Part shown: one piece after another, positions 1 to 64,000 of the stretch
Numbering within the stretch: position 1 is the stretch's first letter
How the letters are laid out: the number at the start of each line of letters is the position of its first letter
Virus record (IMG/VR): IMGVR_UViG_3300034061_006011
Length of the DNA stretch: 64,000 bases
DNA from: a virus
Lineage: Duplodnaviria; Caudoviricetes
Strand: one strand, 5' to 3'
Notes under the pieces: model-generated
What the model was told of the DNA's origin: nothing
Seen by the model: the letters and a program-made list of their open reading frames with translations, nothing else
The model's database searches: none
Made by a program: the position numbers and the translations under genes

Positions 1-514
1 TCTTTTGCATTTCTGCATAGATGATAGCTAAAGCTTCATTGATTGGACTTGGATTTAGTTTATAACCAGCTTCGCTTCTATAACTCTTAAATATGCTGTG
101 AAGAATTTTTTGATGGTAATCTGCATCTGTTTCTGTGTTTACGGCATTTGCAGGAACACAATAATAGATCTTTTCATCATCTTTATCAATTTCGCCAATC
201 AATGAATGAATCATGATCTGCAAGATTTCAAATGCACTTTTTTCTTTTGGATTAACGCATCCTTCTGACATTGGACGCTTTAGTTCTAAAGAAGCTAATG
301 TGTAAGCCATATTTACAGCAGCTTCACCAAGAACATAACCCATATTGTCCCTTTCAATCAAAGGAACACCAGAGTTTTTCATCATGTTAAATAAGAAACG
401 ATTTTCTAAAGGAATTTCAACAAATGAATTGATTCCCTTGTTGAATTCAATTTCTTTCTTGTTTCTTTTGGCGCAAATCAAAGAAAACGTACCAACATCA
501 AATCCGAGACTCAT
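1..514 (-). CDS. Actin-family ATPase (volactin/MamK/MreB-like), 3'-truncated by the window edge; not in ORF track
   Basis: Manual translation from ATG at 514 stays open to the edge: MSLGFDVGTFSLICA (phosphate-1 loop) ... YVLGEAA ... KRPMSEG ... IYYCVPA ... PINEALAIIYAE (connect-1). AAGGAG Shine-Dalgarno upstream; ATGA overlap with the upstream gene. Confidence 0.8.
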   Translation of the reverse strand, partial: MSLGFDVGTFSLICAKRNKKEIEFNKGINSFVEIPLENRFLFNMMKNSGVPLIERDNMGYVLGEAAVNMAYTLASLELKRPMSEGCVNPKEKSAFEILQIMIHSLIGEIDKDDEKIYYCVPANAVNTETDADYHQKILHSIFKSYRSEAGYKLNPSPINEALAIIYAEMQK

Positions 515-744
515 GACTGCTCCTTATTTCCAAATTTTATTTTTGGGACACTGTTGAATTCGGGTATTTCCCAAAGCGTTTGTTTTTCTTCTTGCTTTAC
601 TTTTTTTTCTTCTTGTTTCGACTCAACAGTAGTATTTACAACACCTTGAGTCAAATTAATATTAATATCTAGTTTTAAATTGACTAGAACTTCGCCATTA
701 ACGGTTTTAACACTAATTTCTGTTGGTTTTATTAATTGTGCCAC
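511..744 (-). CDS. Small hypothetical protein translationally coupled to the actin gene
   Basis: 77-aa ORF with GTG start; its TGA overlaps the actin ATG. Confidence 0.65.
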   Translation of the reverse strand: MAQLIKPTEISVKTVNGEVLVNLKLDININLTQGVVNTTVESKQEEKKVKQEEKQTLWEIPEFNSVPKIKFGNKEQS

Positions 745-758
745 AAATTAACATAGTT

Positions 759-1718
759 TTAAACGCAAAATTTGTTTAAAAAATAGTTTAGTTTATCGTT
801 TACAATATCCATTGGTAATTCTATTGAACATTTTAATTGTTTGTCAATTAAAGGATAAGGACATCTTCCCATGTTATTACAAGGTCCGCATGTCCAATTT
901 TTATCATTTGATGAATCTTTTTGAATAACTGTTAAGTTTTTATAATGTTTACCAACAACATGTCCATTTGTGTAATTAAAAAATCCTAGCAAAGGTTTGT
1001 TATATCCACCAGCGCAATGTAAATGACCTGTGTCTGTTGATATTACCATGTCTGAAAAATATATCATACTCATTGCTTCAATAAAATTTCTACATGCTAT
1101 TAGTGGAAATTTTAATTGATCTAATGTTGGAATATTATGCATATAAAAACAGAAAGCATTAGTTTCTAATAATCTTTTTTCTACAAGTTCACGATGTTTT
1201 TGCATTATATGTCTAGTAGGGACTGCGCTATATGGTGTAAATGCTATTATTTTTTGACCTTCTTTATATCCACCTTGTTTAAATAAAGAAAAAATATAAT
1301 CTCTATTTTTTTCTAAACTAGGTAAATGCATGTTATGATTGTCTAATGTAAGTCCAAATGATTCAGCCCAAATATCACTGCGATTTTTAACACATTCTTT
1401 GTTGTAGAAAGCTTCATGTCTTGAGCAATGATGTGTTATATTAAAAACTTGCCTATAATTATTATAATCAATGTCTTTATGATCTATTACTTCATCAATA
1501 TATTTATGATCTTTTATTACTTGAAAATAAGCTTGAGGTAGAGCATATGTTATTTTAAAATCAGGATATTGCTTTTTTAGATCTTCAAATATCATTCTAG
1601 ACATTAAAATGTCGCCGTATCCACCACATAAACGTAAAATGCAAATATTATTTTTTATTTTATTGTAATGTTTGATTCCTTGTGCCTTTTTAGGAGGCAT
1701 TTTAATAATTAGTTTCAC
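759..1718 (-). CDS. Glycosyltransferase family 9-like (GT-B fold)
   Basis: GGYGDILMS...LKKQYPDFKITY and ISTDTGHLHCAGGYNKP motifs typical of GT9. Confidence 0.85.
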   Translation of the reverse strand: MKLIIKMPPKKAQGIKHYNKIKNNICILRLCGGYGDILMSRMIFEDLKKQYPDFKITYALPQAYFQVIKDHKYIDEVIDHKDIDYNNYRQVFNITHHCSRHEAFYNKECVKNRSDIWAESFGLTLDNHNMHLPSLEKNRDYIFSLFKQGGYKEGQKIIAFTPYSAVPTRHIMQKHRELVEKRLLETNAFCFYMHNIPTLDQLKFPLIACRNFIEAMSMIYFSDMVISTDTGHLHCAGGYNKPLLGFFNYTNGHVVGKHYKNLTVIQKDSSNDKNWTCGPCNNMGRCPYPLIDKQLKCSIELPMDIVNDKLNYFLNKFCV

Positions 1719-1781
1719 AAAATAAAAATAGTGCTCGCAATTTAAATTGCAAGCACTATTTATTAATTTTTAATAATTAAG

Positions 1782-2390
1782 TTAGCTGTTGCATTGAGAA
1801 ACAACAGAATAAAGAGCTTCGATGTTGAATGTGCCAAATACGCCTGTTGCACCAGACATCTGAGGCTGAACAGCGACTCTATTGATAGAAATATCGCCAC
1901 CATTGAATACCTGAGTGCTGCCAGCTTCAAGGACAAAGATAGCGCCAGAACTACCGTTAAGCTGAACAATTGCATTGTTACCAGAAGCAAGAGCACCAGC
2001 ATTGGTAAGCTGCATAAAGGAAGCAAAGCTGCCAGTGTCGCCAGCAATGTCGATAATGTTGCCAGAAGAAACAAGAGTCTTACCAGAAGTAAGGGTGATG
2101 TTTGTTACTGCTGGATAGGTATTTTCGCTAGCAATGTCGCTGTAAACGCTACCATCATCAGTAACAACTTCGATGAAAGCATCATCAACAGATACAGCTG
2201 GAACTGCAAATTGCTTCCAGTAGTTGCAATCGGTGAAGGTTGTACCGTCAGCGATCTCACGAATTTTGCCATTTGGTCCAGTTACAAACATAGTGCGCTG
2301 AACGCTAGTGGAGAACTCAACACCAGTAGCTGGATCAATGTCGAGAGTGCCCTGATTTCCCTGATTTAATTTTACTCGAAATACACTCAT
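1782..2390 (-). CDS. Hypothetical protein, probably virion structural
   Basis: 202-aa G/S/T/A-rich ORF with AAGGAG RBS and TATATATA upstream. Confidence 0.65.
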   Translation of the reverse strand: MSVFRVKLNQGNQGTLDIDPATGVEFSTSVQRTMFVTGPNGKIREIADGTTFTDCNYWKQFAVPAVSVDDAFIEVVTDDGSVYSDIASENTYPAVTNITLTSGKTLVSSGNIIDIAGDTGSFASFMQLTNAGALASGNNAIVQLNGSSGAIFVLEAGSTQVFNGGDISINRVAVQPQMSGATGVFGTFNIEALYSVVSQCNS

Positions 2391-2561
2391 TTTTAAACTC
2401 CTTCATATGAAGATTTACTTACTATATATATAATCGTAGCTATATTTTTTTCTGCTTTGGAAACATTTTTAAAAATAATCCACTACAGTTTCCATTATTA
2501 GTTATTGCAGATACTAATAAATTTTTATTAGTATCTTAAAAAAATTGACAATACTATTATA

Positions 2562-2882
2562 TTATTTAAATTTTATATCATTTTTATCAAAATAATCTTT
2601 TATTCCATTGCCTTTGGGGTTGATATAAATTTCTTCACAAACGGCAAAATTATTTTTATTCTTTTCCATTTCTTCTAGACTAATAAAATTACTTGGTAGT
2701 TTTAAATCTTTTATTACATTGTTAGTAAAAGCAAAGTAAAAATTAATTTCAGGATATTTTTCTTTTATATTTTCTTGTAATATATTTAATTGGATTGCAT
2801 ATTCTAAGTTATAGACAGATAGATATATGCAATAATTGTTTGTAATTTTTGAAAGGATTTTAATTGTGGAAGAATCAGTCAC
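2562..2882 (-). CDS. Hypothetical protein
   Basis: 106-aa ORF filling an otherwise empty gap. Confidence 0.5.
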   Translation of the reverse strand: MTDSSTIKILSKITNNYCIYLSVYNLEYAIQLNILQENIKEKYPEINFYFAFTNNVIKDLKLPSNFISLEEMEKNKNNFAVCEEIYINPKGNGIKDYFDKNDIKFK

Positions 2883-3023
2883 AAATCCATCTCCAGATGA
2901 AAAGTCAAAAATTGAAGATTCTCTAGATGCTATGCAAAAGTTTTCTGCAAGTCTAGGACCAAATGATATTTACAGTCAAATTTTGATTGAAGAACTTTTT
3001 AAGGTTTTATGCAAAAAATGATC

Positions 3024-3051
3024 TTGATTTGTTAATAATCCATGCTATAAA
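3024..3051 (+). promoter_or_regulatory. Sigma70-type promoter
   Basis: TTGATT-N16-TATAAA with TGC extended -10, just upstream of ORF 3066. Confidence 0.5.
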
Positions 3052-3065
3052 TGAGTTAACCAGTA

Positions 3066-3593
3066 ATGAACTGGATTCAAGCCGCCCACATGGAGGATGT
3101 TGCTGTGAGACTTAGATACGTTTGGACATTGGTAGCTTTCGGTGTTATTTTCTCTTTGGGTGCTGTTAATTTTTATCAGTACAACAATGTCAGGAAATTA
3201 GAATTTTTCATGGAATGTGAAAGAGAACGAGCACGGATCAATGATGATCAGCTCAGAGAAAACACAATGAGAATGATTTCTGATTTAAGAGATCAAAACA
3301 TTGAAAGTGCTAGATCGCAAGGCAGGCTTGATGGCATTATTAGTGCTATCAATAACCTTAAGCTTTCTGAAGACAACGAATACAACAAGATTTGGCATGC
3401 CGGATATTATAACGGCACTGAAACACACAAACAACTTGTTGATGCTGCTTATGAAAACGGATATCATAAAGCAACAGAAGATGGTGCATGCACGGCTAAG
3501 GTAGATGCTAAGAAAGCTGCTGAAGCTAAAAATAAACCAGAAGTTGCTCCGCAGAAGAAGCCAGCAAATTCAGACATGACTACACAGAAGTAA
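3066..3593 (+). CDS. Membrane-anchored hypothetical protein
   Basis: Hydrophobic segment YVWTLVAFGVIFSLGAVNFY, then coiled coil and (A/W)xxxGYxxG/A repeats. Confidence 0.7.
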   Translation: MNWIQAAHMEDVAVRLRYVWTLVAFGVIFSLGAVNFYQYNNVRKLEFFMECERERARINDDQLRENTMRMISDLRDQNIESARSQGRLDGIISAINNLKLSEDNEYNKIWHAGYYNGTETHKQLVDAAYENGYHKATEDGACTAKVDAKKAAEAKNKPEVAPQKKPANSDMTTQK

Positions 3594-3613
3594 AAGTGTT
3601 GTTCATTTTGTAG

Positions 3614-3638
3614 CCACCTGCACTAATAGTGCAGGTGG
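3614..3638. terminator. Intrinsic terminator hairpin between convergent genes
   Basis: CCACCTGCACT-aat-AGTGCAGGTGG (11-bp perfect stem) followed by T-rich sequence. Confidence 0.75.
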
Positions 3639-3639
3639 T

Positions 3640-3918
3640 TTAGTTTTCTATAATATCATTTATGTTAAGATAAAATCTGCCTCTTGCAGACTTAATTAAC
3701 ACTTGATTTTCGATAATCTCTTCTACTGTTCCACCATTCTTGATAAAATCTTTTCCAATTTTTAATGAATTACCAATTATGATATCTGCTACTTCGCAAA
3801 AGTGTTTTAGTGATAAATTTGTTGTAACGCTATTACCGATCAATTTTTTATTTTCATTGATCTCGTTTTGAGCTTTTAGCCATTTCTTAAAATCGTAAAC
3901 AAATTTGTTATTGTTCAT
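3640..3918 (-). CDS. Hypothetical protein with capsid-targeting-like N-terminus
   Basis: YDFKKWLKAQNEINE near the N-terminus. Confidence 0.6.
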   Translation of the reverse strand: MNNNKFVYDFKKWLKAQNEINENKKLIGNSVTTNLSLKHFCEVADIIIGNSLKIGKDFIKNGGTVEEIIENQVLIKSARGRFYLNINDIIEN

Positions 3919-4813
3919 AAAATTTTTCTAAATTGTTTGGTTCAATATAGTTAGCAAACAACAAAGAATTTTTTATTCCAATGTAAGAAATATTTGTGTT
4001 TGAATTTCCAAGTTTTTGCCAGAATAAATTTGCATCAATAATATTTTTTGCAATTTTCTGTTGGGGATAGAAATGAAAATTTGTATCTTCTATTTTCTCT
4101 GTCCCCGGTCTTTGTTTTTCATAAGCATTTATTGGATAAGCAATGCATAATTTTTCACATTTCATTTTAGATGCTAATATTATTGCAGCAGATATTGAAC
4201 TTCTGTATTCATCAATATAATCAGCACTTTTGTGACTAATTGGACTTTCATAATTCTCATCTGGAGTTGTATTGTATCTAAATATTTTGTTTGGATATCT
4301 TTTAATAAATTTGTTGCATGATCTTGAACTTGCTATAAGGAATGGAAATATTCTTTCAGGCAGACAGGTTAAAGAATCTTCAAATGGATTAGTAAAAACC
4401 ATATAGTCTGGTAATCTTTTAGATTTCCAAAATCTGCTAGCACCATAAACTGTGATAATTTTTACATCTTTTGGCAATTGATCTAACCATGCGGTTGAAT
4501 TAGAAAATCCAAATCCATCTGATATTATTAATATTTTTTTGTGGATTATTGTTTCACTAAAAAAATCAAGCATTTGCATTTCTTGATTTTTCATTTCATT
4601 GTCTAGAAGAGTCTTCACTTCTTCTTTGCCATAAAATCCATTAATGTCTTTTGGCACAACATTTGGTTTCAAAAAATTCCTTACCCAAATGTTTTCATCA
4701 GTTAAATAATAATCATTCTTGTTTTTATGCAATTTGATTGTAACATTTTTCTCTTTATTGTTCGGCAGATTTACTTTAAAACTCTTGTAACTCTGCATGT
4801 TATTTTCTATCAT
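3908..4813 (-). CDS. DUF115/MptE-like domain protein (often glycosylation-associated)
   Basis: ILIISDGFGF...KIITVYGA...LPDYMVFTN resembles the DUF115 pattern (GPSL...AVN...PDY). Confidence 0.45.
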   Translation of the reverse strand: MIENNMQSYKSFKVNLPNNKEKNVTIKLHKNKNDYYLTDENIWVRNFLKPNVVPKDINGFYGKEEVKTLLDNEMKNQEMQMLDFFSETIIHKKILIISDGFGFSNSTAWLDQLPKDVKIITVYGASRFWKSKRLPDYMVFTNPFEDSLTCLPERIFPFLIASSRSCNKFIKRYPNKIFRYNTTPDENYESPISHKSADYIDEYRSSISAAIILASKMKCEKLCIAYPINAYEKQRPGTEKIEDTNFHFYPQQKIAKNIIDANLFWQKLGNSNTNISYIGIKNSLLFANYIEPNNLEKFYEQ

Positions 4814-7800
4814 TGAATTCTGTTGATTCCCTTTCTGAGTCCTGTATTTTGTTAAATACAGTTTCTGCTTTAATCATATTAATTATTGGAGTTACATTGT
4901 TCTCAATATTAACTACACTTTGGTTAACAACAGGTTCAATATCAATTTTTTCTATCTTAATTTCTTCTGTAACTGAATCGTTCTCAACAAAATTTATGTT
5001 TTTGACTTCTTCTTTTTCACTCTTAGAATCCTCATATATTTCTACTATTTGAGGAATATTATCAATATTAATTGATTTAGAATCAGATTCTGTAACATTG
5101 TCTTTAGCAACTGGGGTAAAGAGCGTAGCTTCTTCTATATTAGTATTAATTTTTTCAATTTCTTTACTTGAATTCAATTCTGACAATTTCAAAAATTTCA
5201 TTTCTGTTTTTTTGCTTTGATTGTAAACTTCGATTCCAAAATTAACATTCTTCATTTTGTCTTTAGCTTTTATCAAATGTAAATTTGATTTTTCACAAAA
5301 ACGATTGCAATCTCTAAGATTGTCAAATAATCCTAAGTTTTCAAAATAAAGACCAGCATTATCAATGTTTATACTCAAACATTCACACTTGTTGTTGGTT
5401 AATAAAGGATCTTTTACTGCAAAATAAATGTTGCTTTCAGTTGCGTTGAATGCAAAGGATGGTACAGGTTGACAGTTGATATCGTTTTGTTCTTCGCCCT
5501 CAGTCGGGCACGCTTCACCTAATCCGGGACAATTACAAGATGCAGTACAACCTAAAGGAGTGGGTGGTGACAAATTACAGGGTGATGTAGCAACCCATAT
5601 ACCAGCACTACATATTTTGCTACAAAAACAAGATAAACAATTACCTACTGGAGCAGAAGGTGTAGGCGGTGTTGGTGCAGTTGGTGTACACGAAGGATCT
5701 TTTTTACATGGTCTGTAAACAACCTGACCACTTATGCCTCTATTAGAAGGAGGTGGAGAAGTTATGCAAACATCAGGACAGTCATCGCAACAAATACATT
5801 TGTCGTTATCAAAAGTTTCATAGTTCCAACAAGTATTTATAGAAAACCATCTATTGTCTTGTACAGACCATTGGCACTGACAAGAACACTCGTTTTTTTC
5901 GCTTAGAACATCAGTGCAGTCGTTAGTTGGATCATGTTCAGTACATACAGTAAATCTTTGATAGTCGCCCGGTTGAGTCGGTGCTTGTAAATCCTCTAAA
6001 CAATAACATTCACAATTACCAATACAGTTAGAAATTTTTCTCCAGTTTGGATTTGGTATATCTGGGTGACAAGGAGTTCCAAGTCCGGGATCATATTGCC
6101 ATTCACATTGGTTAGGACATCCGGGATCTTTAAAACAACCAGTTGAAGCAAGTTCACCATCAGTTGTTCCGGGATTCTTTGGATGTGTGCAAGAACAACT
6201 AACATTAAAACAGCCTATTTGTTTAGGCATCCATTCTTCAAGTATTGAACTCCATTCCCAGAGACAATTTTCACCACAATAAGATTTACATCCAATATGG
6301 ATTATATCACCAATAAATTGAATTGGTGAAATTGGAATTTCCGATCCATCTCGACATACACAATCTCCATCACATGGTTGATAAATAAACGCACCATCAG
6401 CAGGTTGTCCATATTTCCTACATCCAGCATTATTACCAGTTGCCTGTGCCCACGAAGCAATACCTGAAGAATTAATTCCAAAAATGTATCTACACATACA
6501 ATTTTTGCAGTTTGAAGGATAATATGGATAAAAAGATGGAGTAAGATATATTGGTGTAATACTTGGAGTTAATGGCGCTGTTGGATTAGGAGGTCCGGGT
6601 GGTAAAAATCCGGGAGATGCTGGAACTGGTGGGAAAGCTGGTCCCGGTGGAATTGGTCCTGATGCCGGTGATGCTGGTCCTGATGCCGGTCCCGCCGCTG
6701 GTCCGGGATTAAATATTGGCGATGATGGCGAAGCTACCGGAGCAGAAGCTGGCGATGATGGAGCAGTCGGACCAAAACAAATATTATCTGAAACGCATAT
6801 GTTTATTAAAGCTCTACCAATAATACCAATTTGGTCGCATGTATCATATCCAGTATCATTGTTAAATTTTTGGACATACATCTCGTATTGTCCATCTGGA
6901 TTAATATTTTGAAAAGAAGATAAACCTGTTTTGTATGGAGCAGGTGGAGCAGGAGCAAGCAAACTGATATTTTCATGTCCATTTGGAGATGGATGATAAG
7001 TTCCAGATAACAAAGGAGTGTTAGTACTAACAGGTAATATATAATTTGTACTACTATCATCAAATGTTATATCAACATAATCAGCAATAGTATATGCGTT
7101 TGCGCCAATTGCTAATAATAATACAGCTGTTCCGTCTGGTCCAACCACTAATATTCTTACATCACCTAATCTTTTACTTGGTTTGAAAATTTTTAAAGAT
7201 TCAATTTCCACTGTCATTTTACTTATTGATGGCGTTCCATTACATAAAGATCCTGCAATAGTAAAATTAGCTGGATAAGGATTTGCTGTACAATTTGACC
7301 TAATATTTATTCCACCCGTTCTTATTGTAAAACAATCATTAAAATCAAAATTAACATTACCACCAATGGTTATTGGCGTAACACTTATCAAACTTGGGAT
7401 ATTTGGGAAAGGACTAACAGAAATAAATGAAGGAATGTTTGGAAACGGAGTTACTGTAATCACTGAAGGAATATTAAGATCTGGAGTTATATTAATAGTT
7501 GATGGTATAAATATAGGTCCAATATTAGCAAAAAAGTTTGGAAATACAATCGGAGGAAAGTTAATAATAACAGGATCACAATTTGCCGTAACAATCGGAA
7601 AAGGACCGGGAGTCAAAGCAGTTGGAATAGGTAAAGTAGGAACAGTTGCAGGAGTTCTAGCATCAATTAAATTTCCAGCGCCACCAACATTGTTTCTTAC
7701 TATGCCAGATACAACTGTAGAACAATTTTGATTAACTACCGTTAAAACTGGATCAACAACAAAGTTTGGTGGATAAATATGAGTGCCAATTAAACTGTTT

Positions 7801-8411
7801 GCATCAGATGTACCATCACCAAAATCTAAAATAAAACTATTAATATTTCCATTGATTATAATTTCATATGATATTTCAGTTCCAGTAACTGGACTCGAAG
7901 AAATAGTAGTATAATAAAATGTTACATCAGGACAACCAGAGTCATCTCCTATTTGCGGTAAACCTGCTAAATTTCTAACTCTCCAGTCAACAGTAGCTTG
8001 ATCTGGATTCTCCGTATAACCAATAAAATTTTCAGTGTTTACAATCGCTCTGGCAAGCTGATTGTGATGTTCTGCCATCACAAATCCACGAATATCTGTA
8101 CCAGCAGCATTAAACTTGGAAGACTTTCCACCAATATTACGCAAACAATTCAACAAACCATTCACTTTACTTGTATATTGGTCTTTGCTTACATTTTCGT
8201 AATAAAGAACTTCACCAGATATTGTGGCGTATCCATTATCTGCCCAAACTTCTGGTTTATCAGCATCAACAGGTTTGATATACAATGTTGTATCAAATTG
8301 TTCTGCTGATTTTGTTAGTATACTTTCAGTTGTGTTGTATACGTTAAGGAGTGTATAATCAGAATCATAGTTCTGAGGATATTGTGACGTTGGCGGAAAT
8401 ACTTGCTTCAA
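4800..8411 (-). CDS. Fibre/adhesin-like virion protein: anchor module, PKD, Pro-rich linkers, P-domain, Cys-rich repeats
   Basis: PKD motif ILDFGDGT...HIYP; P-domain-like GDVRILVVGPDGTAVLL...ITFDDS...DGQYEMYV; Cys-rich C-terminal part. Confidence 0.7.
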   Translation of the reverse strand: MKQVFPPTSQYPQNYDSDYTLLNVYNTTESILTKSAEQFDTTLYIKPVDADKPEVWADNGYATISGEVLYYENVSKDQYTSKVNGLLNCLRNIGGKSSKFNAAGTDIRGFVMAEHHNQLARAIVNTENFIGYTENPDQATVDWRVRNLAGLPQIGDDSGCPDVTFYYTTISSSPVTGTEISYEIIINGNINSFILDFGDGTSDANSLIGTHIYPPNFVVDPVLTVVNQNCSTVVSGIVRNNVGGAGNLIDARTPATVPTLPIPTALTPGPFPIVTANCDPVIINFPPIVFPNFFANIGPIFIPSTINITPDLNIPSVITVTPFPNIPSFISVSPFPNIPSLISVTPITIGGNVNFDFNDCFTIRTGGINIRSNCTANPYPANFTIAGSLCNGTPSISKMTVEIESLKIFKPSKRLGDVRILVVGPDGTAVLLLAIGANAYTIADYVDITFDDSSTNYILPVSTNTPLLSGTYHPSPNGHENISLLAPAPPAPYKTGLSSFQNINPDGQYEMYVQKFNNDTGYDTCDQIGIIGRALINICVSDNICFGPTAPSSPASAPVASPSSPIFNPGPAAGPASGPASPASGPIPPGPAFPPVPASPGFLPPGPPNPTAPLTPSITPIYLTPSFYPYYPSNCKNCMCRYIFGINSSGIASWAQATGNNAGCRKYGQPADGAFIYQPCDGDCVCRDGSEIPISPIQFIGDIIHIGCKSYCGENCLWEWSSILEEWMPKQIGCFNVSCSCTHPKNPGTTDGELASTGCFKDPGCPNQCEWQYDPGLGTPCHPDIPNPNWRKISNCIGNCECYCLEDLQAPTQPGDYQRFTVCTEHDPTNDCTDVLSEKNECSCQCQWSVQDNRWFSINTCWNYETFDNDKCICCDDCPDVCITSPPPSNRGISGQVVYRPCKKDPSCTPTAPTPPTPSAPVGNCLSCFCSKICSAGIWVATSPCNLSPPTPLGCTASCNCPGLGEACPTEGEEQNDINCQPVPSFAFNATESNIYFAVKDPLLTNNKCECLSINIDNAGLYFENLGLFDNLRDCNRFCEKSNLHLIKAKDKMKNVNFGIEVYNQSKKTEMKFLKLSELNSSKEIEKINTNIEEATLFTPVAKDNVTESDSKSINIDNIPQIVEIYEDSKSEKEEVKNINFVENDSVTEEIKIEKIDIEPVVNQSVVNIENNVTPIINMIKAETVFNKIQDSERESTEFNDRK

Positions 8412-8444
8412 TTTTATGCCCTACCTATTAATATTTAGTTTAAT

Positions 8445-11400
8445 TTAAAATATATTACTATGCCATTGAGAAGAATTTACCCTTTTTGGCAATCTACTGA
8501 ATGTTAAAGTTATATCACTAAACTGAATGAATGAATTGTCTGTGTAGTCAAAGCTAACATATGCTATGTGGTCATTATCAGAACATGCAACAAGAGTATT
8601 TGCTGGATTATTATAATCTGGCTTGGTAGTATCTTGCATTCCTTTGAATGCAAGTGAATTGATACCCGGACCACCAGTTTGCCAAACAGCATTGTTTGGA
8701 TTATAAGCTGAAACACTTCCTGTGTTATTAAAGAAGTACAAACCAGATGAAAGATTAACAAGACCGCCTTCTAATTTTTCTGGTCCAGCAATATCAGCTA
8801 ATTTTTCAAAGTAATAAATAAGGTTAACACCATCTTCTTTTGTTTTATAGAAACTATTTATTTTAAAGAAATCTCCAATACCACTGTTCCTAAGAATATA
8901 ACCATTTCTGCCATTAAATGCAGTTCTGTATACTGAGAAATAACCATAAAGACTTGTTCCATCATCAAATTGTGATGGATTTTGTTTCAATTCTCCAGAA
9001 GAACCTAAGTACTGAATCCCTGATATTGTTGATGTTGAATATGAATTTGATATCAAATCATGTTGAAGAATCTGTTGATTTGTCAAAGAAAGACCAGCAG
9101 GTTGAGTTAATGGATTGCCAAATAGATAATAAATATTATTTTCAAAGCCATAAGCTATCCAGTTCCAAGGTCTGTATGTTGCATTAAATGCATTATAAGT
9201 TTCATTAAATGCATTATAATTTATAGAAATTATCTTTTCTAAACTAACAGGATCAACGGCATCTCTACCTGTCGCATAATTCAACAGAAGACTGCCACCA
9301 TAACCACTTGAATAAACACTATTAAGTGTAGAAAAACTATTTCTAGAAAATTCTCTAATTGCTTGAGTGTCATTTTCTGTGCCTTGCAAGAAATTATCAT
9401 TAATGAAAACTTCTTGACCAGTAGATTGTGTTGTTTTAAATGTGTGACTTAAAAGACCAAATTCGTTTGCGTAAATATAATTTGAATTGGCTCCATAAGT
9501 AAACAAATAATAGTTCTTTAATTCTATTACATTAATATAATTTGCTTTTTGTGTTATTCTATAAGAACCATTTTCTGTCAAGCATTGAAGAACTAGATCA
9601 TAGACTCCACCAATAGGATAACTTATATTTGTGTAAGAATTATTTGGGTGAGAAAGAACATCGCTTAGTATCCAATTGTATTCTGTCACTGGATCAATTG
9701 CGTTTTCTCCATTGTCTGTAACTACAACGTAAAGATTAATATTGTTTGGTGTCTTTACTTGTCCATTTATTTCTATTTGATAAGTGTTTAATTCTGGAAC
9801 AATTGTTGCAAAATCTGGAGCTTCATATCTTGCATTGATATAATCTGGGAATTCTGAAACATTTGTGCCAAATTCATTGGTAACAGTTAATGTTACAGTA
9901 TAAATTCCCGGATTTTGATATGTGTGCGTTACATCAGCTGAAGAGTTTTTGGTGGAATAATTAATAACTTTTGTTGAACCATCTCCAAAATCCCATGTGT
10001 AAGTTATATCATTTCCCCGTAATTCTTTTCCAGAATTAAAACTTAAATCTGTAAAATAAACTTCTAAAGGAACAATTCCTACTGTTGCGTTTGCGTTAAA
10101 CCAAGGTTTTGGATTATAAGCAATACTTCTAATGTAATTAATTCTCTGTTCAATCGTACCAACCAGAGGTTTAGTAGCAATTTGATTAGCAACACCAACA
10201 TAATTCTGAATTGTTTTTAATGCGTTTTTAACAGCATTATGGTGTTGAGCAACAACATTCAATGTGACATTGGTTACATTTTTAGGTTTGTAGGAATCAA
10301 CAAATTCATCTAAAAGTTTAATTCCTTCAAATGTAGTGTTTGTTTTTGATGTGTAATAGAAAGAAATTGCTCTAAATTCAGGTTCACTACAGTTTTCTGT
10401 TAAAGTTATAATCCCTGCATCAGGGAACAAAGCCATCATAATTGGATTGTTCTCAACCACAACTGATATGTCACCAAGATTGTAATCTTGCGCCAACATT
10501 AATCTCAAACTATCTTTTGTAGCATAAAGATTAGCATCGCTATCATATTGTGTTGGGAAGTTAATAGCTGGTAAAACTGCACTTACTTCTGGAGCAACTG
10601 GTGCTACAGGAACAATAGGCGGTAATGGTGTTGCTGGTCCTGCTATTGGTGTCGTAGGTGCAATCGGACTTGGTATTGGAGTCGGTGTCGGTGCAGGTGT
10701 TGGAACGGGAATAGGTGCAGGAACTGGAATTGGCGTTACTGTAGGCGTTGCTGGTCCTACTGCTGGTGTTGCTGGTCCTACTGCTGGTGTTGCTGGTCCT
10801 ACTGCTGGTGTTGCTGCTGGTGTTGCTGCTGGTGTTGCTGGTCCTACTGCTGGTGTTGCTGGTCCTACTGCTGGTGTAGCTGGTGTAAAGCTTGGTGTTG
10901 CTGGTGTAAAGCTTGGTGTTGTTGGTCCTGCTGGTGTAAAGCTTGGTGTTGTTGGTCCTGCTGGTGTAAAGCTTGGTGTTGTTGGTCCTGCTGCTGGTGT
11001 AAAGCTTGGTGTTGTTGGTCCTGCTGCTGGTGTAAAGCTTGGTGTTGTTGGTCCTGCTGCTGGTGTAAAGCTTGGTGTTGCTGGTGTAAAGCTTGGTGTT
11101 GCTGGTGTAGCTGATGGTGTAGGTGTTGTTCTTGATACGCAACTAGTTGTTGCTTCCTGACCTATATAATCGCCTGAATATGTGGGTTGTGCATTCTCGC
11201 ACCAGCATTCTGTCGTGCATGAGTTGTTTATCAATAGCCAATAAGAAAAACCACCCGCTTGAAACCACTGCCAAAAACAACTGCCACATACTGGTGTTGC
11301 TGGTGTTGCTGGTGTTGATGGTGTTGCTGGTGTTGATGGTGTTGCTGGTGTTGCTGGTGTTGATGGTGTTGATGGTGTAAAGCTTGGTGTTGCTGGTCCT

Positions 11401-12911
11401 GCTGGTGTAAAGCTTGGTGTTGCTGGTCCTGCTGGTGTAAAGCTTGGTGTTGCTGGTCCTGCTGGTGTAAAGCTTGGCGTTGCTGGTCCTGCTGGTGTTG
11501 CTGGTGTTGCTGGTCCTGCTGGTGTTGCTGGTGTTGCTGGTGTTGCTGGTGTTGCTGGTGTTGCTGGTGTTGCTGGTGTATACGGAGCAGCCTGCGGCGT
11601 ATGCGGTGTTGCTGGTGTTGCTGGTGTTGCTGGTGTTGCTGGTGTTGCTGGTGTTGCTGGTGTTGCTGGTGTTGCTGGTGTTGCTGGTGTTGCTGGTGTT
11701 GCTGGTGTTGGACTGCATTGAGATTGGTAAGTTTCATCAAGAAAACTAGCAGCATCAAAACATTGATCTTCTGCGTTACTGTCACACATAGTCCATGCTA
11801 ATAAAGTACAATCTGCCCAGCTACCAAGAGGAGAAAGACATGTTTCTAAATTTGCACACGCATCAATTTGAATACCATTAGGACAACAAACCATAGCAAT
11901 AATAGTACATTCAACATCATCGGCAGTTTTACATTCACCTGCAATTGCATCCCAATATGGAGGAATTCCTTGATGCCCTCCACCAGTACATCCATTGGTA
12001 CATTTTGCTTCTGCACCCGGAGTGGCAATAAAGCTACCTGAATCTGTTGTGTAACATCCTTGACTTTCACAGCATTCTTGATCTTGACATTGCGGTCCAG
12101 CTTGTGGTGTTGCATTTGGTGTAGCATTTGGTGTAGCATTTGGTGTAGCATTTGGTGTAGCTGGTGTAGCTGGTGTAGCTGGTGTAGCTGGTGGTGGTTG
12201 ACATGATGTTTGGTATGTATCACCCGGATTATCACAAGGACCGCCATCAATTGGACAAGAAACTCCACATTCTTCTGGGCACTCTGCATTTGTTCTTAAC
12301 CAGTTTCCTTCAATGCAAGCATAGTCACAAGAACCACCACAATTACAAGCAAAATGTCTTTTTTCTGATAAACTAGAACATGGTTCTAATTCTCCCGGAC
12401 AATACTCACCACAAGGTGCAGAACTTTGTGGTCCATCTGGACATGCTCCAAATTGCCCCTCACCAATTTGCCAACAACCTACAGGATAAGCTGGACCGCA
12501 AGGAGAGCATGTTTGTTCACAAAAACAACAGACTGTATCTGCTTCTGCACCAACATTTCCCGAAGTGCAATCATAAGCTGGACTACCACCATAAGTTGAA
12601 CTAGGCTGGGTGCAAGTCCCCATCAAACAATCACGAGTTTTGGTCCATGCATATCCACCATTTTGGGATTCGCATTTCCAACCGCAAGTTAGACCAGTTT
12701 CGTTTATCTTACGCACTTCTTCAACATTATTTCCTTTAAAGTTTTCAATATATTTTAATACTTGTTCAGCTTCATCAAATGTTTCATAAGGAGAAGATAA
12801 TATTGATTCACTTTCTTGTAAAGAATTATTATCTTCTAAATAAAGAATATAAAGATCATCATTATTAATGATGATATACCAACCTTTGATGAATTCTGAT
12901 TCTTCAGACAT
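8445..12911 (-). CDS. Fibre/adhesin-like virion protein: Cys-rich modules, TPA mucin-like repeats, anchor module, PKD
   Basis: PKD motif YTWDFGDGS...HTYQNPGIYTVTLTVTN; long TPA/TPSF repeat tracts. Confidence 0.75.
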   Translation of the reverse strand: MSEESEFIKGWYIIINNDDLYILYLEDNNSLQESESILSSPYETFDEAEQVLKYIENFKGNNVEEVRKINETGLTCGWKCESQNGGYAWTKTRDCLMGTCTQPSSTYGGSPAYDCTSGNVGAEADTVCCFCEQTCSPCGPAYPVGCWQIGEGQFGACPDGPQSSAPCGEYCPGELEPCSSLSEKRHFACNCGGSCDYACIEGNWLRTNAECPEECGVSCPIDGGPCDNPGDTYQTSCQPPPATPATPATPATPNATPNATPNATPNATPQAGPQCQDQECCESQGCYTTDSGSFIATPGAEAKCTNGCTGGGHQGIPPYWDAIAGECKTADDVECTIIAMVCCPNGIQIDACANLETCLSPLGSWADCTLLAWTMCDSNAEDQCFDAASFLDETYQSQCSPTPATPATPATPATPATPATPATPATPATPATPATPHTPQAAPYTPATPATPATPATPATPATPAGPATPATPAGPATPSFTPAGPATPSFTPAGPATPSFTPAGPATPSFTPSTPSTPATPATPSTPATPSTPATPATPVCGSCFWQWFQAGGFSYWLLINNSCTTECWCENAQPTYSGDYIGQEATTSCVSRTTPTPSATPATPSFTPATPSFTPAAGPTTPSFTPAAGPTTPSFTPAAGPTTPSFTPAGPTTPSFTPAGPTTPSFTPATPSFTPATPAVGPATPAVGPATPAATPAATPAVGPATPAVGPATPAVGPATPTVTPIPVPAPIPVPTPAPTPTPIPSPIAPTTPIAGPATPLPPIVPVAPVAPEVSAVLPAINFPTQYDSDANLYATKDSLRLMLAQDYNLGDISVVVENNPIMMALFPDAGIITLTENCSEPEFRAISFYYTSKTNTTFEGIKLLDEFVDSYKPKNVTNVTLNVVAQHHNAVKNALKTIQNYVGVANQIATKPLVGTIEQRINYIRSIAYNPKPWFNANATVGIVPLEVYFTDLSFNSGKELRGNDITYTWDFGDGSTKVINYSTKNSSADVTHTYQNPGIYTVTLTVTNEFGTNVSEFPDYINARYEAPDFATIVPELNTYQIEINGQVKTPNNINLYVVVTDNGENAIDPVTEYNWILSDVLSHPNNSYTNISYPIGGVYDLVLQCLTENGSYRITQKANYINVIELKNYYLFTYGANSNYIYANEFGLLSHTFKTTQSTGQEVFINDNFLQGTENDTQAIREFSRNSFSTLNSVYSSGYGGSLLLNYATGRDAVDPVSLEKIISINYNAFNETYNAFNATYRPWNWIAYGFENNIYYLFGNPLTQPAGLSLTNQQILQHDLISNSYSTSTISGIQYLGSSGELKQNPSQFDDGTSLYGYFSVYRTAFNGRNGYILRNSGIGDFFKINSFYKTKEDGVNLIYYFEKLADIAGPEKLEGGLVNLSSGLYFFNNTGSVSAYNPNNAVWQTGGPGINSLAFKGMQDTTKPDYNNPANTLVACSDNDHIAYVSFDYTDNSFIQFSDITLTFSRLPKRVNSSQWHSNIF
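10730..11711 (-). repeat. Intragenic tandem repeats encoding TPA / TPSFTPAGPA / TPAVGPA
   Basis: 11 perfect ACACCAGCA units at 11610-11708 plus larger derived units (for example 30 bp); one Cys-rich module interrupts the tract at about 11135-11290. Confidence 0.95.
12105..12190 (-). repeat. Intragenic TPA/TPNA repeats
   Basis: 9-bp and 12-bp tandem units. Confidence 0.9.
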
Positions 12912-13930
12912 TACAAAACCTTTATTGGATTGGAAATAATTATTCTGTTTACATTATTACCTTCAAGAGTAATCAACAATGTGGGAGCATAAGTTCCCGG
13001 TTTTTGATATGTGTGAGTTGTATAATGAATATTAGGGTTCTGCTGACTTTGATTGCCACCATCCTCAAATATCCAAAATCTCTCCACAATTTTACCAACA
13101 GATTGATCGATTAAATTAAATTCAGTAGGATCAACACCTAATTCAGCAGCAGTTTGAACCGAATACCCAATACTAGGCGTAGCATAAAAGAATAAATCAG
13201 GAGTATTAGTAGAAACATTAACATAACCAGTCTTAGATATTACGCCTTGCGCCCCAAGATCTGTAATAACACGCAACTTAACGTCAAAAGCACCTTCGTT
13301 AATATAAGTGTGAGTAGGACTCTTTAAAAGACTTGTGCCACCATCACCAAAATCCCAGAAAAATTTATTTGCAATAATATTACTAAAATTTTGAAACTTA
13401 ACAGTCAAAGGAGGTTTGCCATTCAAAGGATATCCTCTGAATAATGGTCTAGGAGTCAAATACTTAATTTCTTGCTTCTTTAAGATGCCATTAAGAGTCT
13501 CTGCCGCAGGTTCAACCAAAGTTCCGAGTGTTTGTTCAATCTTTATAATTGAGTCTTTAAGGCTATTGTGGTGATCAGCAAAGACACCACCAATAACCTG
13601 CGAACCAACAACCCAATTTGTTTCTCTTGAATCTCCAAAACCTCTAATTAAATTATAAAAAGTTTGACTTGTTTTGTTTTCGTAATAAATATATTCTGGA
13701 GGAGTTGCGTATTTATCTTCTAGATTAATTCTAATTAATCCCTTATCAGGGAAATTTTCTGTAGATTCTACAATTATTAGGTTCGCACCATAATTCAAAG
13801 CTTGAGTTAATGATGTTTCACTATTATTTTTAGCAGAATATAGCGTATCATAGCCATCAATAGCTTGTGGGAATATGGATAGATCACCAGTTGTGTATCC
13901 AATGTCATAACTACTTAACTTACTGACCAT
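12911..13930 (-). CDS. PKD-domain virion protein, paralog of the two long fibres
   Basis: FFWDFGDGGTS...PTHTYINEGAFDVKL and a second PKD-like THTYQKPGTYAPTL; shared anchor module. Confidence 0.75.
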   Translation of the reverse strand: MVSKLSSYDIGYTTGDLSIFPQAIDGYDTLYSAKNNSETSLTQALNYGANLIIVESTENFPDKGLIRINLEDKYATPPEYIYYENKTSQTFYNLIRGFGDSRETNWVVGSQVIGGVFADHHNSLKDSIIKIEQTLGTLVEPAAETLNGILKKQEIKYLTPRPLFRGYPLNGKPPLTVKFQNFSNIIANKFFWDFGDGGTSLLKSPTHTYINEGAFDVKLRVITDLGAQGVISKTGYVNVSTNTPDLFFYATPSIGYSVQTAAELGVDPTEFNLIDQSVGKIVERFWIFEDGGNQSQQNPNIHYTTHTYQKPGTYAPTLLITLEGNNVNRIIISNPIKVL

Positions 13931-14519
13931 TACCCAAAAGACCTTTCTGCTTGTTCATGGACTCAATCAAATTGTGCTTCAATCTACTATTATTTTCTAA
14001 TTGCAAAATTGATTTAACCAGTTCTTTATTTACGGGATGACCAAGCAAAAAATCTAAATTTAATTCGCTGCCGAACTTATTTTCAAAATATTCTGCCTGT
14101 GCATTATTATCATTCCATCCTTTTACCTTGATTTTTGCATCAATTTTATTAAAAAGACTTATGAAAACAGCACATTCTTCTTCTTGATTTTTCTTCTTTT
14201 CCAAAAGTTTTTGATGATTTATTTTTAAAGATTCAATAGTTCTTTCAATTTTCCTAACAATAAATTTAGATTTTTTAGTATTTTTTTCTAATTCTTCTTC
14301 AATTTCTATTTTCTTTATTTCAATATCATCTAAAATGTTGGCAAGTTCCATTTCAAGACTGACCAAACTATCATAACGAGATTCTAATTCTCTAAGACAC
14401 TGCCAAGCTTGAGAGTTTGGTGTAGTTTCTTTTCCTACAATAAATTTTTCTATTTGGAATTCGCTATGTCTGTTGCAAACAATATTTTTATCTAACAAAT
14501 CTTTGATGTTATTTAGCAT
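13920..14519 (-). CDS. Coiled-coil hypothetical protein (possible assembly chaperone)
   Basis: Heptad-rich E/K sequence; CTATGTTA-N4-ATG upstream. Confidence 0.6.
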   Translation of the reverse strand: MLNNIKDLLDKNIVCNRHSEFQIEKFIVGKETTPNSQAWQCLRELESRYDSLVSLEMELANILDDIEIKKIEIEEELEKNTKKSKFIVRKIERTIESLKINHQKLLEKKKNQEEECAVFISLFNKIDAKIKVKGWNDNNAQAEYFENKFGSELNLDFLLGHPVNKELVKSILQLENNSRLKHNLIESMNKQKGLLGNGQ

Positions 14520-14537
14520 GTAATAACATAGTGATTT

Positions 14538-15323
14538 TTAATCTAATGCTAAATTGAAATCTATTCTTATAACATCAGAAGATGTTATCGCTTGATCTAA
14601 CACAAAACCTAGACGATTTGTGTTTTCTGTAAATCCATTTAGCTGATAACTACTCGTTGCATATGGAGTTGGCACATAAATAGAAGCGCCATCACTGTAG
14701 ATTCTTGTACCATTTACATAAACCCTAAGAGATCCTTCTTCATAAGGAACATTAAGTCCAGTTATATAATTAATATAATCTGGACTTAAACCAGCTGACA
14801 ATGGTTCTATACTGTAAAAATGCCTGTGTGCATATTGCAAACCAACTTCAACTTCAGCAGTAATAATATTCGGTTCATGAACAACAAAGTTTATAGTACT
14901 TGAATTCTTAAATAAAATTGGTCCATTATCAAAATAAACAATCTGACTAACTTGATCAACTTGAATACTTATATTTTTAGCTTCATCAGCTATAAGAGCT
15001 AATTTTTGACGTTCAGAAAGAGTCATCCTTACATAATCAGTGCCATCATAAGATCCATCTGTATGTGCGCCTATATTATGAAGAGCTTCATCAATTTTAT
15101 ATGTTAAAAGATCTCCATTTGGAGCTATGGATTGATTTAATCTTGCTGCCAAAGTTCCTGTTGTTCCAATAGCAGATTCTAGAATTGCAGTATTAGCATC
15201 TACAGAATTATTAATTACCTCATCTCTTTGAGCCAAGGCATCAAATGGTTGATTATCCACCTGATAATAATAAGGCTGTAGTGCTTGATAACTTGGTACT
15301 GGGATTATACTAATATTAGGCAT
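14538..15323 (-). CDS. Hypothetical tail/baseplate-associated protein (start revised to MPNISI)
   Basis: TAAATA-N4-ATG at 15333-15321; this start avoids the overlap with the upstream gene. Confidence 0.65.
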   Translation of the reverse strand: MPNISIIPVPSYQALQPYYYQVDNQPFDALAQRDEVINNSVDANTAILESAIGTTGTLAARLNQSIAPNGDLLTYKIDEALHNIGAHTDGSYDGTDYVRMTLSERQKLALIADEAKNISIQVDQVSQIVYFDNGPILFKNSSTINFVVHEPNIITAEVEVGLQYAHRHFYSIEPLSAGLSPDYINYITGLNVPYEEGSLRVYVNGTRIYSDGASIYVPTPYATSSYQLNGFTENTNRLGFVLDQAITSSDVIRIDFNLALD

Positions 15324-15340
15324 GATATATTTAGAACGAA

Positions 15341-15808
15341 TTACAGCAAATTTATACGCCAGTTCCAAATAATTTGAATATCAGATGTTTTTGACAATGG
15401 CGAAAATGTCGCCATTGAGTATAAAACGTCATTATTCAACACTAATCCCATTTCAGAAAGCGAATAACCATTAGCATCGCTGAAACCTAACACAGAAGTA
15501 AAAATAACCTGTGTTGGGTTAGAGTTGTCAATACTTGCTGATACGGTCTTAGAAGCCCTAGTAATGCCAAACAAACCAGTTCTATCTTGATTTACATATC
15601 TTAAGGTTGTACCGTCAACACCATTGTCACCAAAAATCATTCTTGAGACAAACTGTTCATAACTACCAATGCTATTAGCTAAAACTTTTACAAGTTCAGC
15701 TCTACCACCAGCCAAAACAGCATTCTTGAAATCTATGACTTTCTCGGTGCCATTTTTGTCAATAATTTTACCACTTACAGAACCAAGAAAATTCGTTGAA
15801 TCAATCAT
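15341..15808 (-). CDS. Tail-fibre attachment/collar-like protein
   Basis: ANGYSLSEMGLVLNNDVLYSMATFSPLSKTSDIQIIWNWRI resembles tail-collar/fibre N-terminal modules. Confidence 0.55.
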   Translation of the reverse strand: MIDSTNFLGSVSGKIIDKNGTEKVIDFKNAVLAGGRAELVKVLANSIGSYEQFVSRMIFGDNGVDGTTLRYVNQDRTGLFGITRASKTVSASIDNSNPTQVIFTSVLGFSDANGYSLSEMGLVLNNDVLYSMATFSPLSKTSDIQIIWNWRINLL

Positions 15809-18800
15809 ATGTTCCCTTCAGTTTTCTTATTATCTTTAGTTAAAATAGTGTAACCAATACTTTCTTCTTGTACCGAAAAGTCTTTAGTCTCAGAACCAGA
15901 AGCTAAATCAGTCATTGCAAATGCTGGCAAGTTCATTATCTCATTTGTAATTACTTCTTGACCAGATCTATCTACAAAATCAAAATCTTGTAACATAATT
16001 GTTGCCGGATCTTTCACATATCTTATCAAGTCGTAAGAAACCGATGTTCCACCACTTGATATCGTTCCCCATTCTTCAAATTTACCAGATAAAAATAAAT
16101 ACTGATTAAGTCCTATTGTTTCTTCGCTTATTATCGAATAAAAAGAACTGTTAATTTCAATTAAATAGTTTTCTTTAAATGTGCTATCCTCTAATGCATT
16201 CGGATCATTTGGATCTGTAAATGTTGGGAAAGTAATTGGTTTTAAAAATAACATTTTATTATAATCTAAATTTCCACTATCAGCAGTAATTCTTTGCAAT
16301 ACTTTACCACTTACTCCACCTTGATCACCAGCATTGTAATTATCTATATAAATTTCGTTTGATGTATCTGGATATCCATCAATGTAATACTGAGAAGAAT
16401 CAGCATCAAAGAAGAAATAATTGTTTCTTGTTAAAAATGTTTGAATGTTTCCAATACCAGTTCCAGCATCAACTACTACTCTTCCCCTATAAACAACATT
16501 GTAAATACCATCATTTGATTCAAATATTATATTATTACTATTATCAAGAAGCTTGTAATCTAAATTTTCATAATAAGAATTTGTGAGAGACCCATCGTTC
16601 AGCAAGTAAATCTCATTGTTGACTATATTTGTTATTTCATAAATTAATCCAGTTGAAATAATTTGTATCTTCCAACTTGCAACAGCCTGACCATTGTCAA
16701 CATCAAATATAGTTTTTATTGGATAATAAAGGAAGTCTAAGGTAGAATCTGTTATAAAATACAAGTTATCTTGATAAACATCAAAATTAGAATCAGATAA
16801 AACAATATTGGAAAGTATAAAGCTAAATTCTGTTGTGTTTAAAGGTTCACTAATCGAACCAATTATTTCAACATAATTACCAACAGGATTTTGAACAGTA
16901 TATTCTCCGCTATTTACATGTGGAGATAAAATTTCTAATAATGTGTCAGATGAATTATTAGAAATGCCAATCGTTTCTAAATTTTGCAAAGGACAGAACA
17001 AAATAATTGATTCATTATATCCATTTGTTGTTCCACTTTCAGCGGTTTGCGCTGTTGCTAACATATTTCTAAGAACTTGACCATACACATTAGGTCTAAT
17101 ATTTCTGTTAAATATTGTATTAGCTTGACCAGAAATCAAATAATCAGAAGCATTATATTTTATTAAAATCTGCCAAGACTCATATGCTGGAAGCATATAG
17201 TCTTCCATATAGCCATTAAATTTCAATGTGTGAAGAATTGCATGAAATGGCGTGTATTCAGCAATTATTTCTTGTGCCTCGACTAATCTTATATTAGATA
17301 AATCTTGAACAGAAAGTTCTAGATTATATCTAGCACTAATTGTATCTCTACATGGTTCAATAAAGTTCTTGTCAATATCTTTAGGATCAAAACTGTCTCT
17401 TAATGAACCGTTATATTCATCCATGTTATAAGCTTGTTCTGAATATGGAAATTCAGTACGAATTTTACCAAAAACAATTGGCTCATAAAATGGATTTTTA
17501 ACATTTACAATCACATCAAATAAAGGATCTGTCTCTTCAATTGCATAAGTATTCCAATCCTTTGGTGGATACTCAAAATAACGATCATCTCTTGTGTCAA
17601 TCAAAGACAAACCTAATATGTAATTATGAATTTGAACTTGAGTTTCATTAGGAAATTCTTTTATTTGATATGTAATTTTTAATCTCGAAGATAGCTCTAG
17701 AGAGTTTCCTATATATTTCATATAAGAAACACCATTACTTGTATAAATTTCTATGTTGTCTAAGCTTATTGTTGCATAATCTGAAGTATTAGTTTCTAGT
17801 TGTAATAAAAAAAATGTATTATTTTTATCTAAACTTACTTTTGACAATTTAAAAATTGTTTCGCCAGAATACAAGAAACTTTCTGTATGTGAATATTTTG
17901 TCCCAACTTGCCACAATTGAGAAAATTCAACTAATTCCATTCCTGCATCGCTTAATGCTTGTCTAAGTCCTTCTAATCTGCCTTTCATTTTATTAAGAGG
18001 TACTGCTTTCTTAATTTGCTTGCGCCATCTAGTTGGATCAGAACTACGCAGTTTCAAATTGAAAAAGTTAGCCAAGTAAATTAGAAGCGGTTCTTGAAGA
18101 ACATTTGCATCTAGAAGATCAATAATTTGATTTACTAAATCTTCCATTTGCTTAAATCCATCATTCAAAGCAAGATTAAGCTTGTCTAATATTTCTGGAG
18201 TTCTATCTGTATCAGCATATGTACTTTTGTACATTTCTGGTAAATATCTTGTTAGTAAATCATAATACTTTTTTGGTGGAGTTCTGTGTGTTGGATTGCT
18301 GGTATATGCAGCAATGTCACTATTAAGATAAAATGGCAAGTGTGCGCTTAATGTATCACCAGATGGATTTGGTTTCCATTTATAACAAATGAAATAATCA
18401 CCTTCTCTTACATTGAAAGCATCCCAAAAAAATTGAAATCTGCAATAAGGGAATTCATCTGTTGGTGCTTTGATTACAATTGAATCTGTATTTGTTCCGC
18501 CACGAACCCAAAGTGGTTGTGTGGAACTGCCAGCTTGAAAAACTATTTGAGAATTTGCGTAGTAAAATGGATTAGTAACAATGCTTTTTTGCCAAGCATC
18601 AAAAGCATCGTTTGCAAGTTGAGCATTTTCTTCTGATGGATACTCACAGGCAATATTTTTTAGAACAAGATAACGAGCTTCTAAATTAGCTTGAGATATT
18701 TGAGTATCGTATTCTTGAATATTTGGGGAAGCATAATTTCTTTCAATGAAAAAAATTGTGATGTTTTCTATGTAATAAGGATCTATTGGATAGCATTTGT

Positions 18801-18873
18801 TTGCATCCGGTGTTAAGAATATAAATTCAACCCTATCATTAACTTTAGGGTTATCTGTGTATAGCTTATTCAT
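15805..18873 (-). CDS. Baseplate wedge protein (T4 gp7 / P2 gpI-like)
   Basis: RYLPEMY...LLDANVLQEPLLIYLANFF...KQIKKAVPLNKMKGRLEGLRQAL; directly downstream of the gp6-like gene. Confidence 0.7.
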   Translation of the reverse strand: MNKLYTDNPKVNDRVEFIFLTPDANKCYPIDPYYIENITIFFIERNYASPNIQEYDTQISQANLEARYLVLKNIACEYPSEENAQLANDAFDAWQKSIVTNPFYYANSQIVFQAGSSTQPLWVRGGTNTDSIVIKAPTDEFPYCRFQFFWDAFNVREGDYFICYKWKPNPSGDTLSAHLPFYLNSDIAAYTSNPTHRTPPKKYYDLLTRYLPEMYKSTYADTDRTPEILDKLNLALNDGFKQMEDLVNQIIDLLDANVLQEPLLIYLANFFNLKLRSSDPTRWRKQIKKAVPLNKMKGRLEGLRQALSDAGMELVEFSQLWQVGTKYSHTESFLYSGETIFKLSKVSLDKNNTFFLLQLETNTSDYATISLDNIEIYTSNGVSYMKYIGNSLELSSRLKITYQIKEFPNETQVQIHNYILGLSLIDTRDDRYFEYPPKDWNTYAIEETDPLFDVIVNVKNPFYEPIVFGKIRTEFPYSEQAYNMDEYNGSLRDSFDPKDIDKNFIEPCRDTISARYNLELSVQDLSNIRLVEAQEIIAEYTPFHAILHTLKFNGYMEDYMLPAYESWQILIKYNASDYLISGQANTIFNRNIRPNVYGQVLRNMLATAQTAESGTTNGYNESIILFCPLQNLETIGISNNSSDTLLEILSPHVNSGEYTVQNPVGNYVEIIGSISEPLNTTEFSFILSNIVLSDSNFDVYQDNLYFITDSTLDFLYYPIKTIFDVDNGQAVASWKIQIISTGLIYEITNIVNNEIYLLNDGSLTNSYYENLDYKLLDNSNNIIFESNDGIYNVVYRGRVVVDAGTGIGNIQTFLTRNNYFFFDADSSQYYIDGYPDTSNEIYIDNYNAGDQGGVSGKVLQRITADSGNLDYNKMLFLKPITFPTFTDPNDPNALEDSTFKENYLIEINSSFYSIISEETIGLNQYLFLSGKFEEWGTISSGGTSVSYDLIRYVKDPATIMLQDFDFVDRSGQEVITNEIMNLPAFAMTDLASGSETKDFSVQEESIGYTILTKDNKKTEGNI

Positions 18874-20422
18874 AGGTAAAATTAATTCTCGTAGTATCTG
18901 GTCTAATTATTTCAAAATATCTTGCCCTTACAAGCTTTCCGCTATTTTCAGGATCAGAAGTTGTAAAATAAATATCATATCTTCTTGGCTGTTGCATATC
19001 AGACAAAGCCTTAATGACATCAATGTCTCTTAAATTTTGATTGTAATCCCAATTGTTAAGGGAGAAGAAGTTTTGCATTCTTGTTGTTATGTTTGCTCTG
19101 ATGTCGTCTTCAAACTTTTTGTAATATTTATCAATTACAACATTGATAGAAACATCTGAAAGTATTATTTGTCCATCAAGTATTGACAAATAATCTGTCA
19201 TCATCTTGTTTTCATTCATGTATTGTGTAAATTCATATTTGAACTGACTGGAAGAAACAGCTAGATCAAAATTATTAACTTTTGTGAGAATATAAAGTTC
19301 TATGATGTTTGCACTACATCCAGAATGTCTGAGAACTGCATTTGTTTTTCCCATAACACCATTATATGGAGTCACAAACAAATTAGCATAATTTTTATAA
19401 TCAGATCCTGATACACATCTATTTTGTGTTTGGTTGTAAATAGGAAGTTTATATCTAATATCATCTATTGTATCGCCATCGTATCCGTATTCACCTTTTG
19501 TATAATTGGTAAAATTAACAACTGCACTGAAAACTTCGCCTTCAATTGAAACTAATGACTGTGCATTTACAAAATTTGTAACAATATTACCAGAAGTTCC
19601 ACCACCGACTCTATAGGTTGCAACAATAGTTGAACCAGTTGGAGGAATGTATCCAGCACGATTATTGCCAAATATAATGAAAACAGAATAATCAGAATTG
19701 TATTCAACTCTATATTCTCTCTTTGGAGCTGATTCTGTAAAGTATTTTACTTGTTCCCAAGTGACACCGTCAACGCTTACTCTAATTGAATCTAATAGCA
19801 CTGGAGAAAAGTTTAATAAGTAAGCTTGATCTGTTCCACCAGTTCCTGCGAATGTATCTGTGTATGTTCTTCCTTCAATACCAACTATATTGCTATTAAT
19901 TAATGATCCAGATGTTATTACTATGTTTTCATCAAATATTGGTCTTCCCAAAGCATCAGAAGCAAATAATTCAATTGTCGTTGTAACATTATTATTAAAT
20001 ATATCAACAGCATAAGGAGTTTGAATTACAAGATCTACGTTGTATGTGTTTGGAACTCTTGCTGTCCAAAGACTTTTTCCAGCAATAGGTGGTTTTGGAA
20101 CAAATCCTACTAGATTTGCTAGACGTATTGCGTTTTCTAATTCTGTAACTGTGTCAATAAACACTTCATTGGCGATTTGATCTGTCTTGAAGGACAGTGT
20201 ATCAGCAATAAATGCCCAGTTTTCAATAAGCATGATACCAAGACTTGATTCAACAAAGTCATTGAACTCTGTACCAAATTTTTCTTGAATATAAGCAACC
20301 AATCGAGATTTCATTGACCAGAAATCTTGATTGGTGTAATTTAATGAAAAAATTTGAGGTCTTGTGCCATTAGCCCCAGATTTATATGGCGTTAAATCAA
20401 ACGGACACTTCTCCACGGTCAA
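18866..20422 (-). CDS. Baseplate wedge protein (T4 gp6 / Baseplate J-like)
   Basis: DFVESSLGIMLIENWAFIADTLSFKTD...LANLVGF; FGNNRAGYIP; YRVGGGTSGN; RCVSGSDY. Confidence 0.9.
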   Translation of the reverse strand: MTVEKCPFDLTPYKSGANGTRPQIFSLNYTNQDFWSMKSRLVAYIQEKFGTEFNDFVESSLGIMLIENWAFIADTLSFKTDQIANEVFIDTVTELENAIRLANLVGFVPKPPIAGKSLWTARVPNTYNVDLVIQTPYAVDIFNNNVTTTIELFASDALGRPIFDENIVITSGSLINSNIVGIEGRTYTDTFAGTGGTDQAYLLNFSPVLLDSIRVSVDGVTWEQVKYFTESAPKREYRVEYNSDYSVFIIFGNNRAGYIPPTGSTIVATYRVGGGTSGNIVTNFVNAQSLVSIEGEVFSAVVNFTNYTKGEYGYDGDTIDDIRYKLPIYNQTQNRCVSGSDYKNYANLFVTPYNGVMGKTNAVLRHSGCSANIIELYILTKVNNFDLAVSSSQFKYEFTQYMNENKMMTDYLSILDGQIILSDVSINVVIDKYYKKFEDDIRANITTRMQNFFSLNNWDYNQNLRDIDVIKALSDMQQPRRYDIYFTTSDPENSGKLVRARYFEIIRPDTTRINFTYE

Positions 20423-20832
20423 CCCCCTTCGAACGGTACTGCTAGCACAAGTTCTTCAATAATATTTATTTTCTCTGGATTTATATAGTTAATTCGGATC
20501 AATACTCCATTCTTGTTTGTCGAATTATAACCAGCTTCAGTTTTTTCAACCAAATCTGTTACAGTAATTGCTGTTACAGTTATTCTTGGTTCCCAAGTGC
20601 TTATTGAATTAGATATTTCTCCTGCAATAGCACTTTTTGTGGCATCAGTGTTTTGTTCAAAAATATACTTTCTCAAAGCTGTGCCATATTGTGGCAACAT
20701 AACTCTATCACCGGGATTTGTTAATATTAATTGAATCAAATCACTTTTTAAGTTTTTAGCGCCAATTTGAGTATAGAAAAATCCTAATGGATTTTTAAAA
20801 ATTGGAAATGGAAAACCTTTTAAATCAGCCAT
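20419..20832 (-). CDS. Baseplate wedge gp25/GPW-like
   Basis: LIQLILTNPGDRVMLPQYGTALRKYIFE...ISTWEPRI. Confidence 0.92.
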   Translation of the reverse strand: MADLKGFPFPIFKNPLGFFYTQIGAKNLKSDLIQLILTNPGDRVMLPQYGTALRKYIFEQNTDATKSAIAGEISNSISTWEPRITVTAITVTDLVEKTEAGYNSTNKNGVLIRINYINPEKINIIEELVLAVPFEGG

Positions 20833-20834
20833 TA

Positions 20835-23021
20835 TTAATTTCCTTCAAGAGGTAAACCACCAGAACATAAATCTTCTCCCGGCAAACAGTTATCAGTTAT
20901 ATTTAGAGCGCCAAGCCCAATACCACTAGCAGAATTGCTACAAGAAGCATAAACTCTATCACTTGCTCTTACACATCCATTTACTAAAACGAGAACTGGG
21001 AACACACCCGGAATACACTGATCAGGATCTGTTGCTGTAGCATCATCTGTAGCTTGATTCAAATCAATTTGCAAAACATTCTCAGGAGGTGGATTTTCTG
21101 CTTCATCTGGTGGAATTGGTGGATAATCTCTACCAGCTAACAGGTAAATTTTTTCATCAAATTGTATCACATGATTGCCTTTTCCTTTGTGATAAAATGT
21201 CTGTTCTGTATAATCAAACCTATTAGTTGCCACATAATTCATTTTGTGACCTTTTACATATTCAAGAGCGTTTTCTTCAGCATAAAGGAATAGATTCCCA
21301 CCTGATCTTATTTGAATATATCCTGATTCTTCCACGCCTTCAAAACCTTCTCTTAATGTAATTTGATGTGGTCTTGAACCATTTTCTATTGTCTTTTGTG
21401 GCGCAGTAATAGAAATATATTGTCCTAATGTTTTATTTTGATCAGAACTATCATCCATTCTTATGGACAAACCATAACCAGTTCTTAATTGCATATAAGC
21501 AGCGGTTGCTTTTGGTTCTGGAACAGCGCCATCTCTTCTACAAGGATATTCTCTAAGATTTCCTCCATCACAAAGGAAAATTTCATGCTGACTAGTAGAA
21601 TTTATTTTCACACCTTGTTTTGAAGAAGCAGCGTCTGTGCAATTTAGACCATCAACAGCATCACATAAAAATATTTGATTTCCTAAAGCACTTTTTATTT
21701 TTACTCCATTATTATCTGCTCTAACTTTATCTGTGTTTGTTCCAACTCTTTCAATATCATTAAGTTCAATTAAATGTCCAGTTGTTGATTTCCAATAAGA
21801 TCTACCAACAAATTTATCATCACAACCAAAATCAAATGCTCGAATGCTTCTATCCCATTCCATATTGCCTCTTGGCTGATGGACAGAATCATCCATTACA
21901 AAACTGTGACCAGAAATAGAAAGAAACTGTATGCCTGTTTGAGGTAAATCACACTTATTATTTTGTGGAGTTTGTGGACCTTTATATGGTCTGCATTCGC
22001 TTTGTTGTTTGAAAAATGGATTTCTACCAATTTGTGAGTCTGGATTAATTTGACTTTCAGGTTCCCCACCAATTATTGTGGATCTATCATCTGTAGAACA
22101 ACCAACTTCTTCGCTTTTAGCAATGACCGGATTATCTTCATAATCAGGATTAAATAAATCAGATATACTTCCTGCTAAAGGAAAACGTGTAAAATCTTGA
22201 TAAGAAAACGCTTCAGGATTAGGAACTCCTTGAATACAACTAGTATCGCCATCTTTAGCAAAATTTGCACAAGCTGGATGCGCCCACTGACCCCCATAGT
22301 GTAAATGGTCATCTTTAAAGCACATCCAGTTGCCATTGCCGCTCATTATTTCTAATCTTTTCCATTTACGGTTGCAACTAGGATCTCCATCAACCATTTT
22401 CATCATGTGTTTTTCTGGAGTTTTAAAACCATAAATGTTCGGCGTTGTCGTTCTCTTAAGAATATTTGGGTCAGAAATTATTTGTTCAATTGAATCAATG
22501 TCAAATCCATTGTATGATTCTGTGTTCCAAGGAGGCATGACTTGTGATCCATCATTAGCTCCACAAAGATATCCGTTTCTTTTTCCTGCATAAATATCGT
22601 TATATTCTATGATTGGATAGCCAAAATAGTTTAATGCGCCCGGTGCTCTATCTCTTGTCCATGTTGTTCCAATATAATAACCAGCACCATTCATGCCATT
22701 TTCAAAAGCTACAATTATTGTTGAACCAGCAGGAGGAACCCATGATGCTCCACAGTCATCAAATCCACCAAACGAAGATATTGCTGATGCCCAAGGTAAT
22801 CCTTCAATAGGAATAGTTGGCTTATGCAAAATTGGAGAAAAATATTGAACTGCATTTTGTTTCCATACATCATATGTGCTAACGCAAATTGCTGTATAAA
22901 TTCCGTAATTATTAATTGGTTGTACTAAATCGGAAATACGCAACTTGTCTGTCGTATCCCACATCGTAGCAATTAAGTCTTCATGCTCTTGAAGTTTTTT
23001 AACAATATCATCAATTTCCAT
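20835..23021 (-). CDS. Baseplate central spike, gp5/VgrG-like
   Basis: N-terminal OB-fold pattern LPWA...VPPAGSTIIVAFENG...YIG; GH/GN-x-I-x-(M/L)-x-D beta-helix-type repeats. Confidence 0.75.
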   Translation of the reverse strand: MEIDDIVKKLQEHEDLIATMWDTTDKLRISDLVQPINNYGIYTAICVSTYDVWKQNAVQYFSPILHKPTIPIEGLPWASAISSFGGFDDCGASWVPPAGSTIIVAFENGMNGAGYYIGTTWTRDRAPGALNYFGYPIIEYNDIYAGKRNGYLCGANDGSQVMPPWNTESYNGFDIDSIEQIISDPNILKRTTTPNIYGFKTPEKHMMKMVDGDPSCNRKWKRLEIMSGNGNWMCFKDDHLHYGGQWAHPACANFAKDGDTSCIQGVPNPEAFSYQDFTRFPLAGSISDLFNPDYEDNPVIAKSEEVGCSTDDRSTIIGGEPESQINPDSQIGRNPFFKQQSECRPYKGPQTPQNNKCDLPQTGIQFLSISGHSFVMDDSVHQPRGNMEWDRSIRAFDFGCDDKFVGRSYWKSTTGHLIELNDIERVGTNTDKVRADNNGVKIKSALGNQIFLCDAVDGLNCTDAASSKQGVKINSTSQHEIFLCDGGNLREYPCRRDGAVPEPKATAAYMQLRTGYGLSIRMDDSSDQNKTLGQYISITAPQKTIENGSRPHQITLREGFEGVEESGYIQIRSGGNLFLYAEENALEYVKGHKMNYVATNRFDYTEQTFYHKGKGNHVIQFDEKIYLLAGRDYPPIPPDEAENPPPENVLQIDLNQATDDATATDPDQCIPGVFPVLVLVNGCVRASDRVYASCSNSASGIGLGALNITDNCLPGEDLCSGGLPLEGN

Positions 23022-23034
23022 ACAAATTACCTTC

Positions 23035-24699
23035 TTATGATTTTAAAGCTCTATTATTCTGTTCCACACCAGTTAATTTCAATTTAGTAATCCATTTACC
23101 ATCTGATAATTCATGATCACAACCATTTATCAAAAAAGCAATAGATGATATCTGATCATTTATTGTTGGCAGAGAAAGCCAGACACCATTGATTTTACCA
23201 TTATCAAAAAGATCTGACTGAATAACTGTGAATGGGTTTATAAATATTATTTTTATAAAAGACCCTATAATGTTCCAAGACCAAAGAAATCTTGGATCAC
23301 CTTGTATTGTCAAATCTGCTGTAACAGCTCCCAACATCGGTTTAGAAAAATTTCCAGCTTCAAGATGTAAAGATGCCGCTTCTGCTGTTTTTTGTCCTAT
23401 TTCTGCCGGTGGAGAAGACTCTCTATTATTAGAAGTAGCTGCTCCAGCAACTACAGTTTCTTTTCCCGGTTCATTGTTAGTTGCAGAATTTTGATTGCAA
23501 CCTTGTATAATTACAGATTTTGAGCTATTTGCTCCACCCGGAGCAGCGCCAACAAATCTGTTTGGAACACCAACAAATTCTATTTTTGGGGAAAATGATA
23601 TTACAGGACTTAAGTCGCCACCGTTAACAACATATGTCCCTACAAATTGTTTTATTTTACAGCTTCTATATTTTGTTCTGTCAATTAAACATTCAGTACT
23701 TTCCGCTTCTACTAAATATAAACATTCGTCATTTGCTCCACTTGGATAACATAAAAACACACCTTTTGTATGATCTGTTACAAAATTATTTAAATTTTTT
23801 GCTATAGCGTCAAGCACAGGTAAGTTATAACCGGGATAAACACCACTTCTTCCTGCATTAGTATCAGCATTTTTTTGTTTTGCATAAGACCAACCACCAT
23901 TTTGACCTTGCGGTTGTCTTACCAACGCTATTCTGCTTCCTTGTTTTGGAGCATTTGTTGGTTTTGGAGGACATGTTCCATCTTGCATCAGTTCAAAAGA
24001 TGTTAATATAGGAATTTTTTGAGAAGATTTTCCCAGAACATTTTGAGTTCTTCTTTGACCCATTTTGGCATCTGGTCCTTTTAATTCTAGTTTATATTTC
24101 CAAATGTTATTATCAAAAGTTACATCTATTTTTGTAACAAGGAAATCAATATAAGGTCCAATCGGTTTTCCCGGCAAAGACTGTTTATCTACAAAACTTT
24201 GTTGATAAATTGCGTTACCACCATTCTTGTTGGTGAAAACATACCCAAAATTAAGAGAAACTTTAATAATATCAGTATTTTTAACGCCTCTTCTAGGTGT
24301 GGCATCACAACGATCTCTATAAACAGAATTATAAAAACTTGTGAAATCCTGACCAGATGTATCAATTATTTCTAATGTTGCACCGTAACTTTGTGATATA
24401 CCCATGCTGGCAGATTTAATGAAAGCTCTTTTGTCTCTATCTGTTCCTAAAAAGTTTCCTGTTGTTATATAATAAGAAACATATCCATTATTATTTTGCT
24501 GTCTAAAATTAGCTTGATTTTCCCTTATTATTCTGAATCTAGCTTCTATAAACGGCGCATAACTTTCATATGATGCGTTTGGAGACAAACCATTTTGACC
24601 CGTATCGGGTAATGGTCGTCTTATATTTCCGCATGTATTGTAATTTTTACCATTTACTATAAATGACGGCAGTGATGGATATTTTAAATTAATAGGCAT
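23035..24699 (-). CDS. Baseplate hub protein (gp27/GPD-like)
   Basis: Lies between LysM and spike genes; ADLTIQGDP...FLINGCDHELSDGKWITKLKL C-terminus. Confidence 0.6.
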   Translation of the reverse strand: MPINLKYPSLPSFIVNGKNYNTCGNIRRPLPDTGQNGLSPNASYESYAPFIEARFRIIRENQANFRQQNNNGYVSYYITTGNFLGTDRDKRAFIKSASMGISQSYGATLEIIDTSGQDFTSFYNSVYRDRCDATPRRGVKNTDIIKVSLNFGYVFTNKNGGNAIYQQSFVDKQSLPGKPIGPYIDFLVTKIDVTFDNNIWKYKLELKGPDAKMGQRRTQNVLGKSSQKIPILTSFELMQDGTCPPKPTNAPKQGSRIALVRQPQGQNGGWSYAKQKNADTNAGRSGVYPGYNLPVLDAIAKNLNNFVTDHTKGVFLCYPSGANDECLYLVEAESTECLIDRTKYRSCKIKQFVGTYVVNGGDLSPVISFSPKIEFVGVPNRFVGAAPGGANSSKSVIIQGCNQNSATNNEPGKETVVAGAATSNNRESSPPAEIGQKTAEAASLHLEAGNFSKPMLGAVTADLTIQGDPRFLWSWNIIGSFIKIIFINPFTVIQSDLFDNGKINGVWLSLPTINDQISSIAFLINGCDHELSDGKWITKLKLTGVEQNNRALKS

Positions 24700-24700
24700 A

Positions 24701-25027
24701 TTACTGGTTATTTATTGGTATCCTAATTGTTTTACCTGCAATAAAATCTTTTATGTCATATATATTGTTGGCTTGCATAATTAACCACCAAGAATCTGGA
24801 TACCCATAAACGCTATTTGATACAAGATCTGGTCTATACGCATAACCTTCTGGAATGACTGTATACTTGTCAAATTGGTTTGCTGGTATCTCCGTTCTTT
24901 TGTAAGTGCTAAATGTTAATTTTTCTTCATCACCATAGACTAAAACAGTTGAATCTTTATATCTTGATAAAGAATTTACATAACTAGAAGCTTTTGCTGT
25001 TTCTGAAACTGATATTTGATACGCCAT
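24701..25027 (-). CDS. LysM-type baseplate wedge protein (gp53-like); start revised to MAYQ
   Basis: YAYRPDLVSNSVYGYPDSWWLIMQANNI; GGAG RBS; starts 1 nt after the upstream TGA. Confidence 0.85.
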   Translation of the reverse strand: MAYQISVSETAKASSYVNSLSRYKDSTVLVYGDEEKLTFSTYKRTEIPANQFDKYTVIPEGYAYRPDLVSNSVYGYPDSWWLIMQANNIYDIKDFIAGKTIRIPINNQ

Positions 25028-25028
25028 A

Positions 25029-25580
25029 TCATGCTCCCAATTGAATAATTCTATCTGCTCCGGGTAAATATCTACTGTCGTAAACAATTTCAAAATTCAA
25101 ATCTACATCAAGCTTATAAGGAAGATATTTACCATTTGCACTATTTACATTCCACACTTGATCAGATGGAAATGATACACTATAACTCAATAACACAACT
25201 GTAACTTCTGTATCAGCTATTAAACTGCCACATTTAATGCTTAATATTTTAGGTGGAATATAAGGAATAATATTATTAGGGTCTGCTCTAGGATAAACAC
25301 AAGATTCTAAATTTCTCAAATTTAATATATTTTGATTAATTGAATTCTGATCATATGAAATAAAATGACATTTCCATCCTATTTTTCTAGATCCACCAGA
25401 ATTAAACGTCTTAAATGGTGTTGATCTACCCATACCAGTTTCTTCAGCATAACCAGCATCTTTACTGTCTGTTATATCTGGTAAGTTGTTCATGAAAATC
25501 TGGAAAGTATTTGAACGAATATAGCAATCAGCAATATCGTTCAATGCTCCCGTTGGTCCTGTTGCTCTTCCTTCTGACAT
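25029..25580 (-). CDS. Tail tube initiator (gp48/gp54, P2 gpU-like)
   Basis: YAEETGMGRSTPFKTFNSGGSRKI...LRNLESCVYP...PPKIL; directly after the tape measure. Confidence 0.7.
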   Translation of the reverse strand: MSEGRATGPTGALNDIADCYIRSNTFQIFMNNLPDITDSKDAGYAEETGMGRSTPFKTFNSGGSRKIGWKCHFISYDQNSINQNILNLRNLESCVYPRADPNNIIPYIPPKILSIKCGSLIADTEVTVVLLSYSVSFPSDQVWNVNSANGKYLPYKLDVDLNFEIVYDSRYLPGADRIIQLGA

Positions 25581-25613
25581 TTTTAAATTCCCTCAATATA
25601 ATTAAATTAGTTA

Positions 25614-32507
<6,894 letters not shown>

Positions 32508-32508
32508 G

Positions 32509-33006
32509 TTAAACCTTTTTTATCATATCACTAACAGAGGCATTTACTAAATTCGAAATTTGACTTTTAATGTTATCTCTAATTGCTTCTGATTCTTGCG
32601 GATCTAAAGCTCTTGCACTACCCATTGCATTTAAAATCAAATTGCAATCTAGAATCTTTAGACTTTTCAGTCCACCTCTCTTATAAGTTCTGTAAGCACT
32701 AATTATATATTTATAAGATTTAACATTTTGATAATTAAAATCAGGACGACACGCATTTATTCCACTTCCTTGTAAAATAAATTTGACATCATTAAATGTT
32801 AAATAATGTAAGTTCAATCCACTTATGTAGTTATTGCTAACATTTGTTAAAATAACTAAAGGATAAACATCATGTTTTGCAAAAGAATATTGAAATGTTA
32901 CCAAAGCTCCACGAGAAACAGTTTTTAACGAAGGACCATATTGATTAGATCTTACGTTGTTGGTAACAAGATCTTTAAATAAACTACCATAAGTGTTACG
33001 AGCCAT
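32509..33006 (-). CDS. DNA end protector, T4 gp2-like
   Basis: FQYSFAKHDVYPLVIL...ISGLNLHYL matches the gp2 D.(F/Y)PL...G.NLHYL pattern. Confidence 0.65.
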   Translation of the reverse strand: MARNTYGSLFKDLVTNNVRSNQYGPSLKTVSRGALVTFQYSFAKHDVYPLVILTNVSNNYISGLNLHYLTFNDVKFILQGSGINACRPDFNYQNVKSYKYIISAYRTYKRGGLKSLKILDCNLILNAMGSARALDPQESEAIRDNIKSQISNLVNASVSDMIKKV

Positions 33007-34384
33007 TCATCTTCTCTTTAATGGATTTATCTAATAGCATTTTCTTTGTATTATTAATTTCATCATAATCAGGAACTCTTCCAAGTAACTTAGTGTAAGA
33101 TGGGTTAGGACGTGTTTCTCCCATACTTCCGCCAACAAATTTCTTTGTTACATCAGAATAATCTTGCTTGAATACCTTCTTATAAAGGTCTCCCTTACCA
33201 AACAAATTTAGGAAATCAAGAATTTTGGAATGAGGAAGTCTGCTTGGCTTAGTAAGTAAATCATGAATTAAACTTGTTTCATGATTCCTTCCAGAACACC
33301 ATTGCCCAAGCTTCATAAAATTACCTATTTCTTCCACATCTCCTTTTGGATAACCTTGAGCTAAAAGGAGATTCTTAACCATTTCGACATCGTTGTTGTG
33401 CAACAAATATGCAGTTGTAAGAATTTTGTTATTAGGAAGATCGTTTATGATTTCTGTAATGTGACAATTTGGGAAAATTTTCTGTAATAAATTTATTTGT
33501 TTTAAATTTTTAAGAAATTGAGTTGGTGAAACATCTTGGTTATCAATACTTGCCAAGTAATAAGATTTAAGTATTTTCCCGTCATATTTTGCATCAACAT
33601 GTGTTTTCTTTAATACGTCAGCAAATTTTTCTGGGAAATTTTTCTGAGAAGAAAATCTACAAGCAAGATTTGCAATTCTAAAAGGAAGATAAATATCTCT
33701 TTTGAATGCTGTTTCTGGCAGCTCTATTGTAACAATTTCTCCTGTTTTGAGGTCATGGGCACCACCGACTGGATCAATTAATTCACCATTGTCTCCATCT
33801 GAACTTTTAAGTTTTAGATATAAAGCATTCATGGTGATGTCTCTTGTGTGAGCATCTTCTTCAATGTTTGTTGTAAATCTTGCTTCTGTTGGTGAAAGCA
33901 TTCTATTTTTTGTATTTTTATTCATTGTGGCAATGTGTGCTTTTTGCATGCCTTTTTGGACAGTTATTTCAATTGGATGATTTTTTTGATCAAATCTAGA
34001 TGGATAAAATACAAATTCTTTTTGATCAAATTGACCATGACCACTTACTTTTTTAATTGGTGTTTCTGAATTTTTCAGTATTAATATTATTTCATCAGGA
34101 GTTGCATCTGTGACTATATCAAAATTTTTGTATGTTTTACCTTTCAAATGATCTCTTAATGCTCCACCAGTCAAGTAAATTGACTTCCTTTTCATTGTTG
34201 GTTTAATCATTCCTTTACTTTTATCCATAGTGGTGTAACCAAGATGGACTTTATCGCTATTTTCAAAAGCATCTATAATAGGCTTTAGGAGAGAATTGAC
34301 AGTTGAATTTACTTTCAACGGTCTAAAATTGATTGATTCCTTGCTGTCTTTCAAGCGTATTTTAGATAAAATCTGTTCGCTCAT
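32996..34384 (-). CDS. Class II tRNA nucleotidyltransferase/poly(A) polymerase-like protein with degenerate catalytic motifs
   Basis: GGALRD...KNFDIVTDATPDEI; EEDAHTRDITMNAL; LIDPVGGAHDL. Confidence 0.85.
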   Translation of the reverse strand: MSEQILSKIRLKDSKESINFRPLKVNSTVNSLLKPIIDAFENSDKVHLGYTTMDKSKGMIKPTMKRKSIYLTGGALRDHLKGKTYKNFDIVTDATPDEIILILKNSETPIKKVSGHGQFDQKEFVFYPSRFDQKNHPIEITVQKGMQKAHIATMNKNTKNRMLSPTEARFTTNIEEDAHTRDITMNALYLKLKSSDGDNGELIDPVGGAHDLKTGEIVTIELPETAFKRDIYLPFRIANLACRFSSQKNFPEKFADVLKKTHVDAKYDGKILKSYYLASIDNQDVSPTQFLKNLKQINLLQKIFPNCHITEIINDLPNNKILTTAYLLHNNDVEMVKNLLLAQGYPKGDVEEIGNFMKLGQWCSGRNHETSLIHDLLTKPSRLPHSKILDFLNLFGKGDLYKKVFKQDYSDVTKKFVGGSMGETRPNPSYTKLLGRVPDYDEINNTKKMLLDKSIKEKMNGS

Positions 34385-34770
34385 TATTGTTTAACCCCTA
34401 AAATGTATAAAATGTATGCTATTAAAACTGGTATGCTGATATTATAAATAATAACTGCAATATTTTTAATTTGGTTTTCTGTACCAGATTTAAATCTTTT
34501 TAAATCGTGTATAAAAGTTTCTAAATCAAAAGCTCTATTGTTAACTTCTTCAATGCTAGCATCAATTTCTTCAAACTTATTTTCAAAAATCATGATCTTT
34601 GTTTGCATTTCTATATTTTTTTCAATAATCTTTTCAAATTTATCGTAAATTTTTTCTTGATTCTCAAGTAGAATTTTAACTCTTTCATCAATTCTTGAGG
34701 TCATGTCGTAAAGTATCTTTACTCTAGACTCAAGTTCTTCATCAGCAGTTAATTTTCTTGCATTTACCAT
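34384..34770 (-). CDS. Coiled-coil protein with C-terminal transmembrane helix (holin/XhlA-like architecture)
   Basis: Heptad repeats then IAVIIYNISIPVLIAYILYILGV; TAAATA-N4-ATG. Confidence 0.6.
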   Translation of the reverse strand: MVNARKLTADEELESRVKILYDMTSRIDERVKILLENQEKIYDKFEKIIEKNIEMQTKIMIFENKFEEIDASIEEVNNRAFDLETFIHDLKRFKSGTENQIKNIAVIIYNISIPVLIAYILYILGVKQ

Positions 34771-34801
34771 TAATACTATTTAGAATTTCATACATAAAAA
34801 T

Positions 34802-34831
34802 AAAAAAAGAACCCCAATTTAAATGGGGTTC
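34802..34831 (-). terminator. Rho-independent terminator
   Basis: GAACCCC stem followed by a 7-T run on the minus strand, downstream of the small ORF. Confidence 0.7.
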
Positions 34832-34859
34832 TATAAAAATATAATTTTTATTTAACTTT

Positions 34860-34982
34860 TTAATTAATTTTCTTATTCGGAAAATTGCCAGTAATATAAC
34901 CAATTGCTAATGTAGCACCTATTGCAGGATTCATGACACTTACTGTACCAGCAATAAGCCACCAACAAGCGTTATTAAACAT
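34860..34982 (-). CDS. 40-aa hydrophobic peptide (not in ORF track)
   Basis: MFNNACWWLIAGTVSVMNPAIGATLAIGYITGNFPNKKIN; promoter upstream and terminator downstream. Confidence 0.55.
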   Translation of the reverse strand: MFNNACWWLIAGTVSVMNPAIGATLAIGYITGNFPNKKIN

Positions 34983-35045
34983 GATCGTCTACCTTCTACA
35001 AAAAATGTGGATCTACATGTCACCTTTATTCAAGTTGACTCCTTA

Positions 35046-35073
35046 ATTATAGCATGTCACGCAAGAAAGTCAA
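35046..35073 (-). promoter_or_regulatory. Sigma70-type promoter
   Basis: TTGACT-N16-TATAAT with TGC extended -10. Confidence 0.6.
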
Positions 35074-35161
35074 AAAAATTTCATCGTTTTTTTTACTATA
35101 TAAGTGATTGGGGTATTTACCCCTAATCTTAAAAAGGCTGGGGTTCATACCCTGAAAAATT

Positions 35162-35590
35162 ATGAGTGACCAATCAATTATTCCGCCGCTTCCAATTGTT
35201 ATGCCTGAGAACAATCAAAGTTCACCAGTTTCTGATAATGATCTTCTCGATATATATAATGAAATATTAGATGATCTAAGAAATGACAGAAAGGAAGTAG
35301 ATTCAATTTTAGCTAACTTTGTTGAAATGGTCATGAACGAAGGCGATTCTACTTCATCAAGCAAAGAAGCATTAGTTAATTTGGCAAAATTAAAATCAGA
35401 TATCGCAATAGGAAAGACTAAAATTGCCGATCTTATGACATCTTTGAAACTTAAAGAAAAGCAAGGATCAAAAATTCAAGCAACACAAAACAATAATATA
35501 ACGATAACTGATAGAAGAAATTTGATTGATACCATAAATAAATTAACGAATAAGAAGGAAGCAAAAAATGCCGAATTTGATCAATCTTGA
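35162..35590 (+). CDS. Hypothetical helical protein
   Basis: 142-aa ORF, first of a plus-strand operon. Confidence 0.7.
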   Translation: MSDQSIIPPLPIVMPENNQSSPVSDNDLLDIYNEILDDLRNDRKEVDSILANFVEMVMNEGDSTSSSKEALVNLAKLKSDIAIGKTKIADLMTSLKLKEKQGSKIQATQNNNITITDRRNLIDTINKLTNKKEAKNAEFDQS

Positions 35591-36842
35591 AAGCTGGTTG
35601 TTAAAAGAACAAGAAAACCCAGCACCGGGACCGGAAGCATTGGCTGGATCAGATCCTTCCAGTCTTCCTCCCGAATCGTTTAATAAAACAACTCAGGTAA
35701 GTGTTCCACAGCAAAATCAGCCTATGGATCAACCAACTGCTAATCTTGAAGAACCTAAATCACCAGACATGCCCAAAAGCAAAGACGTGTCTGATTTTAG
35801 TTCATGGAAGAATAAATTCTTCAAAGAAAGTATTAAAAACGATCCCAACACATTATTACAAATGATAAATTCTATAAGAGATGGAGAATTATCTTCTTAT
35901 CAGAAAAAGTTTGTAGAAGACAATTTGCAAATTGTCTTCCTAAGACAAAATGCAAATATTAATAAAGCATCTGGAGAAATGAGAAAGAAAATACGAGATG
36001 ACTTGGATATGGCTAATCCCGGCACATCTCTTGCAAATCACTTTTCTTCTGTTCTAAGCACAATGCCAGAACTTATTAATACTTTTATAAGAATTTCTGG
36101 ACTGGGAAGTAACAAAGCTGATCTTCATAGAAAGTATATTGCATCTCTGATCGGAGCAATTCAAGTTGGATCTGGAGCACAACAAGAAGATATTATTTAC
36201 AACGAAAAAACATTTTCAATTAGAATTTCTACTAGATTTAATAGTAAATTTGGTTTGATTGATGTTGGTCGCTGGACCCTTCAACAAGATGATCCACAGA
36301 AGTATTTGGCTGAACCAGAATTAGAAAAATTAGACTCTGGAGCACCTGAAGAAAAAAGAGTTTTAAGGCATAGAATTATTGTTGAATCAATAGCAAACTC
36401 TTTTGAGAAGAGAGTTTTTGTGACCAATGTGCTTGCTGATAATGGCACTGTTTACTTTGTTGGAATGGATCTGTCAAATATTCTTAGAAGTGGATATGAC
36501 AACGGTGTTTTCAATGTTCAATCATATCAAAATGATGCATCAGAAGCATTATTTGATACAGATGGTAATTTGGTAACACTTCAAGATATAAAAATTCAGT
36601 ATGAAAAAGAAAGTGGAGAAATGGATGAGAACGGTAGTCCTGTGAAAGATAGGACTGAATTCTTAGTCAAGAAGGATGGTATTTTATTCATCAATGCTTC
36701 TCTTGAAACATTGATGGATGCTGCTGGCAATGTCAATGGATTAAATGTCAAAGAATTACCATTTAATGGCAATCCAAGTGATTTGGTTAGTCTAACACGT
36801 TGTGTTCCTTCAGCACCTGAAATTATTTTAAGGAACTGTTGA
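35568..36842 (+). CDS. Hypothetical protein, possible internal head protein
   Basis: 424 aa; N-terminus NLESWLLKE followed by a P/Q-rich linker. Confidence 0.7.
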   Translation: MPNLINLESWLLKEQENPAPGPEALAGSDPSSLPPESFNKTTQVSVPQQNQPMDQPTANLEEPKSPDMPKSKDVSDFSSWKNKFFKESIKNDPNTLLQMINSIRDGELSSYQKKFVEDNLQIVFLRQNANINKASGEMRKKIRDDLDMANPGTSLANHFSSVLSTMPELINTFIRISGLGSNKADLHRKYIASLIGAIQVGSGAQQEDIIYNEKTFSIRISTRFNSKFGLIDVGRWTLQQDDPQKYLAEPELEKLDSGAPEEKRVLRHRIIVESIANSFEKRVFVTNVLADNGTVYFVGMDLSNILRSGYDNGVFNVQSYQNDASEALFDTDGNLVTLQDIKIQYEKESGEMDENGSPVKDRTEFLVKKDGILFINASLETLMDAAGNVNGLNVKELPFNGNPSDLVSLTRCVPSAPEIILRNC

Positions 36843-36843
36843 T

Positions 36844-37347
36844 ATGATATTATTCAATGAATATGTTAACAGGCATCATTTTATGGCGAAGAAAAGACTT
36901 CGCCTATTGAGGCGTGTATTAGAAAAAGACGGTCTTGAAGTTGAAGATTTTACTCATGATAATCAAGACCCTTATATATTTGTTTATTCCTATCCAGTAT
37001 CCACTACGTTCCAAGGTGTAAGATTTTACATGCATGGAGAAATATTAGCTTTCAGGACACAAAAGAAGCCCGAAACGCAACCATACGGCGAAGCTTACGA
37101 ACTTGATGTACAAACAATGTTGGTTGATGTATTTGAAACAGAAGATGACAAATCTGAAAAGCATATTACGAAAATTTTGATGAAGTTGATTAGCAGAGAA
37201 GTTAGAAATCATTTTAAGAAAGAAAAGGTTGCAGAAGAAGAATTATTGACAGGACAGATCAGTAATGCTAAAGATGCAGCTGGACAGATAGTGATTAGAA
37301 ACACAGGAACTGATTACAGTAACACGGTGTTCAGTAAATTCAATTAA
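36844..37347 (+). CDS. Hypothetical protein
   Basis: 167 aa; begins MILFNEYV. Confidence 0.7.
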   Translation: MILFNEYVNRHHFMAKKRLRLLRRVLEKDGLEVEDFTHDNQDPYIFVYSYPVSTTFQGVRFYMHGEILAFRTQKKPETQPYGEAYELDVQTMLVDVFETEDDKSEKHITKILMKLISREVRNHFKKEKVAEEELLTGQISNAKDAAGQIVIRNTGTDYSNTVFSKFN

Positions 37348-37355
37348 GGTGAGAA

Positions 37356-38213
37356 ATGATAAACTTTTTTGATTTTATTAATGAATCAATTCTTGGGAAA
37401 AAGCTTGATGATTTTTTATCAAGCTTTCCTTTTTCAAATAATACAATAATTGTTTTTGATGTTGAGACAACTGGATTTAATCCTCGTTTACCACATGTTC
37501 AAATTACAGAACTTTCTGCCATTCCTGTTGATTTAAAAACTGGCGATCTTGGAGATCCTTTCGTTAGAAATATCAAATTAAATCCTGAAACATTAAAGAA
37601 AATGGAACATGAGAAAGAAAACCCTGTTGTTCAAAAATCAAGAGTAATGTCAGTTGCGGATGTGTTAAAGTTTCAATCATACGATATTGAGTCGTCCACA
37701 CATGATGAAGTTGATGCTGCTGTTGATTTTAAGAATTATGTTGAGTCACATTCAAATGTAATTATGGTTGCTCACAATGCAACATTTGATATGAGTTTTA
37801 TTAATGGTTTATTGCAGAGAGAAGGGATTGATAGAATCAAAAGACCTGTTATTGATACTTTCAAGCTTGCCAAAGTTTATTTAGAACCAATTTTAAACAT
37901 TATGGCATCTGGTGGAGATGCTGCTGGTTTAGCTATTTTGGAGAAACTGAAAGATAAATCTGGATATGTTAGAACAACATTATCATCTTTAGGATCAGCA
38001 TTTGGAGTTGCAACGCAAGGCAGTCATGTGGCAATTAATGATGTAATACAAACTGCAATTTTGCTTAAGAAAATTATTGAATTTATACAGGAACATTACC
38101 ACAAATTGGATCAAGAAGTGGTTCAGTCAGCTTTTGATTCATCCAAACGAAATTGGCAAAAATTTAAAAAGAAAGTTAATCTTCAAAGAAGAGGAATTGA
38201 ACTAAAAAAATAA
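37356..38213 (+). CDS. DEDDh 3'-5' exonuclease (DnaQ-like)
   Basis: VFDVETTG, AHNATFD, SHVAINDV motifs intact. Confidence 0.9.
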   Translation: MINFFDFINESILGKKLDDFLSSFPFSNNTIIVFDVETTGFNPRLPHVQITELSAIPVDLKTGDLGDPFVRNIKLNPETLKKMEHEKENPVVQKSRVMSVADVLKFQSYDIESSTHDEVDAAVDFKNYVESHSNVIMVAHNATFDMSFINGLLQREGIDRIKRPVIDTFKLAKVYLEPILNIMASGGDAAGLAILEKLKDKSGYVRTTLSSLGSAFGVATQGSHVAINDVIQTAILLKKIIEFIQEHYHKLDQEVVQSAFDSSKRNWQKFKKKVNLQRRGIELKK

Positions 38214-38228
38214 ATTTAAGGTAAATTT

Positions 38229-39137
38229 GTGATAAAAATATTAAGAGAAAATTCTTGTTACGAAATAAATAATAATATTCCTTTAGAATATCGTGCTCCT
38301 AAAGAAATTCTTTTAACTGGAGGAATTGGCGATTTAATTGCACTTGATAGTCATTTCCCAAGAATTTGGCATTTTTCTGTTGAAAAAATTGTTTTAGCAA
38401 CAAGGGTCGCCGATTTTGTTTTTAGTTTATACAAAAATAAACTTTTTGGTTTTAAGAATGCAAAAGTAGAAATTATTCGCACAAACTATGCTGATCCAAT
38501 TCATAATATTAATGAGTTAAGAAGAAAAACTAATTATAAAAATTCTCCTAATCTTTTAGATTGTAGCATAGCAAAAATATTTCCATTTATTAATAGAAAT
38601 CAGCTTCCTTATTTCAAAAGTTCTCTTTTTAATATTGAACAAAATTTGGATAAGTTTAATTTGCCAGAAAAATATATTGTTATTTGTCCTATTACAAATC
38701 ACGATAGTATTTGCTCTCGCTCTGGCTCAAATTTAATTCCCAAAAGACCACCAAGGAATTTTGAGAGTGAAGAATTAGAAGCAATAAATTTATTTTTAAA
38801 TAATAAAAAAATTAAAGGAGTTGTTTTGCATAATGATAAGATTGAAAATTTAGATGAAAATAATATAATTAATTTAACTGGTGAAACAAAATTCATAGAG
38901 AGCATAGGCATTATTAATAATGCATCTGGTTTTATAAGTATAGATTCTTGTTTAGCTGTTTTGGCTTGCCAAATATTTAACAAAAATGAAATATTAATTA
39001 AATCAAATAATAAACAATATTATGACAATATAAAACCATATACAAATCCTTTAAATACAAATGAAATGATTGTAAGAAATATTTGTGAAAATAATTTTAT
39101 TTATAAAAAGAGAAATGGACTAATAATAGTTCGATGA
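38229..39137 (+). CDS. GT9-like glycosyltransferase
   Basis: GGIGDLIAL; NLTGETKFIESIGIINNASGFISIDSCLAVLA. Confidence 0.75.
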   Translation: MIKILRENSCYEINNNIPLEYRAPKEILLTGGIGDLIALDSHFPRIWHFSVEKIVLATRVADFVFSLYKNKLFGFKNAKVEIIRTNYADPIHNINELRRKTNYKNSPNLLDCSIAKIFPFINRNQLPYFKSSLFNIEQNLDKFNLPEKYIVICPITNHDSICSRSGSNLIPKRPPRNFESEELEAINLFLNNKKIKGVVLHNDKIENLDENNIINLTGETKFIESIGIINNASGFISIDSCLAVLACQIFNKNEILIKSNNKQYYDNIKPYTNPLNTNEMIVRNICENNFIYKKRNGLIIVR

Positions 39138-39985
39138 TAAAATTAAAACATTGTAATTTTAACAGTTGGTATAATTGTTTGCAAAATAAAGAATTTATTT
39201 ATTCAAACGAAGGAATCGGAGATACAGTTATTAGTGTAAATTTCGCCAAACATAGAAATACAGGAATAATAAGATATTACGACAATGATTATAGAAATAA
39301 ATTTATTGATGAATATTGTAAATTAATCGGTGTTTCCTATTACTTGATTGATAGAAAAGAAACTGATGCAATAATAAAAAATAATAATTATAAAAAAATA
39401 TATCAATTTAATTTTCATAATCATTACAACATACCAAACAAAGACGAAATAATGAGTAGCATTTACATGATGAATCATGGATTCATTAAACAAAATGATT
39501 GCGATCCAAACACAATTTTTATTTGTCCTATGGGATCAACTAATATCGATATGAGAAATAGAAGATTTATGGATAAAAATTATTTTTATCCAATGGTTGA
39601 AAATTTAATAAGAAAAAACAATAAAATATATTTTGTTGGAATAGAAAAAGATATACAAGAGTACGGATTTATAGATGGAACTAAATGGATTAATACAAAT
39701 TATATTATTCATAATTCAAATGACAAAGAAAAAATAAATATTTCTACTTTTTTACAAATGGTTGCAAATGCTAAATTAGCAATTGCTGCACCAACATCGT
39801 TTCCATTAATTTCTTCAATGTTTGCTATTCCGACACTAACTCTGCATAGATACAATGCTTCCAATCACCCAGTGACAAGTAATGGAAACGATAATTTTCA
39901 TTATCATTTTTATAATACAAAATGGTATAAAACTTTAAGAATGGTTTCTTACCAAGAAATAATCTCTCATATAGACAATATGTAA
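39134..39985 (+). CDS. Divergent GT9-like glycosyltransferase
   Basis: EGIGDTVIS; IFICPMGS; FLQMVANAKLAIAAPTSFPLIS. Confidence 0.55.
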   Translation: MIKLKHCNFNSWYNCLQNKEFIYSNEGIGDTVISVNFAKHRNTGIIRYYDNDYRNKFIDEYCKLIGVSYYLIDRKETDAIIKNNNYKKIYQFNFHNHYNIPNKDEIMSSIYMMNHGFIKQNDCDPNTIFICPMGSTNIDMRNRRFMDKNYFYPMVENLIRKNNKIYFVGIEKDIQEYGFIDGTKWINTNYIIHNSNDKEKINISTFLQMVANAKLAIAAPTSFPLISSMFAIPTLTLHRYNASNHPVTSNGNDNFHYHFYNTKWYKTLRMVSYQEIISHIDNM

Positions 39986-40002
39986 ATCAAGAAAGGTCTG
40001 TA

Positions 40003-40611
40003 ATGTTACTTATTAAAAGGAAAGAATTAAAAAGATTTGATCAAATTTTTAATAGTATTCAATCTGATTTTGAATTTTGCCTTATGGGAGAAGGTAAAAC
40101 AAAAACTGTATATGATGAATTTATAAGTATTGGCAAAAAAGGAATTACTGCTGAAATCGGCGTTTTCATGGGTTTTACATCAAAAGTCATAGCCCTTTCA
40201 AATGGCGGAAGTACACATTTTTGCTACGATACCTTTGAAGGAATAGCACATGTTAATTCCCAAATTGATGTCCACCAAAATGGAGAATTTTCTTGCAGTC
40301 TTGAAAAAGTAAAACAAAGTATTAATTTGCCAAATGTTATATACAAAAAAGGAACATTTCCAGAAACATTTGCAGAAAGCAATTTAGAATTTATATTTGT
40401 ACATAGCGATACTGATACTTATCATGGAACTAAAACAACATTTGATAATTTTGCAGAGATTATGTGTATGGGTGGTAAAATGTTATTTGATGATTATAAA
40501 TGGAAAAATTGTCCCGGCGTAGAAAAAGCTGTACATGAATTTCTAAATGTAAATAATAATTTTTCTTTTAAAGAATTTACGCACCAATGTGTCTTGACAA
40601 AAATCAAATGA
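40003..40611 (+). CDS. TylF/MycF-family O-methyltransferase
   Basis: AEIGVFMG, YDTFEG, KGTFPETF, VHSDTDTY, GGKMLFDDY, PGVEKAVHEF. Confidence 0.88.
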   Translation: MLLIKRKELKRFDQIFNSIQSDFEFCLMGEGKTKTVYDEFISIGKKGITAEIGVFMGFTSKVIALSNGGSTHFCYDTFEGIAHVNSQIDVHQNGEFSCSLEKVKQSINLPNVIYKKGTFPETFAESNLEFIFVHSDTDTYHGTKTTFDNFAEIMCMGGKMLFDDYKWKNCPGVEKAVHEFLNVNNNFSFKEFTHQCVLTKIK

Positions 40612-40641
40612 CAGAACTTTTAACATTCTGTCATTTGATTT
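40601..40641. terminator. Bidirectional terminator-like 16-bp perfect inverted repeat
   Basis: AAATCAAATGACAGAA-N9-TTCTGTCATTTGATTT between convergent genes. Confidence 0.7.
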
Positions 40642-40659
40642 AAAATTATAATTATCCAA

Positions 40660-40788
40660 CTATCCAGCTATCCAGCTTTTAATTTTTGTAACAGCAAATT
40701 CATACATCATTTTAACCCACATTGGCTGAGGAATAAGATTCCAACCAACCAACAAACCACAACCGAACCAAAACATTGCTTCCATCAT
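40660..40788 (-). CDS. 42-aa membrane peptide (not in ORF track)
   Basis: MMEAMFWFGCGLLVGWNLIPQPMWVKMMYEFAVTKIKSWIAG; GGAGG RBS. Confidence 0.7.
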   Translation of the reverse strand: MMEAMFWFGCGLLVGWNLIPQPMWVKMMYEFAVTKIKSWIAG

Positions 40789-40841
40789 GGTACACCTCCA
40801 AATGTATATATTATTACTCCTTTATTTTCTTCTCAAATCAA

Positions 40842-42251
40842 TTAACGGCTAACAGTTATTGAAAACGGTATTGCGACAGAATTCAAACTAGGATTTTGAT
40901 TAAGTTTTTCAGTTTCATTGACACCAATTTTGAAATTAGTAGTTTTATGAAATGGGGAATGAAACTTGTAATTTTGTTTGATATGAGAAAATAAAAATTC
41001 TTCACCAAATGATGGTCCGTCTGTCATATCTTTAGAAAAAGAATATCCTAATGCTCTATCAACTGCGTCTCCTATTCTATATTGATATAGGTCTGACCAA
41101 GACATTACATCTTCTTTGTTCATTGGTCTGTCATTTCTTGCAATTGTAACAAAGCCTGAAACAGTTACTTTGCCTGATTGATCATAATCTATTTTTTTGA
41201 AAATTATTTTTGACTGTTCAGCGTTTTGACCCCATGAAAGCGATGCACCCGTAAATCTGTTTTTAAATGCATTAATTGCTCTATTTTCTTGTGCGCTTTG
41301 TGATTGTACTTGTTGTACCTGTGCATCAGGTATAGCTGAATCACCAGCATTTTGAGGAAGCGCACCAATCGCACCAAGACCTAATGCTCCAGCAAGAGCA
41401 ATATTTCTTCCCTGCCTTGCAGCAAAACTAGCTAAATCACTAACCATATTCTTCAATGAAGAATTGGAAGATCTAGCTAAAGAATTGCTAAATATTTTCT
41501 TGACAGACTCGCCACCAGAAGAAAGAGCTTGTTTTACTTTCGGTTCAAGTTTAGTAGCAATGTCTTTCTCTTCATTGTCTAATAATCTAATTTCTATTTT
41601 TTTGTCAGCCTGATTAAGCTCACTTACGTTCCTTATAACTTCTTGTTTAAATATTTTAAAGAATGTCTTAGTAGTGTTTAAATCAAAACCTTTTGTAATT
41701 TCATCTTTAAAAGCATCGACGGCTTTTGATAAAACATAACCAGAATTATACATACGATAAACTTGGAGTGCTTGGTATGGAATTTCAAAATAATAGTTCA
41801 GAATGTCATTTATAGTATTCTTATCATACTTGTTTTGCTCAAACTGTTTTCTTAATGTTTCTTTCATGTGAATTAAAGATAAAGCATTTCGTGCAGAATT
41901 GGCAAATTCTTGTGTATCTTGTACTGTTTTTAATATCGTTACTATTCCTGTAAATATAGTTTTAGGACTAAAAGTAAGAGCAGCATCCACTAGTTCAACA
42001 ACATTGCCTCCCAATTTTTTTGCACCAGTACCAGCAGCAGCAGTTGTTATATCAGCAGCATCTCTACTTCCTGCGCTTGAACCTGTTAAAGCTCCAAATA
42101 CTGGTCGGAATCTGTCCAATAAAGATTCTTTCAAAATAGATTCTGATCTACTAAACCAGTCTACTATAGCTTCCATGTAAATGACATCTTCTGTCAATAC
42201 ACTAATTCTTTCCTGCTCTACAAAAAAACTCTTAAAAGATTTGGTTTTCAT
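40842..42251 (-). CDS. Hypothetical protein with capsid-targeting-like start and internal hydrophobic segment (start revised to MKTK)
   Basis: MKTKSFKSFFVEQE; RNIALAGALGLGAIGAL segment. Confidence 0.7.
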   Translation of the reverse strand: MKTKSFKSFFVEQERISVLTEDVIYMEAIVDWFSRSESILKESLLDRFRPVFGALTGSSAGSRDAADITTAAAGTGAKKLGGNVVELVDAALTFSPKTIFTGIVTILKTVQDTQEFANSARNALSLIHMKETLRKQFEQNKYDKNTINDILNYYFEIPYQALQVYRMYNSGYVLSKAVDAFKDEITKGFDLNTTKTFFKIFKQEVIRNVSELNQADKKIEIRLLDNEEKDIATKLEPKVKQALSSGGESVKKIFSNSLARSSNSSLKNMVSDLASFAARQGRNIALAGALGLGAIGALPQNAGDSAIPDAQVQQVQSQSAQENRAINAFKNRFTGASLSWGQNAEQSKIIFKKIDYDQSGKVTVSGFVTIARNDRPMNKEDVMSWSDLYQYRIGDAVDRALGYSFSKDMTDGPSFGEEFLFSHIKQNYKFHSPFHKTTNFKIGVNETEKLNQNPSLNSVAIPFSITVSR

Positions 42252-42259
42252 TGTTGTCC

Positions 42260-42535
42260 TTAAGTACATTCAATCATTTTTCTTTCGCCGTTTTCAATTA
42301 TTTCTATATATTCACGCCAACTTAAAGTTTTATGCCTTCTGATAATTTTTATTTGACCAGCATGAACTTTTCTATGACAGTTAGAACACAATAAAACGCA
42401 ATTTTCATGGTCATATGTGCCTTTATTTGCCCCTTCATGAATTCTATGAATGTCTAAGGTAGCAAGATTGCTCTCACCACATAAAACACATTTTCCTCTA
42501 GACAATTTGTATGTTTTTTTGTTTTTAATTCTCAT
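42260..42535 (-). CDS. HNH endonuclease
   Basis: CVLCG...DIHRI...GTYDHENCVLLCSNCHRKVH. Confidence 0.85.
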   Translation of the reverse strand: MRIKNKKTYKLSRGKCVLCGESNLATLDIHRIHEGANKGTYDHENCVLLCSNCHRKVHAGQIKIIRRHKTLSWREYIEIIENGERKMIECT

Positions 42536-42579
42536 AGTTTAACTAAATAAATGTATAACAATTTATTTATGGGTAAAAC

Positions 42580-43545
42580 ATGAAAAAAGAATTATTAGAT
42601 ATCATGGAATCAATTAAATCAAAATTGAATGAATTAGAATCGAAAATAAATTTAATTGAAGAAACACAACCAACTGCTATTGTTCCAGAACCAATTCCAG
42701 AACCAATTCCAGAACCTGTTCCAGAACCTGTTCCAGAACCTGTTCCAGAACCAATTCCAGAACCTGTAGTAGATCCATTATTGCCTTTGAAGAATTTTGT
42801 TAATTTACAAGAATGGGTTGAAGCTGTTCCTCCAGACCTTATTTGTGACGAAACAAGCCATGAAGACAAAATGGATAGAGCAAGAGGAATTAGAGATATT
42901 TTTTATTCTGGATATGCTTTTGAAGGAAAGAAAATATTGGATCTTGGGACAGGCTACGGTCATTTAGTAGAAGCAATCACAGAAAGAAATCCAGCTTTTG
43001 TTGTCGGATATGATATAAGAAATGAGTTTCAAGTTGGAAACAAAAGCAATTCTTTGCTCACAACTTCTTGGGACGATGTAGTTAACAATGGTCCTTATGA
43101 TTTGATTTATCTTTATGATGTTCTTGATCATGTGGAACATGATTCTCCAACAGGAGTAATGAACGCCGCAAAATCGGTTCTCGCTGATAATGGTGTTATC
43201 AGAATACGTTGCCATCCACTGATTTCAAGACATGGCGGTCATACTTACAATAAAGTAAATAAATCTTATGCACATCTAATTCTTACAAGAGAAGAATTGG
43301 CTTCATTAGGTCATGATTTTAAAAATTACCCAACACAAAAAGTTATATATCCAATGAAAATGTATCGAGGACTTATTGCTGGTGCTGGATTAAAAATGAT
43401 TTCAGAAAATGTTGTGACAGAACCAGCAGAACAATTTTTCCTTCAAGGAGAATCAGCCGAAAGAATAAAAAGAAACTTGGGAATTGGCAATCTTCTAATC
43501 CCACAAATGGGAATGCAATTTTTAGATTATACTGTAAGTAAATAA
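42580..43545 (+). CDS. Class I SAM-dependent methyltransferase with N-terminal coiled coil and PEP linker
   Basis: KILDLGTGYG; YDLIYLYDVLDHV. Confidence 0.85.
   Translation: MKKELLDIMESIKSKLNELESKINLIEETQPTAIVPEPIPEPIPEPVPEPVPEPVPEPIPEPVVDPLLPLKNFVNLQEWVEAVPPDLICDETSHEDKMDRARGIRDIFYSGYAFEGKKILDLGTGYGHLVEAITERNPAFVVGYDIRNEFQVGNKSNSLLTTSWDDVVNNGPYDLIYLYDVLDHVEHDSPTGVMNAAKSVLADNGVIRIRCHPLISRHGGHTYNKVNKSYAHLILTREELASLGHDFKNYPTQKVIYPMKMYRGLIAGAGLKMISENVVTEPAEQFFLQGESAERIKRNLGIGNLLIPQMGMQFLDYTVSK
42685..42768 (+). repeat. 7 x 12-bp repeat encoding PEP(I/V)
   Basis: CCAGAACC(AATT/TGTT/TGTA) units. Confidence 0.95.
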
Positions 43546-43583
43546 TTAATCACAAAAAGAGTATATAATACAAGGAGGACGCT

Positions 43584-44183
43584 ATGGCTGATATAGTCAC
43601 TGGTCTTGGAATACAGATATTTGACAAGACATATACCGGAAGCGACACTTCCAAAATAGCTAATGTTACTTCAGGAAAACTTCTTGTTGATGCAGGAATT
43701 GTTTCTGTTGTCAATTCCGGTACTCAATTAATAGCAGGCACACAAAATGCTGGTACAGTCTACACAAGTGGCTTAATAACCGTTCAAGGCACTACATCAG
43801 GCGTTCAACTACCTGTAACCATTGGCGAAATAACATCAAATACAATCGCTGTCTATAACACAGCAGCTAATGTTACAACTACATCAAGCTCAATCGTTAC
43901 CTATTATGACGTAACAGCGGGAACTACTTTTTACTTAAAAGAAATTATCGCAAGCGCATCTTCTGGTCCAGTTAAAGTGATTGTAGAATACGCAGCAGCT
44001 GCAACCGGAGCTTCTTCTGGAACTTATGCAGTTGGATTCTTCTCATCAGCAAATCCAACGATTACAATGCCATTTTACCAGCCTATAGCCGTAACTGGTC
44101 CAATATACCTAAGAGTAACAATGAAGAACGATTCAGCGTTTACTCAAGATCTTTATGCAACAATAATCGGTAGAACTATATAG
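43584..44183 (+). CDS. Hypothetical protein, probably virion structural
   Basis: T/S/G/A-rich beta-type sequence; TATATA then AGGAGG RBS. Confidence 0.7.
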   Translation: MADIVTGLGIQIFDKTYTGSDTSKIANVTSGKLLVDAGIVSVVNSGTQLIAGTQNAGTVYTSGLITVQGTTSGVQLPVTIGEITSNTIAVYNTAANVTTTSSSIVTYYDVTAGTTFYLKEIIASASSGPVKVIVEYAAAATGASSGTYAVGFFSSANPTITMPFYQPIAVTGPIYLRVTMKNDSAFTQDLYATIIGRTI

Positions 44184-44187
44184 TTCT

Positions 44188-45204
44188 ATGTACATTCAAT
44201 ATCTCTTGAATTTAAACACAAGTGTAATCCGTTATAATGGTTCAGGTCAATTTGAACTAGTTGGTCAAGCATTAACAAATTTAGTAGATTCTTTCAATGG
44301 ATCTGGATCATTTGAAATGTTCGGCAGTGCAGCAGAACAAGCTCTTAAATTAAAATATATATCTGGAGGTTCTTTTGAATTATTTGGATCTGCTCCACCA
44401 AATATTCCAGTAAAATACACAGACGCAGTAAAATTCTTTATAAATCAATATGGAACCAATTACGCAAATCAAAAATTCAGAATTGTACAAATAGGCGGAA
44501 GTCCAACAAATCCTGTCTACGTTGCAGTTAACGAAGAAGGAGCACAAAGCTTTAGTAACAACACACTATTCAGCGATTCTGAAATAGTAAACGTATTAAC
44601 AAACAAATATGCAAATGATATTCAAAAATATCATGATAAAATTGATTATATCAACCAAAAACTTAACACCATTCCTCTGCCAACAGATGAAAATAACTTG
44701 ATGTCTCTTAAGTTCAATTTAAAAGATTACTTTACTGATAAACAAAATGAAAACAACCAAATAATATCCATATTTGGATTCTCAAATTTTCCTAATTATA
44801 ATAGTGAAAAACAAACAGCAACTAATTCGGAAGCTTTAACTCCAACAGAAAACGTAGGATATAGAACAAATGTTTATGATAAAGCAATAAATAAGTACAA
44901 CAATAAGATAAGCGAGATTAATCAAAGACTTTCTGGCTTGACTCCACCGACACCAGAAAACAATTATACAAATTTAAAATTCACAATAAATCAAGACCTT
45001 TTTGGATATAATAAATATGAACCAATAGAAGTGATTGCTGGAAATATAAATAACAAATATTATGTTACTGATCAATCAGTGTACACCCAAGAAAATGCTT
45101 TTGATCCTGTTGATAAGAATAAATATCTCAAAATTAAATATGAAAATTTGTTAGATACATACATAAACAAACTTGATAAAATAAATGGGAGGCTAGATGC
45201 CTAG
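44188..45204 (+). CDS. Hypothetical protein with internal repeats
   Basis: Three (Y/F)xxSG.FE(L/M)xGxA repeats and three KIxxINxxL repeats. Confidence 0.65.
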   Translation: MYIQYLLNLNTSVIRYNGSGQFELVGQALTNLVDSFNGSGSFEMFGSAAEQALKLKYISGGSFELFGSAPPNIPVKYTDAVKFFINQYGTNYANQKFRIVQIGGSPTNPVYVAVNEEGAQSFSNNTLFSDSEIVNVLTNKYANDIQKYHDKIDYINQKLNTIPLPTDENNLMSLKFNLKDYFTDKQNENNQIISIFGFSNFPNYNSEKQTATNSEALTPTENVGYRTNVYDKAINKYNNKISEINQRLSGLTPPTPENNYTNLKFTINQDLFGYNKYEPIEVIAGNINNKYYVTDQSVYTQENAFDPVDKNKYLKIKYENLLDTYINKLDKINGRLDA

Positions 45205-45535
45205 TTATACTGCAAGCGGTGGTTTAAAAGTAGGCATTTGTTCAAAGTATTGGATGACTAAAAATTATCCATACAAATGGAGACCCGGAGATGTTTTATT
45301 CTCTAAACAAAAAGCATTAGTAGGTCAATTTGAAAAAGTTGCTATTAAAGATGTAAGAATTATTATGAATCAATCAACAGTTGGAAAATTGTTTTTCATT
45401 TATGTTGATAGCCTCAATTCTTTGTGGAATGAAAATGATCTTGTTCAAGAATATGATGCTTTGTTAATGGCTAAAATGTATTATGAAAAGAAAATAGCAG
45501 AAACAGTTAGCGCAAGCTATTGTTGCAATCTTTAA
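45197..45535 (+). CDS. Hypothetical protein
   Basis: 112-aa ORF with GGGAGG RBS, overlapping the previous stop. Confidence 0.65.
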   Translation: MPSYTASGGLKVGICSKYWMTKNYPYKWRPGDVLFSKQKALVGQFEKVAIKDVRIIMNQSTVGKLFFIYVDSLNSLWNENDLVQEYDALLMAKMYYEKKIAETVSASYCCNL

Positions 45536-46626
45536 TCCATCATAACGATTTCTTCAACTGTTTTGACTTCTAGTTTTTCCCAAAGATCTTTATTAAGGAA
45601 TATGTGATCACATGGATCAGATCCAATAGGTAAATATCTACCTCTACATCTGTTATTGAAAACAGTTGTAGGGATGCCACAAAGTAAACTGTAAGACTTC
45701 AACCATGTGTCAGCAGATATTACTTTTTCTACGGAATGAAGTATCTTTAAGAATATTGATAAATCTATGGGAGTGCTAGATTTATTTCCTGTCATTCTAT
45801 TTGAGGTAAGAAACCAATTGTTTTCACGATTTGGTTTCCATTTATAGAATTCTTTATCACCATCAGATCCAGTTGTTATTACATTGTATCCAAGACCAAG
45901 ATATTTATTAACAATGCAATCGTATTCAAAAACTTCTAAATATCTTTGTCTGTTTGAATCTCTTACTGAGCCGCTTGGTTGAATTATTATTGATTTTTGA
46001 CTTTCAAAATGTGGATGCTTGCCAAACTTTTCAATCCAATTAGTTTTAAAAACCATTCTTTGTTTGTAATAGTTTATATCTCTGCCCCAGTCACCGTAAT
46101 CTAATCCTTTTGCAAGATGTCCGCTTGCTTTAAAATTAATCTTTTTTATCATATAGTCGTAAACTACATTTGCATTTTTTGAACCCATTAAGTTTCTTGC
46201 AACGTAATTATCAAGTCTGAAAAATTGTAAAAATTCTCTACAGAAATCCATACTGCCAGTATTAGCAAAAAATGCAACTTGTGCGTTGGGATCTTCATGA
46301 CAACATGCAAGAAGAAGAATTAAGTCGCCTGTACCACCAAAATTTAAATACCAATTTTTAGAAGGTAACAAAAATTCTTTCAAGCCTCTTACAGCATTGA
46401 AAGCAATATTCTCTTCTAAAAGTTTTCTTTTATTTGTAGATAACTGATCTCTTTTTATCGTGCTTATGATGGTGTGTTTATTAGAAACAGGGTTTCTCCC
46501 CACAGGGGGAGAAATTGTTTCATTCAGCTTTTCAACATTCTTGTTTTGTTTGAACTTGGCTTCAAACTGAGCTTGCTTGAGGAGTCTTTCAATATCTTCC
46601 CGCTTAATATTACTCTGGTGATTCAT
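45532..46626 (-). CDS. GT9-like glycosyltransferase
   Basis: GGTGDLILL; IIIQPSGS; ILHSVEKVISADTW. Confidence 0.7.
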   Translation of the reverse strand: MNHQSNIKREDIERLLKQAQFEAKFKQNKNVEKLNETISPPVGRNPVSNKHTIISTIKRDQLSTNKRKLLEENIAFNAVRGLKEFLLPSKNWYLNFGGTGDLILLLACCHEDPNAQVAFFANTGSMDFCREFLQFFRLDNYVARNLMGSKNANVVYDYMIKKINFKASGHLAKGLDYGDWGRDINYYKQRMVFKTNWIEKFGKHPHFESQKSIIIQPSGSVRDSNRQRYLEVFEYDCIVNKYLGLGYNVITTGSDGDKEFYKWKPNRENNWFLTSNRMTGNKSSTPIDLSIFLKILHSVEKVISADTWLKSYSLLCGIPTTVFNNRCRGRYLPIGSDPCDHIFLNKDLWEKLEVKTVEEIVMMD

Positions 46627-46900
46627 CTGTTGGTCTGCTTTTTAAATATCTGTTTAATGCTGTCATAATTCTTCCTTTAATATCAGGATCATCCACAAAT
46701 GGAATCATTTTTTTAACAATTGATGCCAACTTTGTTGCATCTAAACCTTCGAAAGCAGTCATCAAAATATTTAGACCACCTGTTCCAGCAGTCCCAAGTT
46801 CTTTAGCTTTTGCTTTGTAGTCTGTAATTGCAGCAGAAGCACTTATGGGAACATTTTCATTAAACTGCTGACACCATTCGCCAAATTTCTTAATAGCCAT
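46610..46900 (-). CDS. Small protein with capsid-targeting-like N-terminus
   Basis: MAIKKFGEWCQQFNE. Confidence 0.65.
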   Translation of the reverse strand: MAIKKFGEWCQQFNENVPISASAAITDYKAKAKELGTAGTGGLNILMTAFEGLDATKLASIVKKMIPFVDDPDIKGRIMTALNRYLKSRPTDESPE

Positions 46901-47037
46901 TGTTAGCCTTTCATATTTTTACATATCTTGTTCAAAATCATCAGGTCTCATTATGTGACGCTTTTTTGGTCGTTCTTCAAATTCGTCATCACTACTATGA
47001 TATTTAGTAAGATATTTCTTTATTTTGCTACGCCAAG
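46896..47037. repeat. 142-bp direct repeat, copy 1
   Basis: Matches 47803-47944 with 3 mismatches. Confidence 0.95.
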
Positions 47038-47060
47038 AAGAATATTTAATTTCCCAATAG

Positions 47061-47807
47061 CTAAAGATTAGTTTTGGGATAAAGTATTATGTCACAAGAA
47101 CTATGGTAAGGATATTGTTTAATCATTCTTTCTTTAGATATAGGTGTATTTTTTTGATCAAAAACATTGTAACCAAGTTCATATATGTGATCAATAAATA
47201 AAGGTATGCCTCCATGTTTAATATGATCAATGTAAAGAGAGAGTTCTAAAAGAATGATTGGTTTAAATTTATCAATTGTTTCTTTTGCCCCAAGAAGAAC
47301 TTTGTGTTCATAACCTTCAACGTCAATTTTCAATAAATCTACACGATTTAGATTCTTGCAGTAATCGTCAAGTGTAATTAATTCTGTATCAAAAACAGTT
47401 GGTTGTAATTCAAGAGCACCGGGACTTACTGGAAGATTTATTTCTTGTCCATCTCCACACATTACCCATGAATTGAGCAATTTAACATTTTTAAGAGAAC
47501 TCTTTGAATCGCTAATTCCAACTTGATTATAAACACATTTATCTCCAAATGATTCCAATAATTTCTTACTGCTTTCGATCATGCATGGAGATGGCTCAAA
47601 TAAATGAACTTTTGAATATCCTAGTAGAAGAAAAGAATGAGCCATTCCTCCTATGTTTGATCCTACGTCTAAAGCAACACTTTCATTGTCTTTGAGTGCT
47701 TTTTCCATAGCTTGTTGAAAAGCTGGACCATTTGAAGCCATTGATTGATTTTCAAGGGATTGCTGTGGTGGTTTGTTTTTTGAAGGTTTGTTGCCTGAAT
47801 ATGCCAT
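47061..47807 (-). CDS. FkbM-family methyltransferase
   Basis: ALDVGSNIGG, HLFEPSP, LITLDDY, DLLKIDVEGYEHKVLLGAKETI. Confidence 0.92.
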   Translation of the reverse strand: MAYSGNKPSKNKPPQQSLENQSMASNGPAFQQAMEKALKDNESVALDVGSNIGGMAHSFLLLGYSKVHLFEPSPCMIESSKKLLESFGDKCVYNQVGISDSKSSLKNVKLLNSWVMCGDGQEINLPVSPGALELQPTVFDTELITLDDYCKNLNRVDLLKIDVEGYEHKVLLGAKETIDKFKPIILLELSLYIDHIKHGGIPLFIDHIYELGYNVFDQKNTPISKERMIKQYPYHSSCDIILYPKTNL

Positions 47808-47944
47808 TGTTAGCCTTTCATGTTTTTACATATCTTGTTCAAAATCATCAGGTCTCATTATGTGACGCTTTTTTGGTCGTTCTTCAAATTCGTCATCACT
47901 ACTATGATATTTAACAAGATATTTCTTTATTTTGCTACGCCAAG
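47803..47944. repeat. 142-bp direct repeat, copy 2
   Basis: Contains the 3' end of the upstream gene, the RBS and the FkbM start codon. Confidence 0.95.
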
Positions 47945-48146
47945 TAGCAACTTTTTGTTGATTAACATCAAGGATGGCAGAGAAACCCCTGCCATCCCCG
48001 ATTACACGAAGAAAATCATCCCAGAAAGAATCTCCACCAATATCAATACCCCGTGCTATTAGCTCCAGAGCTTGCTCATCGGTACGCTTTCTATCTTCTT
48101 CCTTATAAGATCGAATACTTTCATTTAAACTAGCAAAATTTGCCAT
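47826..48146 (-). CDS. Small hypothetical protein (start revised to MANF)
   Basis: MANFASLNES; starts 1 nt after the upstream TGA. Confidence 0.7.
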   Translation of the reverse strand: MANFASLNESIRSYKEEDRKRTDEQALELIARGIDIGGDSFWDDFLRVIGDGRGFSAILDVNQQKVATWRSKIKKYLVKYHSSDDEFEERPKKRHIMRPDDFEQDM

Positions 48147-48147
48147 T

Positions 48148-48459
48148 TCACCACTCAATGCTAACGACTTTTAACAAATCACTGGCGGTCCCAGCTGCAT
48201 ATGTTCTCTTTAAATAGAGTGCATTTAAACCATAAGCAACAACAGTATCCATGTTTTTTCCAGCAATATTAGCACCAGAACCTGTGCCACCTTCTGAACC
48301 ATTTGTCAAAGATGACAACCAAGATGATCTTGCATTAACTTGAGCAGAAGCTTCTGTCACAGTTTCATTACCAACCAAATTAATATTATATGGGAGAGAT
48401 GCACTCTCTGGATTAGCTAAATTTAATGTAAATGTAATTGTAGGTTTTGGATTAGCCAC
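48148..48459 (-). CDS. Small hypothetical protein, possibly structural
   Basis: 103 aa, GTG start with AGGAG RBS. Confidence 0.65.
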   Translation of the reverse strand: MANPKPTITFTLNLANPESASLPYNINLVGNETVTEASAQVNARSSWLSSLTNGSEGGTGSGANIAGKNMDTVVAYGLNALYLKRTYAAGTASDLLKVVSIEW

Positions 48460-48667
48460 GGTTTCTCCTTTTTTTATTATGTTTTCTATATCTATCTTTC
48501 TTAGCGCAATTTATTCCTAAAAATTTGCAATCAGATACAGGAACCTCACCTAATGGTCTGGCTTCAACAGCTCCATATTTACTTTTTAAACCAGAATTTT
48601 GCATGATGGCATCATTGTAATGACTGCCTACAACTGGTCCACCTGCCCATTCCCAAAAAGTTAACAT
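48452..48667 (-). CDS. Small basic-tailed protein (start revised to MLTFWEW)
   Basis: TAAATA-N4-ATG; K/R-rich C-terminus. Confidence 0.6.
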   Translation of the reverse strand: MLTFWEWAGGPVVGSHYNDAIMQNSGLKSKYGAVEARPLGEVPVSDCKFLGINCAKKDRYRKHNKKRRNRG

Positions 48668-48674
48668 GACATAT

Positions 48675-49277
48675 TTACTTGCGTAGAAACAAATTATTAT
48701 CCAAAACTTCATAATTTCTTTTTTTGAATTCCAATACCATACCACGTTTACTCAAAACCATGATATTTGAACTCTTAATTTTGTCTAAAAATTTAAAATC
48801 ATTCACATCTTTTAAGTTAAAAAATACAATCGCTTCTTTGGTATCAAATGTTTTTAATGCAATATCTATAGTATCATGCACTATAAACGCCTTGCTTAAT
48901 CTATTTGATATGGATTTTATATTATTAGAATATTCGTCAACATCAAGTTTAGTTAACTTCTGTTTTACTTCATTTCTTTTCTTGTTAAGATACATTTCCA
49001 AGTAATCATTAATAATTAAGTCTTGTTTGGTGAAATGATATTTCTTGATATAATCTATAAAAATATCTGGCTTATCTCTTAAATAACGAAGAAGCATGCA
49101 TTGTTCTTTATCAGAACAATGAATAATTTCTTCTTCTCTTTTTTCTTCAGGAAGATATATGTCTTCAGAAAAATTTAATAAAACAAATTCAGATTTATCA
49201 ATTTGCTCTTTTATTTTTTCACATGTTTTTTTGCTTATCTTCTTGAACTTGTTCCTGAAAATATTCTTAACAAACAT
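48675..49277 (-). CDS. Hypothetical protein
   Basis: 200-aa ORF. Confidence 0.6.
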   Translation of the reverse strand: MFVKNIFRNKFKKISKKTCEKIKEQIDKSEFVLLNFSEDIYLPEEKREEEIIHCSDKEQCMLLRYLRDKPDIFIDYIKKYHFTKQDLIINDYLEMYLNKKRNEVKQKLTKLDVDEYSNNIKSISNRLSKAFIVHDTIDIALKTFDTKEAIVFFNLKDVNDFKFLDKIKSSNIMVLSKRGMVLEFKKRNYEVLDNNLFLRK

Positions 49278-49282
49278 AATAC

Positions 49283-49471
49283 CTACTTTTTTACTTCATA
49301 TATGATCTTTTTGCAATTTTCACAGACAACGTCATATTGTCCATAACCTCTTTTGGAGCCTTGCCAAAAAAATTTGTTATCTTGATTATCTTTACAGCAT
49401 GGAACGCACTTGGCGCTCATCCTTTTTTTGCCATTGTCTGTTATAATTTCAAAAAAACAATCTTCATACAT
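49283..49471 (-). CDS. Small Zn-ribbon-like protein
   Basis: CVPCC ... CENC cysteine pairs. Confidence 0.55.
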   Translation of the reverse strand: MYEDCFFEIITDNGKKRMSAKCVPCCKDNQDNKFFWQGSKRGYGQYDVVCENCKKIIYEVKK

Positions 49472-49523
49472 ACAATAATTAAGTTATTTTGTTGAAAAAT
49501 ACAAACACTATTATAAATAATAT

Positions 49524-50828
49524 ATGAGACATTTTCATCCTACCACTGTACATCTAATGCGTGAATGTGCAACCTTGTTTTGCAAAACAAAAATAGACCC
49601 ATATCTTTACCTAGAAAGATTCATAGAAGTAAACAAGTCTTTCTTCGTAGAAAATGCACAAGTCAAATTCGCCACCCTACTGCTAGAAGCAGATGCAGCT
49701 GGTGGTAGAGACTGGGATCAATACATGAGACAAATGCATGCCTATTGGACAGGAGGACAAGCAGGCATGACTAAAGAAAAATCAGATATATCATATAGCT
49801 ACAATCAAGCTATGAAACATATAGGAAATATGTTAGAATTAGTTAATCAGAATCCAGAAGCTGATGATCCAGCTGTTTTAAGACAAGTAAAAAACAATCT
49901 TAATAAATTAAAATTAAGTTTTGATAATGTCAAACCAATGATTGACAATGTCAGAGACAGAATTATGAATGTCGCTGTTAATAAAATGCAAGGAACCGCT
50001 GCTCCTCTTGCTGGATCTGTTGATTTTAGCCAATTTAGCAATCTGAAAGATGAACAAGTTTTCCCAAAAATGGCAGATATAATCTCAAGGAATCCAGCTG
50101 CTAATACGCCTGAAGGTAAATTCTTGAATATGGTCAAAAACAATCCACTAAGATTCGGTGATACTGCAATAAATGATGCTAAGACACAGCTTCAATTTGT
50201 TGATGAAAGATTAGCTAAAAAAATAATAAAAGACCAAAGATTGATTAGAACCAATGTTATGAGGTCTGGATCGAGTGCTGGAAAAATAAAAATTTACAGT
50301 ATACTTAAAAACAGTTTATTTGGGGTGTTAACACCAGATATAAAATCAGTTTTGATAAAATTTTTCGGAGACGAAAATGCTGTGTTATTGGCATTCTTAA
50401 AGTTCAAAAATATTATGCCACAACAAGATGCACCAAGTAGAATGGAGACTAATCCAACAAAAATTCAAGAAAACAATCAGAACATTGATCGCATACAAAA
50501 TAAATTAACACCAATAATAACCAGTCTAAAATTAAGAATACCTGCAATTACAAACTTGAAAGATATTGTTAAATATGTAAATAACAATAATCCTCCCATC
50601 AATGATCCTACAAATATTATAAATAGAGTTGCAGTTGCAATGGGACCGGGTACAAACCCAGTAAATCTTGCAAATAGTTTTAAATTTGTATTAGATATAA
50701 TTAATAACTATGGTAACGTACCACCCGCTAACAGAAAGTTTTTTAAAGCACAAAACGAAAATTTTAAACTACTATATCAAATGTTAGATAATTTCAGTGC
50801 TGCCTTAGCTGGGTTGCCAACTCCTTAA
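49524..50828 (+). CDS. Hypothetical helical protein, possible internal head protein
   Basis: TATAAATA-N4-ATG; LLLEA protease-like site. Confidence 0.7.
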   Translation: MRHFHPTTVHLMRECATLFCKTKIDPYLYLERFIEVNKSFFVENAQVKFATLLLEADAAGGRDWDQYMRQMHAYWTGGQAGMTKEKSDISYSYNQAMKHIGNMLELVNQNPEADDPAVLRQVKNNLNKLKLSFDNVKPMIDNVRDRIMNVAVNKMQGTAAPLAGSVDFSQFSNLKDEQVFPKMADIISRNPAANTPEGKFLNMVKNNPLRFGDTAINDAKTQLQFVDERLAKKIIKDQRLIRTNVMRSGSSAGKIKIYSILKNSLFGVLTPDIKSVLIKFFGDENAVLLAFLKFKNIMPQQDAPSRMETNPTKIQENNQNIDRIQNKLTPIITSLKLRIPAITNLKDIVKYVNNNNPPINDPTNIINRVAVAMGPGTNPVNLANSFKFVLDIINNYGNVPPANRKFFKAQNENFKLLYQMLDNFSAALAGLPTP

Positions 50829-50977
50829 CGTCTCTTTTTCTTTTTCTTATTGCATCCTAAATCGGACATAGCACCCCAAACTTGGAAGTTTGGGTTGTTT
50901 TTGTCTTTACAACTAACAATAGCTCCAGTTCCAGCCATTTCTAATTTTAATAACCATTTCTTAAATTCGATATTCAT
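50825..50977 (-). CDS. 50-aa basic peptide with capsid-targeting-like N-terminus (start revised)
   Basis: MNIEFKKWLLKLEMAG...KKKKKRR. Confidence 0.6.
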   Translation of the reverse strand: MNIEFKKWLLKLEMAGTGAIVSCKDKNNPNFQVWGAMSDLGCNKKKKKRR

Positions 50978-50981
50978 GATC

Positions 50982-50989
50982 ATATATAT
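50982..50989. promoter_or_regulatory. Palindromic ATATATAT, putative bidirectional late promoter
   Basis: Exactly 4 nt from an ATG on each strand. Confidence 0.5.
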
Positions 50990-50993
50990 TCTC

Positions 50994-51254
50994 ATGAATT
51001 TAAACTTTAAAAAATGGCTCACTGAAGCCGCTCCAGCCGCTCCAGCACCAGCAGCGGCTACTGCTCCATCTGGTGGTGGAGGATCGCCCGGAGGCGGTTT
51101 AACAGGCACAGGAACGGCATTTAAATATACACCATCAAATAGTAATAAAAATAATTGGGCAAAGACACCAGATCAATGGTACAAAAGAGATATTGCAAAT
51201 AAATTTAACAAAGGATGCAGCGGATCACCTTGTCCCAAAAGTCTAACTGGTTGA
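50994..51254 (+). CDS. 86-aa peptide with capsid-targeting-like N-terminus (start revised)
   Basis: MNLNFKKWLTEAAPAAP... Confidence 0.6.
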   Translation: MNLNFKKWLTEAAPAAPAPAAATAPSGGGGSPGGGLTGTGTAFKYTPSNSNKNNWAKTPDQWYKRDIANKFNKGCSGSPCPKSLTG

Positions 51255-51356
51255 TTCAAAATTTAATTCAACACGCATATATACAAATGTCAAATGTGTT
51301 AAAAAACAATTTATGACAAAAACACTAAGTATTTTTAATAAAATTTAGGAGGAAAA

Positions 51357-51686
51357 ATGGGAGCTACATCAGTAACAGGAGTTGGTCAAGGCAGCGCAGA
51401 ATCTGCATGCAAAGGCGCACCGGGTCGTCAGACCCTCGGAGTTGGTCATCTAATCGGACCACACGTTGTTAGCGCAGGAACAACTACACTAGCTGGCGGT
51501 ACAAAAGCACTTGAAATCGCACCACTAACAGGTGTTGCAGCTGATTATATCGTACTTGCTACAGACTATACCGCTGCTGCGGCAGTTAAAGCTGTTCTTA
51601 CAGTTTCTAGCGATATCTGGACTATTACCTTCACAGGCACAAGCACAGATGTTATTCAGTATGCAGTTGTAAGCGTTGGCAACTGA
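51357..51686 (+). CDS. Small G/A/T-rich protein, probable virion decoration protein
   Basis: AGGAGG RBS, own terminator, biased codon usage. Confidence 0.7.
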   Translation: MGATSVTGVGQGSAESACKGAPGRQTLGVGHLIGPHVVSAGTTTLAGGTKALEIAPLTGVAADYIVLATDYTAAAAVKAVLTVSSDIWTITFTGTSTDVIQYAVVSVGN

Positions 51687-51707
51687 ATTTAATAATTAAA
51701 TAAATAT

Positions 51708-51743
51708 AAAACCGTATTAAAGTTATTTTAATACGGTTTTTTT
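51708..51743 (+). terminator. Rho-independent terminator
   Basis: AAAACCGTATTAAA-N5-TTTAATACGGTTTT followed by T-run. Confidence 0.75.
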
Positions 51744-51872
51744 ATGTAAAAATAATTAGAAATATATGCCGCTGATATCGAACCTCATGAAGAAATCATG
51801 AATAAATAACATTAATCATTTGTAATAATTTTATTTTGTTCGGCACCTCTAAATATTGTTAGAGGTGCAAAA

Positions 51873-52823
51873 ATGATCAGCAAAACATTAGCTGCCAATT
51901 ATCAGGAAGATGCAAAACTCTATGTCATCACCCCAATAATTAACCCTCAAAGATACAACAGCAGATACAAACTATACAAAAAATTTGAAAAAATGGTCAA
52001 TGACTCTGGAGCAGTTCTGTACACAATAGAAGCTGCATACGGAAATAGACCATTTGAAGTCACTACATCAGACAACCCACAAAACATTCAAGTAAGAACT
52101 ATATCTGAATTGTGGCACAAAGAAAACATGATCAACGTAGCTGTACAAAGACTTCCATCAAATTGGGAATACGTTGCATGGATTGACGCAGATGTTGCCT
52201 TCGCAAGACCAGATTGGGTCGAAGAAACCATACATCAACTACAACACCACCCAGTAGTCCAAATGTTTAGCACTGCTGTAGACCTTTCTCCTAAACACGA
52301 AATGATAAAAGCACACAAAGGATTTGTTTATAGCTATCTCAACCGTGTACACCAAAAATGCGACAAATATGATCATTGGCACCCCGGTTTTGCTTGGGCA
52401 GCTACAAAATATGCCTTTAATTCATTCGGTGGACTAATAGAAGAAGCAATATTAGGTTCTGGAGACAGACATATGGCTTTTGGTCTAGTAGATAAAATTG
52501 AAATGACTATAAATAAAAAATTCACACAAGCATACAAACGTGTACTAAAAAAATGGGAAACTCTTGCAGTTGAGCATATCAAGAAAAATATAGGATATGT
52601 TGAAGGAACACTATTACATTATTGGCATGGAAAGAAAAAAGATAGAGGTTATAGCTGGAGAAGCAATGTTCTAGTCAAAAATAACTATGACCCAGATACA
52701 GACATAAAAAAAGATTGGCAAGGAATTTATGCCTTAACAGGAAATAAAATTAAATTTAGAGATGAATTGGTACAATACTTTAAATCAAGAAATGAAGATA
52801 GCATAGATGAAGAAATTTGTTAA
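51873..52823 (+). CDS. GT-A-fold glycosyltransferase-like protein
   Basis: LWHKENMINVAV...YVAWIDADVAF (DxD)...HPGFAWA...GSGD. Confidence 0.65.
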   Translation: MISKTLAANYQEDAKLYVITPIINPQRYNSRYKLYKKFEKMVNDSGAVLYTIEAAYGNRPFEVTTSDNPQNIQVRTISELWHKENMINVAVQRLPSNWEYVAWIDADVAFARPDWVEETIHQLQHHPVVQMFSTAVDLSPKHEMIKAHKGFVYSYLNRVHQKCDKYDHWHPGFAWAATKYAFNSFGGLIEEAILGSGDRHMAFGLVDKIEMTINKKFTQAYKRVLKKWETLAVEHIKKNIGYVEGTLLHYWHGKKKDRGYSWRSNVLVKNNYDPDTDIKKDWQGIYALTGNKIKFRDELVQYFKSRNEDSIDEEIC

Positions 52824-52888
52824 TATATAAATCATGAAAAAACAATTTTATTTGTAATAATTTTATTTAAAAAAGTATATATTTTAAT

Positions 52889-53752
52889 ATGATAAGCTTT
52901 ATTGAATATCTTGCAGAAGCTACTACTAATAATAACGACAAAATAAAAATTGTTGTTTTTCAGGGAAGCCCCAGAACAAAAGATTCTTGTTCTGGTGGAG
53001 ACAGTAAAACAAGTTTCTTAATGAACAAAGCAATAAAAGAAATAACAGAAGATGTCAAATTTACAATTGTTGATTTAAAAGTAATGAATGACGATCCACA
53101 AGTTCGTCCATGCAAAGGATGTGTTGGAACCAGTAATGGATTCCAATGCCATTACCCATGTGATTGTTATGCCAAAGATGATGGAACAAATGATCTCATG
53201 TCTGAAGAAGACGTTTATAAAAAAATGGAAGAAGCAGACGGATTTGTTGTTTTTACACCTGTTTATTGGTCAGGTCCATCCAGTCAAGTCAAATCATTGT
53301 TCGACAGACTTGTTTGCGTTAGTTTAACATTATCTGTCGAAGATGCGAAAAAGATTTATGGTAAAGATGTTAAAGATCCCAAGAAAACAATAGCAGCAGA
53401 ACAAAGTGGAAAATATCGTGATCTTTTAAAAAATCATTATGAGGGTAAAGTTGGAGCATTTTTCATACATGGAGACGATGGCGCAAATGATTATGTTGGG
53501 CGCAAGATGCCATTAGCTATGGCTGATTCTAAACCACAAGACTATATCAGCCCAAAAGAAGCTATTATGCCTATTGTTAATCAGTGTCGCTATAGTGGCA
53601 TTTTTGTTCCAGAAAATTGTATAGAAGGAAATGTTTTTGGATATAAAGAAAAATATAGTCAAAATAATATTGATGTTCGTAAAAGTGATTTAATTGACAA
53701 ATCAATTAAACTAATTAAAAATCTAATTAAAGAAATTAAGAAACGAAGATAG
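52889..53752 (+). CDS. NAD(P)H-dependent FMN reductase / iron-sulfur flavoprotein-like
   Basis: QGSPR...SKT; PCKGC...CHYPCDC; ADGFVVFTPVYWSGPSSQVKSLFDRL. Confidence 0.88.
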   Translation: MISFIEYLAEATTNNNDKIKIVVFQGSPRTKDSCSGGDSKTSFLMNKAIKEITEDVKFTIVDLKVMNDDPQVRPCKGCVGTSNGFQCHYPCDCYAKDDGTNDLMSEEDVYKKMEEADGFVVFTPVYWSGPSSQVKSLFDRLVCVSLTLSVEDAKKIYGKDVKDPKKTIAAEQSGKYRDLLKNHYEGKVGAFFIHGDDGANDYVGRKMPLAMADSKPQDYISPKEAIMPIVNQCRYSGIFVPENCIEGNVFGYKEKYSQNNIDVRKSDLIDKSIKLIKNLIKEIKKRR

Positions 53753-53773
53753 CATCGACCATGAAGATTAATC

Positions 53774-54049
53774 TTGACAAAACGATTCAATATAGAGCAT
53801 TGGCAGAAATACCCCTTCCTTCACGCTGAAGCCGATCTTTTGCTCAAATTGGATGAGAAGCACCATAGCAAGAGAACTACGATCCTAAGCCTAAAAATCA
53901 ACCGGCATGGACGATTCAGATTGGCTAAACCATGTTATAAGTGTGAAATAGCTCTTTCTAGATCAAATCTCACAAACGTAATGTGGAGCTTGACAGATGA
54001 AAAAAATCTTTATATGCCAATTTTAGATAGCGCATTAATAAACAAGTAA
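53774..54049 (+). pseudogene. N-terminally truncated Zn-dependent (cytidine/dCMP-type) deaminase
   Basis: HAE and KPCYKC motifs present; in-frame TGA at 53762 leaves only a TTG start 15 codons before HAE. Confidence 0.55.
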
Positions 54050-54050
54050 A

Positions 54051-54380
54051 TTAGATTTTAATTTTTATAATCAACAACCCTATTATCATTAAAATCAGTC
54101 CTACATATCCATTTTTTTCAAGTTTTATATCAAAAAATATTAATGGCAAGAAATAATAAATAGTAACAAATAAAACATCCCAAATAAGACTAAATGCATA
54201 TAATTTTTTCTCATCTTCAAAGTACTTAGTAGTTAAAATCCAAATGCTATTACTTGTTAATCCTAACAATAATGCAAGAGGAATGTACCACCATTTGTTA
54301 TGCAAAGATTTATCAAAACTAATATAACACATTAATGAACAAATTATTCCAACAAATATTAGTGTAATAAATTGGATCAT
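54051..54380 (-). CDS. Four-helix membrane protein (SMR/DMT-like)
   Basis: 109 aa, four hydrophobic segments, ends GLILMIIGLLIIK. Confidence 0.7.
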   Translation of the reverse strand: MIQFITLIFVGIICSLMCYISFDKSLHNKWWYIPLALLLGLTSNSIWILTTKYFEDEKKLYAFSLIWDVLFVTIYYFLPLIFFDIKLEKNGYVGLILMIIGLLIIKIKI

Positions 54381-54498
54381 ACAATATTTATTCGATCTTT
54401 ATACAAAATTAGAATATATCAGTAAATTTTTGATTTTTCCTTCAGAAAGTTTTTACGCCAGACTAACTATTGCTAATTTTTACATGAATACAAACGAA

Positions 54499-54524
54499 GA
54501 AACCGCTTGTTTCCAAGCGGTTTC
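54499..54524 (-). terminator. Terminator after the major capsid gene
   Basis: GAAACCGCTTG-GAAA-CAAGCGGTTTC followed by TTCGTTTGT. Confidence 0.8.
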
Positions 54525-54549
54525 AGCGAAGTTAGCAATGCTCAGAGCG

Positions 54550-56007
54550 TCATACTCTGAAATTTGCAATATTTAATCGGGCATAGAACTTTGCGCCTTC
54601 CCTTAATAACTTTTTTCCGTATCGAACAAGCAAACCACGTCTTGGGCAGAATGATTCTGGGTCAAGAACGACTGGGGTCTGGGTGAGTGGAACGTATGGG
54701 CAGTAGAAGTAACCGCTGTCCATGTAGCTGTCGCCCTTATAACCCATGAGCAACTGGTTGCTTGGGAAGAGTGGATCTTTGTATAGACGATAACGGTTAG
54801 CGACCGTACCGACATACTGAACGCCGAGTGAGCTTGTGAAGGTCTCAGAAGGTGCAGGAGCGAAACCAGCAGTTGCTGTTTCGAAGATTGAAGCAACTTC
54901 AGGTGAAGTCACGATGAAGTTTGCGCCGCCACGGAGGGTCTTCCTGTGGATCACGTTAGAAACTTCGATGATCTTAACATAAAGGGCTTCGTACTTTTCC
55001 TTGATGGTCTGACCGATTGCAGTTGAGAAGTCCCAAGCTGCGACAGTACCAGCGTTATTACGGAGGTCACCAAGAACTTCTCGGTCGATTTCGAGGTTGA
55101 TTTCCTGTGCAAGAACAGCGGTCAACTCAGCTTCAGCATCAAGATTGTGCTGACTACGGAGATCTTGCTGTGCTTCATAGGACCATACAGCCTTGAGCTT
55201 ACGGGTCTTAGCAACGATATCTTCTGATTCAATAACGAGGTTGATTTCAGGAAGATCCTGATTGCACTCCATATTGTACTCATAAGAGACTGTGCAGTTG
55301 TTTGAACCGGGTGCATTATCCCAAGTGAGTGTGAATTCGCCAGTGGTAAGATCGATGCTACCAGTTGTTGCTCTGTTAGCAGGTGAACCAATTGCGGTAA
55401 AGGTGAAGGTGCCGTTTGAAGAGACAACGAATGTCTGAACAGCGGTTGAACCATCATAAACAGTACCAGTAATGGTGCCAGCAAGGATTGGAGTGTGTTC
55501 AAGTGGGCTGAATACGCTAGTGGTGTCTGCGCCTGCATCAGTGCTGGTTGCTTCGTTGTTTACGAACTGTGAAGAGTAGTAAACGTCGAGGTTAGCAGTA
55601 CCATCAGCAAGCTGCTGGAGTGAATTAATATCATCTCCGGGGAAACCACCGTTGTTGCTAGCTCCACGAACGCTACCCTTGTTAGAGGAATAACGGAAAC
55701 GGAGATAGTACACCAAACCGGTTGGTCCGAGTAGTGGCTGAACGCTTACAATCTTATTAGCGATCAACTGTGGGTAAATTCTGCGGACGAGAGGAATTGA
55801 AATCCTCTTGAACTGTGCGACATCTGCGGTGTCGGTTGAAACTTCGTTAAATAGCTTTTCTCTTTCGAGCATTAGGCGTTGGTTCTCAAGAAGCACTGCG
55901 GTTGCAGCACGGGTATGAGTATCTTCGATACCCCTGAGAAGACCAGTTTTTGCCCAACGGCTCTCTAGTTCTTTAGCTTCGTTCAAATAAGTTGAATTGA
56001 GACTCAT
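54550..56007 (-). CDS. gp23: Major capsid protein, T4 gp23-like
   Basis: LVRRIYPQLIANKIVSVQPLLGPTGLVYYLRF; KTRKLKAVWSYEAQQDLRSQHNLDAEAEL; GYFYCPYVPL. Confidence 0.97.
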   Translation of the reverse strand: MSLNSTYLNEAKELESRWAKTGLLRGIEDTHTRAATAVLLENQRLMLEREKLFNEVSTDTADVAQFKRISIPLVRRIYPQLIANKIVSVQPLLGPTGLVYYLRFRYSSNKGSVRGASNNGGFPGDDINSLQQLADGTANLDVYYSSQFVNNEATSTDAGADTTSVFSPLEHTPILAGTITGTVYDGSTAVQTFVVSSNGTFTFTAIGSPANRATTGSIDLTTGEFTLTWDNAPGSNNCTVSYEYNMECNQDLPEINLVIESEDIVAKTRKLKAVWSYEAQQDLRSQHNLDAEAELTAVLAQEINLEIDREVLGDLRNNAGTVAAWDFSTAIGQTIKEKYEALYVKIIEVSNVIHRKTLRGGANFIVTSPEVASIFETATAGFAPAPSETFTSSLGVQYVGTVANRYRLYKDPLFPSNQLLMGYKGDSYMDSGYFYCPYVPLTQTPVVLDPESFCPRRGLLVRYGKKLLREGAKFYARLNIANFRV

Positions 56008-56034
56008 TGTAGTTACCTTTCTTTATTATAAAAC

Positions 56035-56916
56035 TTACTTAGATTTCTTAACTCCTGAAAGAACAAGAAGATCGTTGACTTCGTTTAGTGAGTTTGATTC
56101 AGAAATAACCTGAACATTCTCAGTTACTAACTGACCTCTCCCGCTTGCAACTCTTGCTTTCATTCCACGCTCTTTCTGCTCACTGATGACTTTCTTAGTG
56201 CGATCAACACGGTGTTCACCAATGACTTCGGAAGCTCTACGAACACTTTCATTCAACTTTGTATTCTCTGTTGAAAGACGAATGTTCCTTGCTTCCATGA
56301 TTCTTAACTGACCCTTAAGATCTTCTGATGACTTACGGGCTTCTTCAAGCTTGCCGGAAGTTGAGAAGAACTGTTCGTCGCCGGAAATGTAATCGGAAGC
56401 AATGTTTACGATCTTATCAAGAGCAACCTTGTGTTCGACCATTCTTGGATCAGCCATAAGGTCTGTCTTAGCTTGTTCGTAAATTTCTGCGCCCTTGATC
56501 TGGAGGAATTCGTCAACCTTGTCAACGATGTATTCCTTCATTTCCTTAAGCTTGCCATCATATTCTTCGTATAGGTCGCTTTCGACGCTATTCTTATTGC
56601 TTCTTTCAGCAAGAAGCATCTGATATGCTTCTTCGTAGCCTTCTTCAAGAGCAGTTTCAAATTCCTGCTTCTGATTGCCAATTCTTTCCTGAAGATCAGA
56701 AATAATTGCGTAGGCTTCGTTATAGCCATGATAGGCGGTCTTTTCAGCCTGAGAAAGTTCATTTGTAAGCTGAACATAAGCCTCTTCGAGATTCTTATTG
56801 TATTCCGCTTCCATTTCTTTCTTTGACTCTTCAATCATCTCAGAAACAGCCTGAGCAACCTCGTTGATCTGGTCTGCTGGAAGAAGATTCCTTAATGAGC
56901 TTAAAATCTTATTCAT
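56035..56916 (-). CDS. Prohead scaffold/core protein, gp22-like
   Basis: Acidic coiled coil between protease and MCP, with many (I/L)xE sites. Confidence 0.8.
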   Translation of the reverse strand: MNKILSSLRNLLPADQINEVAQAVSEMIEESKKEMEAEYNKNLEEAYVQLTNELSQAEKTAYHGYNEAYAIISDLQERIGNQKQEFETALEEGYEEAYQMLLAERSNKNSVESDLYEEYDGKLKEMKEYIVDKVDEFLQIKGAEIYEQAKTDLMADPRMVEHKVALDKIVNIASDYISGDEQFFSTSGKLEEARKSSEDLKGQLRIMEARNIRLSTENTKLNESVRRASEVIGEHRVDRTKKVISEQKERGMKARVASGRGQLVTENVQVISESNSLNEVNDLLVLSGVKKSK

Positions 56917-56917
56917 C

Positions 56918-57562
56918 TCACAGTCTCCCTATTATGTTACTGGTTTTATTCTTAATTAGCCCGCCTAAACAAGCTATTACTGCGTCCTTATTAACACTAT
57001 GTATGCGTCTGCTTTCATTTTTTGCAGAAAAATTATCATAATTATAATTTTCTTTAGTAACTTTCTTCTGAAATGCCTGATAAGTAGACGGATCAGCAAC
57101 AGCATCGAATGTGATGAGCTTGTATGATTCTGTAATCATCAAGACACCTTTTTCATTTGTTGTACCGTTTCCGACACCTCTTGAAGAAATGCCGACACGC
57201 ACACCGTCATTAATAAGTGCTTTCAGTATTTTTCCATGTGGTGTATTTAGGATTTCGCCTTCACCCATTAGGGTTTTGCCTTCCCACCACAATTTTGTTA
57301 CAACATGAGAAGCTTTTTCAAAGTGAATAATTGAATCAGAAGGGTGATCCAATTCGCCAACCAAGCCTCTTGCGTTAACACAGTCCATCAGCTCCTGAAC
57401 ATTCTTGTCTAGGACGCTGAAACCATATGATCTATTGTTTTTATTGACTTCATCAGCCTGCTGGAATTTACCACGAAATTTTGTGAGTCCGCCAATTGCG
57501 GACTCATTTAAATTCATGACTATACCGCCGCTATTGCAAGAATCGACTAGCAGCATATTCAA
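56918..57562 (-). CDS. gp21: Prohead protease, T4 gp21-like
   Basis: NKNNRSY, GELDHP, NTPHGKIL, GISSRGVG, FDAVADPS. Confidence 0.95.
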   Translation of the reverse strand: MNMLLVDSCNSGGIVMNLNESAIGGLTKFRGKFQQADEVNKNNRSYGFSVLDKNVQELMDCVNARGLVGELDHPSDSIIHFEKASHVVTKLWWEGKTLMGEGEILNTPHGKILKALINDGVRVGISSRGVGNGTTNEKGVLMITESYKLITFDAVADPSTYQAFQKKVTKENYNYDNFSAKNESRRIHSVNKDAVIACLGGLIKNKTSNIIGRL

Positions 57563-57563
57563 A

Positions 57564-59342
57564 TCAACCCCTTTCGCTACCCTTAAGTAGTTTAAAGCTG
57601 TTTGCTAAAGTCATGCCATTGGATGGAATATAAGGATTTTTCAACTTGTCCCAAGTGTCTGGACCATCATCTTGACCAAGGACATCACTGTCAGCGTCAA
57701 TAGTCTTTTCACCATGAATCTTGAAATCACCAGCCTTGGGTACATATGGGTTTCTGACATTTGGATAAACATCAGATCCGTCATGTGTAAGATAGCCCTG
57801 CTTGAGGTCTTCTATACCTTGTTTATCGTAAGACTTGCCATCACTAACGAATGGTGATCTTGTTGAAGCGTACTTGCCGGGAGCGCCATCAATCTTGGAG
57901 TACTTTGACATAGATTCGATATCACCTGTTACAGTGTGACCAACTTTGTCAGAAACCTGCCATTCACCGCTCATTGGAAGATTAGCTAATGCCTTTAGCA
58001 TAACAGCGGCTTCTTCTAGAACATCAAGATCAAAAGGCTTCTTTCCAGATAAAGAATGTTCAATGTCAGACATATAACCTGAAATTTCATGCTTAATACT
58101 TGCATCTCCGAAGTGTTCAGCAAGACCAGCAAGACTGTTCAAGGACTTGTATGCATCCTCAAAAGCCATTCTTTCGGTTCTCTTGACTTCTTCAAGCTTG
58201 TCAACCATGATTTCAGAAGCATACTTGAAACCTTCATAACTCTTTGATTCAAACATATCAGCAAGCTTGTAAATCTGGTTTACCTTGTCCTTATAATTGT
58301 CGTAGCAGGTTCTTAGTAAACCTTCTGCCAAGAACAAGCAGGTTTCGTCATCGAAATTCTTGACATTTTCGCTGATCAAAGTATCACTGATCAACTTAGC
58401 CAATTCATTTTCGGTCAAGTAAACAATGCTTGGGAAAGCAGCTACTACATTTTCAACAGTTTCCTGTAGCTTAGATGCATCACTCATTGCATTGCACTTC
58501 TTCATATCTTTGCAAGCAAGACCCCAGTGAGCATTGTGACCAAGAAGCCTCATAAGGTCTCTCTGGTGCATTACATCAGTGTTAAGAGTCTTCCAATTGA
58601 AAGAAAGGATCTTTGCTTCATTTCTTAGTTGAGCACGGGGAATAGCAACTGTGACAACATTACCAAGCTTGTCCTTAGCAACTTCATTGAGGCTAGGAAC
58701 ACCGTAAGTTCTGAAATCAACATAATCAAGAATATTCTTGGAAACAGCTGCCCATTCCTTCAAATTCTTTGAAGAAACTTTGCTGATAAAGTCCATCTTC
58801 TTCTTGCTCTTATGCTTGCCCATCTTCTCGTCACGCTTGTCGCTCTTCTTGCCCTTGCCCTTACCCTTCTTAGCTGCTTTCTTCTTAAGATAAGCTGCAA
58901 ACTGTGGAGGAATCTTACCCTTTTTGCTACCCTTTGCTTCGTTGATAACGCCTTCTTGTAGGCTAACACGAACGTAAGGAAGGTTAAAGTAGTTTGAGAA
59001 AAGGTCGCTGGCTGCATCCTTTTTGTCGTCAAGAATTGAGTCAACCATTCTATCGAGAATATTCTTGCCTTCATTGACCTGAGAAGACTCATCAACAACC
59101 AATTCTTCGATGTTTTCAAGCAAAAGCTTGGAATCATCAATAAGATAAGTTGCATGAACGAGTGTACCCTGATCTGTAGCAAAAGTGGCTTCATTTTCTG
59201 TGATGCCAAACAGAGCAATATTATCTTTGCCCAATGCGTTGGCAATGGAATCAGAAGCTTCTGTTAACTCTTTTTCTGCTGTTTGAAGAAACTTGCGCTC
59301 GATCTGCTTGAAGACATCATAGTCGATGAGTTTTCTCTTCAT
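57564..59342 (-). CDS. Prohead core-associated protein (gp67/gp68 position)
   Basis: Between portal and protease; Lys-rich insert after INEA; capsid-operon codon bias. Confidence 0.6.
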   Translation of the reverse strand: MKRKLIDYDVFKQIERKFLQTAEKELTEASDSIANALGKDNIALFGITENEATFATDQGTLVHATYLIDDSKLLLENIEELVVDESSQVNEGKNILDRMVDSILDDKKDAASDLFSNYFNLPYVRVSLQEGVINEAKGSKKGKIPPQFAAYLKKKAAKKGKGKGKKSDKRDEKMGKHKSKKKMDFISKVSSKNLKEWAAVSKNILDYVDFRTYGVPSLNEVAKDKLGNVVTVAIPRAQLRNEAKILSFNWKTLNTDVMHQRDLMRLLGHNAHWGLACKDMKKCNAMSDASKLQETVENVVAAFPSIVYLTENELAKLISDTLISENVKNFDDETCLFLAEGLLRTCYDNYKDKVNQIYKLADMFESKSYEGFKYASEIMVDKLEEVKRTERMAFEDAYKSLNSLAGLAEHFGDASIKHEISGYMSDIEHSLSGKKPFDLDVLEEAAVMLKALANLPMSGEWQVSDKVGHTVTGDIESMSKYSKIDGAPGKYASTRSPFVSDGKSYDKQGIEDLKQGYLTHDGSDVYPNVRNPYVPKAGDFKIHGEKTIDADSDVLGQDDGPDTWDKLKNPYIPSNGMTLANSFKLLKGSERG

Positions 59343-59412
59343 TTTGTTCTCCCAAAAAAAACAATGTTTAATTCACATAGAGTGCGAATTTTTTTAATTC
59401 TAACTCATATCT

Positions 59413-59775
59413 ATGCAGGTGATTAAAAAAAAGAAGGATATTATGCAAACATTTAGCGATTTTATTGGTAAAAGATTTGAATACAATGAAAACAGCGATT
59501 CAAATCCTCAAGTAGTTAGTCAAAAAAATGCAAAAAGTGCCAAAGATTTAGAAGATATTATTTCAAAAATTTTAAACAACACAAACTACCACAAAGAATT
59601 TTTAAATTTATTATCAGATTTTATCGAAAGCAAAGATGATCAAGGTTTGCAACAAATGATGAATCATTTTAAACAAAATAATAAAATAGATAATTTTAAT
59701 GATGATAGTGGACTTGGAACACTATCAGGCGTTCTTAATAGACCAAACAATCTACCACCAAATATGGGTGGCTAA
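59413..59775 (+). CDS. Small protein with capsid-targeting-like motif
   Basis: MQTFSDFIGKRFEYNE. Confidence 0.6.
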   Translation: MQVIKKKKDIMQTFSDFIGKRFEYNENSDSNPQVVSQKNAKSAKDLEDIISKILNNTNYHKEFLNLLSDFIESKDDQGLQQMMNHFKQNNKIDNFNDDSGLGTLSGVLNRPNNLPPNMGG

Positions 59776-59794
59776 GATTTCTTGAGTCTTAGCC

Positions 59795-62308
59795 TTATTC
59801 TATGCTATAATCTTGGCTCTCCATGTCTTCTTCAGAAGCATAATCTTGAATGCTGAGATCATACTTTTCAATGTCTTCTTCACTTGGTTCTGGCAAAGGT
59901 TCAACAGATGTTGATGGTGCGCTAGGTTGAGGAGTTTCAGCGCCGCCCATGGCTGGAGGTGCGCCTTCTGGTGGTGCTTCAGACGGAACTTCAAGTTGTT
60001 TATTTGGTCCTTCTTCAGTTGCACCAACTTCTTCATCTTCTTGTGAAGGAATACCAACACCGAGAAGTTGTGGATTCTGTTGCAATACTTGCAATCTTGC
60101 ATCTTCAAGTTTCTGCAATTTGCTTCTTGCAAGAATATCTTTGGTTTCTTCTTCTGTGTAATGCATCCAATTACGCAATAAATCAAAGTCAGAAATAAGA
60201 CCAGCTGATTTCAAACTTGTTACATTTTGAATTCTATTGTTGACAATTTCAGCTCTACTAAGTTCTCTCCATTCAGATGGCGGTGTCATCTGAATCTTAA
60301 GATCATCATAAGTTTCAGGTGGAAAACCACGCATATGTAAATGTCTTTGTGCTATTTCAAAAATACCATCTTCCAAAGATGACTGATATCTTTCAACAGT
60401 TCTTGCAAATTTTACATCTTGTGAAGACAAAGTAATCTTTGTCTGTGCTGGATCATCAACATTCAAATAGTTTTTAGGGAAGTTTAAAGCTGTCAAAAGC
60501 TTAAGTCTAAAGTAGATTGCATCATCGATTTCACCAAGGTTCTGGGCACCCGGTAATGTTTCAATTTTTGTATTTGAATTTGGTCTTGTTGGAATCCAGT
60601 AATCTTCTTCAACTGCTGGTGGCTGATACCTTTCTTCAACAGAAGAAGATCCACCAAAGCCATTTTGGTTCAAGCTTACCTTTTTCTTTCTAAACTGATC
60701 TTTCATTCTTTCAATGAATGCTTCAGCTTTAAAACCGGGAAGTTGACCAACATCAATATAAAACACTCTGCGTTCAGGTGCTCTGGCAAGACGGTATGTT
60801 AACATACTGTCTTCCATCAATCTAAGCTGATAAGCTGGACCTCTTGCTGGTTCAATGATTGAACTGCCATAGGGATAGAATTGTCTTCTGTCTTCATTAA
60901 TTCTTATATGGGCAATTTGCTCAGGAGCGAATCTAATTGCCGTAGCCATCTGAATTTCTTGATCTGTAGCTACAGTTACAGGCGCTCTAACCAAGCTTTG
61001 GTAATCTGGTCCTTCTTTTGATTGTTGGAATTCAATTACTTTACCTTTTGTCGTTTCAATTCTGTAAATGCTTTCTGGGGGAAGCCTTTGAATTTTTAAA
61101 ATACCATCACTAGGGGAATCAAGGCTTGTAATTAGTTCGTAAAACAAATCCCCATAAACCATCAAACTCTTAAAGTCTGACCAAATTCTCTTATTAAAAT
61201 TAAGCATTTGTCTTGACATAAGAAGAAATTCAACTTCTTTTCTTACATCATCGTTAGATGCTTCAATCTTTAAAACATTTCCATGTTCATCTTTTTGGCA
61301 GTTATGAACAATTGTTTGGTCTGTAGCAAAATTGTGATGACCGTCTACTGTTAGGTCATACACATCTTGCATCGGTCCTTTAAATTTACCAATTACTTTT
61401 CTATGATCTGTTCTGCTTTTAGCAAGATTTTTTAGTTCCTTGTATGTAAATCCAAATCTCTTAAGTCTTTCTTTCACTGTAACCCAAGTTTCATCAATCA
61501 TGGACAACATTTGATCCATATTGAGACCTTGGTTGATTAGTCTTGCATAAAAATTAATTCTTTCATATTTTTGAATTGATTTACCTGCTCGCCATTCATC
61601 AACAAGTTGTCTTTCTGTTACCCAACCGTTATTGAATGTGAATACTCTTGGGAATTGTCCAGAGATTAAGCTATTATGTTCTGTATCGGGCTTTTCTCTA
61701 TAAAATGGCATTAGGTCATCGCCAACTTTAATATCGCCAGCTTGAATCCATTCTCCCGTCCTTAATAGGACTTTGTGATCTTCTGTGCATTCAAGCTTAC
61801 CACCATTATCAAAAATCAGTTCAACTGTTTCTGCTGTTTTAGTTTTTCTTGGATGATGACCCCATCCAAGTGTGTAATCTTTCTTTTGAAAATCGTAGCA
61901 ATACACTAAAAATTTATCTTCAGAATTATCTTCTGTTAAGCTTTTAATTGTTTTAAAGCCGAATGGAGTTGCAACTTTTGTATTACCTGAGACGCATGCT
62001 TCATCAGAGAAAATAGTTAAACATGTTTCAACTTCTGGTACAGCTCTTAATCTTTCATATTCCTTATATCTTGAAATTCTATTACTTACTGTGGACAGGT
62101 CAATAAAGTCCTGAGTTTCACGAAGTCTAATGAGTCTGTTATCTTGTCCGTTCCAATAAGATCCATCTGGAGAAATACTGGGAATAGAATCGGGGCTGAT
62201 AATACCAGCACCAACGAGTTCTTTAGGTTCTAGCTTACGGCTTAATGGATCTGCCGAAAAAGCATAGGTGAAAGTTTTGAAAATATCAGACCAAAGTGGC
62301 GTAGGCAT
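59795..62308 (-). CDS. gp20: Portal protein, T4 gp20-like, intein-containing
   Basis: LRLMEDSMLTYRLARAPERRVFYIDVGQLP; EDYWIP; IETLPGAQNLGEIDD. Confidence 0.95.
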   Translation of the reverse strand: MPTPLWSDIFKTFTYAFSADPLSRKLEPKELVGAGIISPDSIPSISPDGSYWNGQDNRLIRLRETQDFIDLSTVSNRISRYKEYERLRAVPEVETCLTIFSDEACVSGNTKVATPFGFKTIKSLTEDNSEDKFLVYCYDFQKKDYTLGWGHHPRKTKTAETVELIFDNGGKLECTEDHKVLLRTGEWIQAGDIKVGDDLMPFYREKPDTEHNSLISGQFPRVFTFNNGWVTERQLVDEWRAGKSIQKYERINFYARLINQGLNMDQMLSMIDETWVTVKERLKRFGFTYKELKNLAKSRTDHRKVIGKFKGPMQDVYDLTVDGHHNFATDQTIVHNCQKDEHGNVLKIEASNDDVRKEVEFLLMSRQMLNFNKRIWSDFKSLMVYGDLFYELITSLDSPSDGILKIQRLPPESIYRIETTKGKVIEFQQSKEGPDYQSLVRAPVTVATDQEIQMATAIRFAPEQIAHIRINEDRRQFYPYGSSIIEPARGPAYQLRLMEDSMLTYRLARAPERRVFYIDVGQLPGFKAEAFIERMKDQFRKKKVSLNQNGFGGSSSVEERYQPPAVEEDYWIPTRPNSNTKIETLPGAQNLGEIDDAIYFRLKLLTALNFPKNYLNVDDPAQTKITLSSQDVKFARTVERYQSSLEDGIFEIAQRHLHMRGFPPETYDDLKIQMTPPSEWRELSRAEIVNNRIQNVTSLKSAGLISDFDLLRNWMHYTEEETKDILARSKLQKLEDARLQVLQQNPQLLGVGIPSQEDEEVGATEEGPNKQLEVPSEAPPEGAPPAMGGAETPQPSAPSTSVEPLPEPSEEDIEKYDLSIQDYASEEDMESQDYSIE
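61301..61996 (-). mobile_element. Intein (232 aa) in the portal protein
   Basis: N-terminal CVSGNTKV, block B LECTEDHKVL, block F VYDLTV, C-terminal IVHN followed by Cys. Confidence 0.92.
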
Positions 62309-62397
62309 AATGTACTTTTACTTCCTATCAATCTAATCAAGTTATTTAGTTGTTTTTTTAAAAATTTGCCATAACTTAAATCACTATTAACAATTTC

Positions 62398-62961
62398 TTG
62401 AAAATTAAACTAAATAATAACATGGAAAGTTTATTTGTTATAAGCTATCATGGTTCGTCATATGACAAATTAGATAAAACTCTTTCCAGTCATATCAAGC
62501 TGCAAAAAGTTCAAAAAAGATTAGATATCAAGACAGTATATCTCAATTGTCAGGATATTTTGGAACTGCATAAAAACCATAAATACAAGTTCGGTGGAGC
62601 TTGGTTCTATGATATTTGCCTTGAAAACTACGAATTAGCTTCTTTAGATATTTTTAAAAATTATTTATTTGTTTTTTATCTTGATGAAGTGTTTGCTGAA
62701 CAAAACTCTATGTATCTCAATTATAGACTTAGAAGAATTTACGAGATGATGCATCATTGTAAAAACTTTATTATATTTTTTAATAATACAAATAATTTTC
62801 CAAGATTGATGAAAACATTGGAAGAAAGACTTGAATTGGATATACCTTTAGTTGAAGCAAAAGAATATGTTGTAAGAATTGATCAAGGATTTGACAACAG
62901 CAACAATTATTACTTCAACTTAATTAAGAACAAATTTGCAGCTAACATATTAGCCGATTAA
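62398..62961 (+). CDS. Hypothetical protein
   Basis: 187-aa ORF; start codon uncertain. Confidence 0.55.
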   Translation: MKIKLNNNMESLFVISYHGSSYDKLDKTLSSHIKLQKVQKRLDIKTVYLNCQDILELHKNHKYKFGGAWFYDICLENYELASLDIFKNYLFVFYLDEVFAEQNSMYLNYRLRRIYEMMHHCKNFIIFFNNTNNFPRLMKTLEERLELDIPLVEAKEYVVRIDQGFDNSNNYYFNLIKNKFAANILAD

Positions 62962-63255
62962 AAATTGATCCGATTCTTTAGCCTTTTCTTTTATTGGTTT
63001 GTTTAAATTTTTATTTTCCATCTCAATCATTTTATCAATTTCTTTTAAAGCTAATTTGGCACTGTTGAGATCAAGAAAAGATTTTTCTTGTTGTTGAATT
63101 TGGGTTTCTCTTTTAACTCGTTTCTTTTGAGTTTCTTTCATTTCGTTAATTGCTTTACGACAAAAGAATCTTGCATCTTGCAAAGCAAAATCATCAGGGA
63201 TTTCTGTGTAGATTCGTTCTAGCTTGGCTATAGTTCCGCTTATGTCTTTTTTCAT
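62950..63255 (-). CDS. Hypothetical coiled-coil protein
   Basis: 101 aa; ATGA overlap with the upstream gene. Confidence 0.6.
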   Translation of the reverse strand: MKKDISGTIAKLERIYTEIPDDFALQDARFFCRKAINEMKETQKKRVKRETQIQQQEKSFLDLNSAKLALKEIDKMIEMENKNLNKPIKEKAKESDQFLIG

Positions 63256-64000
63256 ATTGCCCTTATGTTCAAAACATGAATTGGTTCATTGGTAATAGAA
63301 AATTCATTTCTACCATCACCAACTGTTTGATTACCGATATATCTTATTTTATACTTAGATGGTTTTGTTGAAAGAATTTTAACACCATGCAAAGGAATAC
63401 TCTTCATGAATATCATTCTTCTTTGACAGTCTTTTAAATGAGGGATTTCATCAGCATAAGCTGTCTTTAAAAACTTGCTAATCATTCTCTTATTGAAATA
63501 ATCTGCAAGATTTTCATTTCCACTTATCTTCAATCCACCTCTCACAATCTTTGCTTTACATTCACCATCATCATGAATCATCTTAAACTTATTAATTGGC
63601 ATATAAGTATCTTCTTCATTCTCTGGGAAAGGAATGATTTTATATGATTTGAACACTCTTGTACTCATTCCATATTCATTTAAAAGTTTTGCTAAAATAT
63701 TAGCAAAGTATGATGTCTTCTGAAATGTTTCATTCACATTCTGTAATAAAAAGTTTTTTTTATTTTCATTAAAATTCAAAACATTTTCATCAACATAAGA
63801 TAAATTATTTTTATTTTTATAGTTTATAACATCTTCAACAAGAATTTTATTCTTAACCACATCAATGTTTAGAGATGTTCCAAAGTATTCTTTAAATATT
63901 TCTGGATATTGAACAGAATTGGATATCCATCTGTCATCTTGAGCAGACTCCATCAAAGCCTGATGATATGAGTCCAAAACTATTTTTATTTGATTTTTTA
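63252..64000 (-). CDS. Hypothetical protein, 5'-truncated by the window edge
   Basis: Frame remains open upstream of the TTG at 63977 to the window end. Confidence 0.6.
   Translation of the reverse strand, partial: KNQIKIVLDSYHQALMESAQDDRWISNSVQYPEIFKEYFGTSLNIDVVKNKILVEDVINYKNKNNLSYVDENVLNFNENKKNFLLQNVNETFQKTSYFANILAKLLNEYGMSTRVFKSYKIIPFPENEEDTYMPINKFKMIHDDGECKAKIVRGGLKISGNENLADYFNKRMISKFLKTAYADEIPHLKDCQRRMIFMKSIPLHGVKILSTKPSKYKIRYIGNQTVGDGRNEFSITNEPIHVLNIRAI

Follow-up and report, generated by a model that had tools for sequence, protein, structure and literature searches.

Glycosyltransferase genes fixed beside the fibre and head genes of a huge freshwater myophage: possible glycosylation of the virion

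Sugar-adding enzymes are encoded at fixed positions beside the fibre and head genes of a huge uncultured freshwater myophage, and tailoring genes are swapped between its near-identical strains. On these grounds, the best reading of the arrangement is that the phage runs the glycosylation of its own virion, mainly of distal baseplate and fibre proteins, a reading that we hold tentatively, at somewhat short of an even chance. That the acceptor is a virion protein, as well as the sugars used, the timing of expression and the benefit (shielding, stability or adsorption), we infer from context, fold and motif. The initial annotation of this DNA had proposed a virion glycosylation system that may build a methylated glycan coat on the capsid or on fibres, one of them mucin-like. 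The glycosylation idea gains contextual support from the conserved fibre and head positions, an HldE-like gene and the CTAAATA motif, but it does not stand as a single methylated-mucin system.

Enzyme genes at five sites of a morphogenesis region

The 64,000-nucleotide stretch analysed here (the window) is a T4-type morphogenesis region. All nine open reading frames (ORFs) singled out in the initial annotation are present where it had placed them, and they do lie among structural genes, with portal, protease, gp23, tape measure and baseplate genes around them. They do not form the one cluster that had been proposed: the genes occupy five separate sites that differ in conservation and are partly strain-variable cassettes. 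Three sites are conserved (the Maf-like and GT9 genes by the fibres, the block at 42580-46626, and the GT2-like gene at 51873-52823 by the head genes) and two are strain-variable (a GT9-like pair with a TylF gene at 38229-40611, and an FkbM cassette). The four proteins that had been called GT9-like all carry G(G)xGD near the N-terminus; g759 is a solid GT9 enzyme, whereas g38229, g39134 and g45532 are remote homologues only. The three methyltransferases (TylF-type, class I and FkbM) are upheld by their Pfam scores. The DNA examined, about 155 kb, is part of a genome whose estimated size is roughly 570 kb, and includes a 91-kb contig, G001, that is 98.5% identical to the window; the relatives include a complete 595-kb phage genome (LR756511) and a 633-kb contig (L040).

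A Maf-fold and a GT9-fold enzyme beside the fibre genes

8445-12911, minus strand: fibre protein 1, 1488 aa (translation, Pfam PKD, TSP-rich windows)
4800-8411, minus strand: fibre/baseplate-distal protein 2, 1203 aa (same-position homologues in all relatives)
3908-4813, minus strand: g3908, miniature Maf-fold (DUF115/MptE-like) glycosyltransferase, 301 aa (AF2 model, synteny)
3640-3918, minus strand: 92-aa ORF sharing 11 nt with the Maf-like gene
1782-2390, minus strand: conserved beta-rich protein, 202 aa, between the Maf-like and GT9 genes
759-1718, minus strand: g759, GT9 heptosyltransferase-fold enzyme (Pfam, profile, AF2 model, synteny)
10747-12193, no strand assigned: tandem DNA repeats encoding TPA tracts (TRF)

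The Maf-like gene shares 14 nt with the stop end of fibre gene 2, which leaves neither gap nor terminator between the two, and it is translationally coupled to the fibre genes; one late message would carry it together with the genes of the two giant fibre proteins. The order shared with relatives runs from fibre 1 and fibre 2 through the Maf-like gene and a small ORF to the GT9 gene and, further on, an actin-like gene. Five lineages share the fibre–Maf-like–GT9 order, at identities as low as about 30%, with the GT9 gene 2 kb beyond the Maf-like gene. It is kept in L019-L021 (about 65% identical), in L044 (34% identical; its GT9 protein has PF01075 on record), in LR756511 (27-34% identical) and in L043 (32% identical), where a 332-aa ORF at the GT9 position is a candidate by its place. 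Each of the five lineages has a small ORF after the Maf-like gene, and the 92-aa version in the window has no family match. The 202-aa protein found no match in Pfam or PHROG. Its identity is 86% in relatives whose general level is about 65%, and 44% in LR756511.

The DUF115 assignment of g3908 falls short in sequence, where its score against PF01973 lies under the Pfam cut-off (22.9 bits vs 34.6), but its AF2 model (pLDDT 89.8) matches the Maf flagellin glycosyltransferase 5MU5 with a VIA Z of 20.6 over 249 residues (rmsd 3.7). The score is 13.9 to MptE kinase and about 7 to sialyltransferases, and comparison with Campylobacterota Maf clusters gave a TM of 0.75 (Atlas). The central catalytic fold is common to g3908 and the Maf protein of Magnetospirillum magneticum (5MU5), and each is a cytoplasmic enzyme whose gene adjoins that of a filament-type protein. 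Maf has 632 aa, whereas g3908 lacks its N-terminal (PF20157) and C-terminal domains, and the acceptor is flagellin in the one case and presumably the phage fibre in the other. To our knowledge, the sole characterised function of Maf is O-glycosylation of a filament protein. By analogy with Maf on flagellin, g3908 would probably act in the cytoplasm and transfer a sugar onto Ser/Thr of a virion protein. Its donor may be host CMP-ulosonic acid, a guess drawn from the weak sialyltransferase match and a WaaZ-like resemblance; a nonulosonic-acid pathway was not found in G001 or LR756511. Other phages have the Maf-like domain in fusion with Methyltransf_23/25 or GT2 domains, which ties these enzyme types to one pathway.

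A serious alternative, although we consider it rather unlikely, is that the GT9-like, HldE and tailoring enzymes act on the host surface and change its LPS core, O-antigen or capsule, with the benefit that the adsorption of competitor phages is blocked or progeny are kept off debris. Among the Swiss-Prot proteins closest in fold to g3908 is WaaZ, probably a Kdo transferase that acts on the LPS core. This core is also the classical substrate of GT9 enzymes, and LPS heptosyltransferases I and II are the families nearest to g759 in sequence. However, the Maf match of g3908 stands far above any match to a lipid-glycan transferase, its gene is coupled to late fibre genes, and the Maf-like and GT9 positions are kept over deep divergence, whereas exclusion functions are usually early and in plastic regions. 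The enzyme translations have no evident membrane segment, which counts for little since WaaC is also peripheral.

The GT9-fold enzyme g759 scores 23.2 bits against PF01075 (Pfam cut-off, 22), and the two LPS heptosyltransferase families are its best NCBIfam matches at 35 bits, vs an equivalog cut-off of 185. A profile of its family found 3TOV (8e-13), WaaC/WaaF (1e-10 to 1e-11) and TibC (0.055) in the PDB. The AF2 model (pLDDT 94.3) reached VIA Z scores of 22.9 to 3TOV, 22.4 to TibC and 21.6 to WaaF (20-22 for WaaF/WaaC), with the next fold outside the ADP-heptose transferase group at 11.7 or below, and the lowest rmsd (2.8) was to TibC, a protein Ser-heptosyltransferase. The sequence carries a catalytic GD, the motif DTGHLH and a conserved C-terminal Cys4 cluster (CxxC-x5-C-x10-C), and residues G35, D36, C280, C286 and C297 are invariant in an alignment of 38 family members. 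The catalytic Asp of GD and the D(T/S)GxxH motif are shared with WaaC, WaaF and 3TOV (Z 20-23); WaaC and WaaF lack the C-terminal Cys4 cluster, whereas g759 has one, and its gene lies in the late structural region of a phage. The catalytic core of TibC/Aah (BAHT; 4RAP, 4RB4) superposes on g759 as well as GT9 enzymes do. TibC bears a Cys4 metal finger in its C-lobe and heptosylates Ser of a fibrous beta-helical protein in the cytoplasm (PMC4358343). It differs from g759 in a 97-residue N-terminal beta-barrel, which g759 lacks, and in the spacing of its cysteines (C339, C342, C358 and C370), and the Cys-cluster profile of g759 gave no sequence match to TibC.

With its Cys4 metal cluster, g759 probably uses ADP-heptose as donor, and an HldE-like enzyme of the phage may help to supply it. 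G001 encodes a 470-aa HldE-like ADP-heptose synthase that matches NF008454 end to end (224.8 bits), and a 475-aa ORF in LR756511 is similar to it. Because GmhA, NeuB and a CMP-sugar synthetase were not found in G001 or in the complete LR756511, the sugar donors are taken to be largely host-derived.

It is improbable, in our judgement, that the conserved Maf-fold and GT9-fold proteins are non-catalytic assembly or structural factors or small-molecule enzymes, and that the variable cassettes are unrelated morons drifting through plastic sites. GT9-fold proteins can be non-catalytic, as is PnsB1, a structural subunit of the plant NDH complex, which matches the g759 model at Z 18-19. Further, the D(S/T) motif is lost in g39134, a pyrophosphokinase and the cell-division regulator SteA share the MptE-like fold, and repeat-mediated recombination moves the cassettes as it does other genes of this phage. 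Against this, across the 38 diverse members of the g759 family the catalytic Asp does not vary and the nucleotide-sugar lobe motif is invariant or nearly so, the Maf-like family has many invariant acidic and basic residues, and DxD does not vary in the GT2-like family; a phage HldE-like enzyme is also sensible only if a heptose donor is consumed.

Thr/Ser/Pro tracts of the fibre proteins

The fibre with Thr/Ser/Pro repeats that had been described is the product of 8445-12911. Its N-terminal part consists of Cys-rich modules linked by TPA-type tracts, with three tracts inside residues 231-771 and 235 TSP-rich windows in the protein, and is followed from about residue 775 onward by a conserved core with a PKD domain (Pfam). 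The tandem repeats that encode the tracts have periods of 9, 12, 21, 30 and 33 nt (TRF), and their local GC content rises to 0.44. Fibre protein 2 combines Cys-rich modules with a Pro/Ser/Ala tract at about residues 540-640. In LR756511, conservation with fibre protein 1 is limited to the core, and the fibre homologues of LR756511 and L043 contain no Thr/Ser/Pro-rich tract. Since both of these genomes retain the Maf-like gene and, where GT9 would lie, an ORF, the supposed link to a mucin-like acceptor fails on co-occurrence, and the TPA tracts are not a required acceptor; they may be mere linkers.

A conserved methyltransferase block and a GT2-like gene beside the head genes

42580-43545, plus strand: g42580, class I SAM methyltransferase (Methyltransf_23, 46.7 bits)
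43584-45535, plus strand: three conserved genes (199, 338 and 112 aa) between g42580 and g45532
45532-46626, minus strand: g45532, remote GT9-like GT-B protein, 364 aa (Atlas, hhalign)
51873-52823, plus strand: g51873, GT2-like GT-A glycosyltransferase facing away from the gp23 head module

The methyltransferase g42580 has an N-terminal helix and a PEP-repeat linker, and its homologues in L015-L017 are 56-58% identical. The three genes that follow encode beta-rich and Ser/Thr-rich products with no Pfam or PHROG match, and are kept as a block in L015-L018. Both its features and its structure (Atlas) make g45532 GT9-like; it has no Pfam match, is related to the g759 family at 82.5% in hhalign, and has homologues of 39-64% identity in the same block of relatives. 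This block would add a class I methyltransferase and a GT9-like protein to the pathway.

The GT-A protein with a DxD motif noted at 51873 proved to be GT2-like: its own score is 16.5 bits, 22 of the 32 family members match PF00535, and DxD is invariant. In strains with about 86% identity in the portal, the gene reaches 97-99%, and it is as conserved as the capsid protein. It lies beside gp23 in three lineages, with a distance of about 2 kb in L041 and in the 633-kb contig L040. We regard this enzyme as a putative part of the conserved core.

The motif CTAAATA occurs 19 times in the window, and five of these stand 8-70 nt ahead of a start on the same strand, vs 0.56 expected with the AT-rich intergenic bias left in. 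These five precede the portal gene, fibre gene 2, w34384, g42580 (37 nt upstream) and g51873 (24 nt upstream). In G001, the motif also precedes 4 of 11 capsid-tag genes, which must be late. CTAAATA is read as a late-type motif. Its presence before g42580 and g51873 argues against modification of the host envelope.

Strain-variable tailoring cassettes

38229-40611, plus strand: GT9-like pair and TylF cassette, GC 0.25 (genes at 38229-39137, 39134-39985 and 40003-40611)
46896-47954, minus strand: FkbM methyltransferase cassette (gene at 47061-47807; FkbM 58.6 bits, TIGR01444 77.5 bits)

In the first cassette, g38229 scores 18.4 bits against PF01075, under the cut-off, and is related to the g759 family at 93.5% in hhalign. 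Its neighbour g39134, the protein without a D(S/T) motif, has no Pfam match and an end-to-end relation to the g45532 family (hhalign, 95.3%), and the TylF-type methyltransferase reaches 26.7 bits (Pfam cut-off, 23). The cassette is absent from relatives of 60-64% identity. Strain L014 has a sulfotransferase, an NAD epimerase/dehydratase and a C-methyltransferase at the site instead, in flanking DNA that is 96-99.6% identical to the window, with a breakpoint of the swap near 40811. A direct repeat of 152 nt flanks the FkbM gene on both sides (46896-47047 and 47803-47954), and the gene is absent from L014, which is 96-99.6% identical across the same stretch. If the virion is the target, such cassettes on top of the conserved core would create glycan diversity between strains.

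Clusters of LPS/capsule type in jumbo cyanomyophages have been read as host-surface modification (Iyer et al. 2021, PMC7824862). They have the same make-up (PfkB kinase, nucleotidyltransferase and paralogous glycosyltransferases) and are polymorphic even between close relatives, and both the 38229-40611 island and the FkbM gene are strain-variable cassettes of this kind, in favour of the host envelope. Here, in contrast, some of the enzymes are fixed by fibre and head genes and one is coupled to the fibres, an arrangement not reported in PMC7824862 that fits host-surface modification less well. In mycobacteriophages, virion glycosylation by glycosyltransferase genes among structural genes is established (Freeman et al. 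2023, as cited in PMC12619734), and glycans were measured there on both capsid and tail tube. Glycosyltransferase genes among structural genes and a virion-surface target are the common features, the target being presumed in our case; the host type, the enzyme families (Maf-fold and GT9) and the phage type (a huge T4-like myophage) differ.

Sugar transfer to phage DNA

Some of the transferases might instead place sugars, possibly heptose, on hydroxymethylated bases of the phage DNA, in the manner of T4 glucosyltransferases and of the GT-A/GT-B DNA glycosyltransferases recently described in phages; we regard this as very improbable. Phage glycosyltransferases for hexose, HexNAc, heptose and Kdo on 5hmC exist, and some of them adjoin structural genes (bioRxiv 10.1101/2023.12.21.572611). 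GT-B is also the fold of T4 beta-glucosyltransferase. In G001, an RGP/GT75 gene (147 bits) is accompanied by an adjoining ORF and another TylF gene, about 2.6 kb from an 815-aa gene. However, the structural neighbours of g759 are heptosyltransferases and not the T4 enzyme, and the conserved enzymes adjoin fibre and head genes, not replication genes. Neither a thymidylate-synthase-type hydroxymethylase nor a TET/JBP dioxygenase was found in the 91 kb of G001, and the complete LR756511 has no TET and a single PF00303 match, which at 275 bits resembles an ordinary ThyA.

Genomic setting

By ORF listing and family scans, the window comes from an AT-rich phage (GC, ~0.33) and covers T4-type morphogenesis genes, with the following landmarks.

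2-514, - strand: actin-like (Volactin/MreB-like) gene, closing the conserved fibre-enzyme block
4800-8411 and 8445-12911, both - strand: two very large distal proteins (fibre 2 and fibre 1, respectively)
25614-32507, - strand: tape measure protein, 2297 aa
42260-42535, - strand: HNH-endonuclease-like ORF, 91 aa, between w40842 (an ORF bordering the variable island) and the block of the methyltransferase gene g42580
54051-54380, - strand: hydrophobic, multi-pass membrane-like ORF, 109 aa, immediately 3' of gp23, with ATAAATA 11 nt upstream
54550-56007: gp23 capsid protein (family scan)
59795-62308, - strand: portal protein with an intein (Intein_splicing at residues 120-336, N-terminal to the Portal_T4 domain)
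Other head genes: gp21 protease and a scaffold-sized gene (family scan)
Tail and baseplate genes: gp2 and gp53-, gp5-, gp25-, gp6-, and P2-I-like genes (family scans)

The initial annotation had proposed a virion glycosylation system within this region. The setting and the genes were borne out (all nine enzyme ORFs are present in the ORF listing, and the TylF, class I, and FkbM methyltransferase assignments stand in family profile scans), but the genes occupy five sites rather than a single cluster. PHROGs holds no family for any of the glycosyltransferase (GT) genes of the window, and a megablast of window positions 36-56 kb against cultured phages gave no matches. The nearest deposited phage is the uncultured LR756511 (595 kb), with a gp6-like protein 43.7% identical. 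A near-identical IMG/VR contig, G001 (91,466 bp), is 98.3-98.6% identical to window positions 1-10929 and extends ~80 kb past the window start, and it was used as a stand-in for the genome beyond the window. Since CheckV puts the completeness of G001 at 16%, the genome is probably about half a megabase.

The portals of four related contigs (L004, L008, L011, and L041) are similar in length to the window portal, and an intein domain is on record for that of L041. The tape measure has 24 consecutive Gly around residue 170, and its central ~900 residues are hydrophobic and resemble many membrane segments, which is unusual for a myophage.

Maf-fold and GT9 enzymes beside the fibre genes

At the first site, the Maf-like gene g3908 (3908-4813) overlaps the stop of fibre 2 by 14 nt, and a 92-aa ORF (w3640) overlaps g3908 by 11 nt. 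The gene order fibre 1, fibre 2, Maf-like gene, small ORF, GT9 gene, and actin-like gene recurs in three related contigs (L019 to L021) at ~65% identity. This order, small ORF included, is also found in L044 at 34% (its GT9 gene with PF01075 on record) and in LR756511 at 27-34%. A further contig, L043 (32%), keeps it too, with a 332-aa ORF at the place of GT9 that is assigned by position alone. In L043, directly after the Maf-like gene pair, genes for a UDP-glucose/GDP-mannose dehydrogenase and an aldehyde dehydrogenase form an insertion on the opposite strand (L043:11192-13786). The actin-like gene is 92% identical in the otherwise ~65% identical relatives and 54% identical in LR756511.

By sequence, g3908 scores 22.9 bits against PF01973, under the gathering cutoff of 34.6, and 5 of 24 homologues have a precomputed match to this family. 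A search of the Maf-like family profile against the PDB found nothing by sequence, and only the fold search recovers a match. The AF2 model (pLDDT, 89.8) matches the Maf flagellin glycosyltransferase 5MU5 with a VIA Z score (structure comparison) of 20.6 over 249 aligned residues (rmsd, 3.7), compared with 13.9 for MptE kinase, 11.2 for SteA, and ~7 for sialyltransferases. The Atlas resource of protein clusters and structures likewise gives a TM of 0.75 to Campylobacterota Maf clusters. On this predicted model, g3908 has the fold of the Maf catalytic domain. The protein is much reduced: 5MU5 has 632 aa and g3908 has 301, the match is limited to Maf residues 179-514, and both the Maf_flag10_N domain (PF20157, no match in g3908) and the C-terminal domains of Maf are missing. 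Fusions of the Maf-like domain with Methyltransf_23/25 or GT2 domains occur in other phages and tie the enzyme types of the window to one pathway.

The second conserved enzyme of this site, g759 (759-1718), scores 23.2 bits against Pfam PF01075 (CAZy GT9; cutoff, 22), as its G001 copy also does above the cutoff, and its best NCBIfam matches are LPS heptosyltransferases I and II. The family comprises 809 representative clusters. In a 38-sequence alignment, G35 and D36 are invariant and correspond to the GD of the catalytic Asp; this GD lines up with its counterpart in 3TOV and WaaC, and the D(S/T)GxxH motif of the C-lobe (DTGHLH in g759) with DSGPMH/DTGLSH. The family profile matches 3TOV, WaaC, and WaaF at 1e-10 to 1e-13. 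The AF2 model (pLDDT, 94.3) gives Z scores of 22.9 for 3TOV, 22.4 for TibC, 21.6 for WaaF, and ~20 for WaaC, versus 11.7 or less for all other GT-B structures. As modeled, g759 is a true GT9-fold enzyme.

TibC is a precedent: its heptosyltransferase core, which bears a Cys4 finger, glycosylates a fibrous protein while still in the cytoplasm (PMC4358343). TibC carries an N-terminal beta-barrel at residues 1-97 (PMC4358343) and a Cys4 iron finger inserted in the C-lobe. The g759 model (319 aa) opens with a helix at residues 15-21, followed by the first Rossmann strand at 24-28, and has no such barrel; a Cys4 cluster at residues 277-297 is conserved in the 38-sequence alignment, but a profile of this segment has no TibC match. 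We therefore do not assign g759 to the BAHT group (TibC/Aah protein heptosyltransferases).

The Thr/Ser/Pro repeats noted initially in the fibre 1 product are indeed there: tandem DNA repeats encode three TPA-type tracts, which fall within residues 231-771. The proposed co-occurrence of such fibres with the GT genes failed: the fibre homologues of LR756511 and L043 are free of Thr/Ser/Pro-rich tracts, yet both phages retain the Maf-like gene together with an ORF in the GT9 place. Such tracts act in the ~65% relatives as linkers that join swapped modules, RCC1-like and others. The fibre 1 homologue exceeds 4300 aa in L019 (2-6220) and L021 (2-6316), where an N-terminal part with RCC1-like and other beta-propeller-type repeats and TP(V/I/A) linkers replaces the Cys-rich modules of the window; the part in common is the last ~750-850 residues only.

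Probable remote GT9 relatives and the GT2-like gene of the head side

The G(G)xGD motif attributed to four GT9-like proteins is present near the N-terminus in all four translations; g759 has the true GT9 fold, and the other three are probably remote relatives at best. For g38229 (38229-39137), Pfam GT9 scores 18.4 bits (cutoff, 22) and hhalign to the GT9 family gives 93.5%. Pfam has no match for g45532 (45532-46626), for which family-to-family hhalign to GT9 reaches 82.5% and Atlas supports a GT9-like placement. Pfam is likewise silent on g39134 (39134-39985), which lacks the D(S/T) motif and aligns to the g45532 family at 95.3% in hhalign. A 290-aa ORF of G001 with a GIGD motif was also compared as a possible GT9-like protein, with a negative result.

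The second site is a block that begins with the HNH-like ORF, continues with the class I methyltransferase gene g42580 and three genes without a recognized family, and ends with the GT9-like gene g45532; relatives of 39-64% identity keep it. The HNH-like ORF (42260-42535) is divergent from g42580, and the two share a 44-nt spacer with TAAATA on each strand.

The third site, on the head side, consists of the GT2-like gene g51873 (51873-52823). Strains that share ~86% identity in the portal share 97-99% in this gene, and both a 77% relative and a contig of 633,754 bp (62%) have it ~2 kb away from gp23. The family is huge and strongly conserved, with >3156 homologues, of which the top 120 each exceed 50% identity, and members with a taxon record are mostly viral. 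The proposed GT-A enzyme with a DxD motif is supported at the level of the family, in which D105-x-D107 never varies and PF00535 is matched by 22 of 32 members at E ≤0.01 (best, 4.5e-7), but g51873 itself reaches 16.5 bits, under the cutoff of 23.3. Atlas viral glycosyltransferase clusters score 0.99.

Strain-variable tailoring cassettes

The fourth site is an island at 38229-40611 with a GC of 0.25, the minimum of the window, and it is missing from relatives of 60-64% identity. The contig L014 (IMGVR_UViG_3300042402_007623) shares 99.6% identity across 47.8-55.5 kb and 96.4% beside the island, with similarity ending near 40811. In place of the GT9-like pair and the TylF gene, L014:13753-16031 encodes a sulfotransferase, an NAD-dependent epimerase/dehydratase, and a C-methyltransferase with Methyltransf_13 and Methyltransf_23 domains; the contig stops short of the far boundary of the island. 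Family scans found no recognizable family for w35568, the first gene of the operon with the island.

At the fifth site, a 152-nt direct repeat (95% identical; 46896-47047 and 47803-47954) flanks the FkbM gene. The repeat comprises the 3' end of the upstream gene, a spacer, and the start codon. L014 has a single copy of the repeat and is missing the FkbM gene, a clean picture of a cassette that was probably gained or lost by recombination. Another swapped gene, of 434 aa (49524-50828, + strand), has TATAAATA 11 nt upstream and is 47% identical in L014, versus 99.6% for the flanking DNA.

Donor supply and possible target of glycosylation

Approximately 71-72 kb before the window start, G001 81830-83242 (L031:1830-3242) encodes a 470-aa HldE-like protein, a candidate bifunctional heptose kinase/adenylyltransferase with PfkB and cytidylyltransferase-like parts. 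Both Pfam domains are over their cutoffs, and NF008454 is matched over positions 12-472 of 475 at 224.8 bits, under the equivalog cutoff of 521. LR756511 has a similar 475-aa HldE-like ORF (W01 358155-358433 region). The gene belongs to a 98.5% identical strain rather than to the window, and it gives indirect support to the predicted use of ADP-heptose by g759. GmhA, NeuB, and CMP-sugar synthetase (CTP_transf_3) were looked for in G001 and LR756511 and none was found, so most sugar precursors must come from the host; so would the donor of g3908, if it is the putative CMP-nonulosonic acid. A HAD phosphatase match in LR756511 fell under its cutoff.

This inventory is a reason for caution, as it would also fit the modification of host-surface glycans. 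The classical substrate of GT9 enzymes is the LPS core, and the LPS-type clusters of jumbo cyanophages (Iyer et al. 2021, PMC7824862) have the same make-up as seen here, with a PfkB kinase, a nucleotidyltransferase, and paralogous GTs that vary between relatives; they were read as acting on the host surface, a role that is itself proposed. Glycosylation of the virion, mainly of the fibres, together with strain-variable tailoring cassettes, is nevertheless the reading that we favour from gene order, fold, and motif, because the fibre genes are coupled to the gene of a Maf-fold enzyme, the gene of a heptosyltransferase-fold enzyme is close by, a GT2-like gene stands beside the head genes, these three keep their positions even in deeply diverged lineages, and the phage has an HldE-like gene. 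The Maf-like fusions and the mycobacteriophage and TibC precedents argue in the same direction. The initial proposal is supported in part, by the fixed position of these genes near the fibre and head genes, but its link to a TP-rich acceptor is not supported. To our knowledge, the only demonstrated cases of virion glycosylation are those of a few actinobacteriophages and of giant eukaryotic viruses. In mycobacteriophages, virion glycosylation by GT genes among the structural genes is established, as cited in an article on the "moraphage," a lineage distinct from the present one that reaches 307 kb (PMC12619734).

Much less probably, DNA could be the substrate, as phage GTs are able to put heptose or Kdo on DNA bases (bioRxiv 10.1101/2023.12.21.572611). 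The phage DNA-glycosylation clusters described by Pyle et al. would be recognized by a neighbouring 5mYOX/TET or ThyS-type hydroxymethylase. G001 has no match to PF00303 or PF12851, nor does the complete LR756511 have a TET, with ~155 kb of the window phage's genome covered. Another locus lies elsewhere in G001, at 43203-45699 (L029:3203-5699), where an RGP/GT75 gene (plant-type, UDP-arabinopyranose mutase family; 147 bits) overlaps a 295-aa ORF and is followed by a second TylF-type methyltransferase gene, ~2.6 kb from an 815-aa gene. This trio may be a separate glycosylation locus and could serve another target, DNA included. The 295-aa ORF, considered as a relative of g51873, proved unrelated.

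Phage glycosylation genes as such are known; what is new is a conserved module of Maf-fold and GT9 genes fixed beside the fibre genes of huge T4-like phages, with swappable tailoring cassettes. Virion glycosylation could be extended into a fuller scenario, which we offer tentatively and think somewhat likelier to fail than to hold in all its parts. A clade of huge freshwater T4-like phages would O-glycosylate its own tail fibres, and perhaps the head, with a cut-down Maf and a GT9 heptosyltransferase bearing a metal cluster, for which an ADP-heptose synthase of the phage would supply the donor, and near-identical strains would carry different tailoring cassettes (for methyl, sulfate, epimerized, and C-methylated sugars), resulting in strain-specific "glyco-serotypes" like bacterial O-antigens. 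If so, and if the clade is widespread, phages would have a layer of surface variation comparable to these antigens, readings of host range and adsorption would need to allow for glycan masking or a first contact through glycans, many "LPS genes" of jumbo phages would call for reexamination, and compact Maf-type and GT9-type protein glycosyltransferases could be used as tools. Should the enzymes act on the host surface instead, such genes would still be shown to be fixable inside late structural operons.

Timing of expression

With 11 copies versus 8 expected, the window shows no enrichment of the T4 late promoter TATAAATA, and a sigma-70 scan was at chance level (109 versus 98 expected). Terminator-like sites are in excess (27 versus ~8 expected) and do not settle the timing. 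T4-like cyanophages have late promoters of the CTAAATA type. This motif occurs 19 times in the window, with five copies 8-70 nt before a same-strand start versus 0.56 expected, an expectation that takes no account of AT-rich spacers. The five stand before the portal gene, the fibre 2 gene, w34384, the methyltransferase gene g42580, and the GT2-like gene g51873. Among the 11 genes of G001 with a capsid-targeting tag, which must be late, CTAAATA precedes 4 and ATAAATA 2 more. The motif suggests that the two enzyme genes are expressed late, and the operon structure suggests the same predicted timing for the Maf-like gene.

Follow-up and report, generated by a model that had tools for sequence, protein, structure and literature searches.

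[quoted passage not shown] The set meant probably comprises a flavoprotein, an exonuclease and proteins of 469, 86, 50, 167, 110 and 424 aa, perhaps with those of 96 and 106 aa. The genes lie on a 64,000-nt stretch of DNA, here called the window (GC about 33%), taken from IMG/VR record IMGVR_UViG_3300034061_006011 (Duplodnaviria; Caudoviricetes); the pieces shown span positions 3,640-59,775, and the window originates from an uncultured giant phage with T4-type head genes. At the level of the peptides, the likeness to the capsid-targeting sequence of T4 is genuine and specific; that the proteins bind to the core, are cleaved, stay in the virion and are injected is what we infer from the sequences.

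Packaging is favored because the core of the motif occurs far above chance, is conserved at the peptide level and lies outside the enzyme folds. It is also favored because the phage encodes an S77 protease together with a portal of gp20 type and a capsid protein of gp23 type, because its head proteins have similar sites, and because the tag is conserved at the very positions to which targeting (4 and 7) and processing (8 and 10) have been mapped by T4 genetics. In the proposed mechanism, the tag would form a short amphipathic helix with the aromatic residues at 4 and 7 (T4 numbering) and aliphatic residue 8 on one face. This face would bind part of the scaffolding core, and the protein would thereby be incorporated into the prohead. 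The S77 prohead protease would then cleave past Glu (aromatic-[LIF]-x-E, often x-N-E), freeing within the capsid a mature protein able to exit with the DNA upon infection.

Tag peptides and their frequency

The features are listed in Table 1, where a slash marks the putative cut.

Table 1. Tagged and candidate genes and the head genes of the window, in order of position
Feature	Coordinates	Strand	Basis
92-aa ORF, YDFKKWL...INE/N, weak as N-terminal tag	3640..3918	-	Orthologues
424-aa clade-wide protein, variant tag MPNLINLESWLLKE/Q	35568..36842	+	Homologues
167-aa protein, start MILFNEYVNR	36844..37347	+	Targeting core F4, Y7, V8; Arg at 10 instead of Glu
285-aa predicted DEDDh 3'-5' exonuclease, tag MINFFDFINE/S	37356..38213	+	Pfam RNase_T, PolC alignment, AF2
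469-aa ORFan, tag MKTKSFKSFFVE/Q	40842..42251	-	Peptide at ORF start
96-aa protein, start MAIKKFGEWCQQFNE/N, weaker candidate	46610..46900	-	Orthologue
106-aa protein, start MANFASLNE/S, weaker candidate	47826..48146	-	Orthologues
71-aa basic ORF, start MLTFWEWAGG, weak candidate	48452..48667	-	F4, W7
50-aa basic protein, start MNIEFKKWLLKLE/M	50825..50977	-	Orthologues; divergent from 86-aa gene
86-aa protein, tag MNLNFKKWLTE/A, then Ala/Pro/Gly-rich linker	50994..51254	+	Orthologues
287-aa flavodoxin-fold FMN/quinone-reductase-like protein, tag MISFIEYLAE/A	52889..53752	+	Pfam FMN_red, AF2
Major capsid protein, gp23 type	54550..56007	-	Pfam Gp23 (PF07068) 7.9e-87, begins residue 63
Scaffold-like protein, gp22 position	56035..56916	-	Between protease and capsid genes
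Prohead protease, gp21 type (Peptidase_S77)	56918..57562	-	Pfam PF03420 7.7e-26; PHROG 207
592-aa head-module protein, T4 gp67/gp68 position	57564..59342	-	Position; found in 73/80 loci
110-aa acidic protein, start MQTFSDFIGKRFEYNE/N	59443..59775	+	Between portal and 592-aa head-module genes
Portal protein, gp20 type, intein-interrupted	59795..62308	-	Pfam Portal_T4 (PF07230) 2.5e-73

The T4-type core was defined as Met, two to four residues, then aromatic-x-x-aromatic-aliphatic at the extreme N-terminus, and seven ORFs have it by sequence. The canonical x-Glu ending is present in four of them, the flavoprotein, the DEDDh exonuclease, the 469-aa ORFan and the 86-aa protein (YLAE/A, FINE/S, FFVE/Q and WLTE/A). 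Aromatic residues occupy positions 4 and 7 in exact register in MISFIEYLAE, MINFFDFINE, MILFNEYV, MQTFSDFI and MLTFWEW; the pair is displaced by one or two residues in MKTKSFKSFF, MNLNFKKWL and MNIEFKKWL, is replaced by Leu..Trp in the 424-aa family and is missing from MANFASLNE. Glu comes late in the 110-aa protein, as in T4 IPI. Departures from the T4 pattern that weigh against the cargo reading are Arg at position 10 of the 167-aa protein, Glu at a non-canonical spacing of four residues past the core in the 50-aa protein and the lack of Glu in MLTFWEW. The dominant tag of the relatives, MxTFKQFLE/N, has Glu at position 9, contrary to the I/L-x-E rule of T4; cleavage in these phages may therefore follow a different rule.

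The original prediction of about 12 tagged ORFs was an over-count. All 12 peptides do stand at the starts of their ORFs, and roughly seven or eight are solid; for two more the case is conservation in orthologues, and two are weak. The 424-aa protein is graded as carrying a variant tag, the 96- and 106-aa proteins as weaker, and the MLTFWEW and YDFKKWL ORFs as weak. An extreme N-terminal position holds for 10 of the 12 peptides and fails for the 92-aa ORF, going by its orthologues. The ORFs are unrelated, as had been claimed: beyond residue 16, BLASTP among the 12 proteins gave no mutual match at E<=1, and their Pfam families differ or are lacking.

An AT-rich proteome abundant in Phe, Lys, Asn, Ile and Tyr could yield such peptides by chance. 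This is very improbable for the set as a whole, even though the low GC of the window would favor it. For the pattern fixed a priori by the residues mapped in T4 (an aromatic at 4 and at 7, an aliphatic at 8), 4/67 N-terminal ATGs in the window matched, compared with 1/313 internal ATGs (p=0.004). When each N-terminus was shuffled with its composition kept, 0.26 matches were expected against the 4 observed among 62 ORFs, and none of 1000 shuffles reached 4. Three related contigs concur, with N-terminal versus internal counts of 12/128 vs 1/317, 5/113 vs 0/314 and 19/238 vs 0/649, and the motif is kept in orthologues over 50-95% identity. The pattern was absent from a neighborhood of similar GC around tag-less homologues. 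The proposed comparison with shuffled controls bears out the strict core. The looser form, any [LIF]xE at residues 6-16, was not enriched in the window over internal ATGs (12/67 vs 41/313, p=0.2); in addition, one strict match is internal to a 2297-aa protein. A motif picked post hoc, [LIFMYW]NE, is about 5-fold enriched within the first 25 residues of the window ORFs. Chance is rejected for the core set, which far exceeds it in both the ATG control and the shuffle test. It is still plausible for the MLTFWEW and YDFKKWL ORFs and in part for the 96- and 106-aa proteins.

Tagged enzymes

Two enzymes had been predicted to be tagged, and in each the tag is an extension outside the catalytic fold. 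The flavoprotein gene lies about 0.8 kb past the 3' end of the capsid gene. Its product is assigned by profile and model to the flavodoxin-like fold and, as a putative NADPH-dependent FMN reductase, to the FMN_red family. The FMN_red match (PF03358; 56.8 bits vs a cut-off of 24) begins at residue 19, and in the AF2 model (mean pLDDT 89) the tag is a low-confidence helix (residues 4-11) followed by a linker (12-18) and by beta1 from residue 19. The modeled fold is like those of AzoR, NQO2 and SsuE (TM 0.4-0.6). The GS(P)R phosphate-binding loop after beta1 has invariant G26, S27 and R29, and a five-cysteine cluster is conserved.

M-x-x-F-x-[ED]-Y-L-x-E-A-T is kept in about 100 flavoprotein homologues at >=50% identity, and some orthologues start with MKTFAEYLAE/A. 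F4, Y7, L8 and E10 are retained despite synonymous codon changes, which argues for selection on the peptide and not on the DNA. Homologues at <=46% identity are without the tag, and in the most distant the protein is shorter by 8-10 residues. The comparison in which cellular homologues were expected to lack the extension came out otherwise: the untagged relatives that could be placed are phage-borne too, being found on other giant-phage contigs away from head genes.

The second enzyme is identified by residues, profile and predicted fold as a DEDDh (DnaQ-like) exonuclease. The RNase_T profile (PF00929; 37.9 bits vs a cut-off of 24) begins at residue 32 and the PolC exonuclease domain aligned from the PDB at residue 25, and residues 1-14 of the AF2 model lie outside the fold (pLDDT about 50-60), which is like RNase T, DnaQ and the DinG exonuclease domain. 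D35, E37, D145, H224 and D229 (Exo I DxE, Exo II D, Exo III H-x4-D) are invariant among six sequences, and tag-like N-termini are present on 5/5 homologues. A 3'-5' exonuclease packed beside the genome would need explaining, for example by inactivity inside the capsid, and this weighs against the cargo reading.

Other tagged and candidate genes

Three tagged genes follow in succession at 35568-38213, the 424-aa gene leading. Its product has 736 homologues, and hydrophobic-x-x-W-[LIVMF]-x(1-3)-E occurs in the first 20 or so residues of 97 of the 120 listed; their tags, such as MSKHALEEWLAE/A or ALEEWLAE/A, are followed by a low-complexity linker. In orthologues of the 167-aa protein (35-80% identity), M-x-x-F-x-E-[FY]-[VI]-[ND]-R is kept; its tag may stay uncleaved or may be cleaved at LFNE6.

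The 86-aa protein has orthologues starting with MILNFKKWLIE/A and MNLNFKNWLLE/A, and its start codon is separated by 16 bp from that of the 50-aa gene. Orthologues of the latter are 86-90% identical with the ORF intact. Silent differences in the 50-aa frame amount to 14/20 and 18/28, a score that the antisense long frame equals. A stop codon interrupts this competing frame in one relative (L004), so the 50-aa ORF is preferred. By this sequence evidence both ORFs are genuine divergent genes, and both are retained in relatives.

For the 469-aa ORFan, the search among 1.8 billion representatives found close relatives only (85% identity, identical start); it has no match in Pfam or PHROG and was not found in five related contigs. 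Gene callers elsewhere place its start at MKTKSF. The first 18 residues of the 96-aa protein are identical in an orthologue of 66% identity, and its FNE site is of the type present in the capsid protein. In the 106-aa protein, MANFASLNES is kept in a 63% orthologue and F-x-x-L-x-E/S in a 34% one; this N-terminus is closer in kind to a short propeptide of T4 gp24 type than to a tag of IP type. The 71-aa ORF is without an aliphatic residue at 8 or a nearby Glu, and only an identical copy was found elsewhere. DFKKW[LM] is kept in two orthologues of the 92-aa ORF, 18-30 residues in from their starts. Tagged genes sit in variable regions with cassette turnover, an example of which is a repeat-flanked methyltransferase insertion.

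Head module and protease sites

The predicted presence of a gp21 is confirmed by the S77 protease, whose orthologues conserve LNE/S near residue 20. The LNE and LFNE sites ascribed to the capsid protein are indeed there (candidate sites YLNE10/A and LFNE55/V), and [FY]LNE/A and L[MIF]NE/[VTS] recur among the commonest N-termini of its orthologues in 80 related loci. Among cultured phages, the closest capsid protein shares only about 32% identity with it. Neither the scaffold-like protein nor the 592-aa head-module protein has a family match in Pfam or PHROG. The gene of the former is kept in 80/80 related loci, and the protein has 22 [LIVMF]xE sites in 293 aa, QINE19/V included; the gene of the latter is found in 73/80 loci, with a conserved MKRKLI.[FY]D.F start and ELxE28/A. 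The Intein_splicing match in the portal covers residues 120-336.

Nine orthologues of the 110-aa protein have MQTF.[DN]FI..RF...E/N in common, some with a stop immediately upstream. In 40/52 related loci, the slot of this gene holds a small divergent gene starting with a T4-like tag, for example MKTFQDYVSLKE; the position is kept and the body diverges. Such a head-module location would also suit proteins that reach the prohead as assembly or core parts and are then degraded, expelled or active in the capsid only, without injection, and the clade-wide 424-aa gene is what would be expected of a structural or core component. This alternative is unlikely, since the compact, confidently predicted folds of both enzymes are unlike degradable coiled-coil scaffolds and T4 proteins cut once behind the tag remain in the head (PMC8442874).

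The shared N-terminus might also have nothing to do with the capsid and serve translation initiation, act as a recombination linker for cassettes or direct proteins to another phage structure or protease. Cassette turnover around the tagged genes, the grouping of tags in islands in the relatives and the known polymorphism of the T4 IP loci (PMC9026906) would fit this. It is nonetheless quite improbable: what is conserved is the amino-acid sequence, with codons varying synonymously, the DNA of the tags has little in common between different genes, and the motif consists of T4 residues of mapped function. Furthermore, a tag-like motif occupies residues 7-10 of the capsid protein, adjoining a conserved cut site, which ties the tag to the head protease.

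Comparison with known systems

The T4 tag sequence is given in PMC8442874; a passage of PMC9026906 citing Mullaney and Black 1996 assigns residues 4 and 7 to targeting and 8 and 10 to processing. In the T4 record, ipII and ipIII start with MKTYQEFIAE/A, to which MKTFAEYLAE/A of the flavoprotein orthologues can be compared, and ipI with MKTFKEFTSTTTPVSTITE/A. As in T4, the tags comprise 10-19 residues straight after Met, with aromatic residues at positions 4 and 7 and, in several of them, an aliphatic residue at 8 that is followed by Glu at 10 or further along (as in IPI). The proteins that bear them are likewise unrelated, and the phage likewise has genes of gp20, gp21 and gp23 type, the gp22 position being held by a scaffold-like gene. 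The density differs, T4 having 4 matches per 341 N-terminal ATGs in 150 kb compared with 4/67 in the window and up to 19/238 in relatives. Several spacing variants occur among the putative tags of the window. T4 cargo consists of small basic anti-restriction proteins, whereas here it would include a flavoprotein, a DEDDh exonuclease and a clade-wide 424-aa protein. In T4, the particle does carry an enzyme, Alt. T4 gp61.1, annotated only as a hypothetical protein, starts with MKTFKEFIKE; the motif by itself is therefore no proof of packaging.

The short N-terminal propeptides of T4 gp24, gp22, gp67, gp68 and gp21 end in [LI]-x-E and are cut by gp21 (MELITELFDE/D, MAKINELLRE/S and MLKEQLIAE/A in the T4 record). 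MANFASLNE/S and the N-termini of the window's capsid protein and protease are of this kind, which is without the aromatic 4/7 core and which, taken alone, is statistically indistinguishable from chance in the window. In the phiKZ-like giants (SPN3US, phiKZ, 201phi2-1), a protease related to gp21 cuts the propeptides of ejection and inner-body proteins at A/S-x-E (PMC5694885, PMC10052503). These phages fill the head with many proteins and trim them past Glu by means of a homologous protease, as is proposed for the window. The phiKZ-like propeptides are mostly >100 residues long and have A/S-x-E as their motif, whereas the window has decapeptides like those of T4, with the motif aromatic-[LIF]-x-E, and its head genes are much nearer to those of T4 than the phiKZ-like ones are.

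Significance

If the tag acts as in T4, the capsid proteins of uncultured giant phages could be listed from sequence, and the window's list would add two enzymes whose kinds are not known among the head cargo of T4. The flavoprotein family provides a natural comparison between tagged copies beside the capsid gene and untagged ones in other giant phages, and the small tagged gene at a fixed head-module slot provides a second. Either would be a concrete case of an everyday enzyme being drawn into a phage particle. Roles of the cargo in anti-defence or host takeover, as originally proposed, are speculative. It is also conceivable, though less likely than not, that the clade uses one T4-type tag as a general loader of dozens of swappable unrelated proteins; the enzymes among them would reach the cytoplasm with the DNA, before expression, and could target defences or signaling nucleotides. 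If this is true of the loading system, the tag would be a sequence-only marker of injected effectors in uncultured phages.

The tags and the genes that carry them

The original prediction held that about twelve unrelated ORFs of the window, two of them enzymes, begin with a peptide like the capsid targeting sequence (CTS) of T4, and all twelve peptides were found at the starts of the ORFs named. The twelve proteins are mutually dissimilar past residue 16. The common core consists of Met, two to four residues and aromatic-x-x-aromatic-aliphatic; a slash below marks the predicted cut after Glu. The candidates differ in how closely they follow this scheme, and a rescan of the window in all frames gave no additional tagged gene.

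Tagged candidates, by protein length and class
Class	Start	Protein	Remark
Canonical (core, x, Glu)	MISFIEYLAE/A	flavoprotein (287 aa)	
Canonical (core, x, Glu)	MINFFDFINE/S	DEDDh exonuclease (285 aa)	
Canonical (core, x, Glu)	MKTKSFKSFFVE/Q	469 aa	
Canonical (core, x, Glu)	MNLNFKKWLTE/A	86 aa	
Core, atypical end	MNIEFKKWLLKLE	50 aa	
Core, atypical end	MQTFSDFIGKRFEYNE/N	110 aa	resembles T4 IPI, which is cut at residue 19
Core, atypical end	MILFNEYVNR	167 aa	Arg10 kept in orthologues
Conserved variant		424 aa	736 homologues
Conservation-only support	MAIKKFGEWCQQFNE/N	96 aa	shares its first 18 residues with an orthologue of 66% identity
Conservation-only support	MANFASLNE/S	106 aa	kept in a 63% orthologue
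Weak	MLTFWEW		relatives uninformative
Weak	YDFKKWL ORF		motif non-N-terminal in orthologues

Several starts agree with separate evidence. The 110-aa start, MQTFSDFI, is directly preceded by a stop in some orthologues, and the 469-aa start, MKTKSF, agrees with independent gene calls. The 50- and 86-aa genes are genuine and divergently transcribed, since a stop breaks the competing long frame in a relative. The start codons of these two genes are separated by no more than 16 bp, and each promoter must therefore sit within the opposite gene. Three tagged genes, those for the 424-, 167- and 285-aa proteins, follow one another on the same strand. In the 424-aa family, hydrophobic-x-x-W-L-x(1-3)-E is found near the start of 97 of the 120 homologues listed out of 736, for example MSKHALEEWLAE/A. 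The 469-aa ORFan had no match in five related contigs; its relatives were found only at about 85% identity or above, and it gave neither a usable Atlas match nor a fold. The 2297-aa protein contains an internal tag-like stretch after a cut-site motif at residues ~2098-2115 (...KLANE/MNIFASYLSE/IKD), which may serve as a processing linker of a giant virion protein or may have arisen by chance; the relatives fetched offered no orthologue of this region.

Enrichment of the motif

The pattern M-x-x-aromatic-x-x-aromatic-aliphatic was fixed beforehand from T4 genetics. In the window it occurs at 4 of 67 N-terminal ATGs and 1 of 313 internal ATGs (p=0.004), these counts excluding the 86- and 50-aa genes, which were masked by a spurious long ORF in the crude ORF calling. 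The related contigs G001, G002 and G003 gave 12/128, 5/113 and 19/238 at N-terminal ATGs and 1/317, 0/314 and 0/649 at internal ones, respectively. With the same two genes left out, four matches in the window stand against 0.26 expected from shuffling each N-terminus, and none of 1000 shuffles reached four. A looser criterion, any [LIF]xE within residues 6-16, showed no enrichment. When all Met-started decamers were compared with the T4 CTS by ungapped BLOSUM scores, the N-terminal ones stood only moderately apart from the internal ones, and position-class tests were used instead. Within the first 25 residues of the window ORFs, the motif [LIFMYW]NE shows about 5-fold enrichment, its matches including the capsid, scaffold-like and protease head proteins and five candidates; this is supportive only, because the motif was defined after the sites had been seen.

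The tag as an add-on

In both enzymes the tag lies ahead of the catalytic fold. The Pfam domain FMN_red starts at residue 19 of the flavoprotein and RNase_T at residue 32 of the exonuclease. For the flavoprotein, AF2 (pLDDT 89) models a low-confidence helix at residues 4-11, then a linker and beta1 from residue 19; for the exonuclease, it leaves residues 1-14 essentially unstructured ahead of the DnaQ fold. The start M-x-x-F-x-[ED]-Y-L-x-E-A-T is retained in about 100 homologues of the flavoprotein (50-95% identity). Those at or below 46% identity have N-termini 8-10 residues shorter and lack the motif, as was expected of cellular homologues, but two of these tag-less copies are themselves phage-borne, being located on other giant-phage contigs amid replication or metabolic genes, with no tagged gene among their neighbours. 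Synonymous codon changes occur in the flavoprotein tag while F4, Y7, L8 and E10 are kept, and the tags of different genes have little DNA in common. As read from these sequences and models, the tag is evidently an add-on selected at the protein level.

Two further observations concern the flavoprotein family. Residues 74-94 form an insertion in which, over 46 aligned sequences, five cysteines are invariant (C75, C78, C87, C91, C93) and His88 nearly so; this suggests a metal or iron-sulfur site atypical of AzoR/NQO-type reductases. On a giant-phage-like metagenome contig (L124, 2231-8867), a tag-less homologue directly follows a trio of DUF444, SpoVR (with an intein) and PrkA genes.

Head module and genome setting

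Profile matches to its genes place the window in an uncultured phage whose head module is of the T4 type. The capsid protein starts with M-x-x-N-x-x-[FY]-L-N-E/A and has L-[MIF]-N-E/[VTS] immediately ahead of the Gp23 domain; both sites recur in orthologue N-termini across 80 related loci. The protease retains LNE/S around residue 20, comparable to the LIE of T4 gp21 at residue 9, and the scaffold-like protein contains 22 [LIVMF]xE sites. The slot between the portal and 592-aa genes is occupied at 40 of 52 related loci by a small gene in divergent orientation. It begins with a tag like that of T4 (for example MKTFQDYVSLKE) and beyond the tag diverges past recognition among these loci. The 592-aa gene, found in 73 of the 80 loci, takes the position of T4 gp67/gp68 between protease and portal. 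Its product has a conserved MKRKLI.[FY]D.F at the start and ELxE/A at residue 28, and possibly belongs to the prohead core or is an internal protein.

Features of the window
Feature	Coordinates	Strand	Remark
2297-aa protein	25614-32507	minus	
424-, 167- and 285-aa tagged genes	35568-38213		
Exonuclease	37356-38213		
Direct repeat, 152 nt, two copies	46896-47047; 47803-47954		95% identical, 907 nt apart
FkbM-type methyltransferase	47061-47807		
Divergent tagged starts	50975-50996		
Flavoprotein	52889-53752		
Capsid protein	54550-56007	minus	Pfam Gp23, 7.9e-87
Scaffold-like gene	56035-56916		
S77 prohead protease	56918-57562		
592-aa protein	57564-59342	minus	family unassigned, conserved
gp20-type portal with intein	59795-62308	minus	Pfam Intein_splicing, residues 120-336 of 837

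The window has a GC content of ~33%, baseplate-like genes in its left half and a variable middle region at 35-54 kb with three methyltransferases and many ORFans; it had no Rfam or tRNA matches. An anchor-gene search for relatives of the middle region returned an identical fragment as the sole match. The T4 late promoter TATAAATA has 11 copies in the window, none of which takes a consistent place ahead of tagged or head genes, the capsid gene included, and the search thus gave no late-promoter signal. The direct repeat contains the 3' end of the 106-aa gene, the intergenic region and a ribosome-binding site, and brackets the FkbM-type gene; in a near-identical strain contig the 106-aa gene is closely adjoined by a relative of the 96-aa gene. 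The arrangement suggests that a cassette was inserted and its target duplicated.

Tag use across the clade

Among deposited records the closest is that of an uncultured phage of 595 kb, which is unannotated and has 76% capsid protein identity; identity to the nearest cultured phages is only ~32%. Capsid protein relatives are encoded at 339 IMG/VR loci. Of these, 80 were fetched; their contigs reach 533 kb, and GC varies widely, from 0.33 to 0.56 among those checked. In the relatives, Glu usually occupies position 9 of the tag (MxTFKQFLE/N). Islands of 14-17 nearly consecutive genes starting with MxTFKQFLE[NS] are found in the IMG/VR contigs G003 (83-98 kb) and G001 (42-58 kb). A 532-kb relative with 52% GC, scanned whole, has strict tags at only 3 of 850 N-terminal ATGs; either tag abundance varies within the clade or the consensus differs there. 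With islands in some members and three strict tags in this one, the clade is very uneven in its use of tags.

Proposed mechanism and comparison with T4

A T4-style reading is the most economical for the tags. An amphipathic N-terminal helix would present residues 4, 7 and 8 to a component of the scaffolding core, and the tagged protein would be built into the prohead. The S77 protease would then cut after the Glu that follows, and the mature protein would remain in the capsid and could exit with the DNA. The exonuclease would then have to be harmless while packed beside the genome. The roles that the original prediction gave as examples, anti-defence and host takeover, are conjectural. The present data establish the parts of this scheme that are legible in the sequence; binding, cleavage, retention and injection we infer from homology with T4.

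In reviews the CTS has already been proposed as a means by which T4-like phages load a variety of proteins (PMC9026906). The literature searched yielded no paper describing such tags in uncultured giant phages. In T4, the scan that recovers ipII and ipIII also picks gene 61.1 (AF158101, L128 18966-19130), whose hypothetical product starts with a near-perfect CTS, MKTFKEFIKE/D. The pattern of the enrichment test has four matches at 341 N-terminal ATGs in 150 kb of T4, compared with 4 of 67 in the window. The putative cargo of the window differs in that it counts enzymes, a protein found throughout the clade and the head-module slot gene among its members. The tags are of a kind already known, and they differ from those of T4 in density and cargo.

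Follow-up and report, generated by a model that had tools for sequence, protein, structure and literature searches.

An intact, full-length gene of a giant T4-like lake phage was found to encode a protein which, by its predicted structure, retains the whole fold of the class II CCA-adding enzymes, while all five canonical elements of their active site are altered. Sequence comparisons indicate that the degenerate family to which this protein, here called P0001, belongs is under strong purifying selection. Class II CCA-adding enzymes serve as textbook cases of polymerisation templated by protein, with five motifs that are regarded as near-invariant. P0001 and its family are tentatively interpreted here, at somewhat less than an even chance, as a non-polymerising binder of a nucleic-acid 3′ end or of tRNA that would have arisen from a head-delivered CCA enzyme. 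The window, that is the whole stretch of DNA that was analysed, comprises 64,000 nt and contains the gene and its extension at the following positions:

32996..34384, minus strand: class II nucleotidyltransferase-fold protein P0001, CCA-enzyme homolog with replaced motifs (462 aa, ATG start; ORF and translation)
34187..34384, minus strand: family-specific N-terminal extension, aa 1-66 (family conservation)

The initial annotation had described an intact 462-aa ORF for a CCA-enzyme homolog, and translation, profile search and structure comparison all bore this out. The PolyA_pol head domain (PF01743) was matched with an E-value of 3.2e-22 and 79.6 bits at a cut-off of 23, which places P0001 in the superfamily. 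The AF2 model (pLDDT 93) was superimposed on human TRNT1 (4x4w) with a Z-score of 24.3 over 360 residues spanning residues 8-454, and on bacterial CCA enzymes and PcnB with Z-scores of 20-22 across residues 5-460. More than 25 CCA and PcnB entries were recovered at Z 18-24, so the model shows the complete head-neck-body-tail arrangement, and P0001 is on these structural grounds predicted to be a member of the class II tRNA nucleotidyltransferase / poly(A) polymerase superfamily. The protein is basic, with a pI of 9.3 and a net charge of +14; the median pI is 8.3 for the degenerate family versus 6.4 for canonical relatives. Near-invariant residues in the region of the N-terminal extension are F20, P22, L33, A39, F40, G49, Y50, T52, K55, G58, P62, K65 and K67. 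Two 151-nt contigs from a metatranscriptome run cover the gene, with DNA carry-over as a possible source, and matches to the late-promoter motif TATAAATA were not more frequent in the window than expected by chance.

The replaced motifs and a family-specific acidic residue were mapped as follows:

34106..34168, minus strand: motif A, aa 73-93, GGALRDHL...K-N87-F-D89, with Asn in place of the first catalytic Asp
33967..33969, minus strand: Glu139 on strand beta-4, kept in 109 of 121 family members
33908..33946, minus strand: beta-5 strand and BxA region, aa 147-159, with His150 at the third-carboxylate position
33818..33862, minus strand: motif B, aa 175-189, EEDAHTRDITMNALY, with Thr in place of the first Arg of RRD (D-A-H-T-R-D)
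33674..33700, minus strand: motif D position, aa 229-237, RDIYLPFRI replacing EDxxRxLR, with Leu233 in place of the base-templating Arg

It had been noted from the sequence that DxD reads KNFD with its first Asp changed to Asn, and the codon of Asn87 was confirmed as AAT at positions 34124-34126. Among 121 homologs, position 87 is occupied by N in 90, E in 9, S in 7, G in 4, T and D in 3 each and H in 2, and A also occurs. The reading of HIATMN (aa 150-155) as the third-carboxylate strand was likewise upheld, both by a profile alignment to 6ibp, in which it aligns to the canonical E-I-A-T-F-R strand, and by the family-sister alignment, in which sister phage enzymes read EFEIATFRK at this strand. 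Position 150 varies within the family (H 24, Y 24, E 20, F 15, D 13, N 8, S 6). The BxA primer motif, an R-x-E following the third carboxylate, is absent from P0001, which reads N155-K-N157, and the family has S/N and N/S/H at these places, while K159 is invariant. Position 180 in motif B is N in 58, T in 36, S in 18, G in 7 and A in 2 members and never R, and position 233 is T in 61, L in 48, I in 7 and otherwise V or M, again never R. None of the five canonical elements DxD, third carboxylate, BxA, RRD and EDxxR is thus found in P0001, in agreement with the earlier statement that most catalytic residues are replaced, to which the loss of BxA (N155, N157) is here added. Two of the earlier labels required revision. 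The sequence EDAHTRD was read correctly but is not base-selecting, since motif B (DxxRRD) recognises the ribose, the study concerned having also defined the primer-positioning motif BxA (PMC2910056). The amino-acid template for CTP and ATP is the EDxxR of motif D (PMC11784652); its counterpart, R229-D230-I-Y-L233, sits in the correctly read stretch DIYLPFRIANL, which had not been labelled as such.

A pairwise phmmer alignment to E. coli PcnB placed Glu139 at the third-carboxylate position. This register was rejected as a slip because of the tight beta-4/beta-5 hairpin in the AF2 model, the match of x-I-A-T to E-I-A-T-F-R and the profile alignment. The Glu139 position is hydrophobic in the catalytically intact sister enzymes, and Glu139 may be a relocated carboxylate; a family-only Glu on the strand beside the lost third carboxylate could rebuild a metal site, an observation that speaks against a mere binder.

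Approximately 120 full-length homologs with 31-96% identity carry the same replacements, all of them from uncultured large phages. Pairwise dN/dS was at most 0.05-0.15 with dS saturated, and of the strain differences found in independent lake metagenomes 13 of 14 were synonymous and none was an indel. The initial annotation had regarded the gene as intact and had named a dN/dS near 1 and frameshifts among homologs as signs of neutral decay; the values obtained are those of an intact gene. In a megablast search of window positions 20000-40000 against cultured and deposited phages no match was obtained, and tblastn returned one full-length relative, located in an unannotated 595-kb uncultured phage. 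Conservation is very high around the lost residues (GGxxRDHL, D89, K159, D177, R181, D182, N186, Y189 and DPxGG). These conserved pocket surroundings could equally mean a working ligand pocket, which counts against a binder.

In 51 of 80 family loci the protein begins with a leader of the form M..F..Y..L(R/K)E that is followed by an acidic or Gly-rich linker, and the same type of leader is present on unrelated neighbouring genes. In the capsid-targeting sequence (CTS) of T4, positions 4 and 7 are responsible for targeting, while processing depends on positions 8 and 10 (PMC9026906). Most members of the family resemble T4 IPI-III and Alt in having a leader of 10-13 residues with aromatics three apart and a hydrophobic-x-Glu site. 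The window itself encodes T4-type head proteins, namely a Gp23 capsid protein (7.9e-87) and Portal_T4 (2.5e-73), together with the protease that would remove capsid-targeting leaders:

56918..57562, minus strand: T4 gp21-type prohead protease (PF03420, E 7.7e-26)

In most relatives the leader, by its sequence, probably loads the protein into the phage head. P0001 belongs to a subclade that has lost the leader; its N-terminus, MSEQIL-SKIRL, shows no T4 CTS-like leader. The earlier suggestion of a virion component is backed indirectly by the leaders of the relatives and the T4-type prohead protease of the phage, but not by P0001 itself, and the missing leader is likewise an observation against a binder of head-delivered origin. 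In the P0001 family, packaging is deduced from sequence.

In a FastTree phylogeny of 96 proteins, for which local supports only are given, the variant clade was monophyletic with 100% local support, and its sister group consisted of the leader-tagged, fully canonical enzymes P0129 and P0130. At least 9 switches between the canonical and the degenerate state were counted on this tree, and several other tagged homolog lineages have degenerated independently, each in different ways. Because of the number of these switches, the tree suggests that catalysis has repeatedly been dispensable in these phage homologs. The nearest relatives on the tree are the tagged intact CCA enzymes of T4-like giant phages (P0129, P0134, P0151, P0152 and L085:1387-2622), which have the RDHL...TDATP(D/S)E signature in common with the P0001 family and bear an N-terminal leader of the same type as most of its members. 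They keep DxD, E-I-A-T-F-R, RRD and EDxxR, whereas the P0001 family has lost all four, and unlike them the P0001 subclade is also devoid of the leader.

According to the explanation favoured here, the ancestor would have been an active CCA enzyme with a T4-type capsid-targeting leader that was packed into the head and then ejected along with the DNA. The family would have kept the scaffold that holds nucleic acid and lost the chemistry, so that the present protein would bind a 3′ end on a helical stem, such as a tRNA acceptor or a similar end, and add no nucleotide. Most relatives would still be head cargo, while loss of the leader makes delivery by the particle uncertain for the P0001 phage. 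Of the roles proposed in the initial annotation, tRNA or RNA-end binding and a decoy function are candidates. A stoichiometric shield for tRNA fits poorly, because the protein would be delivered in few copies, too few to cover the cellular tRNA pool, which also counts against a binder.

The main rival, a less probable but still serious candidate, holds that P0001 has remained an enzyme whose active site was rebuilt around Asn87, Asp89, the new Glu139 and further conserved acids, with an altered substrate or reaction, for example completing the N73-C74 ends of the phages' own CCA-less tRNAs, adding a different nucleotide or transferring nucleotides to something other than tRNA. The strong conservation around the pocket is in line with such an enzyme, as are the prevalence of Glu139 in the family at a position that is hydrophobic in the canonical sisters and the nature of the replacements, which are specific polar residues (N, S, T) and not random ones. 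The tRNA gene complement of the relatives points in the same direction: complete genomes carry 46-59 tRNA genes each, CCA is encoded in 0 of the 101 tRNA genes examined, nearly all of which read N73-C74-T75, and of 5 large genomes, 4 have no PF01743 homolog besides the P0001-family protein, while 1 has in addition a canonical CCA enzyme. This combination would suit a working enzyme and as such tells against a binder; the window itself contains no tRNA gene. On the other hand, the third-carboxylate position is unconstrained and position 87 is E, S, G, T, H or A in some lineages, which is unlike a conserved metal ligand, and Glu139 is separated from the DxD strand by one strand more than the canonical Glu is. 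Moreover, BxA and two Arg residues, the one that templates the base and the one that reads the ribose, were lost together, and the different routes by which several tagged lineages degenerated are more readily explained by a lessened need for catalysis than by a single new chemistry.

The genomic neighbourhood bears on a further alternative. The genes surrounding that of P0001 were as follows:

25614..32507, minus strand: 2297-aa giant protein, lying after the gp2-like gene in every locus with both genes (77 of 84)
32509..33006, minus strand: gp2-like 'DNA end protector' homolog, 165 aa (PHROG 429, E 1.1e-9)
34384..34770, minus strand: 128-aa coiled-coil protein with a C-terminal hydrophobic helix (ORF)
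35162..37347, plus strand: conserved divergent block of three genes encoding 142, 424 and 167 aa

The P0001 gene and the gp2-like gene share 11 nt (32996-33006), and the start of the P0001 gene overlaps the stop of the upstream 128-aa gene by 1 nt (34384); at least 39 of 84 loci have a homolog of this 128-aa gene immediately upstream. The three-gene block adjoins the nucleotidyltransferase-like gene in all 84 fetched loci, and a gp2-like gene lies at a distance of at most 10 kb in 80 of 84. The tight coupling to the gp2-like gene that had been proposed is accordingly seen in the overlap and in the PHROG match, but the name 'tape measure' is putative for the giant protein, for which no significant Pfam or PHROG match was obtained, and the description as a 'tail operon' proved too narrow, the conserved partners being the three-gene block, the gp2-like gene and the giant gene. 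In the block, the 424-aa protein begins with a leader-like peptide followed by a disordered linker; it gave no PDB sequence match and no Foldseek match at E ≤0.001, and with VIA weak restriction-endonuclease-like rows were recovered (3ndh, Z 6.9 over 179 residues; BglI, Z 6.3), so that a restriction-endonuclease-like fold is a lead from the model and no assignment. For the 167-aa protein no PDB sequence match was found.

From this arrangement, a structural or DNA-end role in the particle can be considered, in which P0001 would be built into the head or neck, or would work together with the gp2-like protector in capping the 3′ end of the packaged genome, tRNA playing no part. We consider this quite unlikely, in spite of the invariable linkage to the conserved block in the structural region, the proximity of the gp2-like gene (80 of 84 loci) and of the giant gene (77 of 84), each at no more than 10 kb, the gene overlap, the head-targeting leader on most relatives and the basic character of P0001; a duplex end with a 3′ tail would also resemble the acceptor-stem substrate of CCA enzymes. 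In T4-like genomes, enzyme genes are interspersed among the structural ones, and location by itself therefore says little; moreover, the tRNA-gripping body and tail domains are retained and conserved, and the head location in the family is a prediction from sequence, all members being uncultured. A complex prediction for P0001 and the gp2-like protein (alignments A1 and A4) scored 0.00, the mark being 0.32, and weighs neither for nor against an interaction.

It is very improbable that P0001 is an ordinary CCA-adding enzyme or poly(A) polymerase able to tolerate the substitutions. The homology is clear, the fold is full-length and the homologs of other phages are annotated as tRNA nucleotidyltransferase, but the five defining motifs are missing, and with the canonical two-metal and C/A-template site gone, ordinary CCA or poly(A) addition by P0001 is unlikely as judged from its residues. 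When CCA or A addition was selected for, all surviving variants had kept the D and the R of EDxxR (PMC11784652), and these two residues are reported as irreplaceable. The scores of P0001 for all NCBIfam CCA and PcnB models are far below the cut-offs, the best being 65.6 versus 305.65 for the pcnB model TIGR01942 and 60.2 versus 290 for a CCA model. A decaying gene remnant, which would account for the lost catalytic residues, can practically be dismissed given the roughly 120 intact homologs, the low dN/dS, the almost exclusively synonymous strain differences and the lack of indels between strains.

Returning to the binder of 3′ ends, a more specific and rather speculative extension, which we hold to be unlikely as it stands, would be a new kind of internal or ejected protein in giant T4-like phages: a CCA fold stripped of its chemistry that clamps a 3′ end. 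This could be the end of the genome that is injected first, beside the gp2-like protector, or a tRNA-like end attacked by host defences, the repeated independent loss of catalysis then reflecting selection for holding ends and not for extending them.

In any case, a large family under purifying selection keeps the whole class II fold with all five motifs altered, and its origin probably lies among intact phage enzymes that in all likelihood travel in the capsid. As a binder, the protein would represent the first class II pseudo-CCA enzyme known to us and a novel sort of internal protein for phages; as an active enzyme, it would show that the class II fold can make use of a differently built active site. 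Either outcome is relevant to the way in which giant phages that possess dozens of tRNA genes lacking CCA deal with tRNA ends and with host defences directed against tRNA, and an expressible comparison set is at hand in P0001, a tagged variant and the tagged canonical sister.

Compared with the class II CCA enzymes human TRNT1 (4x4w), Geobacillus stearothermophilus (1miv) and Thermotoga maritima (3h37), P0001 has the same four-domain architecture over its full length (Z 20-24). The P0001 family retains the GGxxRD loop, the second Asp of DxD, the D..RD..TxNA core of motif B, the DPxGG hairpin and the D of motif D. In contrast to these enzymes, it replaces the first and third carboxylates, BxA, the first Arg of RRD and the Arg of EDxxR, adds a conserved 66-residue N-terminal extension and a DGxNxEL insertion, and is found only in uncultured large phages. 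The best sequence match of the head domain among solved structures is E. coli PcnB (3aqk, 3aql; E 6e-12 with P0001 alone, 5e-25 with the family profile), which, unlike P0001, keeps every catalytic motif. Pseudo-nucleotidyltransferases that keep the fold for binding are represented by Utp22/Nrap, which is class I CCA-like, and by MiD51, and we know of no described class II (bacterial-type) or phage pseudo-nucleotidyltransferase. Utp22/Nrap and MiD51 belong to lineages unrelated to P0001 and have eukaryotic cellular roles, but in these proteins as in P0001 the nucleotidyltransferase fold is under selection without its catalytic carboxylates.

The nucleotidyltransferase-like gene of the window encodes a basic protein (P0001, pI 9.3) that scores 79.6 bits for the PolyA_pol head domain PF01743, where the cut-off is 23, and also matches the PHROG family 'tRNA nucleotidyltransferase'. 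AlphaFold2 modelling from 79 homologs (mean pLDDT 93) predicts that the protein comprises all four domains, head, neck, body and tail. The roles of the class II motifs were taken from PMC11784652 and PMC2910056.

Nucleotidyltransferase-like gene and its motifs compared with canonical enzymes and the variant family
32996-34384, minus strand: intact ORF, 462 aa
Motif A: canonical DxD; here N87-F-D89, codon AAT at 34124-34126; family, N in 90/121
Third carboxylate, beta-5: canonical E of E-I-A-T-F-R; here His150; family, unconstrained
BxA primer motif: canonical R-x-E; here N155, N157; family, S/N and N/S/H
Motif B (ribose): canonical DxxRRD; here D-A-H-T-R-D; family, first Arg in no member
Motif D (base template): canonical EDxxR; here R-D-I-Y-L; family, T, L, I, V or M at the Arg position

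All residues quoted in the initial annotation were right; motif B, named there as base selector, is the ribose motif, and the template is motif D, the stretch listed last. Both profile alignment and alignment with sister phage enzymes placed H-I-A-T-M-N as the counterpart of canonical E-I-A-T-F-R. Glu139, put at the third-carboxylate position by a pairwise PcnB alignment, was rejected as a register slip.

A word-indexed search yielded 127 homologs, of which about 120 are full length, with 31-96% identity; all 127 came from metagenomes and contained PF01743. In an exhaustive search this variant family graded continuously into ordinary enzymes, and among deposited phages the sole full-length match was an unannotated 595-kb uncultured phage. 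The family is distinguished by a conserved N-terminal extension of 66 residues, a DGxNxEL insertion and a median pI of 8.3 versus 6.4 in canonical relatives.

In a FastTree phylogeny of 96 proteins with local supports, the variant family formed a single clade (100% support), whose sisters P0129 and P0130 are fully canonical and tagged, that is, they start with a leader resembling the T4 capsid-targeting sequence (CTS). Both groups are nested in a wider clade made up of tagged homologs from phages. The tree requires at least nine changes from a canonical to a degenerate motif set or back, and other tagged lineages (P0135, P0142, P0143, P0145, P0150, P0153, P0160, P0163, P0165 and P0167) showed independent, differing losses, for example with DYH, EFH, KYH, NFN or NIE in place of DxD.

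Judged from sequence, we tentatively favour that polymerisation was lost and the binding scaffold retained, because the third-carboxylate position is unconstrained, position 87 varies in some lineages, five elements were lost simultaneously and degeneration was repeated independently. That a rewired, non-canonical enzyme is still at work seems less probable, but would fit the strong conservation of the residues surrounding the lost motif positions. Glu139 would also speak for such an enzyme: 109 of 121 variant-family members have it, canonical sisters have a hydrophobic residue there, and its strand neighbours the one that lost the canonical Glu. The tRNA content of the relatives points the same way. 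The two near-complete related genomes gave 59 and 46 tRNA matches, and none of 101 tRNA genes in three tRNA-rich regions (L095, L096 and L097, from related phage genomes of 340-533 kb) encodes CCA; nearly all continue after the acceptor stem with the discriminator, C at position 74 and T, which looks like a uniform 3'-processing signal. The discriminator bases match bacterial identity rules. The variant was found in all five large related genomes and a second PF01743 gene in only one, a 381-kb genome whose second CCA enzyme (L085:1387-2622) is fully canonical (DVD, EIATFRTE, RRD, EDKLR) and has the capsid-tag-like start MNFKQWLLTEE.

A role in the particle or at DNA ends beside the gp2-like protein, a 'DNA end protector' homolog, is a still less probable alternative. 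The neighbourhood was analysed in 84 loci fetched via the query protein (27-70% identity, on contigs of at most 670 kb), so that the counts describe linkage, not universality: 80 loci have the gp2-like gene within 10 kb and 77 the giant gene (2297 aa), and in every one of the 84 a divergent three-gene block adjoins the nucleotidyltransferase-like gene. Within the window's clade, both the gp2-like and the giant gene were relocated to directly downstream, which explains the overlap with the gp2-like gene seen in the initial annotation.

35162-37347: conserved three-gene block, 142-, 424- and 167-aa genes
35568-36842, plus strand: 424-aa neighbour
36844-37347, plus strand: 167-aa neighbour
34860-34982, minus strand: 40-aa hydrophobic ORF ahead of the nucleotidyltransferase-like operon
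35073-35046: near-consensus sigma-70-like promoter upstream of that ORF, 11/12 matches, with TG
34832-34808: terminator-like hairpin downstream of that ORF, just ahead of the operon

The 424-aa neighbour, present in all 84 loci, is better conserved (57% mean column identity) than the nucleotidyltransferase-like protein and opens with a leader-like peptide (MPNLINLESWLLKE). About 60 disordered, Pro-rich residues link this peptide to a folded domain, whose restriction-endonuclease-like matches are all weak (3ndh, Z 6.9 over 179 residues; BglI, Z 6.3; Atlas feature neighbours SmaI, Eco47II and ThaI, about 0.8). The 167-aa family starts with capsid-tag-like M(K)xFLEFVDRKxRE, the window copy with MILFNEYVNR, lacking the Glu. 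In several related phages a HAD-type protein (DFDGTLF) of roughly 197 aa, which begins with a capsid-tag-like leader, is encoded directly downstream of the nucleotidyltransferase-like gene (L030 and L042-L044 at 11404-11997; L080 at 11686-12192).

Ordinary CCA-enzyme activity is very unlikely; all NCBIfam CCA and PcnB models scored far below their cut-offs on the query. A decaying remnant can practically be dismissed, given a pairwise dN/dS of 0.05-0.15 within the close clade (the true value being lower, since dS is saturated) and 14 differences in the gene on contigs of independent lake-water metagenomes, 13 synonymous and none an indel.

The query itself lacks the leader, starting with MSEQIL followed by conserved SKIRL. 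Basal branches of the variant clade carry the leader, but the query's 13-row subclade (support 93, not starred) does not, nor do P0127 and P0128 in its sister group; on this midpoint-rooted tree the leader was therefore probably lost secondarily. Among the window's genes are those for a gp21-type prohead protease, which would remove such leaders, for a Gp23 capsid protein and for a T4 portal, and several window proteins carry this leader type. Further features were observed:

37356-38213, plus strand: RNase T / DEDD-type 3'-5' exonuclease (PF00929, 3.4e-9; Rv2179c-like, 3.8e-7), opening with capsid-tag-like MINFFDFINE; present in none of the 84 related neighbourhoods
52889-53752, plus strand: FMN reductase-type protein (PF03358, 2.5e-15) that starts with MISFIEYLAE, very near the T4 CTS
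59795-62308, minus strand: T4-type portal gene split by an intein splicing domain (PF14890, 2.4e-13, residues 120-336)

Across the fetched loci 115 leader-type matches were counted against about 28 expected, about half of them on other, unrelated genes. Within the family, the N-terminus reads M..F..Y..L(R/K)E and continues into an acidic or Gly-rich linker in 51 of 80 IMG/VR loci and about 70 of 123 proteins. In the T4 CTS, targeting is directed by positions 4 and 7 and processing requires positions 8 and 10 (PMC9026906), and the layout of the relatives' N-termini matches it.
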